Below, in pieces: positions 1 through 64,000 of a DNA stretch of 64,000 nucleotides. The notes beneath the pieces were generated by a model. It was not told the DNA's origin. It did no database searches and saw only the letters and a program-made list of their open reading frames with translations. Numbering within the stretch: the first letter of the stretch is position 1; each line of letters begins with the position of its first letter. Source of the stretch: a virus. The DNA lies in IMG/VR virus record IMGVR_UViG_3300048573_000442, one strand, 5' to 3'. A program made the translations under genes and the position numbers.

Positions 1-260
1 GTCAAAACACGTTTACGACCATTCAGACCGACAGGCGTTGCGCCATCCACAAGAACGATCTGGCTCAGGTCAAACACATGTGCCAGAGGGGTTGTGACCG
101 TCGCAATGCCTGAAGCAACTGTGATGGCGGCGGTTTGTGAACCCCAACCGTCAACAAGACAGCCGTCAAGAACCGAGATGAGGCTTCCAGCTAAACCAGT
201 TAGAACTGGAGATCCGGCCTGAAGATTGTGGAAATAATTAGGAGAAGCGGTAGTTAGCAT
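1..260 (-). CDS. Partial (runs off window edge) tail/virion protein
   Basis: Hand-translated, not in ORF track: ATG at 260 after AAGGA RBS, MLTTASPNYFHNLQAGSPVLTGLAGSLISVLDGCLVDGWG...; resembles a common phage tail-protein N-terminus; open to position 1. Confidence 0.6.
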   Translation of the reverse strand, partial: MLTTASPNYFHNLQAGSPVLTGLAGSLISVLDGCLVDGWGSQTAAITVASGIATVTTPLAHVFDLSQIVLVDGATPVGLNGRKRVL

Positions 261-268
261 AGGTTTCC

Positions 269-409
269 TTAGATTTGATTTTCAAAGACGAGGTCTGTGG
301 TTGTTAATGAAGCCAGTTGTTCGAAGACAAGTTCATTTCCTGAAAGTGGCGCAGGCTGTTGAGCGCTTTCATACATTAAACAGATGAGTAAAATTCGAAG
401 CGGTAACAT
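269..409 (-). CDS. Small 46-aa hypothetical protein
   Basis: Hand-translated MLPLRILLICLMYESAQQPAPLSGNELVFEQLASLTTTDLVFENQI; exactly fills the gap between the 411 stop and the RBS of the next gene. Confidence 0.5.
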   Translation of the reverse strand: MLPLRILLICLMYESAQQPAPLSGNELVFEQLASLTTTDLVFENQI

Positions 410-410
410 T

Positions 411-3400
411 TTAGCTCCCGGTTACGGTATACCCAAAAGCTGTACTTGTTCTTCGCACTATAGCAAACATCGGGTTGGTTGTAGAAGCGCGAGTCAGGGT
501 CGTAGTCGCACCGTTCAAGGTGACTGAACCAGCAACCGCAACAGAAGTAGTTCCTGCTGTCACCATGACAGCGCAACCAAATTGGGCAGGTAAGGCTTCT
601 GGTACCGTCAAGACTACGCCATCCGCAGTGATTTCAAGAATGTCGCCATCATCAGCTGCGGTCAAAGCTCTTGACACCGAAACCAAAGTAACGTTTGTCA
701 CTGGTAAATTGTCAAGCCTGTCATTGATAGTAATAATGTCAGCTGAAGCAATCGCGGCAGAACCTTCTACTACCCCAACACGTGTCGTGAGCGCAGTAAG
801 ATCATCTACGATAAGGTCACGAGTATCATCAACATACGTAATGGTATTTGCATCAGCTAATTGCAAACTTGCTTGAGTTGTTGCAACTAAAGTATTCACA
901 GCAGTAAATCGCGTGTCAATTTGACTCTGCATTGAAATAAATGCTGCATCAGTAGTAGCTTGACTTGCGCGAGTAGTATCAGTCGGGTGGACGTGATCGC
1001 CTCTAGCCCAAGTAACCCCAACACCCGGTAAAGCGGTTCCATCTTGCAGGGGAAGCGTATCGGATGCTAAAGCCTCTGTAGATGAGACTGAGCCGAATTG
1101 AACCAGAAATGTAGCTTTAAGACCGATTAGGTTCCCAGCGCCAATATTCAAAACCGAGATAACGATCAGGTCATCTGGCTGTAATGAAGAAATCTGAAGA
1201 TCGGCAGAAAGTTTCTTAGCTGAAAAAGTTCCTGATACTATAGTTGCCGGAACTCCGCCGACAAATAAGTTGGATCCGTTAACAGTGATGCCAATGGTCG
1301 CATCTGCTGTGAGTGCTGAAGAAGTTGCAATGTTAATTTGAACTTCTTGTAGCACTCCAGCTCGAGGCATTCTGAAATTAACACGTTCACCTATTGCAGC
1401 GATTGGCGTAGTTTCATCTGAACCAGCAACAATGATAGGAACAACCAATGCGCCACCTGCAGAACCAAGTGCTGCCAACGCTGCGCTTAAGCCGGTCACT
1501 TCAGAAATCGCGTGCGCATGAACAGCATCCGCTTTGGCAGCTAGCGCTGTCGTTACAGTTGCAGAATCAGCTTTGTCAGCAAGTGCAGTGGTCAAACCAG
1601 TGACTTCAGAGATTGCATGCACATGGACCACATCTGCTTTATCTGCAAGGGCATCTGTTAGCCCTGTTACTCCAGCTATAGTATGCACATGAACTGCATC
1701 TGCCTTGTCAGCTAGGGCGTCTACTAAACCAGTGACGCCAGAGATTGCATGTGCATGGACAATATCCGCTTTATCTGCAAGTGCAGTAGTCAAACCGGTG
1801 ACCTCAGAGATAGCATGGGCATGAACCACATCTGCTTTGGTAGCTAAAGCTGTCACTACATCAGCTGTGCTGGCTTTATCTGCAAGTGCAGCGGTTAAGC
1901 CTGTCACTTCAGAGATTGCATGTGCATGGACGACATCGGCCTTATCTGCCAAGGCGTCAGTTAAACCAGTGACACCAGAGATGGCATGCACGTGTGCTAC
2001 ATCTGCCTTACCGACTAAGGCGGTAGATAAACCAGCAACATCGGTAATAACGTGACCATGACCGACATCAGATTTCGTTGCTAAGGAAGCAGTGACTGTT
2101 GCACTATCCGCTTTGGCAGTTATTTCTGTTTGGAGCGCCGTTACATTGCCCACTACAGTTGTCAACCCTGCAACATCAGTGATAACATGGGAATGAGCCA
2201 TGTCTGCTTTACCGGCTAACGCAGTAGATAGCCCAGAAACGTTTGTGATTGCATGGACATGTGTAACATCAGCTTTACTTGCTAAAGAACCTTCAAGTGA
2301 AGAAATTCTAAGCATATCAGCTGCATGCATATAACCATCTTCACCAATGGTGGCTCGTGGCATTGAAATGGTTTTGATCGCAGTCCCAGTAATCTGAAGC
2401 GGAACTTCAGAATTCAAAGTGAAACTAGATCCACCGCCGCTATCTGAAACAATTGGGGCAACTACATCAGTTTCCCAATCAAATGTGAGCATAATACTAT
2501 TAGTCGCGCAAATTACGCCAACGCGAACATGCTTATAGCCAGCAGGCTTTTGCGTGGTTGCTTGTCCGCTAGCATCACAGTAAATTGAACGGCCGATTTG
2601 ATTTACTGGCCAGTTCCATGATTCATTTACAACTTTCTTTCCCGCTGTTACTAGGGCGACTTGCGTATTAGCAACCGCGCTTGCAGTAACCATGCCTATT
2701 GGTGCACGGGTGTTATCATTTGACAGGTTTAGACCTGAAGCCTTACTAACAAGAGATGAACCTGACAAGTAGACGATATCAAAGGCTGCCAATGGAGTTG
2801 CAGCGGTTGCAACCAATTGTGAACCTTCGAACTTAACTAGAGAACCGGTGTCTACGCTTAAAATCGGGGTTTCGCTTGTTAAAAATTCGCCTGCATTAGA
2901 TGTTCGTAACGCGTTTCCTAAGCCATCTCGTAAAACATAACCAGATGAGAACCCGACGTCAGAACCGACAGCATTGATTCCGACTTGTGTTCCTATAGCT
3001 GAAGGAATTAAAATAGAACCTGAATTTAGAGTGCCAGCAAATACGACTAGGACTGCTTCCCAAACAGAGCCATTCCATCTTTTTGTTTTATTCGCCGTGA
3101 CATCAAACCATAGGGTATCAATAAGCTGGGTTGGCTCAACTGCTGATGTCACGGGAGTCCGCAAAGTAGATTTTCTTACCAAGTCTCCAGTTCTTGAATC
3201 TATTTGCCAATAAAGGTAAACCGTGCTAGTTCCAGAAAATGGACCCCAAGCATTAACAACTGAACGCGTTTCACTAATTGTATAGTTAGCAGTTCCACTG
3301 GCAATCGTTGCAAGAATTGACGCACCGTTAATGACTATATCAACCCCGCCTAAATCATTTTTCTGAAGTGAATTCGTTGGAAGAGCAACTACACCTTGTC

Positions 3401-3416
3401 TGAATCTAATGTCCAT
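411..3416 (-). CDS. Tail fibre / virion decoration protein with HxH repeats (1001 aa)
   Basis: Ala/Thr/Val/Gly-rich; ten 22-aa KADxxHxHxIxxVTGLxxAL repeats typical of phage fibre shafts; WFD...W motif; sits in the structural cluster. Confidence 0.7.
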   Translation of the reverse strand: MDIRFRQGVVALPTNSLQKNDLGGVDIVINGASILATIASGTANYTISETRSVVNAWGPFSGTSTVYLYWQIDSRTGDLVRKSTLRTPVTSAVEPTQLIDTLWFDVTANKTKRWNGSVWEAVLVVFAGTLNSGSILIPSAIGTQVGINAVGSDVGFSSGYVLRDGLGNALRTSNAGEFLTSETPILSVDTGSLVKFEGSQLVATAATPLAAFDIVYLSGSSLVSKASGLNLSNDNTRAPIGMVTASAVANTQVALVTAGKKVVNESWNWPVNQIGRSIYCDASGQATTQKPAGYKHVRVGVICATNSIMLTFDWETDVVAPIVSDSGGGSSFTLNSEVPLQITGTAIKTISMPRATIGEDGYMHAADMLRISSLEGSLASKADVTHVHAITNVSGLSTALAGKADMAHSHVITDVAGLTTVVGNVTALQTEITAKADSATVTASLATKSDVGHGHVITDVAGLSTALVGKADVAHVHAISGVTGLTDALADKADVVHAHAISEVTGLTAALADKASTADVVTALATKADVVHAHAISEVTGLTTALADKADIVHAHAISGVTGLVDALADKADAVHVHTIAGVTGLTDALADKADVVHVHAISEVTGLTTALADKADSATVTTALAAKADAVHAHAISEVTGLSAALAALGSAGGALVVPIIVAGSDETTPIAAIGERVNFRMPRAGVLQEVQINIATSSALTADATIGITVNGSNLFVGGVPATIVSGTFSAKKLSADLQISSLQPDDLIVISVLNIGAGNLIGLKATFLVQFGSVSSTEALASDTLPLQDGTALPGVGVTWARGDHVHPTDTTRASQATTDAAFISMQSQIDTRFTAVNTLVATTQASLQLADANTITYVDDTRDLIVDDLTALTTRVGVVEGSAAIASADIITINDRLDNLPVTNVTLVSVSRALTAADDGDILEITADGVVLTVPEALPAQFGCAVMVTAGTTSVAVAGSVTLNGATTTLTRASTTNPMFAIVRRTSTAFGYTVTGS
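1470..2276 (-). repeat. Intragenic 66-bp (22-aa) tandem repeat, 10 HxH units with three shorter spacers
   Basis: Period 66 bp seen directly (e.g. 1735 vs 1801); units KADVVHAHAISEVTGLTTALAD. Confidence 0.9.
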
Positions 3417-3448
3417 TTTTATCCCCTAATAGGTTGAAAAGCTTTGCG

Positions 3449-3456
3449 TATTTATG
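3449..3456 (-). promoter_or_regulatory. T4-type late promoter-like motif CATAAATA
   Basis: About 33 nt upstream of the 3416 start; recurring NATAAATA before structural genes. Confidence 0.5.
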
Positions 3457-3464
3457 CATGATGT

Positions 3465-5681
3465 TTAATTATGTTTAAAAACTTCTACTGCTCCAGTCCA
3501 TATGCCAATAGGGTTTTGAAGATATTCAGAGGATATAGCAATATTATTAGCGTTCAAAGACATTCTGTAGCCAAATTCATTAAGTTCTCCGACCGTAGAA
3601 GAAGCAAATCTTTGTGTGCATGACCATCCGTTTACATTTTTCTTGAAGATAAACACCGCACCTGCCCATGGCCGATCAAATACTGCCCATGATGATGAAG
3701 TTGCAACCGTTTGTCCATCCGGAGAAATAGCTAATCCATACCCGAAGTAATCAGATGGCCCAAGGCCAGAAGAAAGTACTGCTTGTTGCATCCATGATGT
3801 TCCGGTTCGTGCAAAAACGTATGCAAGTCCTTTAGGCGCCTCAGCAGCAACTAAAGTGTTGCCATCAGCTGATAAGTCTAAATTATTTCTCCCGAACCAA
3901 GCGTTGGAACTGTACAGCGTAGTATTTAATTCTGCTTGATGGGTCCAAGAGGTTCCGTCCCAGGAAAATATTTGAACTCGGCCTGCATTGCTGGCCACTC
4001 CAACCGACCTAAATGGCGAAGAAACCGCTATGGTACTTCCGTCTGCAGAAATTTTAGCAGTATCACCATAACGTTGATTTGTTGCGAAGTTCGGAGGAAC
4101 CAAATCGGCTTGCTTAGACCAGACTGAACCAGTTTTGACAAAAACTTCTGCAGCAGTACCTAAAGAAGTTACCACGAGTGTTCTTCCATCTGCTGATAAG
4201 GAATGTGAAAAACCGAATCTTTTAGAATTAGCAGGGGTCTGCGAAGTTAAGGTAACATTTTTAACGTAGTTTGCACCAACACGATCGAAAAGGGTGACTG
4301 CTCCAGAGTTTAAAAAGCCAGCATCTGTAAAATTTGGGTACCCAATAGCAATAACCGACGAGTCGCTTGACATTGAAACTGATGAGCCAAAGTATCCATT
4401 TACCTGAGAAGTATCTGGGGTTAACATCTGCGTTCTTTCCCAAGAGCTTCCCGTTTTCATAAAAACGAAAGCTGCACCAGCGCCGCCAACTCCCCCGACT
4501 GTAGTTCCTCTTCCAGCTGCAACAATGACTGAAGAATCTGCTGAAATGACAGGTGAACTGAAATACGTGTTAGCCCCCGTAATTTGGAAGTCTAGCTGCT
4601 GTTTGAAATCAAATTTTTGCGGAGCTTGTGCTGAATACGTTGAAATTAAAAAGCTATCGCTGCTAGCAGAGGAGGAAGGAATGAACGTGTAGTCAGAAGC
4701 CAAATCACTCTTAGTGGTTGCAAAAATAATAAATTTGTTTTGGCTTGCAACTACAACTCCACCATATGGCACAGGATTTCCGGGGAATAATTCAGCTTGC
4801 CAATTTGTTCCATTAGCAGAAGATGCCGCAAAGTTTGTATCAGTTAGCGTCGAGAAGTATTTTCCATTACTGTACTCGATATTTGCCCAGTCTGCATCAG
4901 CGGGCATATTAGACAGAGTCCAGTTTACGCCATCAGTTGATACCGCGCCAGGACGGTAATTAGCCGTGACTGCTACAAACTTGCCATCGCCAAATGTTAC
5001 AGATGCCCATGTTTGATACTCGTTAAACCAATCAGGGTCGCCTTTCGGCATAACGCTTTGGGCCCAATTTATTCCATCAGTAGAGCTGAATGAAATTCCC
5101 GGAACATCTGCGGTTGCAGGCCCCTGAATTACAGTGGTTATGGCCACAAATTTACCATTGCCAAAAGCAATATCGCTGACATCACCAAAAGCCGCTTGTG
5201 GCGTAACTGGCAGAACCCCTACCGACCAGCTGAAACCATCAGTGGACACAGCAGAGATATGACGTTCAGCTCCGCCTTGTTCTTTACCGATCGCTATGAA
5301 TTTTCCATCTGCAAAAGTGAGTGCATACCACCTGCTAATAGGATTTAAACTGACAGGAGCCAAAGGCATAACAGTTTCGAACCATATCTCACCATTCGTG
5401 CTGTATGCCAAATTATTAGATGGCATCGTCAATGCAATGTATTTTCCGTTACCGTATGCAATTGACCACCATCGCTGCGGCGCCTGTATCGAAGGCAGTT
5501 GATGTTCTGTCCAAGAAAGCCCGTCTGAAGATTTTAGCGCATAACCCTCTTCAGTAAGCGCAATAAAGTCGGTGCCATATACCGCAGCAGTAACAGTCTT
5601 TGCGCTTGGTAGGGTTCCTTGTTGCCAATAATCCCACTGAAGCGATTGCAGGTTTTTAAAAAAATATGAATTAATAAACAT
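3465..5681 (-). CDS. Double beta-propeller protein (BNR/Asp-box-like N half, FG-GAP-like C half), likely receptor-binding or tail accessory
   Basis: Repeated SxDGxxW motifs, then repeated FGxSVxxSxDG...GA...F motifs. Confidence 0.7.
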   Translation of the reverse strand: MFINSYFFKNLQSLQWDYWQQGTLPSAKTVTAAVYGTDFIALTEEGYALKSSDGLSWTEHQLPSIQAPQRWWSIAYGNGKYIALTMPSNNLAYSTNGEIWFETVMPLAPVSLNPISRWYALTFADGKFIAIGKEQGGAERHISAVSTDGFSWSVGVLPVTPQAAFGDVSDIAFGNGKFVAITTVIQGPATADVPGISFSSTDGINWAQSVMPKGDPDWFNEYQTWASVTFGDGKFVAVTANYRPGAVSTDGVNWTLSNMPADADWANIEYSNGKYFSTLTDTNFAASSANGTNWQAELFPGNPVPYGGVVVASQNKFIIFATTKSDLASDYTFIPSSSASSDSFLISTYSAQAPQKFDFKQQLDFQITGANTYFSSPVISADSSVIVAAGRGTTVGGVGGAGAAFVFMKTGSSWERTQMLTPDTSQVNGYFGSSVSMSSDSSVIAIGYPNFTDAGFLNSGAVTLFDRVGANYVKNVTLTSQTPANSKRFGFSHSLSADGRTLVVTSLGTAAEVFVKTGSVWSKQADLVPPNFATNQRYGDTAKISADGSTIAVSSPFRSVGVASNAGRVQIFSWDGTSWTHQAELNTTLYSSNAWFGRNNLDLSADGNTLVAAEAPKGLAYVFARTGTSWMQQAVLSSGLGPSDYFGYGLAISPDGQTVATSSSWAVFDRPWAGAVFIFKKNVNGWSCTQRFASSTVGELNEFGYRMSLNANNIAISSEYLQNPIGIWTGAVEVFKHN

Positions 5682-5746
5682 TTCGGCCTTACATGTTGAG
5701 TCGCAATTTTAAACGTGTTCTCACTACTATAGATGTTTTCAATTTA

Positions 5747-6169
5747 TCACCTTGCGCCCTTGATAAAAATCTGCTTTTCACTATCAGTTCCTTTCAAAGA
5801 AACCTGCCAATTTGGCAACCATCTTTTAAACATATGGATATACAGCTTTATTCGATTACCGCCTTCAGCAATCATAGTAAATTCACCTGCGCCCTTTTGA
5901 ATAAGCAGTTCCATCATTTGCTTTACAAAGGAGAAGACTTTTTCTGGATTACCCGCTTTAGTCAACTTGTAGCCTATGTTGCCATTTTCTTCCTCATTAC
6001 CGAAGCTCACATCCCAGGCATTATGTTTTCTAGCCGCATTTAGGGGTTTACGAACGGCATCAAAAATAATAGTTAGTCCATTGATTTCTGCTTTGGCCAT
6101 AAAAGACTTTTCACCATTATGGACTATAGTGTATGGGACTTTACTGGATAGGATTTCAAATAATTTCAC
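5747..6169 (-). CDS. Hypothetical protein (140 aa), MKLFEIL N-terminus
   Basis: ORF track; N-terminus resembles the internal-protein-like tag seen elsewhere in the window. Confidence 0.5.
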   Translation of the reverse strand: MKLFEILSSKVPYTIVHNGEKSFMAKAEINGLTIIFDAVRKPLNAARKHNAWDVSFGNEEENGNIGYKLTKAGNPEKVFSFVKQMMELLIQKGAGEFTMIAEGGNRIKLYIHMFKRWLPNWQVSLKGTDSEKQIFIKGAR

Positions 6170-6199
6170 TTGGCGTTACCCCTAATAGTTTGCGACATT

Positions 6200-7093
6200 T
6201 TACGCCTGGAATGACAGAGTCAAATTAGTCAAAGTATTTGACTGCCCAGAAACCATTGTGGTGTTTGCAAACAGCGCACCATTCTGCGCTGAAACGGGAG
6301 CTTGCAGGGATGTAGCCGGTATTACATCATATGCAGCTTTAGTAACGCGAATGAACGTGGGAGTTCCACTGGCAATTGCGTTTGCAGTTTGGTTTGATAT
6401 GATGGATGCAGATAACCCAGAAACCGCAAAAAGCTCATTACTGGTAATTGCTTTGCTCCAGAGTTTAACTCCCGTGGGGGTTGCGCTACTATTAGATGGA
6501 ATTGCTCCGTCCCAAGCCTCAACTGTCACGGCTCGGTCGTATACTCCTGAGACAATGCTTATTTTTGAAAACGCTGCCATATGACCGTAACTGTTTCCTA
6601 ACGTCCCCGCGGTATTACCAGCCCAGATATTGACAATTTCGTTCGCAACGCTCGGGGAAACGCAGGTATCCCCAAACGCCGCTACACGAAATCGCATATC
6701 AGTTAAATTGACCGTTTGTCCATTGACCGCGGTAAGTGTGCTCACGATAGCTTTTGCACCCGAGGAAACTAATCCAACGTCGACATCAAGAAAAGGGCTG
6801 TTTCCATTGCCGAAATAAAACCTTATAAAAGAAACCGTGCCACTGGCAGTTGCAGTGAAACCTACGGAACCTGCTAAAGCGGAAACCCCGTTTGAACTGG
6901 AAAGCCACGTTCCTGAAGGTAGAGATTTTACTGCGCTCAAGGCCGTTATTCCAGAAGTAATCGTTGGGTCCCCTGGTCTTGTACCTGCAAAAATTTGCGC
7001 ATAATAAATGCCAGAACCCTGGCCGGGTGCGGTAGAAGTTAACGCTGTAACTATGGCTCCCCCGGCTAAACCTGTATTAAATGTTGCTCCCAT
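6200..7093 (-). CDS. Virion structural protein with two tandem copies of one beta domain
   Basis: I(F/W)xGxxP...A.ASGT.(S/T)FIR motif occurs twice; Gly/Ser/Thr-rich. Confidence 0.55.
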   Translation of the reverse strand: MGATFNTGLAGGAIVTALTSTAPGQGSGIYYAQIFAGTRPGDPTITSGITALSAVKSLPSGTWLSSSNGVSALAGSVGFTATASGTVSFIRFYFGNGNSPFLDVDVGLVSSGAKAIVSTLTAVNGQTVNLTDMRFRVAAFGDTCVSPSVANEIVNIWAGNTAGTLGNSYGHMAAFSKISIVSGVYDRAVTVEAWDGAIPSNSSATPTGVKLWSKAITSNELFAVSGLSASIISNQTANAIASGTPTFIRVTKAAYDVIPATSLQAPVSAQNGALFANTTMVSGQSNTLTNLTLSFQA

Positions 7094-7095
7094 GA

Positions 7096-7344
7096 TTATG
7101 CTCCTTCTTGCATTACGCAGTTATTAAAATAAATGATTGGCCAAGGAGCCAAAATGTCGTCTGTAGTTACAGTAGGCCCAAACTGAACGACGGGCCAAGG
7201 AGCCAAATCATTATCAGTTGTGACGGTAGGCCCCATCTGCACTGCGTTATAAGATTGCGTGCTTCCGACCGATACAAATGGAAATGCTTCAGCCAGCGGC
7301 TGGCCAAAACTCATGCACCTAATCAAAACATTTATTGGTAACAT
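7096..7344 (-). CDS. Small protein with an 18-aa internal duplication
   Basis: VQ(M/F)GPTVTTDxxLAPWP occurs twice; tightly packed between neighbours. Confidence 0.5.
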   Translation of the reverse strand: MLPINVLIRCMSFGQPLAEAFPFVSVGSTQSYNAVQMGPTVTTDNDLAPWPVVQFGPTVTTDDILAPWPIIYFNNCVMQEGA

Positions 7345-7359
7345 AAGTTTCGGCCCTAA

Positions 7360-10300
7360 TTATGCGCTAACAGCGAATGCATTGCTAGCTGCAGCCTTTG
7401 CTGCAAGCAATTCAGATTCTGCAGGGTTTCCAGTACTAAGTGTAAATCCCCATACAGCTGCAGCTACTCCGGCAAGTGTCAAATTGCCCCCGGAAGTGTT
7501 GAAAGTTCTAACCGCTTTGGCACGAATGTCTACAGAGCCATTGACTTCATCATCGGGACTCGCTGTAACAATACCGTTTACCACGACTGCTGCATCAATA
7601 CCCGCATTAGTATAGGCAGCTAATGCACGTCTAAGTCTCCATGAGCCCATTAGGAGCATATCACGCCCGTCAAATCTCATTGCTTCTGGATACAACATAC
7701 CTATTGCACTTGCTTGCCAATCAGCAACTACGGTATAAACGTCTTCTGCAGCACAGAGTGAATTTCCGACATCAACCCGAAGTGCTGGTCCATCTAAGGT
7801 AATAAACCCAGATGATGCGCCTGAACCTCTGCCATAAATTGCATCACCAAAACCGTCAACTACTTGCTGCTGCGCAATCGGGATAGTTGTTTCAATATTG
7901 TTTGAATAAGTCAAGTCGATCACTGCGTATCCTGGTTTACGAATGCGAACTGTGCAGTTAGCAAATGCGCTGTCATACACATATGACAAAGTTGCAGAAG
8001 TTCCAGAATTAAACAACGTGACCAATGGTTCTTGTCCCGGTGTTGGTGTTTCACTAAACACTGCAACAGAAGAACCCGCGATTAAGCCAGTCAATGTAAG
8101 GGATGCTACATCAAGTGGGTATAAAGCTGCATTTTGTAATGCCAATGTGGTTGTACCGTCAATGCGAAGCGAATCAATTCTATTACCTACGTTTGCAATT
8201 GTGCAAGTAATTCGCATTTTTAGCCCTAAGCCAATAACAGGGTCAATACCGGTTTCTGCTGCTAAGTTTGCATTAGACATGGTTTTCCATGCGCCAAAAC
8301 CAGTACCTTTATCTAATGCATAGTCATAGCTGTGGTTTGCGGTATTTGCACCAGATGAAGCAAAAGAAGTAAGTCCAGTCCAACCAAGGATTTTCCAAGG
8401 CCAAGTCCATTCAATTTGATCCCCAATGCTTTGAAAAACGCAGCGGCCAGCACCGTTAAATTTTGGGGTCCCGCTAGTAATTTGATAAGCATCAGGGTTC
8501 GCAGACGTTTTCTCTACTAATATGAGTGCAGCCCTAGTCGTAGTGTCGCCAGTAAACCCGTCCCACATGCAATTTCCATAAACTGCTGCGAAGCTGTTTG
8601 GTACACCTCCTGAGTTAAACCGGTTGCCATGGACTACGGATTCAAGCTGTTGCGGCCCAATTGTTTTTGAAGCATCTACTTGATAATTGTTGACAGATGT
8701 AAACCGTTTGGTCGTGTTAGTGCCACCATGTAGACCTAGTCGCAACGCTGTAACCCAATTGCGCTGAATCTTGATGATGTCATTGTTGCCACCGTCATCC
8801 CAGATATATCCCATAACGTTTACAGTTCCGGCGCTAAATGGGGAACTAGGTGTTCCGCAATTTCTCAAGGTTGCTTTTTGCGTAGTGTTGCAAAACATGA
8901 TTGCCAAATAAGGATGGCAATTTGCAACACCTGGCCAATTCTGAACATCAGTTATATCAACGACTTTACACTGCCCGACTGTTTCTATCGCTCTAGACTG
9001 AGAAGTAGTAGGAGTGGTACCAACGCAATTATCTGCGTAAACATGCTTAATTATTTTGCAATTATCTGCGGCCTGAATTAGAACCCGCTTGGTAAAGGTC
9101 CACAGCTCATTAACAGTTGTAGGCCCGTTAGTGTTCAAATAAATTGCGCCACTTAATGCGGTAGCAGCACCAACATGACCGCCTCGCAATTTATTAAATG
9201 TCCATCCACCATAACAGTTCACGAAAATAGCGGCGTAACCACTGGTTGCAGTTGATTGTGCCCGAAGCCAAGATATTGTTCCAACTGTGCCACCAGTATA
9301 ACTCTGCTGAATAACTATTGAGTTGCCGTCATAGTTTGTGGTTGCTCCAGTTGATAGACCTATATGCAAATTATCAATGTCCATCGCTGTTGCAGCTTCA
9401 CCAAGGACAATTTGATCGCAAGTATGTAAGTCGCGAATATAAACAGAATAAGGCTGAACCACGTTCCAATACCAAGCGCCTGTAACTTTAGATACATTCA
9501 TTAGCCCGCCGTTAGTGAAAGTCGACTCGTAACGGTTGCCAATACTCCTAGAAGGCTCCACGTTCACTGATCGGTTTGCAGATGTGCAACTTTGTAAATT
9601 AATTGACGGGACACGAACGTTGCAACCTGCCGGCGGAACATAGCCACAGACAGACAAATCTGAACCTGTACCAAAAAATGCAGTGCCCGAAGTGCTAATA
9701 AACACAAAGCTTGAACGGGTATCAGTTGAGCAGTTTGCAGAGGTATGACGTAAACCTGCGTTTGGGAAGAATTGATATTCCCCAGATCCTGGGGAAGTTT
9801 CTACATCTACGCCGGGATAATAAGTCGTACCGTCTGCCGTGAAGTGTGGTAACTGAATTGATTGACCAACGACTCCATTAGTTTGCCCAACATTAATCCA
9901 ATCCCCGCGCATTTGCATCGTGCCAAGTCTCGGGTGGTTGTGAACTCCGATTTCTTGGCCGACGACTACAATCCAACCTTGAACTTCCGGGCTCACAGCA
10001 CTAGCAGAAATACCAGTAAGTGCACCGGTAGAAAATCCAGGAGAAGTGACTCGTAACTTCATAAATCCCGTTGCTGGCATTGCATCACCAGCAATATAAA
10101 CTGCACCGCCCATTCGAGTCTGCATGATACAGAGCAGAACTCCAGATGCTGTGCCCTGAGAAATTGTCGAACCATAAGCTGGGACTGTCCCAGTCGCGTT
10201 GTTGAATTCTACGATCTTAGTAAATTCTGTTGTTATTGTGAAGTTTCCGCCGAGGGCGGAATCTACTGTCAAGTTGTTTATCGGGCCAGTTGAAGCGGTC

Positions 10301-10428
10301 GCATTCGGTGCATAGCGACTATCACAGTCAATTGTGACTCCACCGCCTTGAATATTATAAGTGTCTCCACCGGTTTTACCGGTTAGCGCGGTGATTAGGG
10401 TTGGGGTAGTGATCGTAAAAGTTGCCAT
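7360..10428 (-). CDS. Large tail/virion structural protein (1022 aa), possibly beta-helical
   Basis: Thr/Gly/Asn-rich, beta-rich composition, position in tail cluster. Confidence 0.55.
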   Translation of the reverse strand: MATFTITTPTLITALTGKTGGDTYNIQGGGVTIDCDSRYAPNATASTGPINNLTVDSALGGNFTITTEFTKIVEFNNATGTVPAYGSTISQGTASGVLLCIMQTRMGGAVYIAGDAMPATGFMKLRVTSPGFSTGALTGISASAVSPEVQGWIVVVGQEIGVHNHPRLGTMQMRGDWINVGQTNGVVGQSIQLPHFTADGTTYYPGVDVETSPGSGEYQFFPNAGLRHTSANCSTDTRSSFVFISTSGTAFFGTGSDLSVCGYVPPAGCNVRVPSINLQSCTSANRSVNVEPSRSIGNRYESTFTNGGLMNVSKVTGAWYWNVVQPYSVYIRDLHTCDQIVLGEAATAMDIDNLHIGLSTGATTNYDGNSIVIQQSYTGGTVGTISWLRAQSTATSGYAAIFVNCYGGWTFNKLRGGHVGAATALSGAIYLNTNGPTTVNELWTFTKRVLIQAADNCKIIKHVYADNCVGTTPTTSQSRAIETVGQCKVVDITDVQNWPGVANCHPYLAIMFCNTTQKATLRNCGTPSSPFSAGTVNVMGYIWDDGGNNDIIKIQRNWVTALRLGLHGGTNTTKRFTSVNNYQVDASKTIGPQQLESVVHGNRFNSGGVPNSFAAVYGNCMWDGFTGDTTTRAALILVEKTSANPDAYQITSGTPKFNGAGRCVFQSIGDQIEWTWPWKILGWTGLTSFASSGANTANHSYDYALDKGTGFGAWKTMSNANLAAETGIDPVIGLGLKMRITCTIANVGNRIDSLRIDGTTTLALQNAALYPLDVASLTLTGLIAGSSVAVFSETPTPGQEPLVTLFNSGTSATLSYVYDSAFANCTVRIRKPGYAVIDLTYSNNIETTIPIAQQQVVDGFGDAIYGRGSGASSGFITLDGPALRVDVGNSLCAAEDVYTVVADWQASAIGMLYPEAMRFDGRDMLLMGSWRLRRALAAYTNAGIDAAVVVNGIVTASPDDEVNGSVDIRAKAVRTFNTSGGNLTLAGVAAAVWGFTLSTGNPAESELLAAKAAASNAFAVSA

Positions 10429-10432
10429 AGAG

Positions 10433-11041
10433 TTACCTCAGAAAAAACTGTCTGATTTCGGTGTTTTGTTTAAGCCGCTTTGCGTGTTCACCTTCAGCAT
10501 GCCTATTCCATTTATAAGTCAGGTCTGGAAAATACTTCCAACCTACTGTTGCTGAAACCAATAACCGCATAACGTGGTCTACGCTATTAGGATGCCACCC
10601 ATTCTTAACAATCAACTTTTCTGCTTGCAAAAACAATTCAACTGCAAATGCAGTTTGATAAACTATCGTTTGATGCGGGCGAATATAACCCCGTTTTTCA
10701 AGCATTAAATTCCACTCAGAGAATGCAGTAGAAATTTGAATGCTTTCTGATAAAGCTGTTTTAGTAATGCTATTAGTGAACACTGCATTACTATTTAGAG
10801 CAATCATGTCTTCGACGTTCTTACTGCTTAACAAAGTTTCATCATCGTCATCTACAAATGAAACAAATTCGGATTGACATTCTAAATACCCGACTCTTCG
10901 ACCATTTAGAATAGACTTGCCAGTGTTGTCTATAATCTTATACGAATAACCAGCGCTTTCTGCGCGATCAATAACAGAAGTCGCACCAGACATGACATCT
11001 GGGCGACTTTGTAAAACGTGGATCTGTAATTTACTTACCAT
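10433..11041 (-). CDS. GT-A fold (family 2-like) glycosyltransferase
   Basis: R.xG......EFVSFVDDDD (DxD-type) motif; start moved to the ATG at 11041 overlapping the upstream stop. Confidence 0.6.
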   Translation of the reverse strand: MVSKLQIHVLQSRPDVMSGATSVIDRAESAGYSYKIIDNTGKSILNGRRVGYLECQSEFVSFVDDDDETLLSSKNVEDMIALNSNAVFTNSITKTALSESIQISTAFSEWNLMLEKRGYIRPHQTIVYQTAFAVELFLQAEKLIVKNGWHPNSVDHVMRLLVSATVGWKYFPDLTYKWNRHAEGEHAKRLKQNTEIRQFFLR

Positions 11042-11217
11042 TTTGCCTTTGGGCAAGGCCCTGAAACGCATTTAGTTTTAATGGGGCAATTGCAGAGTCC
11101 GCAAACCGGAATGACCAGTCCTAACGCTTGCTTTTCTTTTCTGTGCTCGCATTGAGTACAAATAATCACCCGTGCTTTGTAAGCATCAGTGTTAGGCAAG
11201 TAGATAGGACCGATCAT
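11035..11217 (-). CDS. Small Cys-rich (probable Zn-binding) protein
   Basis: RxxICxxC...CGLCNC...KC...CPxxKW. Confidence 0.55.
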   Translation of the reverse strand: MIGPIYLPNTDAYKARVIICTQCEHRKEKQALGLVIPVCGLCNCPIKTKCVSGPCPKAKW

Positions 11218-11230
11218 TATCGTTTACCTA

Positions 11231-12061
11231 TCAATAGCCAGAACCAACCAAGCCAGCAGACAGACCGATGCTGTGCTTGGCTAGGAGGGCGGTACAATCG
11301 ATGGCTTCGATACCGGCTTTGAATGACTCGAGGCCATTCAGACGGTTACCATGGCCATTGTGACGCTCATTTTCACGAGTGTCCAAAGCGGCAACAGCGG
11401 TTTGCAGGGTAGCAACACCAGCAGCAGCGCCATTAGCGACAGTAAGAGCGGCGGCAGCGGCTGCCTCAGCAGCAGCGGCGGCTGCTACAGCAGCAGCAAC
11501 TTGGCCGGACAGGGTAGCAACTTGGCCTTGCAGAGCGGTGATCTGAGCAGCTTGAGCAGCATCAGTACCGGTCAGGTTAGCAATCTGGCTTTCCAGAGCG
11601 CTGATGGAAGCAGCGATTGCAACGCAATCACAGCCGTCACCAGTACCATTTACGATGGTGGTAACTTGCTGGCTCAGTGTGTCATACTGGGCAGAAAGTG
11701 CATCTAGAGCAGCTTGCAGGGCTGCATCGCCTTCTTGGCGAGCAGTAACTTCAGCAGCAAGAGCAACGTTAATGCTGTTTACTAGAACTTGAAGTTGGGC
11801 AACAACGGTGCTATTTTCCAGAGCATCCAAGCGATTGCCAAGGGCAACCAACTGGGTGATGATGTTCTGGCCAGTTTGGAAACCTTCGGTTGAAGGATCG
11901 CTGTCCAGAAGACTTTGAATAGCAGCAACAGCTTGTTGCAGTGCGGTCAGGTCAATATTGGGCATGCCCAACAGGTTATTAATCTCGGTACGGATAGCTT
12001 CGCCAGTTTGCTGGCCAATACCTTCGATCAGACATTCAAGGGTTTGATTCAATGTAGTCAT
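11231..12061 (-). CDS. Coiled-coil, Ala-rich fibre-like virion protein
   Basis: Heptad pattern, poly-Ala stretch, locally higher GC. Confidence 0.55.
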   Translation of the reverse strand: MTTLNQTLECLIEGIGQQTGEAIRTEINNLLGMPNIDLTALQQAVAAIQSLLDSDPSTEGFQTGQNIITQLVALGNRLDALENSTVVAQLQVLVNSINVALAAEVTARQEGDAALQAALDALSAQYDTLSQQVTTIVNGTGDGCDCVAIAASISALESQIANLTGTDAAQAAQITALQGQVATLSGQVAAAVAAAAAAEAAAAAALTVANGAAAGVATLQTAVAALDTRENERHNGHGNRLNGLESFKAGIEAIDCTALLAKHSIGLSAGLVGSGY

Positions 12062-12090
12062 GTTTCTTCTTTCTTAAAAAACTCCAACAC

Positions 12091-12282
12091 TTAGGTAGTT
12101 GGATTCTCCCCATCATTACTGATAGTTGTTGTACAAACATTCCCGTCAAGGATGCTCTGTAATTGCTGGATTCTTGCCAAATGTGATTCAACTTCTTGTT
12201 TCACCAAACATCGAATTAAATTTCCCACTTGAGCACCAATGCCTTCAAAAGCACATTCAAGCTGTTCATTCAATGTAGTCAA
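12091..12282 (-). CDS. Small paralogue of the N-terminus of 11231-12061
   Basis: MTTLNEQLECAFEGIGAQVG vs MTTLNQTLECLIEGIGQQTG. Confidence 0.55.
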   Translation of the reverse strand: MTTLNEQLECAFEGIGAQVGNLIRCLVKQEVESHLARIQQLQSILDGNVCTTTISNDGENPTT

Positions 12283-12635
12283 AGCACAGTCTCCGTTATA
12301 CTTGATAAAACGCCGCCAGAATAGGCGAACGTTTTGCGTGTTGTTAGACCATTACGAAGGAGATCAATCTGTGATAACTGATCCCCCGTGTATGATAAGA
12401 CTTTTGTTGATCCGTCTTCATATGAAATGCCAGTTATTTTTCCACTCACATATGTGAAAACTGGCGACTTTAACGGATCATCACTGTTATTTAGTTTATG
12501 AGCAATAAGGCCACTTGAATCTGTAATATACAGATCAAAGCCAGTACCACGCCGAACAGCATAAATGGTGTTAGCGATTAGAGTTGCAGGCAAAGCTGCA
12601 ACTTCTTTCCTGGCGTAAAGGGCGATATTGCTCAT
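12279..12635 (-). CDS. Small virion protein (KxxALPxTLxANxxY domain plus YD-like tail)
   Basis: Shares N-terminal domain with 12643-13209; C-terminal LSYTGDQLSQI...FAYSGGVLSSI. Confidence 0.5.
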   Translation of the reverse strand: MSNIALYARKEVAALPATLIANTIYAVRRGTGFDLYITDSSGLIAHKLNNSDDPLKSPVFTYVSGKITGISYEDGSTKVLSYTGDQLSQIDLLRNGLTTRKTFAYSGGVLSSITETVL

Positions 12636-12642
12636 TAGTTAT

Positions 12643-13209
12643 TTACCAGGCAGCAGTTTCCCAGCGAGCAACAGGCAATGCGCCGTTGTACAGCATGTTG
12701 CCACCAGATTCAGTGATCAGGTCTAGAGCTGCTTTGTTTGCATGAGTATGACGCTTGGTAACAGCATCATCAATATCAGCAACGCTTGAGGTTGGCTTGT
12801 TTTGCAGTGAGGCCCAGTTCAAAACTACATCCAGGGATTCAGCTTCAGAGGACTTAATCCAGGTTGTATTTGCTGGGTTGTACAGGTAGGTCGCGCCACC
12901 AGAGGCGACAGAAGTATCACCGGTTGCATTAATGACATATGCCCAGGTAGCAACAGATGGGGCCAGAGCATCACGAGCAGCAATATCAGCAACAATTGAC
13001 AACTGATTTGATGCGCCTAATGCAGCAGCGATCATTGCTGACACATCGGTGGAGTTGATGATGTGCTTTGCAGCAACACCGGCATTGTCAACGACAAATA
13101 CCTCTACCAATGATGGATTGCCTGCTACTGAGACATAATAGACTGCATTGGCAACTAGAGTGCCAGGAAGAGCAGAGACTTTAAATTGTTGGAGAACAGT
13201 TGTTGACAT
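12643..13209 (-). CDS. Virion accessory protein (188 aa)
   Basis: AAGG RBS; KVSALPGTLVANAVY domain; HTH(A)NKAALD fibre-type motif. Confidence 0.55.
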   Translation of the reverse strand: MSTTVLQQFKVSALPGTLVANAVYYVSVAGNPSLVEVFVVDNAGVAAKHIINSTDVSAMIAAALGASNQLSIVADIAARDALAPSVATWAYVINATGDTSVASGGATYLYNPANTTWIKSSEAESLDVVLNWASLQNKPTSSVADIDDAVTKRHTHANKAALDLITESGGNMLYNGALPVARWETAAW

Positions 13210-13238
13210 TTTTTAGTTTCCTTTAAGGTTTAAGAAAT

Positions 13239-13496
13239 TTACCATTCGGGCGAATCTGCCCAAGTTGTTGTTGCAAGTAATCCACCATCTTGGCCAATCT
13301 GTATTGAATTACCTGGATCTTGGCTTATGCTATTTGATGCTAGTTGTATCTGTGAACCATCTGGCTTTATTAGAACGCCATCTGATCTAACAGTTAGCGG
13401 CCCAAATGCTCCGGCAACCCGTTGCTGCGGGCTCAACTTGGCAAAACCATGTGCTATTAGCTGAGATAGGCTCAATCCGCTCATTGTTGCACCCAT
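13239..13496 (-). CDS. Hypothetical protein (85 aa)
   Basis: ORF track; SQDPGNSIQIGQDGGL motif common in phage accessory proteins. Confidence 0.45.
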   Translation of the reverse strand: MGATMSGLSLSQLIAHGFAKLSPQQRVAGAFGPLTVRSDGVLIKPDGSQIQLASNSISQDPGNSIQIGQDGGLLATTTWADSPEW

Positions 13497-13723
13497 TTAG
13501 ATTCTGATATCAGATTCCCCTGAAAATAAGTATAAGTCTTTTTCCAACTGGAAACTCCATCAGAAGCAGTATCAGATATTAATAGCCCGTCGAGATATTC
13601 ATAGGTATGACTACATTGATCGGAGACGAATTGTGCGTTTGTGGTCACAGGCACGGGATCATCCGAGAGCTGATCATCTGTTAAGCCTGGGAACCAGACA
13701 GTTGATGGTATTGGTGCGTCCAT
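13481..13723 (-). CDS. Hypothetical protein (80 aa) with YD-like motif
   Basis: TYEYLDGLLISDT...KKTYTYFQGNLISES; downstream of a TATAAATA. Confidence 0.5.
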   Translation of the reverse strand: MDAPIPSTVWFPGLTDDQLSDDPVPVTTNAQFVSDQCSHTYEYLDGLLISDTASDGVSSWKKTYTYFQGNLISESKWVQQ

Positions 13724-13748
13724 TGCAAATAATCTCCTATGATACTCT

Positions 13749-13756
13749 TATTTATA
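13749..13756 (-). promoter_or_regulatory. T4 late promoter TATAAATA heading the tail-accessory operon
   Basis: Perfect consensus 26 nt upstream of the 13723 start. Confidence 0.65.
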
Positions 13757-13844
13757 GTGGTTTAGCCCATCATCAATTAAACTGTATGCTAGGACAGATG
13801 GCGCAAATTCGGTTTATTTATTGCTTGACCAAAAAACATAAAAC

Positions 13845-13867
13845 AAAAGGCACCTTAGGTGCCTTTT
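13845..13867 (-). terminator. Rho-independent terminator after nrdA-nrdB-grx
   Basis: AAAAGGCACC-TAA-GGTGCCTTTT followed by a U-rich tract on the minus strand. Confidence 0.75.
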
Positions 13868-13886
13868 TAGTGAAGAGCTAAACCAG

Positions 13887-14132
13887 TTATCGTAATGACT
13901 CTTTTAGCTCGGTAAACCCGCCAATTAAGATACCATCTTTAAAGATCTGTGGAACTGATTTTGCATTTGGGACCAGTTCCTTAAGTTGACTGACCTGAAC
14001 ATAAGTTTTAGTTGGGTCTTTATCCTGTCCTACATCAATTATAAGTTCTTCGAACTGTAGGTTATTTGCCCCGAGTAGCAGTTTAGCTTGGTCACAATAA
14101 GTGCAATTAGGTTTTGAATAGATTTGATACAA
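13887..14132 (-). CDS. Glutaredoxin (RNR reductant)
   Basis: CTYC active site, SVPQIF and IGGF motifs, TTG start after AAGGAG. Confidence 0.9.
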   Translation of the reverse strand: MYQIYSKPNCTYCDQAKLLLGANNLQFEELIIDVGQDKDPTKTYVQVSQLKELVPNAKSVPQIFKDGILIGGFTELKESLR

Positions 14133-14312
14133 ATGGTTCTCCTTAAGTGTTAAGAATAAATTTCAGCGTTCCGCAATCTCAATTTTATCATATCCGCGTG
14201 CCAACATAATCTGTGTTTCTGTAAGTTTGGAAACATCAAAAGTTTATGGCGCTGAAATTACATTCAACGGTAGAGCTTCAAAGATTCGAAGCATTCTTTC
14301 GCTCTTGCCGAT

Positions 14313-15398
14313 TTAGATGCTTGGAAGAGATTCATAATCGATTTTGTTGCTCATCGATGAAAGTACGTAGCTTGTACTTTCATTTTCTTGTAAAGCCGTT
14401 TGAATTTTATTTGTATTCAAATGCTTGCTCATCCAGGGAAGAGGAGCGCTTTTAATGCCCGCATCATACTTGACGCCAACGGCTTTAAAACGTTCCTGAG
14501 CAGTGTAGTCAACTTGGCTGCACATAATCTTTTCATTCATCCCGAGAACTGTGCCTTTTTGAAACTGATAATGCGCCCAAGCTTTTTCTTCAGCAACAAC
14601 GCTCTCGAGCATGTCCTTTGCCTCTTTAGCACATTCAGACGCAATTTCCTTGAAGCGATAGTCGTCTTTCACGTTTTGATTGATCATCCAAGCTGTCGCA
14701 TCTGTATGCAGCAACTCATCGGCCAAAATCAAACTAATAATATTACCATTGCCGACGAAGATTCGATTTTCTACCATACCTAATGAGGTACAGAAAGACA
14801 CCATGAAACGAATCGCCTCCAGCCCGTAGGAAGCAATCAGCGCCATATAGACAGCTTTTACCATTTTAGCTTCGCTGACTTCAACACCTGTTTGAACCAA
14901 ACTGTTTAAGTGGTGAAGATCGGTATAGTATTTGTCAATGCCACTTAACATGTTCACGATTTCTGATGTATCATGAATCTGATTAAATTGGTCACTTGGC
15001 ATCTGATAGATGTTACGAATGATATGTGAATACGACTCGCTGTGAATCTGTTCAAATGCTGACCACCATTGCACCCAAGCTTCTGCTTCGGGGACAGAAC
15101 AAACTGGAGTAAAAATCTGAACTGGTGCTCGACCCTGAATCGAATCCAGCGCAGTTTGCCGAAGCAAATTTGACGTAAAAATAAACTTGGTTGCATCATT
15201 TGCTTTTGAGAAATCAATCTTATCTTTAGTCAAAGAAACTTCATCGGGAATCCAAAAATTGCCCCGCTGCGTTTTAGTAAACTGCGCAAGTTTCGGATAT
15301 GCATAATCATCATAGCGTTGAATAGTTACTGACCCCGCCGGATCTAGAAACATTTTTCGCTGGCCGTAATTTGTCGATTTTGAAAAGTCTAATGTCAT
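14313..15398 (-). CDS. nrdB: Ribonucleotide reductase class Ia beta subunit
   Basis: FWIPDEVSL, EQIHSESY, LEAIRF, DELLH di-iron motifs. Confidence 0.95.
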   Translation of the reverse strand: MTLDFSKSTNYGQRKMFLDPAGSVTIQRYDDYAYPKLAQFTKTQRGNFWIPDEVSLTKDKIDFSKANDATKFIFTSNLLRQTALDSIQGRAPVQIFTPVCSVPEAEAWVQWWSAFEQIHSESYSHIIRNIYQMPSDQFNQIHDTSEIVNMLSGIDKYYTDLHHLNSLVQTGVEVSEAKMVKAVYMALIASYGLEAIRFMVSFCTSLGMVENRIFVGNGNIISLILADELLHTDATAWMINQNVKDDYRFKEIASECAKEAKDMLESVVAEEKAWAHYQFQKGTVLGMNEKIMCSQVDYTAQERFKAVGVKYDAGIKSAPLPWMSKHLNTNKIQTALQENESTSYVLSSMSNKIDYESLPSI

Positions 15399-15516
15399 CT
15401 GTAAGGTCCTTAAAATGTTAATCTAAAGTCGACACGAACGAGTCGACTCGTTTAAACTGATACGCTTCATGAAGACCGAAGCCCCCATGAAGCGTCATAG
15501 TGGTAACCGGCTTATT

Positions 15517-18264
15517 TCACAATACGCAAGACTCGCAATATTGTTCACCATCATCTTCTTGAACAGGCAAACTTTTTACTTCATCTTTTACTGATTCCAT
15601 GGCCGCCTGTTTTTCAATAATGGCGTAATAGAGAGATTTTCCTCCCCATTTATGAAATAGCATGTGTGCTTTAATAACGTCATTGATGTCAATTTTCCCG
15701 TTCGGATAATTCCTTGGGGTAAACGGCATATCTGTAGAAATTCCTTGATCTATATAAACCTGCAATACTGCAGACGTTTTGAGATAGCCCAGGCAATCTT
15801 TCTGCGCCCATAATAGCTGATAATGATTCTTCAGCCGCTTGTATTCTGGGACCACTTGGATGATGTCACCGCCTTTTGAACGTTTTGTGACAATCATCTC
15901 TTTAACCAAATTGATGCCGTTGGTCGAATTGATACAGACGCTAGAACTTTCAACAGGAGCAATTGCACCAGTGGTTGCATTGCGAACGCCGTAAGTCTTC
16001 ATTTTTTCGCGAAGACCTTCCCAATCTAAGTCTTCTGAGGGAGTAAAATCTGCCAATTCATTTACACCTTCAGCTCTTCGCTCCCATGGGAAAACACCTC
16101 TCCCATACCAAGTATTATCTGATTCCAAACATTTGCCTTTTTCTTTGGCAAGGTCCACATTCATTTCCGTCAGATAGAAAGCTTGGTGTTCCATCCATCG
16201 CTTAACTTCTGACAAAGCTTCAGGATCGCCATATTTAAGTTTTCGTTTTGCATGCCAATAAGCGAGATTGGTGACGCCAACGCCAAGCGGCTCAAACTCT
16301 TTATTATGCATGAACGAATGAATAGACAGAAAGTCTTGGTATTGAAGAATGTTATGTAGGAACCTATGAAGTAGACGCAGGGGCCTGCGCATATCTTCTG
16401 GGTGGCGGAATGTTCCCCAGTTGTTTGAGCCCAAGGTGCATAACGCAATTCTCCCATCTGGGTCATCTATGGTTTGAAAAGATTTAGTACTCAACATCAC
16501 TTCACAACAAAGATTGGTTTGATAAATGGGATGTACATTCGTATCAAATGGGCCTTGATTAGAAACGTTATCGATGTTTAAAATATAGATGCGACCTGTT
16601 TCCATACGCTCAGCGATTAACCATTCTTTAAACACCACTTCAGCAGACTCTACTTTTTTGGAAATATCTTTGCGCTGTTCGTATTCTTCATACATTTTTT
16701 CAAATTTTGCAGAGTCGGCATAAAAAGCTTCATACAGATCTGGCACTTGATTTGGATCAAAGAACGTGATATTCTTTTGCTCTTTAAACCTGCGCCAAAA
16801 GAATGAATTCAATACTACGCAGTAATCCAGCTGGCGAATGCGGTTTTCTTCGGTGCCTTTATTATTTTTTAGCACGATGTAATCGTCAAATTGATAATGC
16901 CAAATTGGCATGTTTATTGTTGCTGACGCGTTTCTGATGCCACCTTGGGAATTATGAGTTAAAACCATTGGTCCGTCATTGCTAGCAGAAGCAAAGAAAG
17001 TATGCGTATCTTCTACCGTAATGTCGATATAATTTTCGGGGTTATCCTGTCCAACATCAATTGTCAACAACCTGGTAAACCCATCTTCAGTTAGAATACG
17101 ATCACTTTCAGTAAGTTGTTCTGGCAACCGCTGTTCTATTTTGCCGTTATTCCAAATCATGATCGGGTGATTGGTTGAACAGTTGATAATGGAACCATTT
17201 TCAAAAGTTAACTGTATCTGACTTTGTTTTGCTACTTGCGTATCGAACTTATCACTAACTGTCTTATAAACAATTTGCTTATTTGAATCAAGGGTTTTAA
17301 TCTTCATTCCGATTTGAAGGTCTTTAATTTGAATGCGCCCGCTATCAACTTCGACCCACGTATCTGGGGTGACACAACAAGACCGCAAATCGCCATACCA
17401 TTTCTTAAGGAATGGCAAAATGCCAGTATGCATTACTTCGCCGCCTCTAATAGAAGACCCAAGTGGACGCATACGTCCAATTTCTAAACCGATACCAGCG
17501 CGCTTTGAGGCGTAGTCTGCCATAATTTGTCCGGTTGCAAAAATAGATTTCAGCGTATCATCAGTTCGCAAAAGAACGCAAGAACTAAATTGTTTAGTCT
17601 TTGTCCCAAGCCCAGCAAGCACTGGAGTCGCAAGTGTAAAAATTCCATCTGAAGCTGCGTGATAGAAATCCTTTACCCATTTCAAACGATCTTTTTCTTC
17701 TGAATGGAATGCAGTTGCTGCAGCAATCATGTAGCGAATTTGTGGAGATTCGACAATATTTCCAGTAGCACGATTGCGAACTAGATACTTATCTACGAGT
17801 TGCTCAACTGCAGCGTAGGTCATTAGTTCGTCTTTACCATGATCTAACTGCTTATTAAGATAATCCCAATCTTCGGAGCTATACCACTTCATTAAATCAG
17901 GTGTATATAGGCCAAGTTCAATATTCTTTTTGACGGTTTCAAAAAGGTGCGGGGGATTATAATCCCCGTAAACATCCTTTCGAAGCATGCTGACACGTTG
18001 TTTACCAGCAACATATTGGTAATTAACATTGCCAAGCGGATTTGACTCTTCATCAATTAAGCCGACCATAGCGCGAAGAGCAATTTGATCGAGTTCAACT
18101 GTAGTCATACCACTATAAAAATGCGGGCTAGAAGCTATTTCAATCATTGACGGCGAAACGTCTGCTACTCCCTCACATACTTTAGCAATTTGCGCTTGCC
18201 ATTTCTGTAGTTGAAACGGTTCTTTTTTCCCGTTGCGCTTAGTGACATAAATTTCTTTTGACAT
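15517..18264 (-). CDS. nrdA: Ribonucleotide reductase class Ia alpha subunit with ATP cone and an intein
   Basis: VTKRNG ATP cone, QFSSC, TNLCCE, APVESS, C-terminal CESC; SC|SQGG interrupted by intein. Confidence 0.95.
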   Translation of the reverse strand: MSKEIYVTKRNGKKEPFQLQKWQAQIAKVCEGVADVSPSMIEIASSPHFYSGMTTVELDQIALRAMVGLIDEESNPLGNVNYQYVAGKQRVSMLRKDVYGDYNPPHLFETVKKNIELGLYTPDLMKWYSSEDWDYLNKQLDHGKDELMTYAAVEQLVDKYLVRNRATGNIVESPQIRYMIAAATAFHSEEKDRLKWVKDFYHAASDGIFTLATPVLAGLGTKTKQFSSCVLLRTDDTLKSIFATGQIMADYASKRAGIGLEIGRMRPLGSSIRGGEVMHTGILPFLKKWYGDLRSCCVTPDTWVEVDSGRIQIKDLQIGMKIKTLDSNKQIVYKTVSDKFDTQVAKQSQIQLTFENGSIINCSTNHPIMIWNNGKIEQRLPEQLTESDRILTEDGFTRLLTIDVGQDNPENYIDITVEDTHTFFASASNDGPMVLTHNSQGGIRNASATINMPIWHYQFDDYIVLKNNKGTEENRIRQLDYCVVLNSFFWRRFKEQKNITFFDPNQVPDLYEAFYADSAKFEKMYEEYEQRKDISKKVESAEVVFKEWLIAERMETGRIYILNIDNVSNQGPFDTNVHPIYQTNLCCEVMLSTKSFQTIDDPDGRIALCTLGSNNWGTFRHPEDMRRPLRLLHRFLHNILQYQDFLSIHSFMHNKEFEPLGVGVTNLAYWHAKRKLKYGDPEALSEVKRWMEHQAFYLTEMNVDLAKEKGKCLESDNTWYGRGVFPWERRAEGVNELADFTPSEDLDWEGLREKMKTYGVRNATTGAIAPVESSSVCINSTNGINLVKEMIVTKRSKGGDIIQVVPEYKRLKNHYQLLWAQKDCLGYLKTSAVLQVYIDQGISTDMPFTPRNYPNGKIDINDVIKAHMLFHKWGGKSLYYAIIEKQAAMESVKDEVKSLPVQEDDGEQYCESCVL
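16951..17376 (-). mobile_element. 142-aa mini-intein in NrdA
   Basis: Starts CVTPDT, block B CSTNHP, ends THN before Ser; removal restores LRSC-SQGG; too short for an endonuclease. Confidence 0.9.
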
Positions 18265-18341
18265 TTACGGTTTTTCTCCAAAGATGAATCGGGCCATGGC
18301 CGAAGGTTTCGGCCAGTTTTATTTTAAATTGTGGGTTGGTT

Positions 18342-18917
18342 TTAAAGTTTACTTAGCGAGTAAGCGGTGACTTCATTGATACGGCGCATCCAGCCGGTTA
18401 AAAACATTTTCTGAGATGCATCTCGATTGGCTATTTGTTGATAGAAATTCGTTCGAGTATTTGACAGCGACTGGATTACAGCGCCTTGATTTGCAGAATT
18501 TATTGCGCTTAAGGTTTGTGGACCGATTGCGCCATCTTCAATAGCACCGACAGCTCGCTGTAGAAATCTATTTGCTCGACCGACTCCGTGATTAACGCAT
18601 CCATCAAAATGGATTATCGCCAACGGGTATGACAACAACTGACAAGAACCGGCGATCCAATATTTTCGGCGGTAGATTTCCATTGCCTGTGCAAGTGTCA
18701 ATCCACGAATGTTTACTTCAGTATTTGCTTTTTGGGCAATACCGTATTTCGTTTCTCCGCCTCTATCTTGGGGTATATTAACATAACCGACTTTTCTGCG
18801 TTGGTCCCTGGTTTCAAATAGACCTGCAATCACATCAGGGTCATTTGGATTCCAAAAATTTCCTACTTCATATTTCATCGCATGATGAAACGCAGCTGCA
18901 AAAAAGTCTGTTGTCAT
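18342..18917 (-). CDS. Endolysin, glycoside hydrolase 108-like with peptidoglycan-binding C domain
   Basis: DRGGETKYGI, FDxxVNHG, LQRAVGxxEDGxIGPxTL, FLxGWxRR. Confidence 0.85.
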   Translation of the reverse strand: MTTDFFAAAFHHAMKYEVGNFWNPNDPDVIAGLFETRDQRRKVGYVNIPQDRGGETKYGIAQKANTEVNIRGLTLAQAMEIYRRKYWIAGSCQLLSYPLAIIHFDGCVNHGVGRANRFLQRAVGAIEDGAIGPQTLSAINSANQGAVIQSLSNTRTNFYQQIANRDASQKMFLTGWMRRINEVTAYSLSKL

Positions 18918-18941
18918 AATAGTTCTCCTTGATAGTAAAAC

Positions 18942-18949
18942 TATTTATA
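18942..18949 (-). promoter_or_regulatory. T4 late promoter TATAAATA for the endolysin
   Basis: Perfect consensus 25 nt upstream of the 18917 start. Confidence 0.65.
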
Positions 18950-18962
18950 ACTTGTTTTTGCC

Positions 18963-19475
18963 TTACGAGAAAATATCTCCAACTACTTTTGTTGCTAGGT
19001 GTTTTACCAAATCAAACGGGCCAATAGCTACGCAAGTTTCAATTTGCTGATTAATATTCTTTGCTGCCTGACCAACCGGACTCACGAGCGCAGTTCCTTT
19101 AGAAACCATCGGGTGGACAATTGACATTTCATCTGCAAAATCAATCACGTTGATGTCCAGCGTTCTTAATTTCATTTCATCAGGTGAAAAACCAAATGCA
19201 ATATGTTTTACGCCTGAGCATGATTTTACTGGGACTGTGTCTAGTTGATAAGTTTCCCTATCGGTAACAAGAATGTTCCATGATGAAGGAACCCATAAAT
19301 CGGTTCCATTAATTTGCAGCTTAATCGCGGGGCCAGTAGTTTCTTCTAGATACGTAATTTGCTGCAACATGAAGTCGCATGCAGGACCATTAAACACCCA
19401 ATTGTATTTTACCGCAAGAGGAGTAGTTAAAGAACCTATGGTATATGGTCTGCCAAAGTCTGTTAAAATTTTCAT
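18963..19475 (-). CDS. Hypothetical protein (170 aa)
   Basis: ORF track, fills the gap, no motif recognised. Confidence 0.55.
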   Translation of the reverse strand: MKILTDFGRPYTIGSLTTPLAVKYNWVFNGPACDFMLQQITYLEETTGPAIKLQINGTDLWVPSSWNILVTDRETYQLDTVPVKSCSGVKHIAFGFSPDEMKLRTLDINVIDFADEMSIVHPMVSKGTALVSPVGQAAKNINQQIETCVAIGPFDLVKHLATKVVGDIFS

Positions 19476-19521
19476 AGGTTGTATAGTTGTTATGATATGT
19501 TAATTTTACCATAGAAAAGAA

Positions 19522-20985
19522 TCACTGGTTAACTTTAAGCACCTGTTTCTTTAGTAGGGGATATTGCGCTTCTTTGTAAAAAGTTTCTCGCTCTTTATAA
19601 TGTTTCTTTGCCCACTTTTGCTTTGAGTGAACGTCAACAACATAGACGTAATTTTTGTCATGCCCCTTTCTTAACCCTCGGCCTAAAGATTGAATTGCTT
19701 TAATATAAGATTTGCCAGCATCTACGAGCATGAGGCAAAAAACGCGATCAATTGAAATTCCCGTGCTAGCAATCCCAGAAGACGCAATAACAATCAAATC
19801 ATTACGAGTCGCAAACAGGTCGTAATGTTCCTTGCGAAGGTCAGAAGGCGAATCACCATATAAGAAGACTGCATCTTTAATAAGGGAAGCAAGTTTTTCG
19901 CCGAATTTAATCGAATGCGTAAGAACTAAAGTGTTTCCGTGTTCTGCGCACTTAGAGATAATTAAATCGGCAATCATTTCCATACGTGCTGGAGACTTAG
20001 ACAAGAAAGCTTTTTCACTTGTATAGTCGGGGAAATTCTCATCAACAAAAGTTTCATTTAATTCAATCGGCTGAATCTCGATCTTTGACAGATAATCGTG
20101 CTCAATCAGCCATGCTGCTGGAACTTCAATTAATTTTTCTCCAACTGAACTAGTCAAAGACATTTGGTCAGCTAGGGGTTTAGGAACTGTTCCAGTAACA
20201 CCAAAACGAAAGGCGATGTGTTTCCCGAAATCATTTAGCAATTTTGCAGCTACTGCCGATTTTGCACCGTGGCACTCGTCCCATATAATGGCATTGAACC
20301 TTTGGAGCACCCCAGGATTATTTTGCAAAGATTGCCATGTGGCTACCACATTGGGCTTCTCAATATCTTTTTCATTTCCGCAATAAACCCCAGTTTGTAA
20401 ACTTAACGCTCTGTACCAAGTGGCAGTTTGCTCTACTAAATCGGTAGATGGAACTACGGTGATCACATTATATCCAGCATTCGAATACACGAAAGATAGC
20501 GCAGCCGTGATTGAAGTTTTCCCTGCGCCCGTACCGGCAATACATAGGCCTGATCCAGAATCAACCAACGCCTTGAGACACTGTAGTTGATAAGGCCGAA
20601 GTAAAAACTTTTGACCATTTGGCAAAATGACATCGCCCATGACATCCAATCCTTCAGCCTCTAAGGCTAAACCTGCCTCATCAACTTTAGTAATCTTTCC
20701 GCCGACTTTAGGCTGTTTAAAAGCTTTTCTGTTATCAGTAAGCTCAATGTCATACCCCCATTTGTCAAGGAACACAAAAATCCGCTCAAGTAATCGGACA
20801 TAAGTTTTGCCGGTTTTATCAAAGAATTGTATTTTGCCGTTCCACGAACCCTTTTTGTATGCCGGCATAAAAAAGTATCCGTCGACAAATACGGAAAATT
20901 CTTTTACTAGTGCTTCATTATGTTCGGGTGAGAGCCCGGTTAAATTGCACCATACTTCGTCTCTAATAGTCAAAAAGCATTTCAT
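19522..20985 (-). CDS. uvsW: UvsW-like SF2 DNA helicase
   Basis: LRPYQ, GTGAGKT, DECH, GVTGT, QSLGRGLR. Confidence 0.9.
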   Translation of the reverse strand: MKCFLTIRDEVWCNLTGLSPEHNEALVKEFSVFVDGYFFMPAYKKGSWNGKIQFFDKTGKTYVRLLERIFVFLDKWGYDIELTDNRKAFKQPKVGGKITKVDEAGLALEAEGLDVMGDVILPNGQKFLLRPYQLQCLKALVDSGSGLCIAGTGAGKTSITAALSFVYSNAGYNVITVVPSTDLVEQTATWYRALSLQTGVYCGNEKDIEKPNVVATWQSLQNNPGVLQRFNAIIWDECHGAKSAVAAKLLNDFGKHIAFRFGVTGTVPKPLADQMSLTSSVGEKLIEVPAAWLIEHDYLSKIEIQPIELNETFVDENFPDYTSEKAFLSKSPARMEMIADLIISKCAEHGNTLVLTHSIKFGEKLASLIKDAVFLYGDSPSDLRKEHYDLFATRNDLIVIASSGIASTGISIDRVFCLMLVDAGKSYIKAIQSLGRGLRKGHDKNYVYVVDVHSKQKWAKKHYKERETFYKEAQYPLLKKQVLKVNQ

Positions 20986-21213
20986 TTACATCCACCCCGC
21001 AAATCTAATTGTTCCTTCTGAGGGGATACTATAAAGTGAAATATTTTTAAACTGCCGCTGATGAAGCATGTTCACAAATTCGTCTTTGGTTTTTACTTTT
21101 ACAGTTGACATTGAAACCGTGCGGCCGTCAACAACATCAACAGGACCAACAGCGTCCCTAAATACGGTGAAGCCATTTTCGGCTAAGTGGGTTTTAAGTT
21201 CTTCGATATTCAT
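20986..21213 (-). CDS. Hypothetical protein
   Basis: ATG at 21213 overlaps the uvsY stop (ATGA). Confidence 0.5.
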   Translation of the reverse strand: MNIEELKTHLAENGFTVFRDAVGPVDVVDGRTVSMSTVKVKTKDEFVNMLHQRQFKNISLYSIPSEGTIRFAGWM

Positions 21214-21671
21214 AATATTGCATCCTGCATCTCTGCAATTCGAAGTTTGGTAATGTTTGCTAACATCCACCCAAGCTGTTTCAGCGCCTCAACAATTGAA
21301 AGCATTTTGCTTTTTAATAGGGTAACTTCAATAATGATTTGATTCAATTCGACAATATCTTTCTCTCCCCCAATATATGCCTGAATATCGCGAGTAGATA
21401 AAGATTTTGAATATCCCTCGTTGTATTTCTTCCAAAGCTTTGAAACCCGTTTTTCCTTGACATTATTCAACCATTCCTCAAGACCTTTTAATTCTTGGTA
21501 CTGTTGATCAAATGAAGATTGGTAATGGGGTAAAGTTCTCGCAATTTCCTCAATGCGGCGGTTTTCTAATTTGAAAATCGGTTCAGCTTTTTCAATCGTG
21601 TTCTCATATCTAATAAGAACATCGACGATCTTGTCAAGTTTATCTTCTTCCAAGTGTAGTAAAAAACTCAT
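21210..21671 (-). CDS. uvsY: UvsY-like recombination mediator
   Basis: Helical; DIQAYIGGE and LKQLGWMLANITKLR resemble UvsY; lies between uvsX and uvsW. Confidence 0.7.
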   Translation of the reverse strand: MSFLLHLEEDKLDKIVDVLIRYENTIEKAEPIFKLENRRIEEIARTLPHYQSSFDQQYQELKGLEEWLNNVKEKRVSKLWKKYNEGYSKSLSTRDIQAYIGGEKDIVELNQIIIEVTLLKSKMLSIVEALKQLGWMLANITKLRIAEMQDAIL

Positions 21672-21693
21672 TTTTGTCCTATATTAAATGAAA

Positions 21694-21716
21694 AATGCAG
21701 CAAAAAATGCTGCATT
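21694..21716 (-). terminator. Terminator-like hairpin after uvsX
   Basis: 9-bp stem AATGCAGCA/TGCTGCATT followed by a T run on the minus strand. Confidence 0.5.
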
Positions 21717-21739
21717 CCTTTTTAGTCAATAAGTAGCTA

Positions 21740-23164
21740 TTAATCCTCTAGCTTGCTAATTTCAACGCCTTCTTCAGCATATGATGTTTCATCAGCCATA
21801 AGCTCAAGAACGCTTTTCTCTGATTGAACCACTAGAGGATGGCTCATAATTAATGCGACTAGTTCTTCATCCAGGTTTTTGGTTTGGAACTTCTTTACTT
21901 CTTTACCGGGAAGTTCCAAAGATTTCCAAGCGCCAGAAGACTTTACGACTCCGAGATCTTCCATCATGTCAAGAAATCCGGAATACTTATTCATGCCAGA
22001 TGCGTAAGGCACTTCCACTTCCACTCGAGTTCCGACTTGCGCAAATCGTGATTTATAAGTTTCAACCTTCATGCGAACCCCAATAATATCAGAGCCGTCC
22101 TTTAGTTTTGCGGGGACGATCAACATGATCTGGCTTGCAGAATAGCGAATTGCGTTGTTCACAATCCACAGACCTTGACCATTCATCAAATCAGTGTTTG
22201 GATACACTTGGTGGGTCACTAGGAACGTCATCGGGTTTCGCTTGATACGCGACACAATGGTTCGAAGCATGTGCTTAGACTGCTTAGCTCGTTGACCCTG
22301 ATCGCCTTTCTGAACACCTGCTTGGAAGTGATCATTTTCAGAATCGGTAATTAGCATGTCGATTGAGTCTAATGCAATTACTACTGGCGGACTATCAGGA
22401 TTATCGCGGCCATAGGTTTTTTCGTAAGACGTGACGAATTCAGAAATAACCTTGACAACGTCTGCAAAGGTAGTTACACCTGCATATAGAAAATTATCAG
22501 GATCAACATTGACGCCGATCTTTTTCAGGTAACCAATATCGAGCGCATGTTCTGAATCAAGCATAACAACAAATGCACCCTGTGCTTGCGCATTCTTTAC
22601 AATGTTTGACAGGATGAAACTTTTACCACTATTGTGGGAACTAATACCGGTTCCACCCCAATATCGATGGTTATCATGTGCCACCTCAAAATCCCAAACC
22701 GGCTCATTTCGCCCGGTTTGCTCTACAGCAGCCTGCTGCAATCCACTTGATGTGATTACTTCTAAAGTGGTAACATCTTTTGCGAATACCCAGCCAACAG
22801 AGGTTTCGACAAGGTGGTCATCTGAACAGACCATTTCATGATCGACGGTGTTAACCTTCACAAGGTTTCGCGGGTTTTTCTCAAATACTGTTGGCACATA
22901 CTGTGGGCCATCTGGGGTATCTACCATTAATGTCTTACCGGATTTCGCCGCATCGACAAAATCGCGCATGGTCATTTGCTTCAGATTTGCAAGGACGTGT
23001 GCATCCCATGCAGCCTTCAGCTTATCGGTTCCGACGCTAAATTCGTCATCCGGAGCGGCGAGTAAATCCTCAAAAATAGAATCTGAAATTCCAATTTTTG
23101 ATACCAACTCTTCGCGGGTGTAAAAACTTAAAAGCTCTTTTAAAATCGTATTTTTATTAAACAT
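21740..23164 (-). CDS. uvsX: RecA/UvsX C-terminal part preceded by a 178-aa intein C-fragment
   Basis: AAGGA 5 nt before ATG 23164; CSDDH block B, VWDFEV block F, SHN|SGKS junction; then LDSEHA, ALDSID, GGA-like NNAIRYSAS RecA motifs. Confidence 0.85.
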   Translation of the reverse strand: MFNKNTILKELLSFYTREELVSKIGISDSIFEDLLAAPDDEFSVGTDKLKAAWDAHVLANLKQMTMRDFVDAAKSGKTLMVDTPDGPQYVPTVFEKNPRNLVKVNTVDHEMVCSDDHLVETSVGWVFAKDVTTLEVITSSGLQQAAVEQTGRNEPVWDFEVAHDNHRYWGGTGISSHNSGKSFILSNIVKNAQAQGAFVVMLDSEHALDIGYLKKIGVNVDPDNFLYAGVTTFADVVKVISEFVTSYEKTYGRDNPDSPPVVIALDSIDMLITDSENDHFQAGVQKGDQGQRAKQSKHMLRTIVSRIKRNPMTFLVTHQVYPNTDLMNGQGLWIVNNAIRYSASQIMLIVPAKLKDGSDIIGVRMKVETYKSRFAQVGTRVEVEVPYASGMNKYSGFLDMMEDLGVVKSSGAWKSLELPGKEVKKFQTKNLDEELVALIMSHPLVVQSEKSVLELMADETSYAEEGVEISKLED

Positions 23165-23189
23165 GTTAGTCCTTAAGCGTATTTTGCCA

Positions 23190-23456
23190 TTACTCTTTTT
23201 TAATTTCTGGCGCAAGACCCGGATCAGTCTTAAACACATACGCAGAAATTACTTCATCGGCAGGCAAGCACCCCGAAGGGCCAGCCAGGGCTGTCACTCG
23301 ACCTTGGGGAATGCCTTTAACGAAGGACCCAGAAATAACTTTATTCAGTGCCAAGTTACCAGTTGAATACCAAAATCGGGGTGGAGAGAAATCGGTAACG
23401 ATTGTCTCCATTTTAGAAAGTGATTTTTTGAAATCTTTTAAAAAACTTAAACTCAT
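23190..23456 (-). CDS. uvsX: RecA/UvsX N-terminal 62 aa plus a 26-aa intein N-fragment
   Basis: STGNLALN..ISG...GIPQGRVTALAGPSG then CLPADEV (intein block A), TAA stop. Confidence 0.85.
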   Translation of the reverse strand: MSLSFLKDFKKSLSKMETIVTDFSPPRFWYSTGNLALNKVISGSFVKGIPQGRVTALAGPSGCLPADEVISAYVFKTDPGLAPEIKKE

Positions 23457-23475
23457 ATTTTCTCCAAAAAAATAA

Positions 23476-23508
23476 GGGACCTAAGACTTATCGATCATCT
23501 TAGGTCCC
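23476..23508 (-). terminator. Hairpin between gp32 and uvsX-N
   Basis: 11-bp stem GGGACCTAAGA/TCTTAGGTCCC followed by TTATTTTTTT, immediately before the uvsX RBS. Confidence 0.55.
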
Positions 23509-23518
23509 AAAGAACAAA

Positions 23519-24385
23519 TTACTCTTCTGCTTTGGCCGCTTTTGCGCGAGCGCGAAGCTGTTCTAGAACTGAAGATGATTTGCTTACTACCGGTTCTTCA
23601 GCTTTAGGCTGTTGAGCTTGGGTAGTTTCAGTGCGCTCCGTCTTTGGCTCTTCAGTTTTAGCCGTTTCTTTTTGTTGCTTAGGCGCCGCGCTTGAACCAG
23701 TTTGTTCTGCCAGAAGCAAAGCCTCTACTACAGAGCGTTCAGGTTTAACGCCCACATAATCACGCAGGTTAAACAAGTTGATTTGCTCAATAACATCATC
23801 ATCAAGACTCGTCTGCTTTGGCGAGAAGCTTGAAGTGCTGTAGGACGCATATTGACCAGTTTTGGTCTTCTTGATACGGAAGTTATAGCCGCCGTGGAAT
23901 GCGTAAGGAACTTCCTCTAGATCTCCTGATTGGAATGCAGATTGAATTTGTTTAAACACTGCAGGACCAAAATCAATGAGTTTAACCAGTTGATTCTGAT
24001 CGTGCTCAATTGGTGATTCAACTACGATAACCTGACCGATATAGCTTTTCTTGCGATAATACTTTTTGCCCAAGGTCTCGTTCTTTTCATCATAGAACTT
24101 GCGTGAGAGAGCGCAAATAGGACAATCTTCGTCAAACATGGACAAACATGGAATACGATGAGTTTGGCCATTTACAACCAATTCATGTTCAAGTTTTTCC
24201 ACTAGGAATTGAAGATTATTGTCTTCGTCAAGGTCTGGAAGGAATCGCACAACTGCTTGCGAATCTTCTGGCATTTTCCAGAATGGGTATTTCAATTTCC
24301 ACGTTTGATCGCCACCGTCGCCAGAACCAGTAGCCTTTTTGTCAAATGCACCTTTGAGAGCGTCTAATTTGTTTTTGATTGTCAT
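23519..24385 (-). CDS. T4 gp32-like single-stranded DNA-binding protein
   Basis: AVVRFLP, CL...DCPIC Zn-site-like, YIGQV, GYNFRIK, Y..SSF; flexible tail. Confidence 0.85.
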   Translation of the reverse strand: MTIKNKLDALKGAFDKKATGSGDGGDQTWKLKYPFWKMPEDSQAVVRFLPDLDEDNNLQFLVEKLEHELVVNGQTHRIPCLSMFDEDCPICALSRKFYDEKNETLGKKYYRKKSYIGQVIVVESPIEHDQNQLVKLIDFGPAVFKQIQSAFQSGDLEEVPYAFHGGYNFRIKKTKTGQYASYSTSSFSPKQTSLDDDVIEQINLFNLRDYVGVKPERSVVEALLLAEQTGSSAAPKQQKETAKTEEPKTERTETTQAQQPKAEEPVVSKSSSVLEQLRARAKAAKAEE

Positions 24386-24475
24386 AAAGTTTCCTAAATT
24401 TAAAGTTGTAAAATTTTTTCATCATAAAATAAAGTTGCATCAAACTTTTAAAAATACAGCAAAAAGCTGCAAAGC

Positions 24476-24483
24476 TATTTATA
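24476..24483 (-). promoter_or_regulatory. TATAAATA late promoter-like motif upstream of gp32
   Basis: Perfect consensus about 90 nt upstream of the start. Confidence 0.45.
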
Positions 24484-24608
24484 AACTGGTGTCAGCTTTT
24501 GGGGGAATTTTATGTTCTTCACTACCTATGCATTGCACATAGAGAACATTTGCAGTATCAGGTTCAATTATAACCTGATAAGGTCAATAAGTAATCTTTT
24601 TCTTAGCT

Positions 24609-25097
24609 TCAAAATACATTTACGAGTTGGTCATACTCGTCAATCGTCGGTTCCTGCATTCGCATATACATATCTCTAATAATTTGTTCTGGCACCACTT
24701 TGTCTGGGCGGGACGCTTGGCGATCAATCGCGACTTGCAAGGGAACCATCACGTTCACAGCAACAATTTTAAACCCCTTAGCCTTCGCATCTTGAATCCA
24801 TTTGGCCCTTGACTTTTTAGTCAAGTTGGTATTGTCGACGAATAGATTATCAGCTTTCAAAGCGTGCTGCCAACGCAAATTTACGAAATCGTCAAATTCC
24901 TTTTTATTGTTATTTGCTTTTTCAAATGCAAGGCGGTAAGCAAGTTTTTGTTCGCTTTCAGGATAATCCTTTCCGAGAAATGCCAAGCGGCATTCGTCTA
25001 GCGAAAAAGTCGAAACATTGGGTAGTCCTAGTTTGCTGTTTACAAACGTAGACTTTCCAGATCCAGGGACGCCAATCATAATATAACATGTTTTCAT
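24609..25097 (-). CDS. P-loop (AAA_33 / polynucleotide kinase-like) kinase
   Basis: GVPGSGKS, VDNTNL...R, RQxxR lid, VPEQII. Confidence 0.8.
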   Translation of the reverse strand: MKTCYIMIGVPGSGKSTFVNSKLGLPNVSTFSLDECRLAFLGKDYPESEQKLAYRLAFEKANNNKKEFDDFVNLRWQHALKADNLFVDNTNLTKKSRAKWIQDAKAKGFKIVAVNVMVPLQVAIDRQASRPDKVVPEQIIRDMYMRMQEPTIDEYDQLVNVF

Positions 25098-25342
25098 TTG
25101 GGGCTTTCCTCAAAAATAATCCATTTAGGAATGCAAATGTCCGCGCTTTGTGCTGGAACAATTACCCCATTTTCTACTGCGCACCGTTCAGCAAATTCTT
25201 TTGCTTGTGAAGACATTCTTGCAGCACCATGAATGATAAGAAGCGCAAAACAGATAACCGCTACCGCAATTACTGCGAGAGTGATAATTATACCCTGTTC
25301 AGAAATTGATTCATTTAAATCTTTTTCCATTCTTTCATCCAA
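25094..25342 (-). CDS. Small membrane protein
   Basis: One hydrophobic segment IIITLAVIAVAVICFALLII. Confidence 0.5.
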   Translation of the reverse strand: MDERMEKDLNESISEQGIIITLAVIAVAVICFALLIIHGAARMSSQAKEFAERCAVENGVIVPAQSADICIPKWIIFEESPK

Positions 25343-25911
25343 TCATCAACTGCGGCAAGTTTTAAATGCTGATCATCAGAAATCCGACCATGTTGATCTG
25401 ATAACAGAAAATCCAAATAGGCTTCATGCCCATGTTCTCCAGCTCGAGCAATCAAAGAATCTTTTAAGACTTTCCGCTTGCGAGGGTTCTTCATTGAAAA
25501 CGGTACATGGTGCTCAATAAAAAAGGCAATATTACCTACGTCATTTGCATCAATTTTGAGCAGTTCAGAAATCATTGCAAAGTTTGTCAAAGCGTAATCA
25601 ACCCACATGCGAGCAGAAACAAGTTCGTGTCCATGATACGCCCTATATTCGCCCCGCTCTTCGGAAAACTTAATAATCTGTGATGGCGGTTTACCGATAT
25701 CATGCATCAAGCACGAAATCATTGTCAACATGCGCTGACTATCAGTTCGCGACAAATACAAATTGTCTTTGTACCATTTGAGCAGCATCTCAGTATGAAC
25801 TGAGACATTTTCTTCTCGGTGCCAAGGCGAACCTTCTCGAGTCAACTGCATATTGCGCCAAATATCGGTTTTCTTAAAACGCGATAAAAATTCTTCGAAG
25901 CGATCAATCAT
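25315..25911 (-). CDS. HD-domain phosphohydrolase
   Basis: WHREENVSVHT, MHDIGKP, GHE, HH, SDQHGR. Confidence 0.8.
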   Translation of the reverse strand: MIDRFEEFLSRFKKTDIWRNMQLTREGSPWHREENVSVHTEMLLKWYKDNLYLSRTDSQRMLTMISCLMHDIGKPPSQIIKFSEERGEYRAYHGHELVSARMWVDYALTNFAMISELLKIDANDVGNIAFFIEHHVPFSMKNPRKRKVLKDSLIARAGEHGHEAYLDFLLSDQHGRISDDQHLKLAAVDDWMKEWKKI

Positions 25912-26114
25912 GTATTACAGCCTTTAGTTTGCATTGTGCTTAGATCAATAATTGGCGTAATCGCAGAAATTTTCCCGTTCTCTCCGACTACTGAATTATA
26001 AAGAATCCCATTATAACACGAGTGAAACGTAGAAGGCGTTTCACTTATGATGCGAACAAAAGCAGTAACAAGAAACCAAATCACGAACGCTATCAGGAAT
26101 CGGTTCATGGTCAA
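25908..26114 (-). CDS. Small membrane protein
   Basis: N-terminal hydrophobic helix; overlaps neighbours by 4 nt. Confidence 0.45.
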   Translation of the reverse strand: MTMNRFLIAFVIWFLVTAFVRIISETPSTFHSCYNGILYNSVVGENGKISAITPIIDLSTMQTKGCNT

Positions 26115-26431
26115 TCCATTCTAGATTCGGCGAATGCATTTATGCCATTAGCACGAAGAACTTCTGCAAATGCGTTTGCCCCTGCAAATTTTGCATTCAT
26201 GCTTTGTGTCCCGTTTCCAGACGGGTCATAAACAACAAATCCTCCTTTAAATGCATCAATTTGACCAGCATCAAGTTCTTTTAAATGAGCGACAAATTTT
26301 CCCCGTGCTGGTCGAATACGAACCCAAGCAAATCCACAGGGAAACCATTGTTCTGGATTTTTGTCCAAATAATCAGCGGTTGCAATGCTTGCTGATTTGA
26401 ATGCATCTTTTGCAATTTGTTCAACGTCCAT
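26111..26431 (-). CDS. Hypothetical protein (106 aa)
   Basis: PCGFAWV motif seen in other phage proteins; coupled ORF. Confidence 0.55.
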   Translation of the reverse strand: MDVEQIAKDAFKSASIATADYLDKNPEQWFPCGFAWVRIRPARGKFVAHLKELDAGQIDAFKGGFVVYDPSGNGTQSMNAKFAGANAFAEVLRANGINAFAESRMD

Positions 26432-26439
26432 AATTACTC

Positions 26440-26778
26440 CTAAAAAGAATCATCGCCTGCACAGGCTGCAGTGAAACCTGTAAGAACTCCCTGCAAATAC
26501 GAAATTACGCATTCTGCAGAGCTTCCACTTCCTTCATCTGGTTCACCAGCACTATACGAAATATCGATTATTTGCCATGGTTCATCACCGCCTACATAGA
26601 GATAAACCCAATACACTGGATAAGTGCTAGATTTCTTCCACCATTTTCGTTCCAGTTTAACAACCGCTTCCACGACTTGGAAGTTTTCGCGAGTTAACCC
26701 ACGAACAATTTCTAACAGCGAGTTAATGTGAACATTGCGTGTTGGCTCATTATACAGTTCGCCGTCTATAAATTGCAT
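26440..26778 (-). CDS. Hypothetical protein (112 aa)
   Basis: ORF track, tight packing. Confidence 0.5.
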   Translation of the reverse strand: MQFIDGELYNEPTRNVHINSLLEIVRGLTRENFQVVEAVVKLERKWWKKSSTYPVYWVYLYVGGDEPWQIIDISYSAGEPDEGSGSSAECVISYLQGVLTGFTAACAGDDSF

Positions 26779-26781
26779 GCG

Positions 26782-27018
26782 TTAATTCCAGGTATGCGCC
26801 AATTCAACAAGTTTTTCCGCTTCATCGAGTTCAAAAGATATTTCAAAATATCCTTCAGAAGTCAGTTCGACGCCATATTGCGGTATCTCGATCAAGAGCA
26901 GAGTATCGCCAATCCTTCGTACTTCTCCGCCACCTCCGTCATACCAATTGATATAGCATGTTTCCTCATGCTTGAGTTGCTTTACCTTCTCGATATCTTT
27001 TTCTTTGAGCGTGTTCAT
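26782..27018 (-). CDS. Hypothetical acidic protein (78 aa)
   Basis: AGGAG RBS, tight packing. Confidence 0.5.
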   Translation of the reverse strand: MNTLKEKDIEKVKQLKHEETCYINWYDGGGGEVRRIGDTLLLIEIPQYGVELTSEGYFEISFELDEAEKLVELAHTWN

Positions 27019-27040
27019 TTATTCTCCTAAGTTAAGGGAA

Positions 27041-27457
27041 TTATAACATTATTTCCTCGTAAAAGGCTTCGACAAGAGAAAACATTTCTTCATATGCCTC
27101 GATTTCCCACGGCTGCTCTTCATAAGAATAATGCTCGGCATCTTCACCAAGCCAAATGTGATGCCCGTCAATTATTTGCAGGCGCCCATCTAAAAATTGC
27201 TTAACATGAATAAACTCATGGGCAAGAGCAAGACACAATTCCATTCCGCTAACTTTAGGGTCCACTACTAAAATCGCAGTGTTGTGCTCCGAGAGATAGG
27301 TGGTCCCTGCTAACCCATCGAGTTTAACAGCCGCGGTTGTCATAATCCGCAGCCCTCCCTCTAATGAATGCAGCCCCAACTTTTTAGAAAAGCAATCAGT
27401 CATCTGGGAAATATGTTCCCGCTTCTTGCTTTTCCTAGTTGAAATAGAAATTATCAT
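27041..27457 (-). CDS. Zincin-like metallopeptidase
   Basis: LAHEFIHVKQ (HExxH) and PWEIEAY. Confidence 0.7.
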   Translation of the reverse strand: MIISISTRKSKKREHISQMTDCFSKKLGLHSLEGGLRIMTTAAVKLDGLAGTTYLSEHNTAILVVDPKVSGMELCLALAHEFIHVKQFLDGRLQIIDGHHIWLGEDAEHYSYEEQPWEIEAYEEMFSLVEAFYEEIML

Positions 27458-28401
27458 TTGAATGCGCGATTCTTTTCAAAGTCGCCCATGTCATGCCAAT
27501 CTCGATAGCTATTGATTTTTGAAACATCAACATCTTTAAGGTTCCGATTGATATGTTCATCTGAACCAACGTTAATAAAAATGGCATGTTTACTAGAGCG
27601 TTCAACAAAATTTGGCCAAGCTTTTGCATCATAAGCTGCAGTTGACGGGAATGGCATGGTTTTTGCCGCAGGATGAGCTTTTAGAAAGGGCATCGTAGCA
27701 GACTCAACAACTGCATCTCCGATTTCGCCTTTATGAATATTGCGAGCGACTGCTACACCGAAAGCTTTCGCTTCTGGCCAACCAATCTGTAGAGCACGGG
27801 TCATTGTCCCTGTTGATACTGCACACCAAATTTCAGTGGGATTTAGCCCCAAATCTGTTGAAATATTTTTGCACATGTTGACTAGACCAGCAGTCACAGT
27901 CGCATTGCCAGATAATCCAAATGGAAGAAATTGTGCATTGTTATTTTCTGCCCATTTCTTTGCATAGGAGTTTAACACCGGCATGGCCGCAATACGAACA
28001 AATCGCATATCTACGTGAGGATATGCGAATAACGCCGCTTGATGGTTAGAAACTTCTTTACTAGACGGGCAAAAGAACACTACTTTTTTGTTATAGATCG
28101 CCGCCAGCATTGCGATAGCGTCCATAGCATGCCCCTGCCGAGGGGCACAATAAACAAGAGTATCAAATGGGGATTTTGCAATAACCTGTTCTGCACCAAA
28201 AGCTTTTAAGCCACCAGGGGCAAGGTCGGCACGGAGAACAAAGCGATCATCGCCAAATTTCTCTACAATAGGTTTGTCTACCTTTGTTTTGAAATCCCCC
28301 CACATTTTAAGATAATAATCTCGAGCGCTCTTACGATCCATTCCTTGCGGGATGTCTTTGTTCGTGGCGTCATCTGTAACTGTGAAAACATTTACTCCCA
28401 A
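27454..28401 (-). CDS. PLP-dependent fold-type II enzyme (PALP; D-cysteine desulfhydrase/ACC deaminase-like)
   Basis: LRADL..GGLK (PLP Lys), AVSTGTM phosphate loop, YDAKAW, INVG. Confidence 0.7.
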   Translation of the reverse strand: MGVNVFTVTDDATNKDIPQGMDRKSARDYYLKMWGDFKTKVDKPIVEKFGDDRFVLRADLAPGGLKAFGAEQVIAKSPFDTLVYCAPRQGHAMDAIAMLAAIYNKKVVFFCPSSKEVSNHQAALFAYPHVDMRFVRIAAMPVLNSYAKKWAENNNAQFLPFGLSGNATVTAGLVNMCKNISTDLGLNPTEIWCAVSTGTMTRALQIGWPEAKAFGVAVARNIHKGEIGDAVVESATMPFLKAHPAAKTMPFPSTAAYDAKAWPNFVERSSKHAIFINVGSDEHINRNLKDVDVSKINSYRDWHDMGDFEKNRAFK

Positions 28402-29375
28402 TTTTTTCTCCTGTAGTGTTGTGGGGAAATATGCACGCTAGATGCATTTTCCATGTATTTCTTAGCGTACTCTTCGCCATCCATATTGTACCATGTTTCA
28501 GGGGGTTTGACTACTTTACCGCCTGATTTTTTATTGAGCAGATCGATAAAGCAAAGCGTCATGTTTAAACGTTCTTCGCGGGACCCAAAGAACGGGGTCC
28601 CTTTAAAATAGCCAGTTTGCGGAAGTTTACGGCCTTCATGTTCTACTGGGACTGGAGCACAGTAAAACACTTCGCAGGCAAAAGTCTTTTCAATACTTTG
28701 GCCCTGCTTAACATATTCTGAAATCAGTTCGTCGAGATTAACCCCTGCATGGCGCAAAAGATGATGTCGAATATCAATTGACCCGAATGACAGCGTTATT
28801 TCCCCGAACGGTTTCAAGCCCCTGAAATTCGTAATGATACCAGAACCTAATGAACCGAAAAGAGTCTTCCCATTAGCACGAAGAACAATATCATTCGCCT
28901 GAGAAAAAGCCGGGGTATGAGAATCACCCACAGAAATGCCAGTGAATTTATTAGAAACCGATTGCAGATTTTCCTGTTTTAGCGAAGGGATGCCCTTAAT
29001 TCGTTCACTTAGTCTATTACACCATTCGTTTGTTATCTCTTTGCAAGTAGTCGGTGCACCAATTCGCTTACGAAGCTGTTCGCCCCATGGAGGCATATCA
29101 TAATCAAGGGAGACTACATTCGGATGCTGCATTACCCGATTAATGCGTTCATAGATTTCCTTTGTTGCTCCTCCGAAGAGGTTCAGAGTTCCGCCAAAAT
29201 TGACGCCATGTTCTAGGAACACCTTTTCGTATTTGTCGATATCTGGGGAGCAACGATGATCAATTTCGGCTCCCAGTTGTTCAGCCCAAACAAGCGACCA
29301 ACCAAGAACATGTGAATTTTTTAATAACGGTATATTGCTAATAGGATTAGTGATTACGTTCATATGATTCCTCAC
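28392..29375 (-). CDS. SGNH/GDSL-fold-like hydrolase or acyltransferase
   Basis: VGDSH (block I), FGSIDIR (block III-like), SVHISP (block V-like). Confidence 0.5.
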   Translation of the reverse strand: MRNHMNVITNPISNIPLLKNSHVLGWSLVWAEQLGAEIDHRCSPDIDKYEKVFLEHGVNFGGTLNLFGGATKEIYERINRVMQHPNVVSLDYDMPPWGEQLRKRIGAPTTCKEITNEWCNRLSERIKGIPSLKQENLQSVSNKFTGISVGDSHTPAFSQANDIVLRANGKTLFGSLGSGIITNFRGLKPFGEITLSFGSIDIRHHLLRHAGVNLDELISEYVKQGQSIEKTFACEVFYCAPVPVEHEGRKLPQTGYFKGTPFFGSREERLNMTLCFIDLLNKKSGGKVVKPPETWYNMDGEEYAKKYMENASSVHISPQHYRRKNWE

Positions 29376-29377
29376 GA

Positions 29378-30352
29378 TTAAATTCCGAAAATCTTTTTAC
29401 CGTCTTTTCGTTTTGCCAAATCAAAAGTTTCTGGAAAGATCCACTGATAGGGAATGCGTTTAGTGGGGCTTTTAACGCCATGGTTAATAGCGATGTGTTT
29501 ATAAAATAGGCATGTCTTATCTTCGACATTAACCCATTTTTGTTCTTTCATGGGGTTCCTGACATCATTACAAAGCAAATTCATTTGCTCAAGCCAAACG
29601 TGACCATACTTATTGTCAGCGACAAATTGACCATTTGCATCAATGTGATATTTTACTTTTCCGTTAAGGCTATTCCCGCCAAAAATTTGTTGCATGCCAT
29701 CAAAATGCCCAGTCCCGCCAAATAATACAGAATTTGGGTCCACAATATGTGGATATGCAAATGCCATATATCGTGCAGTATTTTTACACGGATATAACGG
29801 ACTTCTAAAACCTTGATGGGTTTTAAAATATGCTTCTAGCCGTTTTGCAAATTCCATCATAGTAAATGGTCGACCCATTGTCTTCGGTTCGTCCAATAGT
29901 GTTTGCAAATCTTCACCGGCCTTCAATGGTCCACTAATCAACCATTCTTTAACATTAGTGCTTTTTGGAAAATAAATTTGAAAAAGATCATTACGAGCAT
30001 GACGTTCAGTTTTAAATCGCTCCTGTGTTTTCGGAATGCCATCATGCAATAATGACATAAATGTCCCCCAGTGTTCATTGCTGAATGAAAACACAAGAGT
30101 CAAAAACAGCCGCATTTTGTTGTCAGTAACTAAACGCATTTCATCTACGAATGGATGTTCATGCCAATGCAGCCTATGAGAGAAAATTTGATAGTCTTCT
30201 CTCAGTAAATCATCATCTCGTTCATCAAACGCTTTACAATACTCGAAAAATTTTTCAATTCGTTGGTCTTGCGTCCAAGATTTCATCCAACTGTCTGTAG
30301 GTTTACCATTTTTTAAATCTACTGTAACGGTATTTGGATAGGTTATATTCAT
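29378..30352 (-). CDS. Alpha-helical protein resembling aGPT-Pplase / amino-acid:DNA transferase family
   Basis: FSHRLHWHEH; C-terminal VEDKTCLFYK resembles ExxLCEFxK; distant resemblance to its neighbour. Confidence 0.45.
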   Translation of the reverse strand: MNITYPNTVTVDLKNGKPTDSWMKSWTQDQRIEKFFEYCKAFDERDDDLLREDYQIFSHRLHWHEHPFVDEMRLVTDNKMRLFLTLVFSFSNEHWGTFMSLLHDGIPKTQERFKTERHARNDLFQIYFPKSTNVKEWLISGPLKAGEDLQTLLDEPKTMGRPFTMMEFAKRLEAYFKTHQGFRSPLYPCKNTARYMAFAYPHIVDPNSVLFGGTGHFDGMQQIFGGNSLNGKVKYHIDANGQFVADNKYGHVWLEQMNLLCNDVRNPMKEQKWVNVEDKTCLFYKHIAINHGVKSPTKRIPYQWIFPETFDLAKRKDGKKIFGI

Positions 30353-30410
30353 ATTTTATATGTTGGTCGAGTTGGCCGTTGTGAAAATTAAAAAGGAATT
30401 ATACCCCCTG

Positions 30411-31556
30411 TTATTTCAATTCCTTGCATTTTTGTTTATACTGTTCGACGGTCATCCCGTTTGCAGCAATGATTTTGTCGTCAGACGGATGCGATTTCAT
30501 CCCGTTAAAAGTTTTGATGAGGCCCAAATCAAGCATCGCTTTTTGTCGGCCGAACGGATGATCTTTAATCTTGCAAGAAGACCAGATTTTATCAAAATCT
30601 AGATCGTCATAATCCGAACCCGGCTTAATATAGTTTTCTACATACCTGATAAAATCGCAACAGCAATCTTCTGCATTGTAAGGAACAGAGCCCGTATCCT
30701 CATAGATTTTAATCATAACTTCATCAAGCAATGCATCGCCTTTGTATTTTTTATTTGGCTTGACCAAATACTTTATGCATTCACGGGTATTGGTCCCATA
30801 ATAAAATAGGCTTTCTCGAACAACATACTCTGGGAACCAATCAGCAATATCGGCAACAACTGCAGCATATTGAAAGTGATATTGGCGCAATCCATGTTTC
30901 ACGTTCCACTTAAGCATCCAGTCGCCAATTTGGCGCAACGTATGTTTTTGGGCAGTAGCGAGAAAGTCTGCAAGCTCTCGAGCAAGCTTTGGGACATATT
31001 CGGCAAGAAAGTAATCGCCGCCACGTTTATATTCGGAAGTCGGTTTTGGAAATGCGGGGAATTGGTAGCCCACTGAAGTGTAAAAAGATTTTTTATAATT
31101 TTTAACAATCTTCACCATATCTTCAATAGTTCCTGCCGAATGCAAATCAAACAGGATAGTATTATGATAACCACTGGGCTTAATGGCATAATTAATTGCG
31201 CTGCCGCAAACCCGATGCAAGATAAACACATACAGCCATTCTGGAAGAGAGAAATCAGAATGTTTTCCAGTCCAATTAGTTGCAACGGTTTTTCTAAATT
31301 CGTGGCAGGTTCCGTCCTTCATTTTGCCCCAGTACGGGTGCTTATTTGTCCACCCGTAAAAGACATCATTAATAATTTGGCTAAACCCGGCGTATTTTCG
31401 TTCAACCACATCATAAAGATGAACATTCTTCATTAAGTCATCATCGATGCTCGAATTCATATAGTCCAAAGAACCCAAATTGCATTCCTTCTGCTGAACT
31501 TCGGCCATTCGATAGTATCGCAAAAATTCGTCGTAATATTCCGTAGTCTCAATCAT
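30411..31556 (-). CDS. Alpha-helical protein resembling aGPT-Pplase / amino-acid:DNA transferase family
   Basis: LYDVVERKY, FQYAAVVADI, YGTNTRECI, AEDCCCDFIRY parallel the family motifs as recalled. Confidence 0.5.
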   Translation of the reverse strand: MIETTEYYDEFLRYYRMAEVQQKECNLGSLDYMNSSIDDDLMKNVHLYDVVERKYAGFSQIINDVFYGWTNKHPYWGKMKDGTCHEFRKTVATNWTGKHSDFSLPEWLYVFILHRVCGSAINYAIKPSGYHNTILFDLHSAGTIEDMVKIVKNYKKSFYTSVGYQFPAFPKPTSEYKRGGDYFLAEYVPKLARELADFLATAQKHTLRQIGDWMLKWNVKHGLRQYHFQYAAVVADIADWFPEYVVRESLFYYGTNTRECIKYLVKPNKKYKGDALLDEVMIKIYEDTGSVPYNAEDCCCDFIRYVENYIKPGSDYDDLDFDKIWSSCKIKDHPFGRQKAMLDLGLIKTFNGMKSHPSDDKIIAANGMTVEQYKQKCKELK

Positions 31557-31849
31557 TTAGCTTCCCTAGGTTGATAATAAATTTTCGCTTGTAAACCTGG
31601 CATTTGTTCATTTGTGCTCTTAAAAGAGAATAATTTCTCTCCGCTAAAATCTTCAGCGCTGTGCAAAACAAAAAAGATAACTCTCCCGGTTTTAATAGAA
31701 CGTATTCCAAATCCTGCAGTAAAATCATCTGAAGCCAGTTGTCTTAGACAGCCCGGTACATCGAAATAATCTGCAGAAAACGTTTGTGTTTCTGAATTAT
31801 ACGTAAACAGATTTGAGGGGTAAATTTCGCCAACAAGTTTAAAGGTCAT
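31553..31849 (-). CDS. Hypothetical protein (98 aa)
   Basis: ATGA coupling; GFGIRSxKTG motif. Confidence 0.5.
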   Translation of the reverse strand: MTFKLVGEIYPSNLFTYNSETQTFSADYFDVPGCLRQLASDDFTAGFGIRSIKTGRVIFFVLHSAEDFSGEKLFSFKSTNEQMPGLQAKIYYQPREAK

Positions 31850-32274
31850 AGAACGTTTAGCGTTTTAGCGTTAATGATATTCCCCGCATTCGGAAACCAA
31901 AGTTTTCCTGTTTCTGCTTCTTGCGGCAAACAGCCATGCTTTTCAACATAATCTTGCTCTGCTTCCGTGGAAACAATTCGAATGTTCTTAGCAGAGGTAC
32001 ACTGAATAATGTAAACCGACTGCGTCTTAATTGTCAGGGTTTTTAAATTAGGGTACAAGAGCTTTACGCGTTCATAAATGCTGCGCTCTTCTACGATGTT
32101 TAGCCATCGCTCGGGATAGGAGAAATATAGCGAAGTTGTTTTTTCATCAACTCGTTCATGATCAAATAAGTTCTCTAGATGAGTTTTGCCCATATGCAGT
32201 TCATATTCGAGGCTCTCGCAGCGCATATGTGGGCGACGGTGGACATAGACTAAAATTTCAAAAGGGTAATTCAT
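31846..32274 (-). CDS. Hypothetical protein (142 aa)
   Basis: ATGA coupling. Confidence 0.55.
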   Translation of the reverse strand: MNYPFEILVYVHRRPHMRCESLEYELHMGKTHLENLFDHERVDEKTTSLYFSYPERWLNIVEERSIYERVKLLYPNLKTLTIKTQSVYIIQCTSAKNIRIVSTEAEQDYVEKHGCLPQEAETGKLWFPNAGNIINAKTLNVL

Positions 32275-32564
32275 TTTTTAAAGTAAAAAGCTAGTGTAAG
32301 CCAAACAGTGTATGCTACGGCAATAGCAACATTAGTCCACATGCTAAACGTTTGCTTAAGCATGTGGAACATATAAATCCCCCAGTACCCCCAAAGAGTA
32401 AAGAAGAAAATCATTCCAATGCTTACGCCCTTGAGCTGGCGGTCTTTTAGCAGCATGCGAATGTTATCAAGCAAGAAAATAACTGCTCCGATTTGGAACA
32501 AAGAAGTGATAAGGTCGAGTGGCACAAAAATCTCCTGTTTTAACCGTCCAAGCAGATTGTACAC
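32271..32564 (-). CDS. Three-TM membrane protein, PQ-loop/SemiSWEET-like
   Basis: Three hydrophobic helices; NIRMLLKDRQLKGVS loop. Confidence 0.5.
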   Translation of the reverse strand: MYNLLGRLKQEIFVPLDLITSLFQIGAVIFLLDNIRMLLKDRQLKGVSIGMIFFFTLWGYWGIYMFHMLKQTFSMWTNVAIAVAYTVWLTLAFYFKK

Positions 32565-32588
32565 CGTAAACGGGAGATTTTGAAAATT

Positions 32589-34580
32589 TTAAACTAGACC
32601 AAAGGGAACGGGTTCGCCTCCGAACTGGTCCCCGTCTAAAGATGTATCAAGGTCAGAGTCTGCAGCGACATTCTCATACACTAGTTTCTGCGCAATTTCG
32701 CTTTCACCAGAAAGATATTTTAGCAGCTTAATAACAAGTAGGGTTGCTGAAATAGTGTCGTCTGTTGCTCCTTTTTTCGCAGCATAGGACCCACCAGCAG
32801 CAATATAATTTTGAAGTTCAAAATGCAAAACATCAGAATTGATGATCAACCCGTTATTAATTCGCTCAATCAAGTTCTTCATTTGCATACACGCTAGCAG
32901 TTTTGAAGAGCCCGTAGTATAGCACCCGAACTTTCCATTATTCTCATTATACAAATTGACGCCGTCAATATCAACGCCTTCTCCATCATCATTTTGCAAC
33001 ATTGCAACTAAAGCTTCGCCAATACCATTCCGTTCAAAAGTCCAAAGAACTTCTGCTGAATTACGATTGGCATCAGAAGCCCTAAGGTGTTTAAGAAGCC
33101 ATTTAATTTTGGCATAAATTAATGGGATATTAACAGTGTTTAAGCGAAGTTCGGCGACCTGTTCCAATGACGGAAACTCGAACACTTCTATAGCAGTGAA
33201 ATCGCTTCCTGTGCCAGTAGCAGGATCGACACCGACTAAGTACATTCGGTTGGGGCCTGAAACTTCTTTCCAAAATTTAAAGCCCATATTTTCAAATAGT
33301 GGCGGTTTTGTTTGTAAGGAATGAAGTTTGCGGGTATCTACTAGCAACGCATCTGAAGAAAGGAATTCGCAGTCTACTTCTTGGCGAACTTTAACTGGGC
33401 CCAATTTGCCTTTCATTTCGTCATAGTATTTTTGGTCACGTTCTGGATGTTCATGCCAAAGAGCTTTTACGGGGAAAAATGAATTTTGGCCAGAATTGGC
33501 ACCGCGCCATATAGTTGCAAATAGGTCACTATCTCCGTTGGGAGTACTAGTCAGAATAAATTTGCCACCTGTGGACAATGAAGGCGCAATAGAAGCCCAC
33601 ATTTCTTCTTGAATTCTTCGATTTAAGAAGGCAATTTCATCGATAAAAAGGCAGTTATGACTTATGACGGAATTAGTAATATAAGAATGGACATCTTCAA
33701 CCTGAACCAAATCATAGACCGTTTGGCTTTCGCAGTGTGGCAGTAGACTCAGAACTTTTAAATTCCGGTCAATAATATCGCCAGTCAATAATTCGCTAGC
33801 GGGCCTAAATTCACCGTTGGCAAATATCTTGTGATCTGGTGTGCAAATTAGATTAGACCTATCACTAAACTCCAGTTTCAAAGTTTTGGAGTTTTTAGTT
33901 TCTAGTAATCCGGTAAAGTCTTTAAATCCTGAACCAGTTAAAACCTGAAAGCCCGCTATTTCGTAAAATCCTTTTCGTGGAAGTTCTGATAAGTAGTCTA
34001 CAAGACTAAGGATACGTTCAATCGGAATAACTTGTATTTCACCAGTTTCTTTATTCCTAATGGTTATTTTTGTAGACCCGTCTACGCATGACGGCGAACC
34101 ACCTCGACCTGTCTTTTCGCTAGTTGCTTCAGATTTTATTTTTGATCCATTGTCAAATTCTATACTCGTCCTAGAATAATACCGACATCCCGGTTTCAAC
34201 CAAGCGGGCAATTCTTCATATGCGAATTTTATGCGTGACATAATCTCTGTTGCGTGGTTCATTGCTTTAGATGCAATAACTGCAAGTTTGTCATCTGCAA
34301 AGCATGTTAACCAAAGGATGTACATTGCGACGACAGTTGTTTTTCCCAATTGTCTGCTGGCAAGCACCACCGTGTCCTTTTTCTCATGTATGGCCGCTAA
34401 CATCCGTTTTTGGTATTCATACAGTTCCATTGGCAATATTCCCTTTGTAGGGTGCTGGACTTTTACGAACTTCTCGATGAAATACACCGGATCGCTTTTA
34501 CACCTTATGAGGTCTTGAATTGATTCTGGGGTATACTCAGTTTGAGCATACGCCTTTTTGATTGATAGATTGGTTGCCAT
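32589..34580 (-). CDS. terL: Terminase large subunit (T4 gp17-like) with intein
   Basis: LYEYQ, SRQLGKTT Walker A, FIDEIAF Walker B, TSTPNG motif III, GVDPATG nuclease, ATDD. Confidence 0.95.
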   Translation of the reverse strand: MATNLSIKKAYAQTEYTPESIQDLIRCKSDPVYFIEKFVKVQHPTKGILPMELYEYQKRMLAAIHEKKDTVVLASRQLGKTTVVAMYILWLTCFADDKLAVIASKAMNHATEIMSRIKFAYEELPAWLKPGCRYYSRTSIEFDNGSKIKSEATSEKTGRGGSPSCVDGSTKITIRNKETGEIQVIPIERILSLVDYLSELPRKGFYEIAGFQVLTGSGFKDFTGLLETKNSKTLKLEFSDRSNLICTPDHKIFANGEFRPASELLTGDIIDRNLKVLSLLPHCESQTVYDLVQVEDVHSYITNSVISHNCLFIDEIAFLNRRIQEEMWASIAPSLSTGGKFILTSTPNGDSDLFATIWRGANSGQNSFFPVKALWHEHPERDQKYYDEMKGKLGPVKVRQEVDCEFLSSDALLVDTRKLHSLQTKPPLFENMGFKFWKEVSGPNRMYLVGVDPATGTGSDFTAIEVFEFPSLEQVAELRLNTVNIPLIYAKIKWLLKHLRASDANRNSAEVLWTFERNGIGEALVAMLQNDDGEGVDIDGVNLYNENNGKFGCYTTGSSKLLACMQMKNLIERINNGLIINSDVLHFELQNYIAAGGSYAAKKGATDDTISATLLVIKLLKYLSGESEIAQKLVYENVAADSDLDTSLDGDQFGGEPVPFGLV
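33654..34088 (-). mobile_element. 145-aa mini-intein in TerL
   Basis: CVDGST...CTPDH...VYDL...SHN|C; sits just before Walker B. Confidence 0.9.
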
Positions 34581-34608
34581 AATTTTCCATATTTAAAATA
34601 TAACAAAG

Positions 34609-34616
34609 TATTTATC
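34609..34616 (-). promoter_or_regulatory. Late promoter-like GATAAATA for terL
   Basis: About 29 nt upstream of the terL start. Confidence 0.5.
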
Positions 34617-34673
34617 AACTACCTAACAGCTAAAGGCTGTTAAGGTTGCTGTTAGGTTTTCTTGCTTATAATT

Positions 34674-34681
34674 TATAAATA
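34674..34681 (+). promoter_or_regulatory. T4 late promoter TATAAATA driving the LRR array
   Basis: Perfect consensus 42 nt upstream of ATG 34724. Confidence 0.65.
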
Positions 34682-34723
34682 AGGAAATGCAATAATTTAC
34701 TGACGCTTGCCACGGGGAATAAA

Positions 34724-35368
34724 ATGAAATTAAAACAATTATTTGAATCTACATCTAAACAAGAAGTTGAAACAGTCTTAAACAGGTACGGGATTGAGAA
34801 CTACACCATCAATGATGACTTGTCCGTGGATGTCGATGGAGATGTTGATCTAAGTGAAAATAAGTTGAGTTCGATTCCTGTCAATTTTGGGAAGATCAGT
34901 GGAATTTTTGACTGCTCTAACAACCTGCTAACCTCTTTACAAGGAGCACCAAGAGAAATAGGCGGGTATTTCGGTTGCTCTGGTAACCAATTAGCCTCCT
35001 TACAAGGAGCACCAAGAGAAGTCGGTGGGGGCTTTAAATGCTCTGATAACAAATTAGCTTCTTTGCAGGGTGCGCCAAAAGAAGTAGGCGGGCATTTTTG
35101 GTGCTATCATAACCAATTAACCTCTTTGCAAGGCGGGCCAAGAGAAGTTAATGAGGGTTTTGATTGCTGTTATAACAAACTGACATCTTTACTGGGCGCG
35201 CCTAGGGTAGTAGGCTGGCATTTCAATTGCTTTAAAAACCGATTAACCTCTTTGCAAGGTGCACCTAGAGAAGTAGGCGGGGAGTTTAATTGCCGTTTTA
35301 ATCCAAAATTGACCTCACTTGACGGAATTGGCAATGTTGCCGGACAAATTAAAAGCGACCTATCATGA
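34724..35368 (+). CDS. LRR-like paralogue 1 (7 repeats)
   Basis: MKLKQLFES cap, 21-aa LTSLQGAPREVGGxFxCxxNx repeats, LDGIGNV cap. Confidence 0.85.
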   Translation: MKLKQLFESTSKQEVETVLNRYGIENYTINDDLSVDVDGDVDLSENKLSSIPVNFGKISGIFDCSNNLLTSLQGAPREIGGYFGCSGNQLASLQGAPREVGGGFKCSDNKLASLQGAPKEVGGHFWCYHNQLTSLQGGPREVNEGFDCCYNKLTSLLGAPRVVGWHFNCFKNRLTSLQGAPREVGGEFNCRFNPKLTSLDGIGNVAGQIKSDLS

Positions 35369-36018
35369 AATTAAAACAATTATTCGGATTCTCGTTTTCG
35401 ACCTCAAAAGAAAAAGTTGAAAACGTTCTTAAGAAATACAAAATCACAAACTATACAATCAATGACGATCTGTCTGTTGATGTGGATGAGGATATAGATT
35501 TTCGTGGTTCAAATTTAAAAAGATTTCCAATCAAATTTGGCAAAATAAAGGGAAATTTTAATTGTTCTAACACCCAGTTGGAAACGCTTAAAGATGGCCC
35601 GAATGAAGTCAGCGAAAACTTTTACTGTCACAATAACCAATTAGTATCTTTGGAAGGTGCGCCAAAAGAAGTGGGCGGGAGTTTTTGGTGCATGAAGAAC
35701 GAATTGATTTCTTTGAACGGTTCACCAAGGGAAGTAGGCGGGGATTTCAACTGCGACTTAAACCGACTAGCATCCTTACGGGGGGCCGCGCGTGAAGTGG
35801 GTGGCGCATTTGGCTGCGAGAGTAATGAACTGCAGACTTTGGAAGGATGCCCTCGCATTGTAGGCGGGGATTTTTATTGCTCTAAAAACAAATTAACATC
35901 TTTGCACGGCGCACCTAGAGAAATTGGCGGGGATTTTAATTGCCGTTTTAATCCAAATTTGACCTCACTTGACGGGATCGGCAATGTTGCCGGAGAAATT
36001 GAAAGCGATCTATCATGA
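35365..36018 (+). CDS. LRR-like paralogue 2 (7 repeats, most diverged)
   Basis: Same architecture; ATGA overlap. Confidence 0.85.
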   Translation: MKLKQLFGFSFSTSKEKVENVLKKYKITNYTINDDLSVDVDEDIDFRGSNLKRFPIKFGKIKGNFNCSNTQLETLKDGPNEVSENFYCHNNQLVSLEGAPKEVGGSFWCMKNELISLNGSPREVGGDFNCDLNRLASLRGAAREVGGAFGCESNELQTLEGCPRIVGGDFYCSKNKLTSLHGAPREIGGDFNCRFNPNLTSLDGIGNVAGEIESDLS

Positions 36019-36788
36019 AATTAAAACAGCTGTTTGAATCAGTGTCTAAACAAGATGTGGAATCCATCTTAAAGAAATACGGGATTAAGAACTATACCAT
36101 CAATGATGACATGTCAGTCGATGTTGATGGGGACGTGAAGCTAAATAATAATCACTTAAGTTCGATTCCTGTTAATTTTGGGAAAGTAAGTGGGCATTTT
36201 TGGTGTCATAAAAACCAATTAACTTCTTTACAAGGTACACCTAAAGAAGTCGGTAAGGATTTTGATTGTTCTCACAACCAATTAACTTCTTTACAAGGTG
36301 CTCCTGGGGAAGTTGGTGGCGGCTGTTTTAATTGCCACAACAACAAATTGACCTCTTTACAAGGTGCACCTAGAGAAATTGGTGGAAGTTTTTGGTGCGC
36401 TGATAACAAATTAACTTCTTTACAAGGCGGGCCAAGAGAAGTCGATGGGAGTTTTTCGTGCGCTAGTAACCAATTGTCCTCTTTACAAGGCGCTCCAAGA
36501 GAAGTTGGTGGGCATTTTTATTGCTCTAAAAACAAATTGACCTCTTTACAAGGTGCTCCTAGAGAAGTTGATGGGCATTTTTATTGCTCTAACAACCAAT
36601 TAACTTCTTTGCAAGGTGCTTCAAGAGAAGTTGGCGGAGGGTTTTGGTGCCATAATAACCAATTAACTTCTCTACAAGGCGCACCTAAGGAAGTCGGTGG
36701 GGATTTTAATTGCTCTAACAATCCGAATTTGGCATCACTTGACGGAATCGGCAATGTTGCCGGGCACATTTTTAGCAATCTATCATGA
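36015..36788 (+). CDS. LRR-like paralogue 3 (9 repeats)
   Basis: Same architecture; ATGA overlap. Confidence 0.85.
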   Translation: MKLKQLFESVSKQDVESILKKYGIKNYTINDDMSVDVDGDVKLNNNHLSSIPVNFGKVSGHFWCHKNQLTSLQGTPKEVGKDFDCSHNQLTSLQGAPGEVGGGCFNCHNNKLTSLQGAPREIGGSFWCADNKLTSLQGGPREVDGSFSCASNQLSSLQGAPREVGGHFYCSKNKLTSLQGAPREVDGHFYCSNNQLTSLQGASREVGGGFWCHNNQLTSLQGAPKEVGGDFNCSNNPNLASLDGIGNVAGHIFSNLS

Positions 36789-37492
36789 AATTAAGGCAAT
36801 TATTCGAATCTACATCTAAGCAAGATGTAGAATCCATCTTAAACAAATATAAAATAGCAAACTACGCTATCAATGATGACTTATCAGTAGATGTCGATGG
36901 AGATGTGGATCTGAGTAATAAGAAGTTAAGTTCGATTCCTGTTAATTTTGGGAAAGTAAGCGGAATTTTTGACTGCTCTAACAACCTGCTAACCTCTTTA
37001 CAAGGCGCACCTAGGGAAGTTGGTGGTGATTTTAATTGCTCTTATAGCCAGTTAACTTCCTTACAGGGTGCTCCTACCATAGCCTATGGTAATTTTATTT
37101 GCTCTGCCAACCAATTAACATCTTTGGAAAGGGCACCTAGGGAAGTAGGTGGGGATTTTATTTGCTCTAATAACCGTTTGATTTCTTTAAAGGGTGCACC
37201 TAGAGAAGTTGGAGGGCATTTCAGTTGCGCGCGTGCCAAACTGACATCTTTAGAAGGTGCACCTAGAAAAGTAGGTGGGAATTTTTGGTGTGTTAGCAAC
37301 CAATTGCCCTCTTTACAAGGCGGGCCTAAAGAAGTTGGTGGGGATTTTAACTGTAATAGTAACAAATTGACCTCTTTACAAGGCGCACCAAGAGAAGTTG
37401 GTGGGAGTTTTTGGTGCCGCAACAATCCGAATTTGACCTCACTTAACGGAATCAGTAATGTTGGCGGAGACGTTTTTAGCGACATAAAATGA
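36785..37492 (+). CDS. LRR-like paralogue 4 (8 repeats)
   Basis: Same architecture; ATGA overlap. Confidence 0.85.
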   Translation: MKLRQLFESTSKQDVESILNKYKIANYAINDDLSVDVDGDVDLSNKKLSSIPVNFGKVSGIFDCSNNLLTSLQGAPREVGGDFNCSYSQLTSLQGAPTIAYGNFICSANQLTSLERAPREVGGDFICSNNRLISLKGAPREVGGHFSCARAKLTSLEGAPRKVGGNFWCVSNQLPSLQGGPKEVGGDFNCNSNKLTSLQGAPREVGGSFWCRNNPNLTSLNGISNVGGDVFSDIK

Positions 37493-38265
37493 AATTAAAA
37501 CAATTATTTGAATCAGTTGCAGTCCCTAAACAAAAAGTTGAATCCATCCTTAAAAAATACAGGATCGAGAATTACGCCATTAATGATGACTTGTCAGTAG
37601 ATGTCGATGGAGATGTGGATCTAAGCTACAAGAAGTTAAGTTCGATTCCTGTCAATTTTGGGAAGGTTAGTGGCAGTTTTTATTGCTCTGACAACAAATT
37701 GACTTCTTTAGAAGGTGCACCGAGAGAAGTCAGTGGGGATTTTGATTGCACTCATAACCAATTAACTTCTTTACAAGGTTCACCTAGAGAAGTAGGCGGG
37801 CATTTTTACTGCTATCATAACCAATTAACTTCTTTACAGGGTTCACCTAGGGAAGTCAGCGGACATTTTTGGTGCTATAGCAACCAATTAACCTCTTTGC
37901 AAGAAGGTCCTAGAGAAGTCGGAGGGAATTTTAATTGCTCTGATAACGAATTGGTAACCATGCAAGGTTCACCTAGGGAAGTAGGCGGGCATTTTAACTG
38001 CTCTACCAACAAATTGACTTCTTTACAAGGTGCACCTAAAGAAGTAGGTGGGGATTTTAGGTGCTCTGGCAACCAATTAACATCTTTGGAAAGGGCGCCT
38101 AGAGAAGTTGGTAAGGATTTTATTTGCTCTGATAACAAATTAACTTCTTTACAAGGCGCACCTAGAGAAGTTGGTGGGCATTTTTTTTGCTACAACAACG
38201 TAAATTTAAAATCACTTGACGGAATCGGTAATGTAGCCGGAGAAATTGAAAGCGACCTATCATGA
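37489..38265 (+). CDS. LRR-like paralogue 5 (9 repeats)
   Basis: Same architecture; ATGA overlap. Confidence 0.85.
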   Translation: MKLKQLFESVAVPKQKVESILKKYRIENYAINDDLSVDVDGDVDLSYKKLSSIPVNFGKVSGSFYCSDNKLTSLEGAPREVSGDFDCTHNQLTSLQGSPREVGGHFYCYHNQLTSLQGSPREVSGHFWCYSNQLTSLQEGPREVGGNFNCSDNELVTMQGSPREVGGHFNCSTNKLTSLQGAPKEVGGDFRCSGNQLTSLERAPREVGKDFICSDNKLTSLQGAPREVGGHFFCYNNVNLKSLDGIGNVAGEIESDLS

Positions 38266-38969
38266 AATTAAAACAATTATTTGATTCAACTTCTAGACAA
38301 AAAGTTGAATCTATCCTGAAAAAATATAAAATAACGAACTACGTCATTAACGACGACTTGTCTGTAGATGTCGATGGGGATGTGGATTTGGATAGTAAAC
38401 GCCTAAGTTCGATTCCTGTTAATTTCGGAAAAGTTAGTGGGAGTTTTGATTGCTATAAAAACAAATTGACCTCTTTACAAGGTGTTCCGAGAGAAGTCGG
38501 TAAGGGTTTTGATTGTTCTCATAACCAATTAACATCTTTACAAGGTGCGCCTGGGGAAGTTGGTAGGGATTTTAACTGCTCTCATAACCAATTAACTTCT
38601 TTACAAGGTTCACCTAGGGAAGTCAACAGACATTTTTGGTGTTCTCACAACCAATTAACTTCTTTGCAAGGAGCACCTAGAGAAGTAGGTGAGCTTTTTA
38701 CTTGCGCTAATAACCAATTAACATCCTTACAAGGTGCACCTAGAGAAGTCGGTGGAGAGTTTTACTGCTATGGTAACAAATTGACCTCTTTGCAGGGTGC
38801 TCCTAGAGAAGTTGGCGGAGGGTTTTGGTGCAATAATAACGAATTGACCTCTTTGCAGGGTGCTCCTAGAGAAGTTGGTAAGGATTTTTGGTGTGGCAAA
38901 AATCCGAATTTGAAATCCCTTGACGGAATCGGCAATGTTGCCGGAGAAATTAAAAGCGACATAAAATGA
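38262..38969 (+). CDS. LRR-like paralogue 6 (8 repeats)
   Basis: Same architecture; ATGA overlap. Confidence 0.85.
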   Translation: MKLKQLFDSTSRQKVESILKKYKITNYVINDDLSVDVDGDVDLDSKRLSSIPVNFGKVSGSFDCYKNKLTSLQGVPREVGKGFDCSHNQLTSLQGAPGEVGRDFNCSHNQLTSLQGSPREVNRHFWCSHNQLTSLQGAPREVGELFTCANNQLTSLQGAPREVGGEFYCYGNKLTSLQGAPREVGGGFWCNNNELTSLQGAPREVGKDFWCGKNPNLKSLDGIGNVAGEIKSDIK

Positions 38970-39622
38970 AATTAAAACAACTATTTGAATCAGTTGCAGC
39001 CCCTAAACAAGAAGTTGAATCTATCCTAAAGAAATATGGTATCGAAAACTACACCATAAATGATGACTTGTCAGTAGATGTCGATGGAGATGTGGATCTA
39101 AGTAATAAACACCTAAGTTCATTTCCAGTGAATTTCGGAAAAGTTAGCGGGAGTTTTGATTGCTCTGACAACAAATTGGCAACTTTAGAAGGCGCACCAA
39201 GAGAAGTCGGCGGGGATTTTATCTGCTCTTCCAACAAATTGGCCTCTCTAAAAGGAGCGCCTAGAGAAGTCAGCGAGATTTTTAATTGCTCTTATAACCA
39301 ATTAACTTCTTTGCAAGGAGCGCCTAGAGAAGTGGATATAGATTTCATTTGCTCTTATAACAAATTAGCTTCTCTAAACGGCTCGCCAAGGGAAGTCGGT
39401 GGGAGCTTTTATTGCTTTAAAAACCAATTAACATCGCTAAAAGGAGCTCCTTGGGAAGTCAGCGAGAATTTTGATTGCTCTGACAACAAATTGACGACTT
39501 TAGAAGGCGCACCTAGAGAAATAGGTGGAAATTTTTATTGTTATGATAACCCAGATTTAAAATCCCTTGATGGAATCGGTAACGACAGCGTTGCCGGAGA
39601 AATTGGAAGCGACATAAAATGA
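38966..39622 (+). CDS. LRR-like paralogue 7 (7 repeats)
   Basis: Same architecture; ATGA overlap. Confidence 0.85.
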   Translation: MKLKQLFESVAAPKQEVESILKKYGIENYTINDDLSVDVDGDVDLSNKHLSSFPVNFGKVSGSFDCSDNKLATLEGAPREVGGDFICSSNKLASLKGAPREVSEIFNCSYNQLTSLQGAPREVDIDFICSYNKLASLNGSPREVGGSFYCFKNQLTSLKGAPWEVSENFDCSDNKLTTLEGAPREIGGNFYCYDNPDLKSLDGIGNDSVAGEIGSDIK

Positions 39623-40515
39623 AATTAAAACAATTATTTGAATCAACTTCTGGACAAGAAGTTGAATCTATCCTAAAGAAATACGGTATCGAAAACTACA
39701 CCATAAATGATGACTTGTCAGTAGATGTCGATGGAGATGTGGAGTTAAATAATAATAGCTTAAGTTCAATTCCTGTCAATTTTGGGAAAGTTAGCGGCAG
39801 TTTTAATTGCCTTTTTAACAAACTGGCTTCTTTGCAAGGCGCACCAAGAGAAGTCGATGGAGATTTTATTTGCTCTCATAACCAATTAACTTCTTTACAA
39901 GGCGCGCCAAGAGAAGTCGGAGGGAATTTTTATTGCTATCACAACAAATTAACTTCTTTGCAAGGTGCTCCTGGGGAAGTTGGTGGAAATTTTTATTGCT
40001 ATCGCAACAAATTAACCTCTTTGCAAGGTGCATCTAGGGAAGTGGGTGGGAGTTTTGATTGCTCTGAAAACCAATTAACATCCTTACAAGGTGCACCGAG
40101 AGAAGTAGGCGGGGCTTTTAATTGCTCTGGCAACCAATTAACATCCCTACAAGGTGCACCTAGGGAAGTAGGTGGAAGTTTTTATTGTTATCACAACAAA
40201 TTAACTTCTTTACAAGGCGCATCTAGGGAAGTTGGTAGGGTTTTTGATTGCTCTTATAATGAATTAATGTCCTTACAAGGTGCACCTAGAGAAGTGGGTG
40301 GGAATTTTGTTTGCTCTCATAACCAATTAACTTCTTTGCAGGGTGCACCGAGAGAAGTTGGCGGGAGTTTTTATTGCGGTAGCAATCATTTGTCCTCTTT
40401 GCAAGGAGCTCCTAGGGAAGTTGGTGGAAATTTTTATTGCTCCAAAAATTCAAATTTGTCCTCACTTGACGGGATCGGCAATGTAGCCGGAGAAATTGAA
40501 AGCGACATTAAATGA
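39619..40515 (+). CDS. LRR-like paralogue 8 (11 repeats)
   Basis: Same architecture; ATGA overlap. Confidence 0.85.
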   Translation: MKLKQLFESTSGQEVESILKKYGIENYTINDDLSVDVDGDVELNNNSLSSIPVNFGKVSGSFNCLFNKLASLQGAPREVDGDFICSHNQLTSLQGAPREVGGNFYCYHNKLTSLQGAPGEVGGNFYCYRNKLTSLQGASREVGGSFDCSENQLTSLQGAPREVGGAFNCSGNQLTSLQGAPREVGGSFYCYHNKLTSLQGASREVGRVFDCSYNELMSLQGAPREVGGNFVCSHNQLTSLQGAPREVGGSFYCGSNHLSSLQGAPREVGGNFYCSKNSNLSSLDGIGNVAGEIESDIK

Positions 40516-40595
40516 AATTAAAACTGTCAGTTGCAACCTCTAAACATGTTCAGCAACTTATTTCATGTGTTCCGAAAGGTCTTGCCAACTTTTAA
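40512..40595 (+). pseudogene. Remnant start of a ninth LRR gene
   Basis: ATGA-coupled ATGAAATTAAAACTGTCAGTTGCAACCTCTAAACA, a deleted version of the paralogue 5/7 start; 27-aa ORF running into the convergent gene. Confidence 0.55.
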
Positions 40596-41406
40596 TTTCG
40601 GGATTAGTTTCTACCAGCTTACGCATTTTGTCCCACACGTTTTGCGGGATAACAATTGCGCCGCCGTCAAACCATACTTCCTGATGTTTCTCTGAATGTC
40701 TAAGAGTTGCTGGAGTACACGCATGCATTTGCAGTTTAGAAGGTGAGTATGCGTCTAAAATTGTTTCTAAAAAATGTTTACGGAAATCGTCGTTCTGCAA
40801 CAGTTCCGAATAATCACTTTGTTGTATTCGTTCGTATGCTTCGCTATCTACATCGCGTATTTGCACATCGAACTGTTCCAGCGATTCAAATGGGTCAGTT
40901 CCTGTGTCCAGTCCTGTATTCAGACCTGTCTCTACAAAGGCAGCCAAATAATCATTCATTTCATTAATTGGTTCCAAATTTCCAAAAAGATCAATAATCT
41001 TTTCCCAGATGTCAAGATCGCCGACTTCTCCGATTTTTGCGTTTTTAACCGGGAGCACAATGTATCTCTCATCGCCAAAACCCTTAGCGTAGGCTAAATT
41101 TGTAGTGCATATCATTGATTGACTTCGCTTAGGAAAATCTTTCATCTCTGGGTGATTATCGAAAATGGTTGTGTACCAATTGGATGTATTTTGGCTTTTG
41201 CGTTTTGTCTTTGTCAAATCAACATAGGAAAAACCTAAACCAGCTCTCATGCCCCGATAGAATGGCTGCTGTTCTTTGAGCATCCAGAATAAATCTGGGC
41301 AATGTTCGTTCAAGTAAAAGGTGATAGGACGAGTAGTAAGCGGTTCAAACACCTGTTTAAGTGAACCTTCTGCTTTTGCTTCTAAGAATGTTTTAAATGT
41401 TTTCAT
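40558..41406 (-). CDS. ADP-ribosyltransferase-like paralogue A
   Basis: MKTFKTFLE; FYRG, SMICTT...AKGFG, QEVWF. Confidence 0.55.
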   Translation of the reverse strand: MKTFKTFLEAKAEGSLKQVFEPLTTRPITFYLNEHCPDLFWMLKEQQPFYRGMRAGLGFSYVDLTKTKRKSQNTSNWYTTIFDNHPEMKDFPKRSQSMICTTNLAYAKGFGDERYIVLPVKNAKIGEVGDLDIWEKIIDLFGNLEPINEMNDYLAAFVETGLNTGLDTGTDPFESLEQFDVQIRDVDSEAYERIQQSDYSELLQNDDFRKHFLETILDAYSPSKLQMHACTPATLRHSEKHQEVWFDGGAIVIPQNVWDKMRKLVETNPEIKSWQDLSEHMK

Positions 41407-42247
41407 TTTTCATAGCTTCCGATAAATCTTGCCAATTTCTAATTCGTTTTTTGCTTGATCTATACATACTTCTCATTTTGTTCCATTCGTCTAATGGAAT
41501 AATAATGGCACCAGTATCAAACCACACCTCATGCCCTATATAAGTCAGTTCTTCGATTTCGCCAAATGCGGACCCATCAATCCGCAGCACTTTCGGCGAA
41601 TACGCCTTCAAAATTGATTCCAAGAACAAATTTGTAAATTCGGTCTTCTCTAATAGGGACGAATATTTGCTGTTTTTAAGTCTTTGAAAAACTTGGCTAT
41701 TTACATCTTTTATTTGGCGGTCAAATTCCTGCAGAAGCCCAAACGAGCATTTTTCTGTTTTTAGTCCACATTGAATGATTCCGGAAAAGAAATCATTCAT
41801 TGTTTTTATTTCTACTTCATCCCCAAAAATTTTAATCCAAAGGTCCCAAATGTCCGACACGTAAATTTCTGCTACTTTAGCATTTTTAACTGGCAGGATA
41901 GCATATACCTGACTTCCAAATCCATGTGCATAATCGAAATCGGTGGTACAAATCATAGACTCGCTTCTTTTCGGGAGATGACTCATTTCAGGATGATTGT
42001 CAAATATTTCCGTGTACCAATTAGAAGAGTTTTGGCTTTTACGTTTTGTCCCTGTCAAATCAACAAATGAAACACTTAGACCTGATCTCATGCCACGGTA
42101 CAGAACTGCTTTCTCCGTCAGCGCCCAGAACGTATCGGGGCAATACTTATTTAGGTAGTAGGCAGCTGGATGTTCCGTAAGGGGCTGATACACTAGCGAA
42201 GCAGAACCTTCTGCTTTTGCTTCTAGGAATGTTTTAAACGTTTTCAT
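41393..42247 (-). CDS. ADP-ribosyltransferase-like paralogue B
   Basis: MKTFKTFLE; LYRG, SMICTT...AHGFG, HEVWF. Confidence 0.55.
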   Translation of the reverse strand: MKTFKTFLEAKAEGSASLVYQPLTEHPAAYYLNKYCPDTFWALTEKAVLYRGMRSGLSVSFVDLTGTKRKSQNSSNWYTEIFDNHPEMSHLPKRSESMICTTDFDYAHGFGSQVYAILPVKNAKVAEIYVSDIWDLWIKIFGDEVEIKTMNDFFSGIIQCGLKTEKCSFGLLQEFDRQIKDVNSQVFQRLKNSKYSSLLEKTEFTNLFLESILKAYSPKVLRIDGSAFGEIEELTYIGHEVWFDTGAIIIPLDEWNKMRSMYRSSKKRIRNWQDLSEAMKNENI

Positions 42248-42825
42248 AGTACGGTTCCTTTAACAATTGAATTAATTGCGTTTATAACAGTTGAATGTTG
42301 AACAACTTCAAAATGGTTTGTCGCTAATAGCAATTCATCCGTTGGCTTTACGCATCTTTGGGATTTTACTGATACAACTCCATCATTAGCATTAGCCATA
42401 AACGGCGATCCTCCGCCAGTAGTTACTACATTTAGCCAACGGCATGGAGGAATTATATTTCTCGAGTATGCAACTGAATTGCTATAAGGTGCTAAATCTT
42501 TCATGACTAGCAATTTTGGAAATGCATAACGTAAAAAGGCAGCAGCGTTATGCCCGCCGAACGGTGTTGATATCGTAATAATTCCGACAACATTTGGGTC
42601 TTCGCAGGCGATACGATGTGCCAAAATTCCACCCAAACTATGTGCAACAATAAAGTATTTTTGGGAAAGTTCTTCATGCTTAATAGCGTTATGCACGCTG
42701 TCGATTGATTGCGTGCTGTCGTATTCAGCAACAATTGGAATATGATCTTGTATCTGGGAAATAATGTGATTAAACACAATTCCAGAGCTATTAAATCCGT
42801 GAATGTAAAGAATTGTGGGTTTCAT
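42244..42825 (-). CDS. Alpha/beta hydrolase (lipase/esterase-like)
   Basis: YIHGFNS, AHSLGG nucleophile elbow, ISTPFGG, NDGVV, NH. Confidence 0.8.
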   Translation of the reverse strand: MKPTILYIHGFNSSGIVFNHIISQIQDHIPIVAEYDSTQSIDSVHNAIKHEELSQKYFIVAHSLGGILAHRIACEDPNVVGIITISTPFGGHNAAAFLRYAFPKLLVMKDLAPYSNSVAYSRNIIPPCRWLNVVTTGGGSPFMANANDGVVSVKSQRCVKPTDELLLATNHFEVVQHSTVINAINSIVKGTVL

Positions 42826-43072
42826 TTAGGATGTTATGTTCGGGTATTGTTAATTTGCCAGCAGAGATTAGATCTCTTCTAATGACTATTAGTCTAGTCA
42901 ATTCTTTAGACAAATGGGATATTTGATCTGAAGTTGATTGGCGATTATATTTTTGAACGTATTTGTTAATCGCATCTTGAGTCATATAGTTAATGACATC
43001 GGAGTAATGATTTATCCGTTCGCTATCAACCACAAAAGCGGTTTTAACTTTTTCAGTAATAATCTTTGACAT
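42791..43072 (-). CDS. Hypothetical protein (93 aa)
   Basis: ORF track, overlaps both neighbours. Confidence 0.4.
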   Translation of the reverse strand: MSKIITEKVKTAFVVDSERINHYSDVINYMTQDAINKYVQKYNRQSTSDQISHLSKELTRLIVIRRDLISAGKLTIPEHNILNETHNSLHSRI

Positions 43073-43835
43073 GTTTCTGTAAATCTTGCCAATCGTCTAT
43101 ATTGATAATGACTGCGCCTTTATCAAACCAAACTTCCCCCTGAATTATTTTCGAGGATTCAAGTGTTGCGGTAGTTTTTGCCAGTAGGCCAGTTTTTCTA
43201 GGAGAATATGCATCAAATAATTCTTTAAGAAAATCGCTTGAAATGACACGTTTATATTTTTCGGCAAAACGCAATCTTTCAATAATTTCACCGTTTTTAT
43301 TTTTTAGGGCTTCATCGAATTTTACCAATGCATTAAAACAGGATTCATCTTCTTCATCATAATCAAGCAGGTTTTTTAAAAAATAATTTGCGTCGATCAG
43401 TGAAAGCGATTTCCCGAATAGGGTTGTCCTAAGATCCCACATGTCCTGTTCGCCAACTAAACCTATTTTTGAACCGTTTACAGGAATCACTGCAAATACT
43501 GATCCAAACGCACTTGCATAACCTTTAGATGTGGAGCAAATTATAGATTTGCTACGTTTGGGAAAGTCCTGCATTTCGGGGTGATTATCAAAAATTTCAG
43601 TATAAAAATTATTGGTGTTTTGGCTTTTCCTGGCCGTCCTTGCCAAATTGACAAAAGCAGGAGGATGATCCCATTGTAGCTTCCCGAATCCCCGATAAAA
43701 TGGTTTATCTTGCTCGATCATCCATAAAGAATCAGAACAATGCCTTTTTAGAAATTCGTGTATGTGATCAATTGGTTCAAATACCTGTTTAGGCGAATCT
43801 TCCGCTTTTGCTTCTAAGAAAGTTTTAAATTTCAT
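43053..43835 (-). CDS. ADP-ribosyltransferase-like paralogue C
   Basis: MKFKTFLE; FYRG, SIICSTSKGYASAFG, GEVWF. Confidence 0.6.
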   Translation of the reverse strand: MKFKTFLEAKAEDSPKQVFEPIDHIHEFLKRHCSDSLWMIEQDKPFYRGFGKLQWDHPPAFVNLARTARKSQNTNNFYTEIFDNHPEMQDFPKRSKSIICSTSKGYASAFGSVFAVIPVNGSKIGLVGEQDMWDLRTTLFGKSLSLIDANYFLKNLLDYDEEDESCFNALVKFDEALKNKNGEIIERLRFAEKYKRVISSDFLKELFDAYSPRKTGLLAKTTATLESSKIIQGEVWFDKGAVIINIDDWQDLQKHVKDYY

Positions 43836-44808
43836 TTTTCAATTTCTCACTGATAAAGTGGGCGACAGATTTAGTCACTAAAATCACAGGACCGCCAATC
43901 CATAATTCTGTCGTACAGTGAAGGTCAAATAAACTAGAGGGCATATTAGCCGTAGTAAAAACTGTATGCTCTGTTGCCTCCGCAGAATATGCTTCCCAAA
44001 TATGATCCAAGAAATGATCCAAGCATTCCGTCGGTGCATTATTAAAAACACTCATGAAAAGCGCAACTGCCGGTTTATTCCTATCCTTCAGTAGTCTGTC
44101 GAATTCTTGAAAACTTTCAAGCGTCTGTTTCAATTTTAAAGCTTCAAACAAATGATTAAAGTGTTCGATATTCCGGTGGGTCCCGAAAAGATTGATTCGG
44201 GTTTGCCACATATCATCATTATTCACTGCACCCATTTTTACTCCATTAAATGGAATAACAACAATATCCTCTCCTTTTGCAGTACTTCCATAACCACTTG
44301 CAATTTTCGGACATGTAGTTGCTATGAAAGAGGCGCTGCGTTTGGGGAAATGGGCCCTTTTTGGATTAGCATCCAAAAGCATATTATAGAAGTTGCCAGC
44401 GCTAATGCTCTTCCTAGAAGTCAACGTCGGATCTGAAACAACTGCACCTGTTGCTAATAGATCGGCCTTCGGGCTTTGGCCGGAAATGCCTCGCCATATA
44501 AACTTTGCGTCCTTTAGAAACGGGACAAAATCTGACGCCTTTTGGCGAATGAGATCTAAGGTTTCATCAAGGGGTTTAGGTTCATAAACAGGCTTTGATT
44601 CCTTTAAGAACTCTGAGAATCTTAAACCTTCTTTTAAGCCCATCATTCGTTTAGTTATTGCCATTCTAAGTGCCCAATGTCTAGGATCATTTTTATCATA
44701 GTCGTATTCAGAACTGATAATTTCTTCAGCTTTATCCCAAAGATGTTCTGCTCTATCAAGAGGTATTTTTGCTTTTTTAGCTAAATGTTTTAGTGCAGTA
44801 AGTGGCAT
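43825..44808 (-). CDS. ADP-ribosyltransferase-like paralogue D with extra N-terminal helical domain
   Basis: IWRG, SFIATT...ASGYG, TELWI; internal LRFSEFLKE tag at about residue 62. Confidence 0.5.
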   Translation of the reverse strand: MPLTALKHLAKKAKIPLDRAEHLWDKAEEIISSEYDYDKNDPRHWALRMAITKRMMGLKEGLRFSEFLKESKPVYEPKPLDETLDLIRQKASDFVPFLKDAKFIWRGISGQSPKADLLATGAVVSDPTLTSRKSISAGNFYNMLLDANPKRAHFPKRSASFIATTCPKIASGYGSTAKGEDIVVIPFNGVKMGAVNNDDMWQTRINLFGTHRNIEHFNHLFEALKLKQTLESFQEFDRLLKDRNKPAVALFMSVFNNAPTECLDHFLDHIWEAYSAEATEHTVFTTANMPSSLFDLHCTTELWIGGPVILVTKSVAHFISEKLKNEI

Positions 44809-44809
44809 T

Positions 44810-45466
44810 TTAAAAGTCAGGAAATTGTGGAGGTGGGGCGAAATTTGACGTGTATCTTGCTATTCCACTAGTAAACCTGAAATCGTCAATATATCCAGTA
44901 AAATATTTTGAAACAGATGTATATGCACCAAGTTGGAAATCTCCAGTTGCAAAATCAGTGTTTGCAACTGATGCCACCAAAATGCCATTTTGGTACAATC
45001 GAGTATTTGGGGAATCCAAAACGACCGCAACATGAACCCATTCATTTATTGGCAATGGAGCATTTGCTGTCGCCAAAACGGGAACGACATTTCGTTTGCC
45101 TATAACAAGATTTCCGCTTATTGTTTCCAATGTCAGCCCGCTACCGCTAACAGAAAAAAGAATCCCGACGTCAGAGGCAACGGTTTTATAAAGCCAGAAT
45201 TCAATCGTAAACTTGCTACCAAATAATGACATCGTATTTGACGGTCTAGTCAAATACGATGAGCCGTTTAAATATAGGGACGCTGCGCCAAATTGTTTTT
45301 CTGAGCTACTAATAACTGGGGCCCCAATGCCCGTCCAAACTCCACTTGCCGAATCACCAAAGTTTGAATCAAAGCGTAATAGGCTGATTACGTTAGTCCA
45401 AAATGGATCTGGTGGTTGTGCAGTTGATTGGTAAATTGCGCGGATGAGAACTGAAATGTCTAGCAT
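44810..45466 (-). CDS. LamG / concanavalin-A-like lectin domain protein
   Basis: LLRFD, FGAASLYLNG, FTIEFW, WVHVAVV, GYIDDFRF; start moved to ATG 45466. Confidence 0.8.
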   Translation of the reverse strand: MLDISVLIRAIYQSTAQPPDPFWTNVISLLRFDSNFGDSASGVWTGIGAPVISSSEKQFGAASLYLNGSSYLTRPSNTMSLFGSKFTIEFWLYKTVASDVGILFSVSGSGLTLETISGNLVIGKRNVVPVLATANAPLPINEWVHVAVVLDSPNTRLYQNGILVASVANTDFATGDFQLGAYTSVSKYFTGYIDDFRFTSGIARYTSNFAPPPQFPDF

Positions 45467-45473
45467 AATTAGT

Positions 45474-45956
45474 TTATTCTTTATTAAAGTCGTCCCAAAT
45501 TTCTTTATCTGCTTTTCTAGCAGGCCCGCCAACAATAAACGAATTCACTCGAGCCATCGCCCATTGTGCTTGGGCAACACCCGGTCTATGCCCAGTTCTC
45601 CAAGCTGCAGAACCCTTATTGAACACTCGCCGTAAAATAGATACGGGAATTCCTGTTTTTTCAGACTTATTCTTGAGCGCAACGTCAATATTTGAAGACT
45701 CGCCAAACAGCTCTTCATACTTTTCAGTATGTTCGCTTTTTGGTATAGATTTTCCTGCCGACTTCAACTGTTTCTTATATTTCCTATCAGCGGTCCAGTT
45801 GTCAGGATAAGCTTTTGGATCTTTATGGTCAAGACGTTTAAACTTATCAATTTCTTTTGACATCTCTTTTTTCAGGGGAGGTTTGTTTTTTGCCCCCTTA
45901 AAATCCAAATACTTTGGATTTGTCTCAGAAATGAACTGTTTAAACGTTATCGTCAT
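45474..45956 (-). CDS. Basic protein with conserved viral domain (DUF5824-like)
   Basis: KSEKTGIP..ILRRVFNKG.AAW.TGHRPG..Q.QWA.ARVNSF; FKQFISE tag. Confidence 0.55.
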   Translation of the reverse strand: MTITFKQFISETNPKYLDFKGAKNKPPLKKEMSKEIDKFKRLDHKDPKAYPDNWTADRKYKKQLKSAGKSIPKSEHTEKYEELFGESSNIDVALKNKSEKTGIPVSILRRVFNKGSAAWRTGHRPGVAQAQWAMARVNSFIVGGPARKADKEIWDDFNKE

Positions 45957-45958
45957 GA

Positions 45959-46213
45959 TTATTTTGCTGGCTTAACAACGTCTTTAAACACTACGCCTTC
46001 AGAACCATCCCATTCGCCGACGCCGATAGTCTCCTTGCGCTTATACGGCTTAGTTCCAATGAAAGCATTGCAGATGTCCTGGTCTCCATCAAACCAAGCA
46101 CCTGGCTGATATTTGCGAACGGCAGTTTTCCATGAACTATAAGTCGTGTAAACAGTTTCCCCCATATGGTTCTTTGCTTCTTTAAGATTTACTAGTTGTT
46201 TTAGTAATTGCAT
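45959..46213 (-). CDS. Hypothetical protein (84 aa)
   Basis: AGAGG RBS; LKQLVNLKEA N-terminus. Confidence 0.5.
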   Translation of the reverse strand: MQLLKQLVNLKEAKNHMGETVYTTYSSWKTAVRKYQPGAWFDGDQDICNAFIGTKPYKRKETIGVGEWDGSEGVVFKDVVKPAK

Positions 46214-46242
46214 TTTTGTGCCTCTATTGGTTAAATGTATAT

Positions 46243-46539
46243 TTATCTCTTGTCGTAATTAACGTGTATTACTTTTGCTTTAATTACGCCAAGGCCCTGA
46301 AGTATATGTTTTTTCAACCGCAATGTCAACTTTTCAGACAGGTCTTTTTGAAAGCCTAGATCCCTAGGTCTGTCTGCACAATCCGTCCTGAACTCTATAA
46401 CAGTTTGTGGCCCCTCATCTAATAAATGGATGCTAAAGATCTTACAAGCAATGAGTTCTTCTTCAGCAATGTGGTGCAGCATGTTTTCCCATTTTTTAAG
46501 GTGTTCTTCACGCTTAAGGAATTCTTTAAATGTCTTCAT
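46243..46539 (-). CDS. Hypothetical protein (98 aa), internal-protein-like tag
   Basis: MKTFKEFLKRE; ATGA coupling. Confidence 0.55.
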   Translation of the reverse strand: MKTFKEFLKREEHLKKWENMLHHIAEEELIACKIFSIHLLDEGPQTVIEFRTDCADRPRDLGFQKDLSEKLTLRLKKHILQGLGVIKAKVIHVNYDKR

Positions 46540-47186
46540 AAAATTTCTGCCAATCTTGGTTTAATGACATCATAAAATAGATTGCTTAAAGTATCTATTT
46601 TGTAATACTGCTTGCATTTCAAATGAATTTCATTGCCGTTATCGATGCATTCTTCAAGCTCTTCATTTACATTCCATCTAGCGTGTGAAAATTTTTTAAC
46701 TAGCATGTCTGCTGCCATAGTCTGACGCTGATCATAGTTGTATTGGTTTTCTTTATCAGCTGCGAATATTTTGCCAGATAAATAGGCTGAAGAGCCGTAT
46801 GCGTCTTTAAATGCGTCCTTGCCCGTATCAGCATTACAAACCCATTGAAATTCCCCAATTGGGAAAATAGCAAATACCTTTCCGTATTGTCTAGCATCGT
46901 TTTGTTGACCAGTAACAAACATCCAATTTCGAATAGGCTCGCCGACTAAATCAACAAAAAAATCATTCATTTTATCATGCAAGTACGTGCTTGAATCCCT
47001 AGGCCCGCCACGTAGCCTAAAATCCCTGATCTCCCAATCGGCAGACCCTCCAGATTCAGAGCCGCGATACATCAATTTGTTTCCGCCGGTTCCTTTTAGT
47101 TGCTTAAATAAAAATGAGCAGTCTTCTTCAAATCGTTTAAGATCAAAAGATTTTTGTTCGTTTAGGAAAGTTTTAAATGTTTTCAT
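46536..47186 (-). CDS. ADP-ribosyltransferase-like paralogue F (diverged)
   Basis: Start moved to MKTFKTFLNE at 47186; MYRG, RDSS, MFVTG...ARQYG..FAIFP, NEIHL. Confidence 0.45.
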   Translation of the reverse strand: MKTFKTFLNEQKSFDLKRFEEDCSFLFKQLKGTGGNKLMYRGSESGGSADWEIRDFRLRGGPRDSSTYLHDKMNDFFVDLVGEPIRNWMFVTGQQNDARQYGKVFAIFPIGEFQWVCNADTGKDAFKDAYGSSAYLSGKIFAADKENQYNYDQRQTMAADMLVKKFSHARWNVNEELEECIDNGNEIHLKCKQYYKIDTLSNLFYDVIKPRLAEIL

Positions 47187-47880
47187 ATTTAACCCATGGG
47201 TCGTTGATGACAATAGTTCCGTCTTCAGCAATCATAAAATTGCTGCTGTGTAAATCGTTTTGGAACCCGTTCTTGCGCCCAATTTGGACGACATCGAATA
47301 TAGTAGAGGCCAATTTAACTAATTGCTGTTGGCCCATATGGAGTATGAGGTACTCCAAACCTGATGAAATCTCTAGTGCTGTTCTCGTAAAAAACATTTT
47401 GCCTTTTCTTGCAAACAGCGACTGATTATCAATTTCTAAGGCAGCTGGATGTTCTATATAGGTCGTAACAGCTTTAAGATATTCGATCTTTTTGTTGTTA
47501 AATGCGTCTACCTCTGTTGATAAGAACCCAAGTGCGATGCCAGTGTGTTCTGATATAGAACCCATCTCAAAAAGGCGTTCAGATTTTGCTATTAGCACCT
47601 TGGTGCCAGTCTCTGAGTTAACAATTGTTTCCGGGGCGCCAATATCAGGGATAAATTGGTTATTTTTATTTGCCAAACAGTATTTTAGCCACTTGACAAA
47701 TACGCTTGACCTCGAATCGTTTAGTGGACCGATCGCCAACAACACTTCATGTTTTTCATTCATCCAGACCGTCTTATCATATCCACTAGCTTCCATGAAA
47801 TAGCCGCGATCCCTCATTAGATGAAACAACCAAGAACTATCATCAGGTGAAAAATCAGATTCAAATAGGCGATGTTTCAT
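47173..47880 (-). CDS. Atypical protein kinase paralogue 1 (T7 gp0.7-like)
   Basis: DLHSSNFMIAEDGTIVINDPW; start at ATGA-coupled MKHRLFES. Confidence 0.7.
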   Translation of the reverse strand: MKHRLFESDFSPDDSSWLFHLMRDRGYFMEASGYDKTVWMNEKHEVLLAIGPLNDSRSSVFVKWLKYCLANKNNQFIPDIGAPETIVNSETGTKVLIAKSERLFEMGSISEHTGIALGFLSTEVDAFNNKKIEYLKAVTTYIEHPAALEIDNQSLFARKGKMFFTRTALEISSGLEYLILHMGQQQLVKLASTIFDVVQIGRKNGFQNDLHSSNFMIAEDGTIVINDPWVKYENI

Positions 47881-48605
47881 TTGTACCATCCATCGGCTTT
47901 CTTTACAAGTACCTCTAATGGGATGATATTTGGCGACAAATATTTCTCAGCCTCTTCTCGCATCTGTTTTAAATATCTTTTCCCTACAGGATTTTTCAAA
48001 GGCTCACTAAAAAACCCCTGAACAGATTTAAAAATTTTCAAGATGGCTTTGTCGTCAAGGGCGCCATCATTTTCAACCTGCTTAAAAAAATCAACTTTCG
48101 CCTGTAGAAACTTTGCGTTTTCCAAATTGACTTCACTGACTTTGCGAATAAATTCTGCGTCAACTTTTCGTCCAGAAATATCAGTTCGAGATTTTGCCCT
48201 TTTAAGAGATGTTTCCAAGCTTGCGTGAACAAACACTACTCCTACATCATATCCTATAGATTCAAGAATGCCTATGCGATGCAATATTTGGGAAACATTA
48301 TTCGAAGTGCTATCAACAAACAGTGGCAGCATCGAATTCATATAGCCTGTTAAAGATTTTTTTGTGATTTTAATCGATGAATCTCTTAATTCGGGCCACG
48401 TTTCAGAGGATACTTCCTTATCAAGTTTAAAGGCCATGAATTCGGTTGCAATGTCAGTATTGACTACTTTTGGGGAAATTTGCCCCCTTAGGTTCCTGAC
48501 TGTGTAACTCTTGCCGGCACCTGGCAAGCCAATCACGAAAACAGCTTTAAGAATGCCAGCATCATTAATGCCTTCTGTTATGTAGGTTTTGAAATTTGTT
48601 GTCAT
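47877..48605 (-). CDS. Zeta-toxin-like P-loop kinase
   Basis: GLPGAGKS, VNTD, FVDST, VFV...ETSLKR...R. Confidence 0.65.
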   Translation of the reverse strand: MTTNFKTYITEGINDAGILKAVFVIGLPGAGKSYTVRNLRGQISPKVVNTDIATEFMAFKLDKEVSSETWPELRDSSIKITKKSLTGYMNSMLPLFVDSTSNNVSQILHRIGILESIGYDVGVVFVHASLETSLKRAKSRTDISGRKVDAEFIRKVSEVNLENAKFLQAKVDFFKQVENDGALDDKAILKIFKSVQGFFSEPLKNPVGKRYLKQMREEAEKYLSPNIIPLEVLVKKADGWYK

Positions 48606-48609
48606 AATT

Positions 48610-49299
48610 TTAAAAGGATGCCCATGGATCGGTGATAACTAAAGTGCCGTCTGAAGCAATCATAAAGTTACCGGAATGTAAATCTAGAAAGCCGCTGCTA
48701 GGAGTTGCATTAATAATATCTATTAAAGTTCCTAGCAAAAAGTCAAAATCCTCGACGCTTAACACCAATAGCGCCATGCTTTCGGTAATATCCCCACTTG
48801 CTTCTAATCTAGCTTTTGCGTCCGCAATGACTTTTGATTTTAGGTCTTTTTGTAAAATGCTAGTAGAGCCAATAGCACTAGTGCAAGCTTTCACAAGTTC
48901 ATGAATTGCTTCTCGTATCTGGCTGAGTTCGGAAGAGACTTCAAACAAGCGTTCGATGTTGGCGACGATAAACTTCTCACCGCTTATAGTAAGTGGTTTT
49001 GAAAAACTAATATTTGGTAAATGGGGATTGGATGAATGTTGAAAACAAAAACTTACCCACTTTTTGAAATTGGCTGTTTCCCTATAGCTTTCGTCATGTT
49101 GGATTATTTTGACGTTATGTGTTTTTGGATTAACAAATGCTGCTTTAAAAGCGCCAGCTCTCAAAAATTTGTAACCTAAGCCTTTCATATGTTCTAAAAG
49201 AATGCTGCTTCTTCTAGATTCATCATTAAAATCCTGTTCTTCTGTGCTGATGGACTCGACCAAATATTTTTTGAAATTGCGCGCCATCATTATGCCCAT
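48610..49299 (-). CDS. Atypical protein kinase paralogue 2 (T7 gp0.7-like)
   Basis: FLRAGAFKAAF, VKI, NPHLPNI, DLHSGNFM, ITDPW. Confidence 0.75.
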   Translation of the reverse strand: MGIMMARNFKKYLVESISTEEQDFNDESRRSSILLEHMKGLGYKFLRAGAFKAAFVNPKTHNVKIIQHDESYRETANFKKWVSFCFQHSSNPHLPNISFSKPLTISGEKFIVANIERLFEVSSELSQIREAIHELVKACTSAIGSTSILQKDLKSKVIADAKARLEASGDITESMALLVLSVEDFDFLLGTLIDIINATPSSGFLDLHSGNFMIASDGTLVITDPWASF

Positions 49300-49985
49300 G
49301 GGTCAGTTATGACTATTGTTCCGTCTTCGCCAAGCATGAAATTTCCTGGATGCAAATCGAGAATTGAGTTACTAGGTGAAAAATCAATAATGTCTATTAT
49401 GGTCCCTATCAAAGAATCGATATCTTCAACACTTAATAGCAGTAATGAATGAGCATCATTTTCAAATTCGTCATTGGAGCCAAAATTTTCAAGAGAGCTT
49501 TTTATTTCAGCTATTAATTCGTCTCGGGGTTTATTTTTGCCGCCGCTCGAAGCTCTTGATGTTTCGCATAAATCCGCAATTTCAGTCAACGCGAAACCGA
49601 TAGAAACAATACTAGAACTGTCTATCGAAAATAGTCTTTCAATGGTGGCAATCTGAAACACATGCTTCGTGCCATCTTCACCTCCTATTTTTAACGGGCG
49701 ATCAAGTTTTATAATCGGGAGATGCGGGTTGTTCTTATGTTGTTTGCAAAAATCTATCCAGCGAGTAAAAGTACTAAATGAAGCTGGATTATTCTTGTAC
49801 AAAATTATTTTTGTCGAGCTAGAATCCATATACGCAGCTTTTTCAACCCCACTGCCGAGAAATTTGAACCCGTTTAGAACCATATATTTGTGCAAAGCAA
49901 AAGCACGTTCGCGATCAGCGAAACTCCCCGATCTCAAATACTTGGGGGCTTCATGGCTTTCGGCTAGAAAATGTTTAAAGTTCAT
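49290..49985 (-). CDS. Atypical protein kinase paralogue 3 (T7 gp0.7-like)
   Basis: LGSGVEKAAY, TKI, NPHLPII, DLHPGNFM, ITDPW; start moved to MNFKHFLAE. Confidence 0.75.
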   Translation of the reverse strand: MNFKHFLAESHEAPKYLRSGSFADRERAFALHKYMVLNGFKFLGSGVEKAAYMDSSSTKIILYKNNPASFSTFTRWIDFCKQHKNNPHLPIIKLDRPLKIGGEDGTKHVFQIATIERLFSIDSSSIVSIGFALTEIADLCETSRASSGGKNKPRDELIAEIKSSLENFGSNDEFENDAHSLLLLSVEDIDSLIGTIIDIIDFSPSNSILDLHPGNFMLGEDGTIVITDPWA

Positions 49986-50028
49986 TTTAATGGGAATGTA
50001 ACATTCAGTTAAGTTTGCGCTATCCACT

Positions 50029-50928
50029 TTATTCCTCACGCGATTTGATTTCAATGACAACAGCTTTAAACAATTCTATCGGTACAAGGAAAGCCTTCCC
50101 AGAAAACCAGCACTCCCTACTCTCCGGCAGCTTATCCCCATAATTCGCAACTGACAGATTGAGCGAATCAGGCGTGAATACTGCATCAGCTATCGCCTGA
50201 GTTAGGTTGCTGTGATTCTGTGTGATAAACTCACGAATGTACGTAACGCTTACATTCGGGAAAGTGCGGACAAACGCATCTATTACATCGTCAATAGGGG
50301 CTTTAGCAATAGTCTCTTGAAATTGATGCAAACTGACAACGCTTTCGTATCTATTGGCCAAAGGCAAAGTATGTGTTCCTACTCTATTCACAAACACAAA
50401 AAGTTTGTCACTAAGGTAATCTAACGGCACTTCGCGGCCGAAGAAGTTAACATCGCAATTTAGGAAATCGCGCTTATCACAAAATGTAATTAACGAACTT
50501 GAATTTTTCCCAACCGGGACCACCACTGAAACCGCTCCGTACGAACTAGCAGATGATAGAGAAGTAGAGCAGATGAGAGATTTTGAACGATCTGGAATTC
50601 CTGCCTGATTTAACGGCCCTGAAATTGCCATCATCAATTGATACACGTTGTCAGTATCTTTCGACGTTCTTATGCCAGTAGATGAATCAATATACGATAG
50701 TTTCGGCGCTCTTGGGCTGCTGAGGTCCCTTGAGCTTTTTGAACTCCCTCGATATAAAATGCCGCCATTTTTTAATGCTGATAAGAATCCTGGGCAATGC
50801 TTAAGCAAAGCGTCAGTTGCACTCACGATATCCTTTTCATTGAAGTGTTCAGACTTATTCAATAAGGTCCTTTTTCTCCATGCCTTCACTACGGCTTCAT
50901 TCAGTGCAAGTATTTCTGCCAATTTCAT
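50029..50928 (-). CDS. ADP-ribosyltransferase-like paralogue E
   Basis: LYRG, RTSKD, SLICSTSLSSASSYG, RECWF. Confidence 0.6.
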   Translation of the reverse strand: MKLAEILALNEAVVKAWRKRTLLNKSEHFNEKDIVSATDALLKHCPGFLSALKNGGILYRGSSKSSRDLSSPRAPKLSYIDSSTGIRTSKDTDNVYQLMMAISGPLNQAGIPDRSKSLICSTSLSSASSYGAVSVVVPVGKNSSSLITFCDKRDFLNCDVNFFGREVPLDYLSDKLFVFVNRVGTHTLPLANRYESVVSLHQFQETIAKAPIDDVIDAFVRTFPNVSVTYIREFITQNHSNLTQAIADAVFTPDSLNLSVANYGDKLPESRECWFSGKAFLVPIELFKAVVIEIKSREE

Positions 50929-50931
50929 AAT

Positions 50932-51378
50932 TCAATCCAGCTGTTTAATGTTGCCGTCTACTGTTATCATGCGTAATATTTCTTCACGGTTTGCAACGAG
51001 AATATTGTTAGTAGTTTTCCCGCCATTGGCATATGGAACAAAACTTTGATTTGCACGCTTTCTATCAGTCTTTGCTTTTGATCTGCTATTTACAGCGCTG
51101 AGTGCAATGTTGAGATAATTTGCAGCTACCTCGGCATTTCGAGCAGCATATCTTGGCTCAATGACTTCTAAATAATCCTGCTGGGTTTTAAATGCATCTA
51201 GCGCCGCAGTATAAATTTCATCAATTCTTTGCTCTATAAGAACATCATCGGCATCTTTGTGATCCACTGGCGGCTCTGTTGCAGAAAGTTCCTGCTTGGG
51301 CTGTTCAACCATGCCATATTCTTCTTCAATGTCAAACTCTTCACTCATGTTAAATGCTTGTTCCAATGGATTTCTCAT
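50932..51378 (-). CDS. Probable terminase small subunit (T4 gp16-like)
   Basis: Helical PR...EVAANYL segment and C-terminal TTNNILVANREEIL resemble gp16-family NN..VGST.EL. Confidence 0.55.
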   Translation of the reverse strand: MRNPLEQAFNMSEEFDIEEEYGMVEQPKQELSATEPPVDHKDADDVLIEQRIDEIYTAALDAFKTQQDYLEVIEPRYAARNAEVAANYLNIALSAVNSRSKAKTDRKRANQSFVPYANGGKTTNNILVANREEILRMITVDGNIKQLD

Positions 51379-51857
51379 TTTCGTGTTCCTTTAGTTCCTC
51401 TAGACTTAATAGCACCTTTAGTTTGTCTCGTAGACGGCCGTTTTTGTGCTTGTGCAAACAATTCGCGTTCAGTGACCAGCCTAAATCGAGCGCCAATGGC
51501 TTTTGCAAGATTTTCTGCAGCTTGCCACTTCGCAGCGTTTCTGATGAGCATAAGCTTATCGTAATTTGATTTAGCTTCTGACATCATTGCTTCTTTTAAT
51601 GGCTTAATCTCAACAATTTCTAAAGTGTTGTTAGTATACTGGACTAAAAAGTCTGGCCAATAATGTTTGACTTGCTTAGTAATTGGGTCCAAATATGTTA
51701 TATTTAGATTTTTCGGTTCACTGAACCATTTAGACACATGAATAGAATTATCTAGTGCCCGCATATAAGCTATTTCCCAACTAGAGCGGGCAACAATTCG
51801 CCTTGCATCCCCTGCATATTTCTTTGGGTTAGTTGGAACAAAAACGAGATTTGCCAT
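51375..51857 (-). CDS. Head completion nuclease (T4 gp4-like), copy 1
   Basis: FVPTNPKKY.G...I.ARSSWE...M, SE, YWPDF, VEIKP, KW.AA. Confidence 0.8.
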   Translation of the reverse strand: MANLVFVPTNPKKYAGDARRIVARSSWEIAYMRALDNSIHVSKWFSEPKNLNITYLDPITKQVKHYWPDFLVQYTNNTLEIVEIKPLKEAMMSEAKSNYDKLMLIRNAAKWQAAENLAKAIGARFRLVTERELFAQAQKRPSTRQTKGAIKSRGTKGTRK

Positions 51858-51859
51858 AA

Positions 51860-52300
51860 TTATTTCTTAGCCTTTTTAACGCCTTGGTGGAAAATGCTTT
51901 TTTCGGTAAGCACGCGAAATTTCATTCCTCGCTCTTGGCAATAAATTGCTGCGCTCTTCCATTTAGCTTCATTGACAACCAATGCATCCTTTGATCTCTG
52001 GCTTTTAGCAAATTGTTTGTCAGATTCATGAAGTGGTTTAACTTCTACCAATTCTTTAATTAGATTTCCGTCTTTGTCCATGTATTCGACAAAGAAATCC
52101 GGAAAATAGCGGTGCACTTTACTATCGAGTGGACTCAAATAAGGGATAACTATTTCTTCTGAACCCCATTTTAAGACATCTGGGCGACTGTCAAAATACT
52201 TCATGCATGCAACTTCCCAAGAAGAACGGGCAAAAATAGCATTTGGATCCCCAACGTATTTGGTGGGGTTTTTAGGTATGAAACGAGCGTTAAGCGCCAT
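51860..52300 (-). CDS. Head completion nuclease (T4 gp4-like), copy 2
   Basis: FIPKNPTKY.GD...ARSSWE, WGSEE..IPY.SP.D..VHRYFPDF, VEVKP. Confidence 0.85.
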   Translation of the reverse strand: MALNARFIPKNPTKYVGDPNAIFARSSWEVACMKYFDSRPDVLKWGSEEIVIPYLSPLDSKVHRYFPDFFVEYMDKDGNLIKELVEVKPLHESDKQFAKSQRSKDALVVNEAKWKSAAIYCQERGMKFRVLTEKSIFHQGVKKAKK

Positions 52301-53582
52301 TGTCGTACGGCACTGAAAGGTCTGTTACTGGGGCAGCATTGTCAGTAATAGCGGGTTTAGTAGGAAGCGCAAAACCCTGTACTACGCCAGTACCAATAGA
52401 ATTAATCGTCCTATTTGCTGCAGCGCCTAATGAACCCGAAACCGAACCTATTGCCCCATTTAAAGCGCGACCGACTGCATTATTCCCGACTACCTTTCGT
52501 AATGCTCCACTAATAGCGCTCTGAACTGCTCGTTCGCCTTGGCGTGCAAGAATGTCAACAAATGGGTTGCGCTCATTTCCTGGAGAAGTTTTTGCGCCCC
52601 TAACAATATACGCTGAACCTTCGTTATATCCGGACAATATGTCTATGATCATTGGCGCTGAAGGGGATCTATGTTGTCTTGCAGTGCTAGAATCCTTAGC
52701 AGCAGAAAGGCCTGTTTCTATATAAAGCGTATCGAAATCAAAGGTCCCAGTAATCAAATTGAAATTGGTGTCCTCATGATCATGATCGCCAAGTGATAAT
52801 TTGGAAATCCGCGGATTCGTAAAAACAAAGTCGTTTACTTTTACTGGGTCATGTGAACCCATCTCCATGTAATATTGATGGATTATGATTTTTGCAAGAA
52901 CGTTATTGTTCCCGCCATACAGCGCGCCTCTGTTTGATGAGTCGAGTTCATTAGGGGAATTACTAAATGAAAAACCATAGTCTCCTAAATTTGTTGAAGC
53001 CTCATGTTCCCTTCTAGATATTGGCACATGCAGCATGCGATAAAGATTTGCAAAATCCAGCGATTTGTTAGAAACGTCATCATAGAAAGTAAATGAAATT
53101 TCATCATGTGTTATGCTTTTTAGAACCTTAGTTCTAAAATTATACATATTAACCATTTCATAATCAAACGATACCGACGGAAGATCTATCTGCTTAACAG
53201 AATAATCTAACCCGCGCATTAACTCATCAACAGTTTTGCCACCAAGCGTCGATGCATATTCGGCAATGCCCGAATTGAAAATAAATGAAACTTTAAAAAG
53301 GAACTTTGTTCTTGGAATATTTGATGCAGTTGAATTCCTGCCAGTCGAGACATTTTGGGCTGCGTATCTAGTAGAATCCCAAACAAGGGGGGTTATTTGG
53401 GCAATTGCGTCAGCAGCTGAAACTGCATCGCTATCGCCTGTTAATTCGGTTGCGCCAGTAGATTTAAAAATCCCAGAAAGCGCGCGATCGGCAACACCTT
53501 GGACTGCAGCTCCAAACTGTTTAAAGGCTTCTGCTTCTAAAGCAACACCCGTAGATTTGATAATGTTTTTCACATCGCGCAT
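52290..53582 (-). CDS. Baseplate/tail-tube initiator-like protein (gp54/gp19 fold)
   Basis: KFLFKVSF...VKQIDLPSVSF...ISFTFYDD tube-fold pattern. Confidence 0.6.
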   Translation of the reverse strand: MRDVKNIIKSTGVALEAEAFKQFGAAVQGVADRALSGIFKSTGATELTGDSDAVSAADAIAQITPLVWDSTRYAAQNVSTGRNSTASNIPRTKFLFKVSFIFNSGIAEYASTLGGKTVDELMRGLDYSVKQIDLPSVSFDYEMVNMYNFRTKVLKSITHDEISFTFYDDVSNKSLDFANLYRMLHVPISRREHEASTNLGDYGFSFSNSPNELDSSNRGALYGGNNNVLAKIIIHQYYMEMGSHDPVKVNDFVFTNPRISKLSLGDHDHEDTNFNLITGTFDFDTLYIETGLSAAKDSSTARQHRSPSAPMIIDILSGYNEGSAYIVRGAKTSPGNERNPFVDILARQGERAVQSAISGALRKVVGNNAVGRALNGAIGSVSGSLGAAANRTINSIGTGVVQGFALPTKPAITDNAAPVTDLSVPYDNGA

Positions 53583-53607
53583 AATAATTCCTAAGACTAA
53601 TAAGAAG

Positions 53608-53615
53608 TATTTATG
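53608..53615 (-). promoter_or_regulatory. Late promoter-like CATAAATA
   Basis: 26 nt upstream of 53582. Confidence 0.5.
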
Positions 53616-53719
53616 GCAGACGTAACAATTTGGGCATCCTAACCGGAAATGAATAAAGGCTACTTTAAAAGTAGCCTTTATCTTTAACTGATAACGAGTT
53701 GAACCCGTTATCTTACAGC

Positions 53720-54310
53720 TTAAAGATTACCGCCCAATGCAGTACCATAGCCAGCACCAAGCAGTTCTTGACGTGCATGGTCATAACGAAGTTGCAAACT
53801 AATTGTTGCAGCAGTTGAATCAGAGTAATCCATATCGCCATAATCAACCGATGCGATAAAGCAGCCTTCAAGTTTCCAACGCTCAACTACGCCTTCGCCA
53901 CCGTCTAGGGCCTCAAGGATAGTTCCGAATTTGTAATCAGAACCCGTAGCAGCTTGAGCTAGCCACTCGCCAGGAAGATCTCCGCCGATCAAACGCTGTT
54001 GAGTTTCCAGCTGACCCTGAATGGCACCTGAAGCCAAACCGGTAATATCGTCTTCAACCGTTAATGAAATCGGTTCGAAAGTGTGCTTTCCAGCAACATA
54101 GGCAGTGGAGTTATAGCGGTGCATCGTCACTTGTTCAAATGACAGGTTCGGACGCTGAACGTTAGTTGCCTGACGAGTAAGTTCGCGTGAAGATGCGCCG
54201 GGTACCAAACGCGCTAAGCCCACAAAGGTTACTTGCCAGCGGTGCTTTAGCTTAGGGTGAAGTATGCCGGAACCAGCGGCAGGAATACCAATTTGTGATA
54301 ATGTCGACAT
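53720..54310 (-). CDS. Tail tube protein (T4 gp19-like)
   Basis: PKLKHRWQVTF, RPNLSF, YVAGK.TFEPISLTVEDD, WKLEGCF, L.YD.A. Confidence 0.85.
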   Translation of the reverse strand: MSTLSQIGIPAAGSGILHPKLKHRWQVTFVGLARLVPGASSRELTRQATNVQRPNLSFEQVTMHRYNSTAYVAGKHTFEPISLTVEDDITGLASGAIQGQLETQQRLIGGDLPGEWLAQAATGSDYKFGTILEALDGGEGVVERWKLEGCFIASVDYGDMDYSDSTAATISLQLRYDHARQELLGAGYGTALGGNL

Positions 54311-54368
54311 TTTTTCTCCTTGAATAAGTAATGCAATCGCCCGAGTGGCAAATGTTTAAATCATTGCC

Positions 54369-54376
54369 TATTTATG
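54369..54376 (-). promoter_or_regulatory. Late promoter-like CATAAATA for the tube gene
   Basis: 59 nt upstream of 54310. Confidence 0.5.
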
Positions 54377-54403
54377 GGAACAATCAAAAAACACACAAAC
54401 CTC

Positions 54404-55216
54404 TTAATTTAGGCTATCTAAGAATGAACTATACGCTGTTGTAACAGGAACTCCTGACTTTGCAATCAAGTGAAACGGGACTAAAATATATCCATCAGAA
54501 TCATAGAAGAATATTTCGTTGCGCGACGTAATTGCTTCGGCAAAGCTTTCGTTGTTCTTATAATAATCTAGAGCAAACAGCTTTATCGCCTTAATAAGAT
54601 CAGCGTGCTTTAGCTTTAAAATATTTCTATCTGAGCATTTACGAGCAGCTGCTTCTGTATGTTGTTCGGCATTTCCGTCGAGATTGTGAACCCAAACAGC
54701 TGATGAAACACTTCCTATAATCGTGAAAAGATTTTCAAAGAACTCGATTAGTTCAAAAGCCGTAATAGGGAATTTACTACGCGGCAACAAATCCCTAATA
54801 CTTTCGGCAAAAAACTCAAGGCCTCCGTCTTCGCCAACATAAGAATCTTGTAGTTTTTTAGACCATGCCCACTGAAAATTTCCACATGGGAAGCAAAATG
54901 CTAAATGTTTTGCGTACTTAGAGGCCTCTGTCAAGGAACCGACTGCAAAAAAGGATCGTTGGCGAATATCAGGTATGCCATATGCAGCGTCAATTGCGGC
55001 GTTGAATGCGAAACTGAATTCTTGGCTTGAATCTCTTGGCGGACGGTATTTGGGATGCGGAATTATTAAAGCTTTTTCAACAGGCCTACTTACAGATCTG
55101 AACAATGCTTTGCCATCAGACAGCGCTAAAAATGGTTGACAGTGTTGCTTAATCAGCTCTGAGGCGTTTTTAAGTAGGTCGTCCTGCTCTGTCAAAAATT
55201 GCCTAAACTGGGTCAT
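54404..55216 (-). CDS. ADP-ribosyltransferase-like paralogue G (diverged), between sheath and tube
   Basis: FRQFLTE tag; LFRS, RDSS, SFFAVGS...ASKY...FCFP, NEIFF. Confidence 0.4.
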   Translation of the reverse strand: MTQFRQFLTEQDDLLKNASELIKQHCQPFLALSDGKALFRSVSRPVEKALIIPHPKYRPPRDSSQEFSFAFNAAIDAAYGIPDIRQRSFFAVGSLTEASKYAKHLAFCFPCGNFQWAWSKKLQDSYVGEDGGLEFFAESIRDLLPRSKFPITAFELIEFFENLFTIIGSVSSAVWVHNLDGNAEQHTEAAARKCSDRNILKLKHADLIKAIKLFALDYYKNNESFAEAITSRNEIFFYDSDGYILVPFHLIAKSGVPVTTAYSSFLDSLN

Positions 55217-55566
55217 TTTAAATTTTCGATTTTATAACGGGCTTTAAAAGCTGTTGCAATAACTGCATCCCACTCATTTTGAATAAACGAATCTTGTGGG
55301 ATTTCGGTTTTTGCTGTTTCTGCCCATTCAGTAAAGTTTTTAATAAAAGCTTCTGCGTCGTTAGTAGGAAAACCATTTGAATCGGGAGTCGTATCCTGCA
55401 TGACCCCATATTTTCCCTGGTACATCTCTGCTAAGCCATCGATAAGTTCTATTAGCGCATCGTAAAAATCATTAAGGGCCACGTGAACCGCAAATGATTT
55501 CGTTTTAAGGTGCAGAGCGTGAGAAATATCTCTAGCTGCAAAAAGATTGGCAATGATTTTGTCCAT
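55213..55566 (-). CDS. Small ferritin-like four-helix protein (DUF5856-like)
   Basis: HALHLKTKSFAVHVALNDFYD...D.LAE.YQGKYG. Confidence 0.65.
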   Translation of the reverse strand: MDKIIANLFAARDISHALHLKTKSFAVHVALNDFYDALIELIDGLAEMYQGKYGVMQDTTPDSNGFPTNDAEAFIKNFTEWAETAKTEIPQDSFIQNEWDAVIATAFKARYKIENLK

Positions 55567-55590
55567 GTTTTTCCTGTTAGCAACACAACA

Positions 55591-55598
55591 TATTTATC
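55591..55598 (-). promoter_or_regulatory. Late promoter-like GATAAATA
   Basis: 25 nt upstream of 55566. Confidence 0.5.
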
Positions 55599-55605
55599 CA
55601 CTTAA

Positions 55606-55632
55606 AGGGAAGGTTCTTTTAGAACCTTCCCT
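55606..55632 (-). terminator. Hairpin/terminator after the sheath gene
   Basis: 12-bp perfect stem AGGGAAGGTTCT/AGAACCTTCCCT, 3-nt loop. Confidence 0.65.
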
Positions 55633-55647
55633 GTCCAGCGAAACTTG

Positions 55648-57486
55648 TTAAGAAATTTCTGCGCCAGTTGACAATACTCGCAGTGGGATGTGCACGAATT
55701 CTGCAACCTTCGTTGGCTTAATTGCAACCTCAAGATACAGTTCATTATTGTCAATTCTGAACGGGGTGTTATTTGACTCATCACAGAGGGTGGCGAAGTC
55801 ATATAAGCCGCGTTTAGTCAACACATCATTTAGCAAGCCATCGGCCATGGACTTAATGTTGTCGCGAGTCACCTTATCATTTGGTTCAAACACGAACGGG
55901 AATGAACCTTTACGAAGCTGACGTCTAAGGAACATAACCAGTCTAATCACGTTGACGCGATCAAGGGCTGAAGTAACAGGCGATGAAGTTTTCTGCCCCC
56001 ATACCAAAAGGCCGCGACCTGGGAATTGAACAATCGGGTTGATGTTTCTAAATGATTCATACAAGCCATCACGCTGACCAATGTTGAGGTTGGCTTCCAC
56101 GAAAGTAGTTGCTGAACCCAGGGTTCCAGAAACGTAACCGACTTGAGAAACTCCAGTCACGCGACCGCGGTTTACGCCAGCAGGAGCAAACCAGATGTAT
56201 GATTGATTGTCACTATAGGCATAAGTGCGAAGAGCGATACCTGATGGGGCAACGCACACATTGCGGCCGTCCAAGTTGCTTGCCAAGCCCCAAGGGTAGT
56301 AATAAGCGGCGTTCTGTGACTGAACCCGTGCAGATGTCAGTGACCAAGTTGGAACTTGCTCTGGGGTTTTATCGACCGGGGTATCTGCGATAACCATTGC
56401 TTCTTCTAAAACGTCATTGCTAAGAGCCACGAGTTCGTCGACTACTTCATGATAACCAGGGCACAGGATCAAATTGTATTCGTAAATTTCGGAACGAACT
56501 TCTGTGTTGCTGTTGATTTCTGCCTGCAGAGCGGTCACAATTGAAGCGCGGCGAGCTGCATCATTGGCGCCAAGCGGATTAAAGATGCTTACGCTAGCCA
56601 AGTTGACAGTAAACACGTCGCCTGCAACGAATGGGACTGTACCTGCAACAGCCGTAAAGTTCAGTTCGCTTGCGGTGAAAGGAACGTTTAGGGTGCCAGT
56701 GCCAATTGAACCAGACACAGAACCGGCGACATCAAATATTGATGCGCTTGTAAACGTTACAGTGATGGTCTCTGCAGTAGAATCCTGAGTTGTTGCAATG
56801 TCAATTAGTTCACCATTACCAACACCAGCAAATGCAGCTTGATATAACAGTTCAAATTGGAAATAATCGCCCGCGACAAACGGTGTGGTCCCTGCGTTAA
56901 CAGTGAAGCTGACGATAGATGAGCTAAAAGCTGCGCCTACGGTACCTGCACCGAGCGTTCCAGAGTCTGAACCGATAACAGTAAACTGTGTTGCGCTTGA
57001 CATCACTACTGAAATTGTTTCTGGGCGAACCATTTGTGAAGGGGCTGCAATAGCTGCAATAGTCCCGTTGCCAGTACCTACTCTGGTTACATCGCCAGAA
57101 ACTGGGGTCCCAGCGGAAATAAATGTGGTGGTTTCGTCGCTTAGGTCAATATTAGCACGTACAACATATGCACGATTGCCAACTCCAAGGAATTGATTAA
57201 GGGCAAAAAGACCGTATTCATTTCGAGCATCACCGTGATACTCATTTCCAGAAACATCGTTTCTGAATGCTGGTACGCCATACAATTGAATACTTTGGCC
57301 AAGTGAAGTAACGGTCCTTACTGTGCTGTGCTCGTAGGTTGCTCCCGCTGGTGTAACACCGTTGGGCTGCATCTTGTTTTTACGAGTTGCAATAAAGAAA
57401 AGTGGAACCGTCGGTGCACTTGAAGGGATATAAAACGATTCGTCTATTAGCGTAACTGAAACGCCTGGGCTGATTAATGATGCCAT
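55648..57486 (-). CDS. Tail sheath protein (T4 gp18-like)
   Basis: LISPGVSV..ID.S, YYPW, VAPSG, WFAPAG.NRG, INPIV, WGQKT, ALDRVNV.RL, FEPND, IKPTKVAEF. Confidence 0.95.
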   Translation of the reverse strand: MASLISPGVSVTLIDESFYIPSSAPTVPLFFIATRKNKMQPNGVTPAGATYEHSTVRTVTSLGQSIQLYGVPAFRNDVSGNEYHGDARNEYGLFALNQFLGVGNRAYVVRANIDLSDETTTFISAGTPVSGDVTRVGTGNGTIAAIAAPSQMVRPETISVVMSSATQFTVIGSDSGTLGAGTVGAAFSSSIVSFTVNAGTTPFVAGDYFQFELLYQAAFAGVGNGELIDIATTQDSTAETITVTFTSASIFDVAGSVSGSIGTGTLNVPFTASELNFTAVAGTVPFVAGDVFTVNLASVSIFNPLGANDAARRASIVTALQAEINSNTEVRSEIYEYNLILCPGYHEVVDELVALSNDVLEEAMVIADTPVDKTPEQVPTWSLTSARVQSQNAAYYYPWGLASNLDGRNVCVAPSGIALRTYAYSDNQSYIWFAPAGVNRGRVTGVSQVGYVSGTLGSATTFVEANLNIGQRDGLYESFRNINPIVQFPGRGLLVWGQKTSSPVTSALDRVNVIRLVMFLRRQLRKGSFPFVFEPNDKVTRDNIKSMADGLLNDVLTKRGLYDFATLCDESNNTPFRIDNNELYLEVAIKPTKVAEFVHIPLRVLSTGAEIS

Positions 57487-57540
57487 GATTTGCCTCTCCT
57501 ATAAATGTTCTAAGCAAAAAGAATTGTCTTTCGATACGAA

Positions 57541-57548
57541 TATTTATG
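57541..57548 (-). promoter_or_regulatory. Late promoter-like CATAAATA for the sheath gene
   Basis: 55 nt upstream of 57486. Confidence 0.5.
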
Positions 57549-57623
57549 AAGTTGCAGATTTTGGGGCGAAATTCGAACCTTTTTTCAAAAACTGTGCAAC
57601 ATTGAATAAGAAACTCAGTTAAA

Positions 57624-57631
57624 GATAAATA
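57624..57631 (+). promoter_or_regulatory. Late promoter-like GATAAATA for the plus-strand gene
   Basis: About 31 nt upstream of 57663. Confidence 0.5.
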
Positions 57632-57662
57632 GGCAATCCACGTTACTAAAAGGATTCCAACC

Positions 57663-58289
57663 ATGAAAATGACACTTCTAGCTTCCTTCATCACTGAAGC
57701 CCGTGATAAAGATTTAAAATACACTGAAAAAGTGGTCAAGAATAAAATTGACCGCGTTACAGTTGAACTCCACGGCCACCATTCTGGTGCGATGTCTGCG
57801 TTAACCAATCGTTACGACCGCTTAGATCGTGCTATTAAAGAGATGACGATTCGCCGTAATGAAATGAACGAAAAAATCAAAGATAAAGTTACTGATCTTT
57901 TTGACGCCGAGGATATTGTTTTGACGCGTGTTGTTGAAACGGTATCATTCACTTTGACCTTATCAAAATTGGTTAAGGCTGCAGAACAGAAAGACAAGGT
58001 CGTAGTGGATTACGAATCCATCGCAAAAGAACTGGCCAAGCTAATTCCAGATGAATTACAGAAAGCTGTTCAAGAAATTACAGATCGATATACAGAGGTT
58101 TCGCTAGCTGCCGATAAATCTCCGGCTTTAAGAGTAAAGAACAAGAACGATGACAAGTTGACCGAAGACGTTTTGAGTTCCCTGAAGCGCTACATGGAAA
58201 GCATCCATAAATGGGTGTCAAGCATGGTAAAATGGGGTAATAAGTACGACAAGAAGCTTGATAAACTTAAAGAAAAAATAAAAGCATAA
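57663..58289 (+). CDS. Coiled-coil hypothetical protein with FITE tag
   Basis: AAGGA RBS, own promoter-like motif and terminator; opposite strand to neighbours. Confidence 0.65.
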   Translation: MKMTLLASFITEARDKDLKYTEKVVKNKIDRVTVELHGHHSGAMSALTNRYDRLDRAIKEMTIRRNEMNEKIKDKVTDLFDAEDIVLTRVVETVSFTLTLSKLVKAAEQKDKVVVDYESIAKELAKLIPDELQKAVQEITDRYTEVSLAADKSPALRVKNKNDDKLTEDVLSSLKRYMESIHKWVSSMVKWGNKYDKKLDKLKEKIKA

Positions 58290-58290
58290 G

Positions 58291-58312
58291 AAAAGGGGCC
58301 TAGGCCCCTTTT
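58291..58312. terminator. Bidirectional terminator
   Basis: Perfect palindrome AAAAGGGGCCTAGGCCCCTTTT between convergent genes. Confidence 0.8.
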
Positions 58313-58323
58313 TCAATTTTTGA

Positions 58324-59073
58324 CTAGCGCCTATCGACAGTTATTGTCCCATACGAGCTTCCTGGTTCAAATGGGACCATTTGTCCATTTTCGTCAAATT
58401 CGTTGACTTGGAACCCGTCTAAGTTACCTATTTGCACAAAAATCTTCCTAACCATTTCATCCTTAATGTCTATTGGAACTGAAATATAGAACGGAATGAC
58501 GAATTGCAAAGACCAAACAATAATACGCCTATCGCCACCTGGTGGAAAATTCTCTTCATTATTAATTCCGACTAATTCAACCGATGCAATTTTAGTCCAA
58601 TCGAAGGCCGCATCTGATGTCTGTATCTGTAGCGTAGGATCAAATAGCATAAGCAGCTGCTCGAGAATTTGATGCATCTGATTTGAATTGGATGCGTAGA
58701 TAGACAGATCCACATTCATGATATACGGGATTGGCATAACCCTTACTACAGTTTTTAAATCATTTGGAAAAACTCCACCAGCTGGCAAATAAACCCTGCG
58801 GTCTACGACTCCTGTCCCCTTTTTATTAGGCGACAAATTCAGTCCCGTCATATTTGCAGACATGATAGGTAACGAAAACGGCTTATTTTGTGTATTGCCT
58901 GCCTGTAACGCAGCGACTACGCGATCTCTGCTACCTACAGTGATAGGAACTCCTAAAAATTCCTGATCCCCGCATTCATTTCTACCAGTAGAAACTGTAA
59001 GACCTGCAAAAATGTTGCAGAATTGGAGAAGAGCAGCTTTCATTTGCCCTTCATAAAAGTGCTGATTAATCAT
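58324..59073 (-). CDS. Tail terminator / sheath stabiliser (T4 gp15-like)
   Basis: HFY...FCNIF, VPI, LP.MS, PIPY.M...LSIY...ILEQ.L..FDP. Confidence 0.8.
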   Translation of the reverse strand: MINQHFYEGQMKAALLQFCNIFAGLTVSTGRNECGDQEFLGVPITVGSRDRVVAALQAGNTQNKPFSLPIMSANMTGLNLSPNKKGTGVVDRRVYLPAGGVFPNDLKTVVRVMPIPYIMNVDLSIYASNSNQMHQILEQLLMLFDPTLQIQTSDAAFDWTKIASVELVGINNEENFPPGGDRRIIVWSLQFVIPFYISVPIDIKDEMVRKIFVQIGNLDGFQVNEFDENGQMVPFEPGSSYGTITVDRR

Positions 59074-59088
59074 GATTTCCTATTTAGT

Positions 59089-59550
59089 CTATGTGTTTAC
59101 AATTTCGCCGTCCACGTTCCCGATTCCGTCAAGCGTTTTCAGCATCGGATTGTTAAAGCACCAAAAATCTCTACCAACTTCTCTAGGTGAACCTTTTAAA
59201 GATGTCAATTGGTTTTCAGAGCACTTAAAGCTCCCACCGACTTCTCTTGGGGCACCTTGTAAAGAGATCAATTTGTTGGCATGGCACCAAAACCCTCCGC
59301 TTACTTCTCTCGGCGCACCTTGTAAAGATGCCAATTGGTTGCCAGAGCAATCAAAATATTTTGTTACTTTGCCAAATTGAACAGGGATTACAGTTAAAGA
59401 CTTCCCATATAAATCTACTCCGCCATCCACATCAACAGTCAAGTCATCATTGATTGCGTAGTTCGTTATTTTATATTTATTTAGGATCGATTCAACTTCT
59501 TCTTTAGAAGAAGGAAATCTGGTATTTTCAAACAGCTGTTTTAACTTCAT
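59089..59550 (-). CDS. LRR-like paralogue 9 (4 repeats)
   Basis: MKLKQLFEN cap, same 21-aa repeat; ATGA overlap with the gp14 stop. Confidence 0.85.
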   Translation of the reverse strand: MKLKQLFENTRFPSSKEEVESILNKYKITNYAINDDLTVDVDGGVDLYGKSLTVIPVQFGKVTKYFDCSGNQLASLQGAPREVSGGFWCHANKLISLQGAPREVGGSFKCSENQLTSLKGSPREVGRDFWCFNNPMLKTLDGIGNVDGEIVNT

Positions 59551-61394
59551 AACTTCTTCTTTAAGCTTTGCTTGGTATCTGATTGCAAAATGTTTCTAAC
59601 ACTTGGGCGATGTGAACTATAATCTCCGCGCCGGTCAGTTTCCATGAATATCCAACGATTTTTGATCGCGGAGAATTTATAAAGCCTTGGCGGGATTTTT
59701 GTTTCAGGCGCATAATATAATCTGAAATAATCCCCGTCAGAAACCCCAGCGGCCTCTGGCAATTTATAACCTTCTCCATAAGGTTCACCATTACTTGGCA
59801 ACCCATCTTCAATATGTGGCCCCTGAGGTCCTGCCGGGAACGGCTGCTGGGCGACAGCTTCTGGCTGCCCTTTTGCATTTGCACTTGGCAATGCGGCCTT
59901 TAATGGCTGGCCGACAGTCACTATCAAATCATCTGACCCGACTTCTGGAACTGCATCTGCTGCAATTTTAATGATCTCTTCAGTTTGTGTTAACGGCGTA
60001 GTATCCAGCTGATTATTAAACTGCAGCAAATCATCTGACAGCAAATATTTTTGCGTGTTTAAAGAACCAAAAATATCGCGGGTTTCTTGTGATGGCAGTG
60101 CCTGTTGTGCCTGAAACCTATAAAGCATTGGTTGCCATTGTGGGCCAAAGCCTTCAGATGCCCATCCCGTATCAGTAACTTCTAAGAATTTTCTAACCGG
60201 ATTCAAATTGTGATCATACTGCATTTCAGGAACAACTTCAATAATGTCGCCGACGACTATTGGCCGCCCGAGTAATTGAACCATACTATTAAATGAAGCA
60301 GTAAAGGAATACTGATCTAATATATTAATGCCGAATCTGGACAAATCTGACGTTGAATCTGCAGGATTGAATTGAACTCTTAGGGTTATTGGCGAATCCG
60401 CATAATCTCTATCACGATTTTCGTTAAAAAACAGGTCTTGAATATTATTGATATCAGTGGGAACCGAATCTCTTACATCGAATTCTGAAACTTCCCAACT
60501 ACCTGTTCCCGTAAACATTGTCGGGACCACACGAACCGCATTTGCTAGCAGCGCCGATTTAAGCCCAAGTGTTTGTGGTAATGGCGACTGGACTAGATTA
60601 AAAATTCCGGCACGCTTCCACACATAATCGATTGCAACAGTAAACATATCGCCGATCGAATAGGGAGTAGAACCAGCAATAACCGAGAAATTCAAAATTG
60701 TGCTGTTAAATGCTTCGCCAACAGTCGCAAAGCCAAAGGTTCCAGGGATACCGCTAACAAAGACTTCAAATTCAAAAGAACTCACTGCTATAAGAGTTAC
60801 CGTGCATGGCGCTGCGTTGACACCAACTGACCTAATAGTTACCGACCCATTACCAATGCCAGAATAAAGCGGCTGTGCAACCGTGCATGAACCATCTGAT
60901 ATATCAAGGCGAACCTGTTTTGCCCATCTATTTGGATCAGTAGATTGAGTAAGCGCAACTGACCCTATTTCAAGCATTTTGGGCTTACTGGGAGCGTAAG
61001 CGGGTTGGCCATTATGCAACTTAAACCCGAAACTTGCGCCTATCCAGGATGATCCTGGCAGTCCAGGACCCTGCATAGAAGATCTCCAAGAACCGCCAGA
61101 ATTTATCCCTGCTAATGGGAACCCAGGATACGCAGACGTTGCGAATAGGGTTGATTCAGATAATAGTGAACCTTTGCCCTGTTCATGAACGCCAAGCAAC
61201 TTGTAAATGTTTATTGGCGCACCACTAATATTTAACACTTCAGCAACATAGGTTTCTTGGCGCTTCCGATCATTTAATTCACAAATATCTGGAACTAATG
61301 AATTTATTTGCCATGTCCCCACGCACAGCTCTTGCGCAACATATGGTGATGGTTGCGTTCCGCTGTTTATTGACCCGTTGCAATTATCTGGCAT
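59547..61394 (-). CDS. Neck protein (T4 gp14-like) with inserted domains
   Basis: AEVLNISG..I, DLFFNENRDR.Y, LSRFG, P..GDII. Confidence 0.7.
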   Translation of the reverse strand: MPDNCNGSINSGTQPSPYVAQELCVGTWQINSLVPDICELNDRKRQETYVAEVLNISGAPINIYKLLGVHEQGKGSLLSESTLFATSAYPGFPLAGINSGGSWRSSMQGPGLPGSSWIGASFGFKLHNGQPAYAPSKPKMLEIGSVALTQSTDPNRWAKQVRLDISDGSCTVAQPLYSGIGNGSVTIRSVGVNAAPCTVTLIAVSSFEFEVFVSGIPGTFGFATVGEAFNSTILNFSVIAGSTPYSIGDMFTVAIDYVWKRAGIFNLVQSPLPQTLGLKSALLANAVRVVPTMFTGTGSWEVSEFDVRDSVPTDINNIQDLFFNENRDRDYADSPITLRVQFNPADSTSDLSRFGINILDQYSFTASFNSMVQLLGRPIVVGDIIEVVPEMQYDHNLNPVRKFLEVTDTGWASEGFGPQWQPMLYRFQAQQALPSQETRDIFGSLNTQKYLLSDDLLQFNNQLDTTPLTQTEEIIKIAADAVPEVGSDDLIVTVGQPLKAALPSANAKGQPEAVAQQPFPAGPQGPHIEDGLPSNGEPYGEGYKLPEAAGVSDGDYFRLYYAPETKIPPRLYKFSAIKNRWIFMETDRRGDYSSHRPSVRNILQSDTKQSLKKKL

Positions 61395-61418
61395 AGTGTT
61401 CTACCCTATTTTGGGGTT

Positions 61419-61946
61419 TCATGTTAAATCGCTCGCTATTTCGTCTTCGACACTGCCGATTCCGTCAAGAGACGTCAAATTCGGATTCTTAGAACAATTA
61501 AAACTTCCACCTACTTTTCTAGGAGCGCCCCGTAAAGATGTTAATCGATTGCTATTGCACCAAAACCCGCCATTAACTTCTCTAGGTGCGCCTTGCAAAG
61601 AAGTCAAATTGTTGTTAGAGCAATCAAAATCCCCACTCACTTCTCTAGGAGCACCTTGTAAAGATGTCAATTGATTAGCAAAGCAATTAAAACCTCCACC
61701 CACTTCTTTAGGCGCTCCTTGTAAAGAAGTCAGATGGTTAGCAGAGCAATTAAAATCCCCATTTACTTCCCCGAATTTAACAGGAATAGCTGTCAGTTGT
61801 TGCCAATACAGATCCACGTCCCCGTCAACATCAACCGTCAAGTCGTTGTTGATAACGTAATGCTTGATTCGGTATTTTTCCAGTACCTCTTCTACTTCTT
61901 GTTTAGAAGTGGGAAAGTGCGATTCAAATAATTGTTTTAATTTCAT
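61419..61946 (-). CDS. LRR-like paralogue 10 (5 repeats)
   Basis: MKLKQLFES cap, same repeat, SDLT end. Confidence 0.85.
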   Translation of the reverse strand: MKLKQLFESHFPTSKQEVEEVLEKYRIKHYVINNDLTVDVDGDVDLYWQQLTAIPVKFGEVNGDFNCSANHLTSLQGAPKEVGGGFNCFANQLTSLQGAPREVSGDFDCSNNNLTSLQGAPREVNGGFWCNSNRLTSLRGAPRKVGGSFNCSKNPNLTSLDGIGSVEDEIASDLT

Positions 61947-61949
61947 GTT

Positions 61950-63818
61950 TTATCCCATTAAAAATGCGGTATTTTGCCATGTGACCCCACCATTACCGAC
62001 TTCATAATCCATCAATTGGCGAAGCAATTCTGTCTGTTTTTCCGAAGCCATATTCAGTAACGTATCCCCGTTCATAGTAATACCGCCATTAGGACCTGGT
62101 AACGTACCATATCGGGTTCTAATCAGACCGAGCATTTCTAACATTTCAGATTCTGCCCAACCTTGCAGCCATTGTTTACACCAGCGATCTAGCAACAGCT
62201 CTTGCTCAGTTCGTTCGATTGCAACTTCTAAAACCACACGTTCTTCATTATTAGTAAGATTGCGTAAAATGACAAGTTGTCGAGATGCTTCGTCCCAAGT
62301 GAACACTAAATTACCCGCGAAAATCTTTTCAAACTGTTCAGACATTTGGTGGAACAAATGTACAGCAGTCAAATCAACCATACCGCCTTGAAATAGCTGA
62401 TTAAAGAATACCTGTGCGTACATTCCGCGTTCTGCGGAAAGGTTTGTTAACCCCATCATATTCACGCGATGAACTTTTATAACGTTGACAATTCGATCAG
62501 TTTTATTCCTAGGGTCATTCAAATAATAAACTGATTGCCCCTTTTTAAGGGAGATGGAAATGTGCCGGTGCGCATAGGCATTATCTGCACGTTGTCTAAA
62601 TGTTTCAAGCGCGTTATCTACCGCAATTTGAAATTGTTCTTCTGCTAATTCGACACATGTTTGGGGGTAACCTAATTGATGCTTGAGAACATTGATCAAA
62701 CGTAAACGCTCATCTTGTGTTCCATCTGTTCCTACGCCTATACGATCCGTTGTTGGGGAGCCCTCGCTATCAGTATCGGCCTTAACCCAGCTGGTTCCGT
62801 CCCATGCTAACAGATCACGTTTTGCAGAGTTGTAGAAAAAATCACCGACATCTGGTTTTACCGGATCTTCTTGGCCTGCAGGGGTATCTGATAATAACCC
62901 GTTCTCCCAATTTACTCCATCGCTAGTTATTTGAATGAGGTTGCCAGAAAGATCGAACCAGCCTCCCAAAGTAAAAACCTTCAGTTTTATTGTTCCTGGG
63001 CCTCCGTGTGTTGCTCTGGTGTAAAAACAAATTACTTGCCCGACAGATGGAACCGCTGGATAATCGGGAACAGTATTTGCACTAGAAAATGGTGCCCAAC
63101 TTGCACCCATTTTGATTCTAGTGTTTGCTGAATTACAAGCACTCCATGCCCCATTCGAAAAGAATTTCAAATCGTTTTCAGTGGTATTAAAGAATATAGA
63201 ATTCTGTGAAATCAGCGGCGCATTGCCAGTCTGTATCACTTTATCACCAGCGTTGACCCATACCTGTGCAACATCATTCCATGCAAATACAGTATTTGCA
63301 GCAGGGTCATAATAGACTTGACCGCTATAAGGATTTTCAGGTGCAATACTTGAACGGGGTATTGCACCTGCATATGTTTGAGAATCCTTTTCGAACCTTG
63401 ATGATTCTAGCGGATATGATTGTTTACCAATTGTAAAGTACTGGAGAATATTAGAAGCGACATGAATAGAAGCGTAGTAAATCTTATTGTCGTCAATATT
63501 AAAAACTTCTACTGAAGTCTGCGTGGTGTTGTCGCCAAAAAAACCGTAAAACGCTGCAACTACTTTACTGTTCCCGACCGTATCGGATGGGAGCGCCCAA
63601 TCGGTTGAAGCGCTATATCTAACGCCGTCCTCTGGAAACTCTGTCGATGAAAACTTTTGCTCTGATAAAAGAACAACCGCGCCATTATAGGCGACAATTG
63701 GACTTGGCAAATTCCAAGTCAATCTGATTGAAGTCGGAGAAGTTTTAATTGCGGATATATTAACCTGGCGGCCATCAATCCACAGTTGATGAGTCGTCAT
63801 TTGAGTTTGATCTGGCAT
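61950..63818 (-). CDS. Neck protein (T4 gp13-like) with long N-terminal extension
   Basis: LGYP...VEL.EEQ...AVDNALE.F, LPG..GGIT.NG. Confidence 0.75.
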   Translation of the reverse strand: MPDQTQMTTHQLWIDGRQVNISAIKTSPTSIRLTWNLPSPIVAYNGAVVLLSEQKFSSTEFPEDGVRYSASTDWALPSDTVGNSKVVAAFYGFFGDNTTQTSVEVFNIDDNKIYYASIHVASNILQYFTIGKQSYPLESSRFEKDSQTYAGAIPRSSIAPENPYSGQVYYDPAANTVFAWNDVAQVWVNAGDKVIQTGNAPLISQNSIFFNTTENDLKFFSNGAWSACNSANTRIKMGASWAPFSSANTVPDYPAVPSVGQVICFYTRATHGGPGTIKLKVFTLGGWFDLSGNLIQITSDGVNWENGLLSDTPAGQEDPVKPDVGDFFYNSAKRDLLAWDGTSWVKADTDSEGSPTTDRIGVGTDGTQDERLRLINVLKHQLGYPQTCVELAEEQFQIAVDNALETFRQRADNAYAHRHISISLKKGQSVYYLNDPRNKTDRIVNVIKVHRVNMMGLTNLSAERGMYAQVFFNQLFQGGMVDLTAVHLFHQMSEQFEKIFAGNLVFTWDEASRQLVILRNLTNNEERVVLEVAIERTEQELLLDRWCKQWLQGWAESEMLEMLGLIRTRYGTLPGPNGGITMNGDTLLNMASEKQTELLRQLMDYEVGNGGVTWQNTAFLMG

Positions 63819-63847
63819 CTCTAATTCCCTATAACAAAATATATGGC

Positions 63848-63855
63848 TATTTATG
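63848..63855 (-). promoter_or_regulatory. Late promoter-like CATAAATA for the neck operon
   Basis: 30 nt upstream of 63818. Confidence 0.5.
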
Positions 63856-64000
63856 AAAATTAGTCAACTGGGCAACCAGCAATCATCCAATCATGAAGAT
63901 GCCTATCAAGGCAGATTTTCGGTTTCCAATTGGGCGGATTCTCAAACGTGTTCTCACTGCTTAAAGATGCTCCGCTAGATCGATTTTCTATTCTTACCCC

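Follow-up and report, generated by a model that had tools for sequence, protein, structure and literature searches.

In an uncultured giant T4-like phage, about 25 genes start with a peptide near-identical in sequence to the T4 head-loading tag

Results

A shared N-terminal leader in the late part of the window

The 64,000-nucleotide stretch of DNA analysed here (the window) comes from an uncultured giant T4-like phage and carries about 25 genes whose N-terminal peptide is, by sequence comparison, near-identical to the T4 head-loading tag (slashes below mark leader ends). Ten of these are LRR paralogues (Pfam LRR_4), the first eight of which lie on the plus strand at 34724..35368 (MKLKQLFE/S), 35365..36018 (MKLKQLFG, with Gly for Glu), 36015..36788 (MKLKQLFE/S), 36785..37492 (MKLRQLFE/S), 37489..38265 (MKLKQLFE/S), 38262..38969 (MKLKQLFD, with Asp for Glu), 38966..39622 and 39619..40515 (both MKLKQLFE/S), with the remaining two on the minus strand at 59089..59550 (MKLKQLFE/N) and 61419..61946 (MKLKQLFE/S). 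The ART-like proteins (family B) are all on the minus strand, at 40558..41406 and 41393..42247 (both MKTFKTFLE/AKAE), 43053..43835 (MKFKTFLE/AKAE), 50029..50928 (short leader MKLAE/ILALNE/A) and 43825..44808, where the leader diverges into a 60-aa N-terminal domain (MPLTALKHLAKKA...), GLKE and an internal tag (LRFSEFLKE/S); two remote relatives lie at 46536..47186 (MKTFKTFLNE/Q) and, between tail sheath and tube genes, at 54404..55216 (MTQFRQFLTE/Q).

The same strand holds three kinase-like genes (family C) at 47173..47880 (MKHRLFE/S), 48610..49287 (MARNFKKYLVE/S) and 49290..49985 (MNFKHFLAE/S), a P-loop kinase (Zeta_toxin/AAA_33) at 47877..48605 (MTTNFKTYITE/G; MTTFKEYLLE in its orthologue from the Ralstonia phage RsoM2USA), a DUF5824 protein at 45474..45956 (MTITFKQFISE/T) and a 98-aa protein of no known family at 46243..46539 (MKTFKEFLKRE/E), whose leader resembles the start of T4 gp61.1 (MKTFKEFIKE). 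Another gene of no known family (57663/57669) lies on the plus strand at 57669..58289 (MTLLASFITE/A), between the gp15 and sheath genes. A possible member at 45959..46213 on the minus strand (MQLLKQLVNLKE/A) fits only the generic L-x-E rule, with L-K-E at residues 10-12, and a weak candidate with a GTG start (5747..6169, minus strand, MKLFE/IL) sits amid tail-fibre and baseplate genes. The N-termini quoted in an earlier, sequence-only reading of this DNA (MKTFKTFLE, MKLKQLFE, MTQFRQFLTE and others) were each verified at the gene named.

A strict leader pattern, M.{0,5}[FLY][KRQAES].[FYL][LIF].?E, was found at the start of 19 of the 79 window genes against 0.10 expected from the pattern's internal frequency (binomial P ~1e-36); within the window proteins it occurs internally only 4 times, and a six-frame scan revealed a single internal Met carrying it. 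The sequence-only reading had proposed testing for enrichment among late genes, and within the window the leader is present in 20 of 38 genes of the late/structural part (34724-64000) and in 0 of 33 genes of the nucleotide-metabolism and replication block (11231-34580). At 46536, 47173, 48610 and 49290 the leader begins inside the longest open reading frame, at a Met that is likely the true start. Beyond the window, the pattern starts 14 of 466 RsoM2USA genes (0.97 expected) and 131 of 1255 genes at 71 IMG/VR loci (2.8 expected), where it is spread over 25 BLAST families. Not every phage of the group uses the leader, as XacN1, a relative that does have the protease discussed below, shows no enrichment (1 of 435).

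Late structural genes surround the tagged genes or lie directly upstream of them, and the tagged block is co-oriented and tightly packed. Two gp4-like head-closure genes (51375..52300, minus strand; phrog_218 head closure, E 1e-34) are directly upstream of it on the same strand, and further tagged genes are inserted among the T4-type tail genes (53720..59073, minus strand), namely those for the tube (53720-54310), the sheath (55648-57486) and the gp15 sheath stabiliser (58324-59073). A T4 late-promoter consensus, TATAAATA (34674..34681, plus strand), precedes the first LRR gene by 43 nt and is the sole perfect plus-strand copy in the window, but the 7-mer ATAAATA occurs at roughly the chance rate, which makes this promoter evidence weak.

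The leader agrees with the T4 capsid-targeting sequence at functionally mapped positions

In T4, the capsid-targeting sequence (CTS) comprises the first 10 residues, of which mutagenesis has assigned positions 4 and 7 to targeting and 8 and 10 to processing; the gp21 prohead protease cuts after L/I-x-E, and Asp at position 10 blocks processing while targeting is kept (PMC9026906). The T4 background given in the sequence-only reading proved correct: the CTS is about 10 residues long and cut by gp21 after L/I-x-E, and Alt is packaged and injected (PMC9026906). In the T4 sequences, MKTYQEFIAE is the start of IPII and IPIII, and Alt begins MELITE.

The leaders of the window follow the consensus M-[IK]-T-F-K-Q-[FY]-[LI]-x-E, then A/S/G, which agrees with IPII/IPIII at positions 4, 7, 8 and 10, those experimentally important in T4. 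Among 164 leaders, 135 of them seven-residue forms, the Glu is residue 10 in 91 of these 135, with F at -6 in 122 and F/Y at -3 in 131, such that the conserved positions F(-6), F/Y(-3), L/I(-2) and E(0) correspond to T4 CTS residues 4, 7, 8 and 10. Across the 164, information falls below 1 bit immediately past the Glu, and the +1 residue is mostly A/S/G; the leader closes on the motif that gp21 cleaves, L/I-x-E, with a small residue next to it. The exceptions are three family B genes, which are not exact fits because they have F-L-E without the spacer residue, and the two LRR genes with G or D for the Glu. Applied to T4 itself, the strict pattern recovered IPII and IPIII, and a looser one added Alt and gp24. 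Both Alt and gp24 are established gp21 substrates.

Three leader forms were seen: the T4 internal-protein type M-x-T-F-K-Q-F-L-x-E with Glu at residue 10, a short form (M-K-Phi-x-x-L-x-E or M-K-L-x-E), and the 60-aa domain with an internal tag behind it. Homologues of a single cargo domain bear any of the three, and by sequence comparison the forms are interchangeable. These swaps among homologues, together with an AF2 model of 40558 (pLDDT 91) in which residues 1-13 score under pLDDT 50 and the fold begins at about residue 20, point to a detachable leader.

The leader codons vary synonymously from family to family, so selection acts on the peptide. We regard as extremely improbable the alternative that the start is conserved for translation initiation or as a feature of the mRNA, its A/U-rich early codons favouring late-gene expression. 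AAA, ACA and TTT are indeed abundant in the leaders, and many tagged genes have no clear Shine-Dalgarno and overlap an upstream stop codon, but the hydrophobic spacing and the invariant Glu belong to the amino-acid sequence, the highly expressed sheath and tube genes of the window have no leader, and fused forms carry their tag internally, after the 60-aa domain.

One leader on several cargo families

The sequence-only reading had counted about 25 unrelated proteins; the count holds, but the proteins belong to only some 7-8 unrelated families. The tally is ten LRR proteins, seven of the ART-like superfamily, three putative T7 gp0.7-like kinases, the P-loop kinase, the DUF5824 protein and three of no known family. 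With the first 20 residues removed, clustering gave the LRR family (10), family B (5), family C (3) and singletons, and profile comparison adds 46536 (89% probability) and 54404 (78%) to family B.

The LRR proteins carry repeated LxxLxLxxN units, with internal repeats that show as multiple BLAST segments, and match Pfam LRR_4 at 31.3 bits (cut-off 27) for 39619-40515 and more weakly for 61419. For family B, VIA-align ranks ART folds highest (Arr, diphtheria toxin, PARPs, TreX), though at Z <=6.1; the AF2 model of 40558 (pLDDT 91) gave no significant Foldseek match, and no Pfam match was found. Among 40 sequences R51 is invariant and S95, S97 and E243 are each kept in >=90%, and these residues with the weak fold matches suggest a putative ADP-ribosyltransferase-like protein of the R-S-E class. 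Family C, with no Pfam match, is predicted to be kinase-like from the PHROG 15752 (T7 gp0.7-like kinase) profile, which two members matched (E 1.6e-9 and 1.7e-7).

That the shared N-termini are a functionless trace of common descent, or of cassette shuffling through a conserved 5' segment, seems very improbable to us. Many tagged genes are tandem paralogues, and passages in two sources describe T4-type genomes as shuffling modules in hyperplastic regions (PMC2839356, PMC4122927), but the leader stands on at least seven families with no detectable similarity past residue 20, its codons are not conserved, and its conservation ends exactly at the Glu. Such a trace also fits poorly with a leader that persists between phages even where cargo-domain identity is just 25-35% and that predicts virion membership in the Agrobacterium phage Atu_ph07.

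Tagged homologues are present in the virions of two relatives

Of the 21 Atu_ph07 open reading frames with the short leader, 20 are present in its published virion proteome, which amounts to 20 of 136 virion proteins against 1 of 659 other open reading frames (P 2.4e-15, a value that overstates independence because the short-leader pattern postdated a partial view of the list and gp53-62 are paralogues). Trimmed of their leaders, proteins of the window still match Atu_ph07 virion proteins gp53-62, gp408 and gp475: the family B genes at 40558 (gp53-59), 41393, 43053 and 50029, the gene at 46536 (gp60-62 and gp408), that at 54404 (gp57 and gp62), the P-loop kinase at 47877 (gp53) and 57663/57669 (gp475, E 1.5e-18). 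Two abundant virion bands of RsoM2USA are ORF89 (MKTFKQFLSE), which is homologous to the LRR proteins of the window, and ORF132 (MKTFKQFL...). The Atu_ph07 preparation also holds traces of RecA-like, ssDNA-binding and terminase proteins, and some of its leader proteins migrate far below predicted mass, which, like the end of conservation at the Glu, hints only indirectly at leader cleavage.

The earlier claim that ART-like, kinase-like and LRR proteins are all loaded thus gained partial support, at the level of virion presence, through the relatives' homologues of the ART-like, P-loop kinase and LRR proteins and of 54404 and 57663/57669; for family C, 45474, 46243 and 5747, no homologues with virion evidence were found in Atu_ph07 or RsoM2USA. 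Since these homologues are in the purified particles of two cultured phages, the leader probably marks, by analogy, many proteins that are made beforehand and travel in the virus particle.

A gp21-type protease (Peptidase_S77) is encoded by RsoM2USA, XacN1 and Atu_ph07. None lies within the 64-kb window, and any protease gene of the phage itself, like its scaffold and capsid genes, would lie outside it. The RsoM2USA capsid protein begins MNLFE... and carries several L-x-E sites, and the 60-aa leader domain is homologous to a small RsoM2USA open reading frame between the protease and scaffold genes.

Virion mass spectrometry does not distinguish the head interior from the tail or surface, and the leader could instead direct proteins into the virion as external or tail parts (whiskers, decoration, baseplate accessories), acting as an assembly or chaperone handle. 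LRR proteins typically bind external ligands, the genes at 54404, 57669, 59089 and 61419 are located between tail genes, and the authors of the Atu_ph07 study interpreted the cluster as novel structural proteins. We nevertheless consider this unlikely, as the leader agrees with a T4 CTS that is head-specific, ART-like and kinase folds make little sense extracellularly, and the homologue of the 60-aa leader sits in a head-morphogenesis cluster.

Discussion

We favor, with a probability of about 0.68, the explanation that the common N-terminal peptides are leaders of the T4 internal-protein type, which direct proteins to the capsid and are cleaved off by a protease; this would make it the known T4 system in a new and much enlarged version. 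What was observed is a motif confined to N-termini and to the late region, its agreement with T4, a protease gene in relatives and homologues in the purified virions of two of them; from these we infer a location inside the head, leader cleavage, ejection and a role in host takeover. Under this explanation, cargo genes would be expressed late and the short amphipathic leader, hydrophobic or aromatic at positions 4 and 7, would dock its cargo onto the prohead scaffolding core, after which a gp21-type protease would cleave behind the terminal L/I-x-Glu and release the mature protein, an enzyme or a binder, within the DNA-filled head, probably to be ejected together with the DNA. As cargo there would be the ART-like superfamily, both kinase-like families, the ten LRR proteins and small proteins of no known family. 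In the literature, we found no paper describing such a leader for this phage clade.

The closest known system is the CTS of T4 IPI, IPII and IPIII, which is cleaved by gp21 (Mullaney and Black 1996, reviewed in PMC9026906, PMC3012670). Both systems have a leader of about 10 residues (MKTYQEFIAE in T4, MKTFKQFLSE or MTITFKQFISE here) that is hydrophobic at 4 and 7, ends in L/I-x-E at 8-10 before a small residue and is borne by otherwise unrelated cargo, and both belong to T4-superfamily phages whose group encodes a Peptidase_S77 protease (here in relatives). They differ in that about 25 genes in a single 64-kb window carry the leader here as opposed to three internal proteins and Alt in T4, that most of the cargo here consists of putative enzymes and LRR proteins of 150-300 aa rather than small basic proteins, and that at least two extra leader forms exist (the short form, and the 60-aa domain with internal tag); the T4 system is experimentally mapped, whereas ours is known from genes and relatives' virions. 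T4 Alt, an ADP-ribosyltransferase that is packaged in the head and modifies host proteins once ejected (PMC9026906), resembles family B in its ART-type fold (putative here) and short leader, which in Alt ends I-T-E, but the two have no detectable sequence relation (hhalign probability 0.1%), the ART assignment of family B resting on weak fold matches and the conserved R, S and E.

The inner-body and ejection proteins of phiKZ, 201phi2-1 and SPN3US, processed by a gp21-like protease and in part ejected (PMC9026906, PMC13282480), likewise place many different proteins, cut after Glu at a short motif, in a giant phage head. That group belongs to another phage lineage, has S/A-x-E rather than L/I-x-E and long propeptides rather than a portable 10-residue tag, and a common N-terminal consensus has not been reported for it. 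In phage P1, the DarB N-terminal signal (residues ~6-10, the first 30 being sufficient) brings an anti-restriction protein, and likewise a reporter, inside the capsid (PMC9024508); it too is an N-terminal signal for capsid packaging and delivery, but its sequence is unrelated, it serves few proteins in a stepwise assembly, and no L/I-x-E protease site is coupled to it.

A leader on genes outside the replication block

Judged by its gene content, the source of the window is a giant, uncultured T4-superfamily myophage, with Pfam and PHROG profiles marking a tail tube gene (53720-54310), a tail sheath gene (55648-57486), a gp15 sheath stabiliser (58324-59073) and two gp4-like head-closure genes (51375-52300), and with nucleotide-metabolism and replication genes forming a block at 11231-34580. 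By sheath protein, the closest named relative was Ralstonia phage RsoM2USA (55% identity), followed by XacN1, Stenotrophomonas phages and PA5oct, and megablast of the window against the phage collection found no near-identical DNA. The UvsX/RecA homologue (21740-23456) is split, with 23190-23456 aligning to residues 4-63 of RsoM2USA UvsX; the product of 21740-23239 aligns to residues 64-334, and there the alignment begins at residue 204 of the product. About 200 additional residues, which could be an intein or inserted element, therefore separate the two parts. The NrdA homologue (15517-18264) has 915 aa vs 776 aa in RsoM2USA, and its best alignment spans only residues 439-880, with a possible insertion in the N-terminal half.

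We defined the strict leader as Met, up to five residues and then [FLY][KRQAES]x[FYL][LIF]x?E, which occurred at the start of 19 of 79 window genes where 0.10 N-terminal matches were expected from its mere 4 occurrences within proteins. Every N-terminus that the sequence-only reading had listed as a T4-like tag was found in window genes. Equal frequency of the motif on replication and metabolic genes, which would have counted against that reading, was not seen: leader patterns were matched by 20 of 38 genes in 34724-64000 and by none of the 33 replication-block genes. Five further members were missed by the patterns (the genes starting at 35365, 38262, 43825, 46243 and 47173), and overall the leader marks about one third of window genes. 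In two of the ten leucine-rich-repeat (LRR) paralogues, 35365-36018 (MKLKQLFG) and 38262-38969 (MKLKQLFD), the leader Glu is lost; these might be packaged uncleaved, because Asp at that position in T4 permits targeting and blocks processing. A DUF5856 or "starvation-inducible regulator"-like gene (PHROG 858, 55213-55566) lies between tagged gene 54404 and the sheath gene. ATAAATA 7-mers, considered as promoter evidence, were rejected for a frequency near chance.

Candidate cargo families behind the leader

The same reading had counted about 25 unrelated tagged proteins, of which the number of genes stood and the unrelatedness did not. Compared without their first 20 residues, the proteins grouped as ten LRR proteins, five of an ADP-ribosyltransferase-like (ART-like) family, three of a kinase-like family and singletons; profile comparison then joined 46536 (89%) and 54404 (78%) to the ART-like family, with which both share PHROG 11975, and these groupings together with the annotations therefore leave only 7-8 unrelated families. 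The ART-like family gave a confident AF2 model (pLDDT 91) whose closest structural neighbours were ART folds at weak Z (≤6.1), with Arg, Ser and Glu residues conserved, and neither its profile against PDB sequences nor a Foldseek structure search returned anything significant. A relationship of this family to T4 Alt was considered and discarded, as comparison showed none. The kinase-like family matched the PHROG of the T7 gp0.7 kinase, the LRR family scored above the Pfam LRR_4 threshold, and domain matches identified 47877 as a Zeta-toxin/AAA_33 P-loop kinase and 45474 as a DUF5824 protein. Paralogy alone fits poorly as an explanation of the shared N-termini.

Genes upstream of three tagged genes share a C-terminal peptide, …DPW[AV] (47190-47215, 48610-48625 and 49290-49310), where the DNA reads GACCCATGGG immediately before the next gene's start codon. 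The kinase-like family and its neighbours thus have a conserved C-terminus, which overlaps the start region of the gene that follows.

Correspondence with the T4 capsid targeting sequence

As a control, the strict and looser patterns were run on the T4 genome, where they retrieved the internal proteins IPII and IPIII (both MKTYQEFIAE), with the looser pattern additionally retrieving Alt (MELITE...) and gp24 (MAKINELLRE), both known substrates of the gp21 prohead protease. In T4, the first ten residues of IPIII are enough for targeting to the head; within the capsid targeting sequence (CTS), targeting depends on residues 4 and 7 and processing on residues 8 and 10, and gp21 cleaves after L/I-x-E (PMC9026906). 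Pooling 164 leaders from the window, RsoM2USA and 71 IMG/VR loci gave the consensus M-[IK]-T-F-K-Q-[FY]-[LI]-x-E, with Glu as residue 10 in 91 of 135 seven-residue forms, so that conservation falls precisely on positions 4, 7, 8 and 10, the functional residues of T4. Directly past the Glu, information fell below 1 bit, the following residue being mainly Ala, Ser or Gly, and in the AF2 model the leader formed a low-confidence N-terminal extension in front of the domain. Shared N-termini could also reflect a feature of the mRNA, an explanation that fits poorly here; leader codons differ synonymously among families, and selection therefore acts on the peptide.

Two small T4 proteins also have CTS-like starts, namely gp61.1 (NC_000866, 18966-19130; MKTFKEFIKE, near-identical to the MKTFKEFLKRE of window gene 46243) and UvsW.1 (NC_000866, 114210 onward; MLLEFKQFLYE). 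Neither has a known function, and on the resemblance of their N-termini both may be unrecognised T4 head cargo.

Portability and spread of the leader

Metagenomic homologues of the ART-like family each carried one of three N-termini: an aromatic tag of internal-protein type, a short form (MK[LIV]xELFE), or a 60-residue domain (MPxTALKHLAKKA...AEHLW...) that leads through G-[LIM]-[SK]-E into a tag copy inside the protein, as in window gene 43825. This domain also exists alone as a small ORF in RsoM2USA (260019-260246; L016:19-246) and at two other loci (L056:6462-6707; L071:8944-9231), and the stand-alone proteins terminate in a tag-like ITFKDFIIAE-GET (RsoM2USA) or LSFKEFLNAKL. The RsoM2USA copy sits in the head-morphogenesis cluster, flanked by the genes for prohead protease and scaffold. 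Other phages carry the domain protein fused in frame to an ART-like gene, at times retaining that gene's start Met; tblastn of the 63-aa N-domain of 43825 against phage records gave no match at database scale. The LRR family likewise carries the short form MKLKQLFE in the window and MKTFKQFLSE, MAMNFKEFLNE or MKLHEIS in its RsoM2USA homologues. Different leaders on one cargo domain and one leader on different domains are together the signature of a portable signal.

Beyond the window, the strict leader occurred on 14 of 466 ORFs of the complete RsoM2USA genome (0.97 expected), where an M-K-L-x-E-[ILV] form marked 37 ORFs, chiefly of one big paralogous family, and on 131 of 1255 distinct proteins around ART-like homologues in IMG/VR (2.8 expected), the 131 falling into 25 BLAST families that include amidoligase and AAA proteins. 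XacN1, tried as a second relative, added no support: leaders were not enriched in its genome, and none is present on the chitinase, lipase and M23 peptidase packed in its virion. The leader is therefore lineage-restricted.

Leader proteins in the virions of cultured relatives

That the tagged proteins are carried in virions was supported by mass spectrometry of homologues in two cultured giant phages. Leader proteins made up two of the ten abundant RsoM2USA virion bands identified (PMC8504454), these being ORF89 (MKTFKQFLSE), a homologue of the window LRR proteins at E 1e-8 to 2e-10 outside the leader, and ORF132 (MKTFKQFL). For Agrobacterium phage Atu_ph07, we assigned all 140 rows of its virion protein list (table S5 of PMC6102473) to ORFs via mass and gene order. 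Of the 136 virion proteins matched to gene calls, 20 begin with a short leader, M-[KRQ]-Phi-x-x-[LI]-x-E, as does 1 among the 659 remaining ORFs (Fisher P 2.4e-15), a comparison to be read knowing that the pattern was set after part of the list had been seen and that gp53-62 are paralogues. Each of the 11 proteins gp53-gp63, which start with MRWEQLTE or a variant of it, was identified by 3-31 unique peptides, and the leader marks most "hypothetical virion proteins" of one Atu_ph07 cluster. With leaders trimmed, window proteins matched Atu_ph07 virion proteins as follows: the ART-like family gp53-59, 46536 gp60-62 and gp408, 54404 gp57 and gp62, the kinase 47877 gp53, and the gene at 57669..58289 (+) gp475.

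The main rival reading is that the cargo is built into the virion as external or tail parts. Detection in Atu_ph07 virions fits this as well, since the mass spectrometry reports presence and does not locate a protein within the virion, and the preparation also contained RecA-like, ssDNA-binding and terminase proteins in trace amounts; the position-by-position match to the T4 CTS points instead to the head. A gp21-type protease gene (Peptidase_S77) was found in RsoM2USA, XacN1 and Atu_ph07, and the RsoM2USA capsid protein starts with MNLFE and has more L-x-E sites in its N-terminal region.

Several Atu_ph07 leader proteins peak in gel slices well under their predicted mass (table S5, PMC6102473), including gp53 (87 kDa) in slice 9 alongside 20-kDa proteins, gp63 (41 kDa) in slice 8 alongside 30-kDa proteins, and gp482 and gp483 (32-34 kDa) in slice 12, which suggests internal proteolytic processing.

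A candidate injected arsenal

The best-supported reading is that the leaders are T4-type capsid-targeting signals, presumably cleavable by a gp21-like protease, through which a large cargo of diverse proteins enters the virion. On the model of T4 internal proteins and Alt, this cargo would enter the head and be ejected with the DNA, after which the ART-like, kinase-like and LRR proteins might act on the host. More tentatively, at perhaps three chances in ten, a clade of giant T4-superfamily phages would mark dozens of different pre-made proteins per virion with a portable packaging code, written in three or more interchangeable leader forms, and inject them as an effector arsenal that comprises ART-like enzymes, kinases of two types and tandem LRR binders of variable surface. 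The LRR array would supply diversified inhibitors of host defence proteins, and the leader alone would let the proteins that uncultured phages inject be read from sequence.

Should the leader act like its T4 counterpart, sequence alone would predict which proteins a giant phage brings into the cell. ORFan lists would yield a defined class of candidates, made in advance, for host takeover or anti-defence, the abundance of non-structural proteins in jumbo-phage virion proteomes would be explained, and natural leader variants would be available for T4-type protein-delivery engineering. The literature searched yielded no account of a leader like this for the Atu_ph07/RsoM2USA group, an absence that is not proof, and the Atu_ph07 paper (PMC6102473) makes no mention of N-termini, motifs or cleavage. 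Reviews of T4 already present a conserved CTS on diverse internal proteins as a route by which T4-like phages package varied proteins (PMC3012670; PMC9026906), which limits the surprise; what is new here is the scale, together with the cargo types, the extra leader forms and a leader accounting for many virion proteins that had lacked an explanation in cultured giant phages.

Follow-up and report, generated by a model that had tools for sequence, protein, structure and literature searches.

A predicted naturally split, VidaL-type intein in the Walker A loop of UvsX from a T4-like giant phage

The uvsX gene of an uncultured, T4-like giant phage, carried on a 64,000-nucleotide stretch of viral DNA (IMGVR_UViG_3300048573_000442; hereafter "the window"), is very probably a fractured gene: UvsX residues 1-62 fused to a short intein N-fragment (IntN), and a long intein C-fragment (IntC) fused to UvsX residues 63-358, are encoded separately and are predicted to be joined by trans-splicing into a 358-aa UvsX. 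The conserved stops and starts of the two open reading frames (ORFs), the putative endonuclease genes found between the halves in eight relatives, purifying selection on the intein pieces, and a HINT-fold model matching the VidaL intein support this element as a predicted naturally split, VidaL-type class 1 intein. Trans-splicing and the order of events are proposed here alongside the observed gene anatomy, conservation, selection, fold, and kinship with VidaL.

All features lie on the minus strand (Table 1), and the positions that the original prediction gave for the ORFs, TAA, A6 run, AAGGA, ATG, intein blocks, and SGKS were recovered when re-derived from the sequence. The intein pieces are strongly unequal in length, with 178 aa in IntC and 26 aa in IntN. 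A scan of the window junction found no promoter or terminator between the uvsX halves, which would form one transcription unit translated into two polypeptides.

Table 1. Features of the fractured uvsX locus; coordinates refer to the 64,000-nucleotide window
Feature	Coordinates	Strand	Description
N-half ORF, 88 aa	23456..23190	minus	UvsX residues 1-62, 26-aa IntN, and TAA
UvsX N-extein, residues 1-62	23271..23456	minus	Ends LAGPSG, the first half of Walker A
IntN, 26 aa	23193..23270	minus	CLPADEVISAYVFKTD followed by tail PGLAPEIKKE; first nucleophile, Cys1
N-half ORF stop	23190..23192	minus	TAA
A6 run	23196-23201	minus	Just upstream of (3 nt before) TAA
Inter-ORF spacer, 25 nt	23165..23189	minus	Without endonuclease gene
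Shine-Dalgarno sequence	23174-23170	minus	AAGGA, 5 nt ahead of ATG
Start of C-half ORF (474 aa)	23164	minus	ATG
IntC N-terminal extension, ~57 aa	22994..23164	minus	Four predicted helices, putatively Cro/C1 (XRE)-like
IntC core, residues 58-178	22631..22993	minus	Predicted HINT alpha1 and beta-strands
Intein blocks	within IntC core		Block B CSDDH (His117), block F VWDFEV (Asp158), block G SSHN (His177, Asn178)
UvsX C-extein, 296 aa	21743..22630	minus	Starts SGKS: Ser+1 nucleophile and second half of Walker A
C-half ORF stop	21740-21742	minus	
Terminator-like hairpin and T run	21691..21719	minus	3' of C-half ORF

Both halves are recognizable as parts of a UvsX/RecA recombinase. The C-half ORF matches Pfam RecA (E 2.6e-12) and the N-half ORF matches the UvsX-like recombinase family phrog_97 (E 1.3e-9); the N-extein also aligns with residues 31-64 of a solved phage UvsX (9gbg), up to the P-loop. 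Compared with the intein-less UvsX of Ralstonia phage RsoM2USA, the N-extein is 67% identical over residues 4-63 (ending GPSG) and the C-extein 56% identical from RsoM2USA residue 64 (AGKS), and the two exteins meet at RsoM2USA 63/64 (GPSG/AGKS), inside Walker A, with neither gap nor overlap. RsoM2USA is a jumbo phage, and its +1 position is occupied by Ala rather than the Ser of the window. Joined, the exteins (62 + 296 = 358 aa) give a RecA core whose Walker A motif, of the form GxxxxGK[ST], reads GPSGSGKS. The original prediction had held that a split intein with a 26-aa N-fragment would rebuild this motif within a 358-aa RecA; colinearity with RsoM2USA UvsX bears out the arrangement, and the splicing stands as a prediction. 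The surrounding genes form a T4-type recombination neighborhood, with gp32 upstream (Pfam) and a UvsY-like gene downstream (phrog_231). No close DNA relatives were found among GenBank phages.

The break between the two ORFs recurs in related loci. A search with the 88-aa ORF returned seven clusters of 87-93 aa that are 57-95% identical to it and whose ends differ in position by just a few residues; with three further N ORFs from related loci, the total reaches ten (85-103 aa, 49-95% identical), all with a stop at about the same site. In eight related loci (L004, also L005 and L006; L007; L010; L013; L014; L016; the P0009 contig; and the cultured Pseudomonas phage PA5oct), a gene of 356-477 codons lies between the halves. 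The L013 and L014 loci are situated on contigs of 291 kb and 277 kb, respectively. A further locus, L008, has a 49-aa piece aligning with the C-terminal end of the intervening ORF, apparently a remnant, and five loci (L009, L012, L011, L015, and the P0014 contig) are endonuclease-free like the window. The original prediction looked to homologues for the same stop and ribosome-binding site; the stop is shared by the ten further N ORFs, and AAGGA/AGGAG-type sites precede the C-half start in L009, L012, and L011 as well. The halves are thus two ORFs, one with its own stop and the other with its own start and ribosome-binding site, conserved in relatives.

An error or +1 frameshift at the A6 run had been offered as an alternative to a genuine split, and both observations behind it are present in the window: the downstream frame is open back to 23239 (25 stop-free codons), and removal of one A fuses the frames. 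Were the true sequence A5, the locus would encode one contiguous, cis-splicing intein of ~213 aa, and contiguous relatives whose linker and helical extension are comparable are known (e.g., P0029). However, the same stop site appears in ten relatives assembled independently, with identities as low as 49%, a Shine-Dalgarno sequence and ATG are conserved after it, and in eight relatives the halves are separated by an entire gene. The C frame is offset by +1 in the window and L009 and by +2 in L012 and L011, and in the stretch from the N stop to the ATG it is closed by TGA in L009 and TAA in L012; the halves of these two closest relatives (94-95% identical in the N ORF) therefore cannot be joined by any single-base change or conserved frameshift. 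The same data bear on a programmed +1 frameshift or transcriptional slippage at A6, which would produce some full-length cis-splicing precursor, beside or replacing trans-splicing, and which is suggested by the position of A6 3 nt ahead of the stop and by the open downstream frame across it. This arrangement is not retained in relatives, where the C frame is closed (L009, L012) or lies at another offset (L011, L012); a 25-codon open stretch is fairly frequent by chance (~0.2-0.3, a rough estimate); and the RNA at the junction shows no unusual structure (z 0.55), indicating that a frameshift-stimulating structure is absent. The closed C frames, differing offsets, Shine-Dalgarno sites, and unremarkable RNA make both events at A6 unlikely, a frameshift or slippage strongly so and a sequencing or assembly error extremely so, although the window may still yield a minor frameshifted or slippage product.

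The two intein pieces carry the residues expected of a class 1 intein. Cys1 directly follows GPSG and is invariant in 11/11 N ORFs; among the first residues of IntN after it, Leu, Pro, and Glu are nearly invariant, and a Tyr and a Phe further along are invariant in the same 11 ORFs. Across 30 sequences, His117, Asp158, His177, and Asn178 are invariant. Block B (CSDDH) has Ser in place of the usual Thr, and the +1 residue, Ser in the window, is Thr in a few relatives. Together with exteins that are colinear at a conserved host site, Cys1 and the residues of blocks B, F, and G mark the element as a predicted class 1 intein.

No Hint or intein Pfam family was detected in the intein pieces at E 0.1; kinship with inteins was established by PDB sequence and fold searches. 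Querying PDB sequences with IntC identified the VidaL intein (6vgv, E 4.2e-16). An AF2 model of IntC, built from 30 natural sequences, reached a pLDDT of 91.9, and Foldseek placed 6vgv as its top match (E 1.4e-9; 37% identity; TM 0.77 on the target; rmsd 1.6 A), the PDB matches listed next being further inteins and Hint domains of intein-like (BIL) type. The model, which comprises IntC alone without the first hairpin (IntN), is predicted to adopt the HINT horseshoe fold. Residue 24 of the VidaL chain lines up with IntC residue 62, and the model helix at residues 66-74 corresponds to HINT alpha1; by this alignment, the split would fall directly after the first hairpin, after strand beta2. This would be the S1 position, reported for VidaL, which is split after its first beta-hairpin, and for PolB16 (PMC13014065).

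Patterns of substitution indicate that both pieces are maintained. The window and the L009 and L012 loci are ~81% identical in DNA and ~95% identical in protein, and Nei-Gojobori dN/dS values between them are low for IntN (0.01 against L009, dS 1.6; 0.04 against L012, dS 0.45), the IntC core (~0.025), and the exteins (0.001-0.06), with dS ranging overall from 0.45 to 2. On these low ratios, both intein pieces are kept by selection. The first 57 residues of IntC evolve much faster than the remainder (dN/dS 0.24-0.41), which might be taken to favor a locus whose halves no longer splice, either as a decaying uvsX pseudogene or as fragments associating non-covalently through intein remnants, a situation paralleled by the fragmented NrdA of an Aeromonas phage (PMC3045599). 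However, the splicing residues are all in place and conserved; purifying selection acts strongly on IntN, the IntC core, and the exteins; the Walker A loop, which the break interrupts, requires a continuous backbone; and no second uvsX was recovered in the 64-kb window by tblastn with endonuclease and IntC queries. Loss of splicing is therefore quite improbable, and a functional split intein is the preferred reading.

The proposed reaction follows that of class 1 inteins. The short IntN hairpin would dock, as the alignment suggests, into the HINT core of IntC; on the model of VidaL and of class 1 inteins, Cys1 would then form a thioester, which Ser+1 would attack. Cyclization of Asn178 and an O-to-N shift would release the 358-aa UvsX with its Walker A loop intact.

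The ORFs that intervene between the halves in relatives belong to a single family that shares the motifs IEYNGSxxHPN and VWDxDD. The C-terminal part has a tblastn match to a Tenacibaculum phage "VSR endonuclease" (36% identity, E 8e-6); Pfam and PDB searches with the family returned no match, and PHROGs matches were weak. The motifs, this single tblastn match, and the weak PHROGs hits point to a Vsr-like endonuclease. Inverted repeats cover the ribosome-binding sites of the intervening ORF in L007 and PA5oct. A tblastn search detected no endonuclease homologue within the 64-kb window, nor does the window hold a leftover hairpin of such a gene; the free-standing endonuclease gene that marks fractured genes is thus missing from the window and, in its putative Vsr-like form, present at the eight related loci. 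Dassa et al. (2009; PMC2677866) describe fractured genes with free-standing Vsr-like endonucleases and control hairpins, together with an endonuclease-free allele, gp41-7, and propose endonuclease loss as a later step. By analogy with gp41-7, the window locus would be an endonuclease-free derivative of a fractured gene.

Contiguous inteins of the same family occupy the same UvsX site in P0025, P0026, P0029, and P0035, so that a contiguous form would be viable. The simplest history consistent with these alleles would begin with a contiguous P-loop intein, later interrupted directly behind its second strand by the insertion of a free-standing gene for a Vsr-like homing endonuclease. Deletion of the endonuclease gene in the window lineage would then have reduced the junction to a stop codon and a start codon, separated by 25 nt that include a ribosome-binding site.

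VidaL (6vgv/6vgw; Burton et al., 2020, cited in PMC13014065) is the closest solved relative and shares the chemistry predicted for the window intein (Cys1 ... SHN/S, where the slash marks the junction). The whole VidaL chain aligns with residues 61-203 of the contiguous UvsX P-loop intein P0035, flanks included (ESG/C...HN/SGK); on the strength of this full-chain alignment and its flanking residues, VidaL would itself seem to occupy the UvsX P-loop. Intein lists presumably hold entries under the name "VidaL UvsX". Several differences separate the two: the VidaL IntN has 16 aa as compared with 26 aa in the window, whose extra 10-aa tail is conserved; the window IntC starts with a ~57-aa, four-helix domain of predicted Cro/C1-like type that VidaL does not have; and the cores are only 37% identical. 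Splicing has been measured for VidaL, with a half-time of ~1 min (cited in PMC13014065), whereas that of the window intein is predicted from sequence and model.

The locus also resembles the fractured genes of Dassa et al. (2009), which likewise consist of two adjacent co-oriented ORFs for one phage DNA-metabolism enzyme with intein halves at the break. Relatives of the window match that set further in the free-standing gene between the halves, here a putative endonuclease, and in hairpins over its ribosome-binding site; the window differs from it in having neither the gene nor a leftover hairpin. In the portion of that article (PMC2677866) consulted, UvsX is named just as a neighboring gene, and our literature search found no published description of the UvsX P-loop split as such.

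The UvsX locus of PA5oct (NC_071039, gp276/gp275/gp274) has the same insertion point (GESG/C ... SSHN/SGKS), an IntN of 17 aa, and an IntC 39% identical to the window core. It has a 477-aa ORF between the halves and no helical extension; the window has the opposite on both counts. The PA5oct record labels these pieces "hypothetical protein" and "UvsX-like recombinase" rather than split intein.

A short IntN (15-37 aa) and a long IntC in phage-like metagenomic DNA are also found in the AceL TerL, GOS TerL, and PolB16 OarG inteins (PMC13014065, PMC10189870), and the 26-aa IntN of the window is inside the published natural range of 15-37 aa (PMC13014065). These inteins reside in other host proteins. 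In addition, the TerL inteins are split after helix alpha1 ("S2"), and PolB16 is cysteine-less and owes its long IntC to an insertion elsewhere (T84-D101). The window element therefore adds an example to the known VidaL-type kind and is no new kind of element; what sets it apart is the conserved tail of its 26-aa IntN, its helical extension, and its lack of an endonuclease.

The helical extension is modeled with helices at IntC residues 4-12, 17-24, 28-36, and 46-59, where AF2 pLDDT is 86-95. Weak Pfam matches to Cro/C1-type domains (HTH_26/HTH_3) occur in the extensions of L004, L008, L013, L014, L015, and L016, of which L013 reaches the HTH_26 cut-off and the other five fall below it; the window's own copy has no Pfam HTH match. 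Foldseek matches to the isolated extension are mostly XRE/Cro domains, all at non-significant E>1. We thus call the window extension HTH-like from its relatives and predicted topology. It is acidic where a recognition helix would be expected. A scenario of HTH decay following endonuclease loss fitted the first eight loci, in which HTH matches accompanied only an endonuclease or its remnant; it was rejected when the endonuclease-free L015 proved to match HTH_3, and the association was weakened also by the close kinship of three endonuclease-free loci. The 10-aa IntN tail conserved among relatives and the four-helix domain, neither of them present in VidaL, might form an extra module that captures the partner fragment, or that ties UvsX maturation, endonuclease expression, or homing to DNA binding, a doubtful proposal to which we assign a low probability. 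If true, the intein would carry its own DNA-binding or regulatory domain at the point where it is split.

Split UvsX genes of this type are common in metagenomes. Run against 1.84 billion representatives, a profile of the N ORFs returned 391 matches, and the best 150 of the 391 (clusters at 50% identity) were classified: at least 26 of these 150 are short ORFs ending 17-34 aa past Cys1, 8 are contiguous inteins, and ~91 are intein-less UvsX. The same intein family also inhabits the P-loops of PhoH (L003, P0022, P0034) and of DnaB-like helicases (P0037, P0039). The original prediction described natural split inteins with very short N-fragments as rare and valued for protein ligation. The second part holds, as AceL TerL, GOS TerL, VidaL, and PolB16 are published and used in protein semisynthesis (PMC13014065, PMC10189870); the first calls for moderation, given the at least 26 such clusters among the best 150 for UvsX, and VidaL, the best-known member, already serves as a published tool for protein engineering.

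The kind of element and its chemistry have already been published, as apparently has its host site, which makes the locus useful though unsurprising. Semisynthetic protein ligation calls for split inteins with a peptide-sized IntN, of which only a few have been characterized; the window locus and its ~30 relatives (clustered at 50% identity) provide a natural VidaL-type series, with IntN of 17-34 aa, that could be mined for orthogonal pairs. For phage biology, the alleles show stages of the homing-endonuclease cycle within one essential phage gene: a contiguous intein, a split intein with a putative endonuclease gene, a split intein with a remnant of that gene, and, as in the window, a split intein without it.

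A 49-aa ORF separates the uvsX halves in the related locus L008 (4280-4429) and matches the final ~45 residues (…TVWDIDDEDD…) of the Vsr-like endonuclease family that intervenes at this position in eight related loci. This ORF is a decayed endonuclease remnant and captures loss of the endonuclease under way. In two further loci, inverted repeats (CCCTCCTAG...CTAGGAGGG at L007:4268-4330; GTCTCCG...CGGAGAC at L001:937-990) pair with the ribosome-binding site immediately 5′ of the intervening endonuclease ORF, resembling control hairpins known from fractured genes, in which split inteins accompany a free-standing endonuclease (PMC2677866). L007 also carries an additional 527-aa ORF (2411-3994), with gp32 on one side and the uvsX N-half on the other; it gives weak matches to DUF7487 and Mom and has a VAVEINGIFFHND motif. 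This ORF appears to be the second insert of a free-standing, nuclease-like kind in the uvsX neighborhood.

Among the alleles of the window and its closest endonuclease-free relatives (L009 and L012), IntC residues 3-50 (window 23015-23155) show dN/dS of 0.24-0.41, as compared with ≤0.06 elsewhere; outside these residues, the alleles are ~95% identical. The fast-evolving segment directly adjoins the former endonuclease insertion point, and its rapid change could stem either from co-conversion tracts or from evasion of cleavage.

Because a UvsY-like gene and gp32 flank uvsX, recombination genes are clustered in the window, unlike in T4, where they are not grouped in such a way. Separately, uvsX occurs in three pieces on a 227-kb contig (L015:2644-6081), with a Cys-rich 103-aa ORF on the minus strand between pieces 2 and 3; the second intein site is also present in P0016, P0026, P0029, and P0030.

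Features flanking uvsX in the window and pieces of the L015 uvsX
Feature	Location	Description	Match
UvsY-like mediator gene	window 21210-21671	downstream of uvsX	phrog_231, E 3.7e-9
gp32	window 23519-24385	upstream of uvsX	Pfam, E 2.6e-17
L015 uvsX piece 1		97-aa N ORF, including 18-aa IntN	
L015 uvsX piece 2		middle ORF, terminating within the canonical-type N-fragment of the second intein, past ...KPKGGQ/C	
L015 uvsX piece 3	~1.1 kb beyond middle ORF	49-aa IntC (...SSN/C) and UvsX C-end	

Inteins also occur in other genes. On related jumbo-phage contigs, they interrupt the neighboring genes for the ribonucleotide reductase large subunit (L013:8045-9437) and UvsW helicase (L014:6345-8147; Hint/PT-HINT matches). 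PhoH-like ATPases and DnaB-like helicases have P-loops broken by the same intein family as UvsX, likewise atypically split (L003:93-3355; P0022, P0034, P0037, P0039), with PhoH-like junctions of …TGKAG/C…SSHN/TGKT. Walker A loops in general seem to be the target of the UvsX-type intein family.

What the first reader, a model, noticed from the sequence alone, without database searches (positions are those of the whole stretch)
34724..40515. Tandem array of eight LRR-like paralogues with hypervariable faces: a phage-encoded binder repertoire
Seen: eight genes, each joined to the next by an ATGA overlap, with constant N-cap (MKLKQLFES...YTINDDLSVDVDGDV) and C-cap (LDGIGNV..I.SD), enclosing 7,7,9,8,9,8,7,11 copies of a 63-bp/21-aa unit LTSLQGAPREVGGxFxCxxNx (66 units counted by eye). 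The scaffold is nearly invariant while the residues around FxCxxN vary freely (W/Y/N/D/I/K/S...). Established: in LRR solenoids those positions form the concave ligand-binding beta-sheet, the surface diversified in lamprey VLRs. Inference: a family of binders with different specificities, generated by repeat shuffling and copy-number change, possibly neutralising host defence proteins. It has its own perfect late promoter (34674).
Basis: partly seen in the sequence, partly recalled or inferred. Interest (0 to 1): 0.9.

Follow-up and report, generated by a model that had tools for sequence, protein, structure and literature searches.

The report
Phage array of variable LRR binders
An uncultured freshwater T4-type giant phage carries eight back-to-back genes (plus two more nearby) for small leucine-rich-repeat proteins that keep an identical scaffold but differ at almost every residue of the predicted binding face, which suggests a built-in panel of binders, possibly loaded into the phage head and injected into the host.

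Summary
Observation confirmed. Window 34724-40515 (+) holds eight genes (214-298 aa), every junction an ATGA overlap. They carry 7,7,9,8,9,8,7,11 = 66 copies of a 21-aa unit, xFxCxxNxLTSLQGAPREVGG, between constant caps. Two more paralogues lie in the neck/tail operon (59089-59550 and 61419-61946, minus strand).

AlphaFold2 gives a confident LRR solenoid (pLDDT 95). The nearest known proteins are InlJ (21-aa cysteine-ladder LRR) and the IpaH/SspH/YopM effector LRRs.

The four x positions are LRR positions 3, 5, 7 and 8 of the concave strand:
- Entropy is 2.6-3.2 bits there, against 0.5 or less at ten core scaffold positions.
- dN/dS is 1.2-1.7, against 0.11-0.12.
- 64 distinct four-residue signatures occur among 65 units, rich in S/N/D/Y/H/W.

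A relative with an 89% identical terminase has a different array at the same site. More distant complete relatives have none. The family is large (over 5,000 metagenomic proteins), viral and unnamed.

Function is inferred only. The best reading is a germline binder panel made late. A separable 9-residue leader (MKLKQLFE|S) resembles T4 internal-protein capsid-targeting sequences, which suggests head packaging and injection (about 40%). Targets are unknown.

The scan had already noted this family in other phage genomes.

The parts
34674..34681 (+). TATAAATA, a T4-type late-promoter-like motif 42 nt upstream of gene 1
   Evidence: It is one of four in the window. All four are intergenic and co-oriented with a downstream ORF. 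Function not tested.
34724..35368 (+). LRR gene 1: 214 aa, 7 units. The only gene with a nearby Shine-Dalgarno sequence (GGGGA)
   Evidence: The first 181 aa are identical in an independent JGI contig, L018.
35365..36018 (+). LRR gene 2: 217 aa, 7 units. The divergent member, with leader MKLKQLFG
   Evidence: Its N-cap is 57-63% identical to the other seven, but 70% identical to the first LRR gene of relative L020.
36015..36788 (+). LRR gene 3: 257 aa, 9 units, with one 1-residue insertion
   Evidence: Pfam LRR_4 scores 42.6 bits.
36785..37492 (+). LRR gene 4: 235 aa, 8 units
37489..38265 (+). LRR gene 5: 258 aa, 9 units. This is the paralogue that was modelled
   Evidence: AF2 pLDDT 95.4, pTM 0.88. 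Fold matches. InlJ E 4.7e-21 and SspH2 E 5.8e-16.
38262..38969 (+). LRR gene 6: 235 aa, 8 units, with leader MKLKQLFD
   Evidence: Pfam LRR_4 scores 45.2 bits.
38966..39622 (+). LRR gene 7: 218 aa, 7 units
39619..40515 (+). LRR gene 8: 298 aa, 11 units
   Evidence: Matches phrog_21719 and phrog_7816, both of unknown function.
40512..40524 (+). Relic of a ninth gene start. ATGAAATTAAAAC is identical to the first 13 nt of the paralogues and overlaps the stop of gene 8; the sequence then diverges
   Evidence: compared with the gene starts.
59089..59550 (-). Ninth paralogue: 153 aa, 4 units. Its start overlaps, by ATGA, the stop of the 615-aa virion structural gene upstream. A gp15-like gene follows
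   Evidence: The exact protein occurs on 8 JGI contigs, the longest 198 kb.
61419..61946 (-). Tenth paralogue: 175 aa, 5 units. It lies between the gp13/14-like adaptor gene and the 615-aa structural gene

Best explanation
The array is a germline-encoded panel of small soluble LRR binders.

1. A late transcript starts at the TATAAATA motif. Gene 1 is translated from its own Shine-Dalgarno sequence. Genes 2-8 are translated by termination-reinitiation at the ATGA overlaps.
2. Each product folds into a 7-11-turn solenoid with a cysteine-ladder core, an N-terminal helix cap and a C-cap.
3. Each turn shows four hypervariable residues on the concave sheet, 28-44 per protein. These are rich in Ser, Asn, Asp, Tyr, His and Trp, so each paralogue should bind a different ligand.
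4. The first nine residues, MKLKQLFE|S, are a separable leader. It resembles the capsid-targeting propeptides of T4 internal proteins and ends in the L-x-E site of the gp21-type prohead protease.
5. I therefore think the proteins are loaded into the prohead, trimmed, ejected with the DNA, and bind host proteins at the start of the next infection. The most plausible targets are polymorphic defence proteins, as with T4 Ip1-3 against GmrSD variants.

Shown: gene structure, fold (predicted), and the position and selection pattern of the variation.
Inferred: late expression, packaging, injection and targets.
For: Structure and register:
- AF2 model with pLDDT 95.4.
- Foldseek best hits are IpaH3, SspH1, IpaH7.8, SspH2 and YopM. 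VIA-align gives Z 16-19 to many LRR proteins.
- phmmer finds InlJ at 4.7e-21 and SspH2 at 5.8e-16. The alignment puts F at LRR position 4, C at 6 and N at 9.

Diversification:
- Entropy is 2.6-3.2 bits at the x positions, against 0.5 or less at the ten core scaffold positions F, C, N, L, S, L, G, P, E, V.
- Pooled dN/dS is 1.21 against 0.12. In 160 close unit pairs it is 1.67 against 0.11.
- There are 64 distinct signatures among 65 units; composition is S 22%, N 14%, D 14%, Y 10%, H 10%.
- Synonymous sites are near saturation (pS 0.5-0.6), so the scaffold is held by selection and not by recent copying.

Turnover:
- A relative with an 89% identical terminase has other LRR genes at the same site.
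- Complete relatives at 53-55% terminase identity have none.

Late expression:
- The TATAAATA motif is well placed.
- Two paralogues sit inside the neck/tail operon, one joined by ATGA to a structural gene.

Leader:
- T4 IPII and IPIII start MKTYQEFIAE, and IPI starts MKTFKEF.
- In this window an unrelated 98-aa ORF starts MKTFKEF, three phrog_12810 paralogues start MKTFKTFLEA or MKFKTFLEA, and the LRR genes start MKLKQLFES.
- gp21 cuts after L/I-x-E, and the CTS is 10-19 residues long (PMC9026906).
- L-F-E ends at residue 8 in 8 of the 10 paralogues. The protein bodies hold 2 such motifs against 16 expected from shuffles (the repeats are not independent).
- Residues 1-10 have pLDDT 61, against 92 or more elsewhere.
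- The same LRR module occurs without the leader in a small phage that lacks the S77 protease and in a two-module Halarcobacter protein.
- The gp21-type protease is present in 4 of 4 large relatives.

Precedent:
- T4 Ip1, Ip2 and Ip3 each block one GmrSD variant (PMC12373910).
Against: - There are no proteomic, expression or binding data of any kind.
- The leader matches the T4 CTS at only about 4 of 9 positions. Position 4, important for targeting in IPIII, is Lys here and not Tyr.
- Genes 2 and 6 lack the Glu.
- The leader is modelled as the start of the cap helix, so it could be purely structural.
- The proteins are neutral to acidic and weigh 17-32 kDa, unlike the small basic T4 internal proteins.
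- The protease, scaffold and late sigma factor of this particular phage could not be examined, because no genome is held.
- The count of TATAAATA motifs is not above chance.
- Some family members are fused to a GH19 hydrolase or sit in tail modules of other phages (PMC10945359). This fits an extracellular or cell-wall role as well.
Confidence: 0.4

Rival explanations
1. The proteins are cytoplasmic binders that act inside the producing cell and are not packaged. Made in the infected cell, they would bind host or competitor-phage proteins directly. Possible roles are blocking late-acting abortive-infection sensors or proteases, or excluding superinfecting phages.
For: - The fold and diversification evidence is the same as for the best explanation.
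- There is no signal peptide or membrane segment.
- There is no recognisable virion-anchoring domain.
- The leader may simply be part of the cap helix 2-23.
- About half of the N-terminal-LRR relatives lack a clear leader.
Against: - A late promoter motif and embedding in neck/tail operons are unusual for counter-defence proteins, which are needed early.
- The same type of leader sits on unrelated accessory families in this genome and matches T4 IPI in its first seven residues. A structural role in the LRR cap does not explain this.
Confidence: 0.25
2. The proteins are virion-exposed adhesins or decoration proteins. They would attach to the neck, collar, fibres or capsid and bind host-surface or environmental ligands, widening or tuning adsorption.
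For: - Two paralogues lie between the gp13/14-like, 615-aa structural and gp15-like genes, one translationally coupled to the structural gene.
- The promoter motif is of the late type.
- LRR or beta-helix domains occur on putative host-recognition fibres of phage Goslar.
- An LRR-like ORF lies in a vibriophage tail module.
- A family member in contig L019 is fused to a GH19 peptidoglycan/chitin hydrolase.
Against: - No domain beyond the caps could anchor the protein to a virion.
- Eight separate small genes lie away from the tail-fibre genes.
- The closest solved analogues by sequence are LRR domains that bind proteins.
- The Cys ladder and lack of disulfide caps fit a cytoplasmic protein, although this is weak evidence.
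Confidence: 0.2
3. The variation has no binder function. The array would be a selfish or neutral repeat expansion, or a set of redundant structural or chaperone proteins in which the x positions are merely unconstrained.
For: dN/dS near 1 at the x positions over all pairs (1.21) is compatible with relaxed constraint rather than positive selection. No ligand is known.
Against: - All ten genes are intact, with the scaffold under strong purifying selection despite near-saturated synonymous sites.
- The variable positions use a narrow alphabet (S, N, D, Y, H, G and W make up 80%, with almost no K, R, E, L, V, T, P or Q), which is not neutral drift.
- dN/dS is 1.67 in close pairs.
- The family is kept in thousands of viral contigs.
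Confidence: 0.05

Closest known systems
Listeria monocytogenes internalin J (InlJ, PDB 3bz5), the 21-residue 'cysteine ladder' LRR
   Same: It is the best sequence match among solved structures (E 4.7e-21; NCBIfam internalin_J local hit). It shares the 21-residue period and has Cys at LRR position 6 in every unit, followed by N-x-L-T-x-L.
   Different: InlJ is a secreted, cell-wall-anchored 800+ aa bacterial adhesin with an internalin cap, an inter-repeat domain and a sorting signal. The phage proteins are 153-298 aa, have no signal peptide, have their own caps, and have a G-A-P-R-E-V-G-G second half in each unit.
LRR domains of type III secreted effectors IpaH, SspH1/2, SlrP and YopM (bacterial or LPX-type LRR)
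   Same: They are the best Foldseek matches (IpaH3 at 6.6e-5, SspH1, IpaH7.8, SspH2, YopM). SspH2 scores E 5.8e-16 and is 27% identical, sharing the N-Q-L-T-S-L string and a Pro at the same place. In these proteins a short LRR solenoid with a helical N-cap is injected into a target cell and binds host proteins on its concave face.
   Different: The effector unit is 20 residues (22 in some YopM repeats) with P-x-L-P, and Val rather than Cys. IpaH and SspH carry a C-terminal NEL E3-ligase domain and a T3SS signal. The phage proteins have neither. NCBIfam scores are far below the family cut-offs (73 against 1243 bits).
Phage T4 internal proteins Ip1, Ip2 and Ip3 with their capsid-targeting sequence
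   Same: Both occur in a T4-type phage and are non-essential-looking accessory genes. Both have a short N-terminal leader starting MK and carrying Phe at position 7, ending in L/I-x-E. Several diverse paralogous or analogous proteins occur per phage. In T4 each inhibits one variant of a polymorphic defence nuclease.
   Different: The folds are unrelated, and the T4 internal proteins are small and basic. Leader identity is only partial. Packaging, cleavage and injection are not shown for the LRR proteins.
Lamprey and hagfish variable lymphocyte receptors (VLRs)
   Same: Both are LRR solenoids with a constant scaffold and caps, a variable number of units, and diversity concentrated on the concave strand. 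Hagfish VLR A29 appears among the fold matches (rank 12).
   Different: VLR diversity is made somatically by copying cassettes into one incomplete germline gene, and the caps are disulfide-bonded LRRNT/LRRCT. Here every variant is a complete germline gene. The Pfam LRRNT hits lie inside repeats and at best just clear the cut-off (29.1 and 26.1 against 25.8 bits in genes 3 and 6).
Expanded repeat-protein families of giant viruses and megaphages (LRR, ankyrin, FNIP)
   Same: Both involve many paralogous repeat proteins per large viral genome. Fold matches include LRR proteins of Marseille-, Mimi- and Pitho-like viruses and of uncultured Caudovirales. tblastn finds 14 places in a 735-kb uncultured phage and hits in Lak phages.
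   Different: Those families are mostly longer-period LRRs of eukaryotic viruses. No function, tandem coupling or per-position diversification has been reported for them in the papers I could search.

Membership tests
Leucine-rich repeat (LRR) superfamily | Tandem 20-30-residue units with the conserved segment LxxLxLxxN/CxL | tested here: met
   66 units of 21 aa carry F-x-C-x-x-N-x-L, with F, C and L invariant and N in 55 of 58. Pfam LRR_4 is above its cut-off in genes 3, 5, 6 and 8.
Leucine-rich repeat (LRR) superfamily | Curved solenoid with a parallel beta-sheet on the concave face, closed by caps | tested here: met
   This is a predicted structure only. AF2 pLDDT is 95.4, with one short strand at x-F-x per unit, an N-terminal helix at 2-23 and a C-cap. 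VIA-align gives Z 16-19 to many solved LRR proteins.
InlJ-type cysteine-ladder LRR (internalins) | 21-residue unit with Cys replacing the hydrophobic residue at LRR position 6 | tested here: met
   Cys is present in 58 of 58 internal units. The alignment to 3bz5 puts it in register with the InlJ Cys.
InlJ-type cysteine-ladder LRR (internalins) | Secreted, wall-anchored internalin architecture: signal peptide, internalin cap, inter-repeat region and sorting signal | tested here: not met
   There is no signal peptide or extra domain. The proteins end 15-20 residues after the last unit. The NCBIfam internalin_J score is 37-41 bits against a cut-off of 1700.
IpaH/SspH/YopM LPX-type effector LRR | 20-residue (or 22-residue) unit LxxLPxLPxxLxxLxVxxNxL | tested here: not met
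   The unit is 21 residues, with G-A-P in place of P-x-L-P and Cys in place of Val. It shares N-Q-L-T-S-L and one Pro.
IpaH/SspH/YopM LPX-type effector LRR | C-terminal NEL E3-ligase domain (IpaH, SspH, SlrP) and an N-terminal secretion signal | tested here: not met
   No domain other than the LRR was found by Pfam, PHROGs or NCBIfam.
T4-type internal proteins (capsid-targeted, injected) | N-terminal propeptide of 10-19 residues resembling MKTYQEFIAE or MKTFKEF | tested here: inconclusive
   MKLKQLFES shares M1, K2, Q5 and F7 with IPII/IPIII. Position 4 differs. The leader is separable from the fold.
T4-type internal proteins (capsid-targeted, injected) | Propeptide ends in the gp21 site L/I-x-E | tested here: met
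   L-F-E ends at residue 8 in 8 of the 10 paralogues. Gene 2 has G and gene 6 has D at that place. The motif definition comes from PMC9026906. This is a sequence motif only.
T4-type internal proteins (capsid-targeted, injected) | Genome encodes a gp21-type (Peptidase_S77) prohead protease and scaffold core | not testable with these tools
   The rest of this genome is not held. The protease is present in four large relatives by terminase and in a Vibrio phage carrying the LRR family.
T4-type internal proteins (capsid-targeted, injected) | Protein found, processed, inside virions and ejected with the DNA | not testable with these tools
   This needs virion proteomics or reporter fusions.
Variable lymphocyte receptors | Somatic assembly of one incomplete gene from flanking LRR cassettes | tested here: not met
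   All ten copies are complete, capped ORFs. Identical pieces occur in three metagenome runs.
Diversity-generating retroelement targets | A template repeat nearly identical to the variable region, plus a reverse transcriptase | tested here: not met
   No pair of 300-nt blocks exceeds about 83% identity. No reverse transcriptase appeared among the window proteins scanned. Not every small ORF was scanned.

The most novel reading that the evidence does not exclude
T4-type and other large phages carry a germline 'antibody-like' repertoire. This would be panels of head-packaged LRR binders, each with a different concave face, injected together with the DNA. Whichever variant of a polymorphic host defence protein the next cell carries would then be met by a matching inhibitor. 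If so, the unnamed family of more than 5,000 viral proteins would be a major, unrecognised class of injected counter-defence proteins, and also a natural library of small, cysteine-ladder binder scaffolds.
Probability: 0.3. Interest if true: 0.85.

Novelty: new variant of a known kind. Interest (0 to 1): 0.65.

Why it matters
If the reading is right, phages solve the problem of polymorphic host immunity in a new way. T4 uses a handful of unrelated inhibitors. Here one stable scaffold would be copied many times with a reprogrammed binding face, the logic of VLRs and plant NLR-LRRs but on the virus side.

It would give a function to a very large, purely viral, unnamed protein family. It would extend the T4 internal-protein concept to jumbo phages with a recognisable cargo type. 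It would also offer small, naturally diversified LRR scaffolds for binder engineering.

Even without the packaging step, the per-position selection pattern identifies which residues to mutate or swap in binding tests.

Tried and rejected
- Megablast of the array against 50,697 phage records found no match.
- The window's own genome is not held. The prohead protease, scaffold, late sigma factor and the further LRR genes reported by another note could therefore not be examined.
The single-protein scan found only 8 loci, all in MAGs.
- Complex prediction of the ninth paralogue with the 615-aa neck/structural protein gave no verdict. It is not used as evidence either way.
- Read laying joints and 'other letters' could not be read as copy-number or strain variants. 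At 90% likeness paralogous units cross-map (42-48 records fit two places), and Logan contigs break inside the array.
- Four exact 151-nt contigs in one metatranscriptome run do not show transcription, because DNA carry-over is not excluded.
- The copy number of the array in relative L020 cannot be fixed. An 'NN' scaffold join with a 23-nt overlap lies inside its first LRR gene.
- The eight array proteins are not in the 15-billion-protein collection. This is probably because assemblies break 168 bp upstream of the terminase, so population variants could not be listed.
- The Pfam LRRNT, DUF4893 and Mfp-3 hits lie inside repeats and are mostly below the cut-off (LRRNT just clears it in genes 3 and 6). 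I treated them as noise.
- The terminator-like hits inside the genes come from the A-P-R-E-V-G-G codons forming a 6-bp hairpin followed by T-rich G-x-F codons. Only 8 of 66 units show it and synonymous sites there vary, so it was rejected as a signal.
- A DNA-mimic idea (strongly acidic surface) was rejected, because pI is 4.6-7.5.
- Partner domains of fused family members were mostly unidentifiable.
- The review of LRRs in dsDNA viruses (Matsushima et al., Arch Virol 2021) is not held, so I cannot say whether it lists this unit type.

Full report
**Observation**

The stretch 34724-40515 carries eight plus-strand ORFs of 214, 217, 257, 235, 258, 235, 218 and 298 aa. Every junction reads ATGA, so each stop overlaps the next start. 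Anchoring on F-x-C gives 7,7,9,8,9,8,7,11 = 66 units spaced exactly 21 residues apart, with one single-residue insertion in gene 3. Tandem Repeats Finder sees the 63-bp period and also 126- and 189-bp periods.

The unit, framed so that the variable patch is contiguous, is x-F-x-C-x-x-N-x-L-T-S-L-Q-G-A-P-R-E-V-G-G. All eight genes share the N-cap (MKLKQLFES...YTINDDLSVDVDGDV) and the C-cap (LDGIGNV..I.SD).

One is at 59089-59550 (153 aa, 4 units) and the other at 61419-61946 (175 aa, 5 units). After the stop of gene 8 the first 13 nt of a further gene start (ATGAAATTAAAAC) survive and then diverge. This is a relic of array growth or decay.

**Is the array real?**

- Contigs carrying the identical terminase end 168 bp upstream of it, at the array, in several assemblies.
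- An independent JGI contig carries the first 181 residues of gene 1 unchanged.
- Twenty-three freshwater metagenome runs hold 45-93% of the array's sampled words.
- Exact-match pieces from three of these runs cover junctions 1/2, 2/3, 3/4, 5/6 and 7/8.

**Genomic context**

The window belongs to an uncultured T4-type jumbo myovirus.

- The large terminase carries an intein. Its best match is Ralstonia phage RsoM2USA at 45%, followed by PA5oct and XacN1.
- Replication and lysis genes include ribonucleotide reductase, helicase, UvsX, gp32 and endolysin.
- Structural genes include tail sheath, tube, gp15-like and gp13/14-like proteins.

The array is the only long plus-strand block. It diverges from the terminase gene and converges on a run of accessory paralogue families (phrog_12810, phrog_11975, a zeta-toxin-like kinase, an alpha/beta hydrolase and a LamG lectin). 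The two extra paralogues sit between neck genes. One has its start joined by ATGA to the stop of a 615-aa structural gene.

**Fold**

AlphaFold2 on gene 5, with a 30-sequence alignment, gives pLDDT 95.4 and pTM 0.88. The model has an N-terminal helix at residues 2-23, two small cap hairpins, then one short strand at x-F-x and one at E-V in every unit.

- Foldseek's best solved matches are the LRR domains of IpaH3, SspH1, IpaH7.8, SspH2, YopM and IpaH1.4 (E 7e-5 to 7e-4).
- VIA-align gives Z 16-19 to a wide range of LRR proteins, essentially tied.
- By sequence the nearest solved proteins are InlJ (E 4.7e-21) and SspH2 (E 5.8e-16). Their alignments fix the register: F is LRR position 4, C is position 6 (the InlJ cysteine ladder), N is position 9 and L is position 11.
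- NCBIfam gives only local hits to SspH2, InlJ and SlrP, far below their cut-offs.

The proteins are therefore LRR solenoids of a subtype that combines the 21-residue cysteine ladder of InlJ with the N-Q-L-T-S-L...P pattern of the bacterial effector type.

**Where the variation lies**

In the 58 internal units the four x positions of x-F-x-C-x-x-N have 2.6-3.2 bits of entropy and 11-14 residue types each. By the register above these are LRR positions 3, 5, 7 and 8, the outward-facing residues of the concave strand. By contrast F, C and L are invariant, and N, S, L, G, P, E and V have 0.5 bits or less.

- Synonymous differences are near saturation (pS 0.5-0.6). The scaffold is therefore kept by purifying selection (dN/dS 0.12) and not by recent copying. 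The variable codons give dN/dS 1.21.
- Restricting the comparison to 160 unit pairs with at least 86% scaffold nucleotide identity gives 1.67 against 0.11. Amino-acid identity is 19% at variable positions and 89% at scaffold positions.
- The 65 internal units of all ten genes show 64 distinct four-residue signatures; only one signature recurs. The alphabet is narrow: S 22%, N 14%, D 14%, Y 10%, H 10%, G 6%, W 4%. This looks like a binding-site alphabet and not like drift.

**Origin and turnover**

Units average 65% nucleotide identity. For 58 of 66 units the most similar unit lies in another gene, and same-gene neighbours are no more frequent than with shuffled labels (8 against 7.5). Some best pairs are positional (g3u2-g6u2, g5u3-g6u3) and others are not (g5u8-g8u2, g5u2-g8u9). 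This is a mosaic history. No 300-nt block exceeds about 83% identity, so there has been no recent exchange within this array.

- Genes 1 and 3-8 have N-caps 75-89% identical to one another. Gene 2 is the outlier at 57-63%.
- A relative whose terminase is 89% identical (IMG/VR contig, L020) also has LRR genes diverging from the terminase. Its first gene is the counterpart of window gene 2 (70%). Its 215-aa and 319-aa genes have no clear counterpart (69% or less). It also has a 7-of-8 late-promoter-like motif. Its copy number is uncertain because of an NN scaffold join.
- Complete 331-368 kb relatives at 53-55% terminase identity have no member of the family.
- Another phage contig (L019) has five or six coupled LRR genes in a different neighbourhood, the last fused to a GH19 hydrolase.

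The array is therefore an accessory, fast-turning locus. The criterion 'identical across related phages' is not met either.

**Size and range of the family**

- A word-indexed search found 5,119 proteins at E 1e-5 or better among the 8,000 candidates scored, with top identities of 51-63%.
- The nearest ESM Atlas clusters are 98-100% viral.
- PHROGs has two matching families of unknown function.
- Only 29 deposited phage genomes match. These include a 735-kb uncultured phage (14 places), Lak phages and two Vibrio phages.
- A scan of 185,579 species genomes found 8 loci, all in MAGs.
- I found no paper describing such arrays.

Earlier notes of this scan report the same family in other phage genomes. 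Their follow-ups reached similar conclusions. I treat those as leads, not as evidence.

**Expression signals**

- TATAAATA lies at 34674-34681. The count of four in the window is not above chance.
- All four are intergenic and lie 25-91 nt upstream of co-oriented ORFs: an 80-aa ORF, the endolysin, gp32 and LRR gene 1.
- Gene 1 has a GGGGA Shine-Dalgarno sequence. The other seven lack one near the ATG. This fits coupled translation.

**The leader**

T4 IPII and IPIII begin MKTYQEFIAE, and IPI begins MKTFKEF. In this window a 98-aa ORF begins MKTFKEF, three phrog_12810 paralogues begin MKTFKTFLEA or MKFKTFLEA, and the LRR genes begin MKLKQLFES. No core structural or replication gene matches the pattern.

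From the literature:
- T4 capsid-targeting propeptides are 10-19 residues long. Residues 4 and 7 matter for targeting, and 8 and 10 for processing.
- gp21 cuts after L/I-x-E.
- An Asp at the cleavage position blocks processing but not targeting (PMC9026906).
- Internal proteins are diverse defence inhibitors that share only the targeting sequence (PMC3012670).
- Ip1, Ip2 and Ip3 each block one GmrSD variant (PMC12373910).

In this window:
- L-F-E ends at residue 8 in 8 of the 10 paralogues. The protein bodies contain 2 such motifs against 16 expected from shuffles. The repeats are not independent, so this is weak.
- Residues 1-10 are the only low-confidence part of the model (pLDDT 61).
- The LRR module with its cap occurs without the leader in a complete 31.5-kb phage that lacks the S77 protease, and twice within one Halarcobacter protein.
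- About half of the N-terminal-LRR relatives have a comparable leader.
- The gp21-type protease is present in all four large relatives tested.

The leader is thus a separable, portable tag of the T4 internal-protein type. That it works as one is an inference.

**Mechanism and odds**

I am confident (about 0.85) that these are LRR binders with paralogue-specific concave faces. Beyond that:

| Reading | Odds |
|---|---|
| Late synthesis, head packaging through the leader, trimming and injection, acting on host proteins early in the next infection | about 0.4 |
| Cytoplasmic binders that are not packaged | about 0.25 |
| Virion-exposed adhesins | about 0.2 |
| No binder function | about 0.05 |

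The complex prediction between the ninth paralogue and its coupled neighbour gave no verdict and is not used.

**Comparison and novelty**

The proteins work like the LRR substrate-recognition domains of injected bacterial effectors. As a set they resemble a germline version of the VLR principle. They are not members of the internalin, IpaH/SspH or VLR families, because defining features fail (see the membership table). Membership of the T4 internal-protein class is open.

I rate this a new variant of a known kind. The fold and the idea of variable LRR faces are familiar. A translationally coupled, fast-turning panel of such binders in a phage, with an internal-protein-like tag, is not described in what I could search.

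Noticed in passing
window 32589-34580 (-) and L020 4223-7507: The large terminase carries a mini-intein (CVDG...VISHN|C) next to the G-G-S-P-S / L-F-I-D-E segment. The 89%-identical relative L020 lacks it there. Instead L020 has a larger insertion at the Walker A site (G-K | T-T), with an embedded endonuclease-like ORF. The two close phages therefore have inteins at different terminase sites.
   Followed up: partly
window 40558-41406, 41393-42247, 43053-43835 and 46243-46539 (all -): Unrelated accessory proteins start MKTFKTFLEAKAE or MKFKTFLEAKAE (phrog_12810 paralogues) or MKTFKEFLK (98 aa). The latter is identical in its first seven residues to T4 internal protein I (MKTFKEF). The whole 40.5-51 kb block looks like a cargo or accessory island.
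   Followed up: partly
L019 12089-13525 (ENA contig, 101,898 bp): In another phage a coupled array of five or six LRR genes ends in a 478-aa protein. In that protein a degenerate LRR module is fused to a hydrophobic segment and a GH19 (chitinase/lysozyme-type) domain (Pfam E 1e-11).
   Followed up: partly
window 37134-37151, 37260-37277, 38674-38691, 40157-40174 and others: The codons for A-P-R-E-V-G-G often spell CACCTAGAGAAGTAGGTG, a 6-bp hairpin followed by T-rich codons. This produces 8 of the 11 'terminator-like' hits inside the genes. It is probably a by-product of the repeat.
   Followed up: partly
L051 3983-5482 (Halarcobacter ebronensis MAG chromosome): A 499-aa bacterial protein contains two complete modules of this LRR type, each with its own N-cap but without the MK...LFE leader. 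It is one of only 8 matches in 185,579 species genomes.
   Followed up: no
L020 3817-3818: An 'NN' scaffold join with a 23-nt duplicated overlap lies inside the first LRR gene of the relative. This shows how such arrays break or collapse in short-read assemblies.
   Followed up: yes
window 13749, 18942, 24476 (-) and 34674 (+): All four perfect TATAAATA motifs lie 25-91 nt upstream of co-oriented ORFs: an 80-aa ORF, the endolysin, gp32 and LRR gene 1. This fits T4-type late promoters in this phage.
   Followed up: partly
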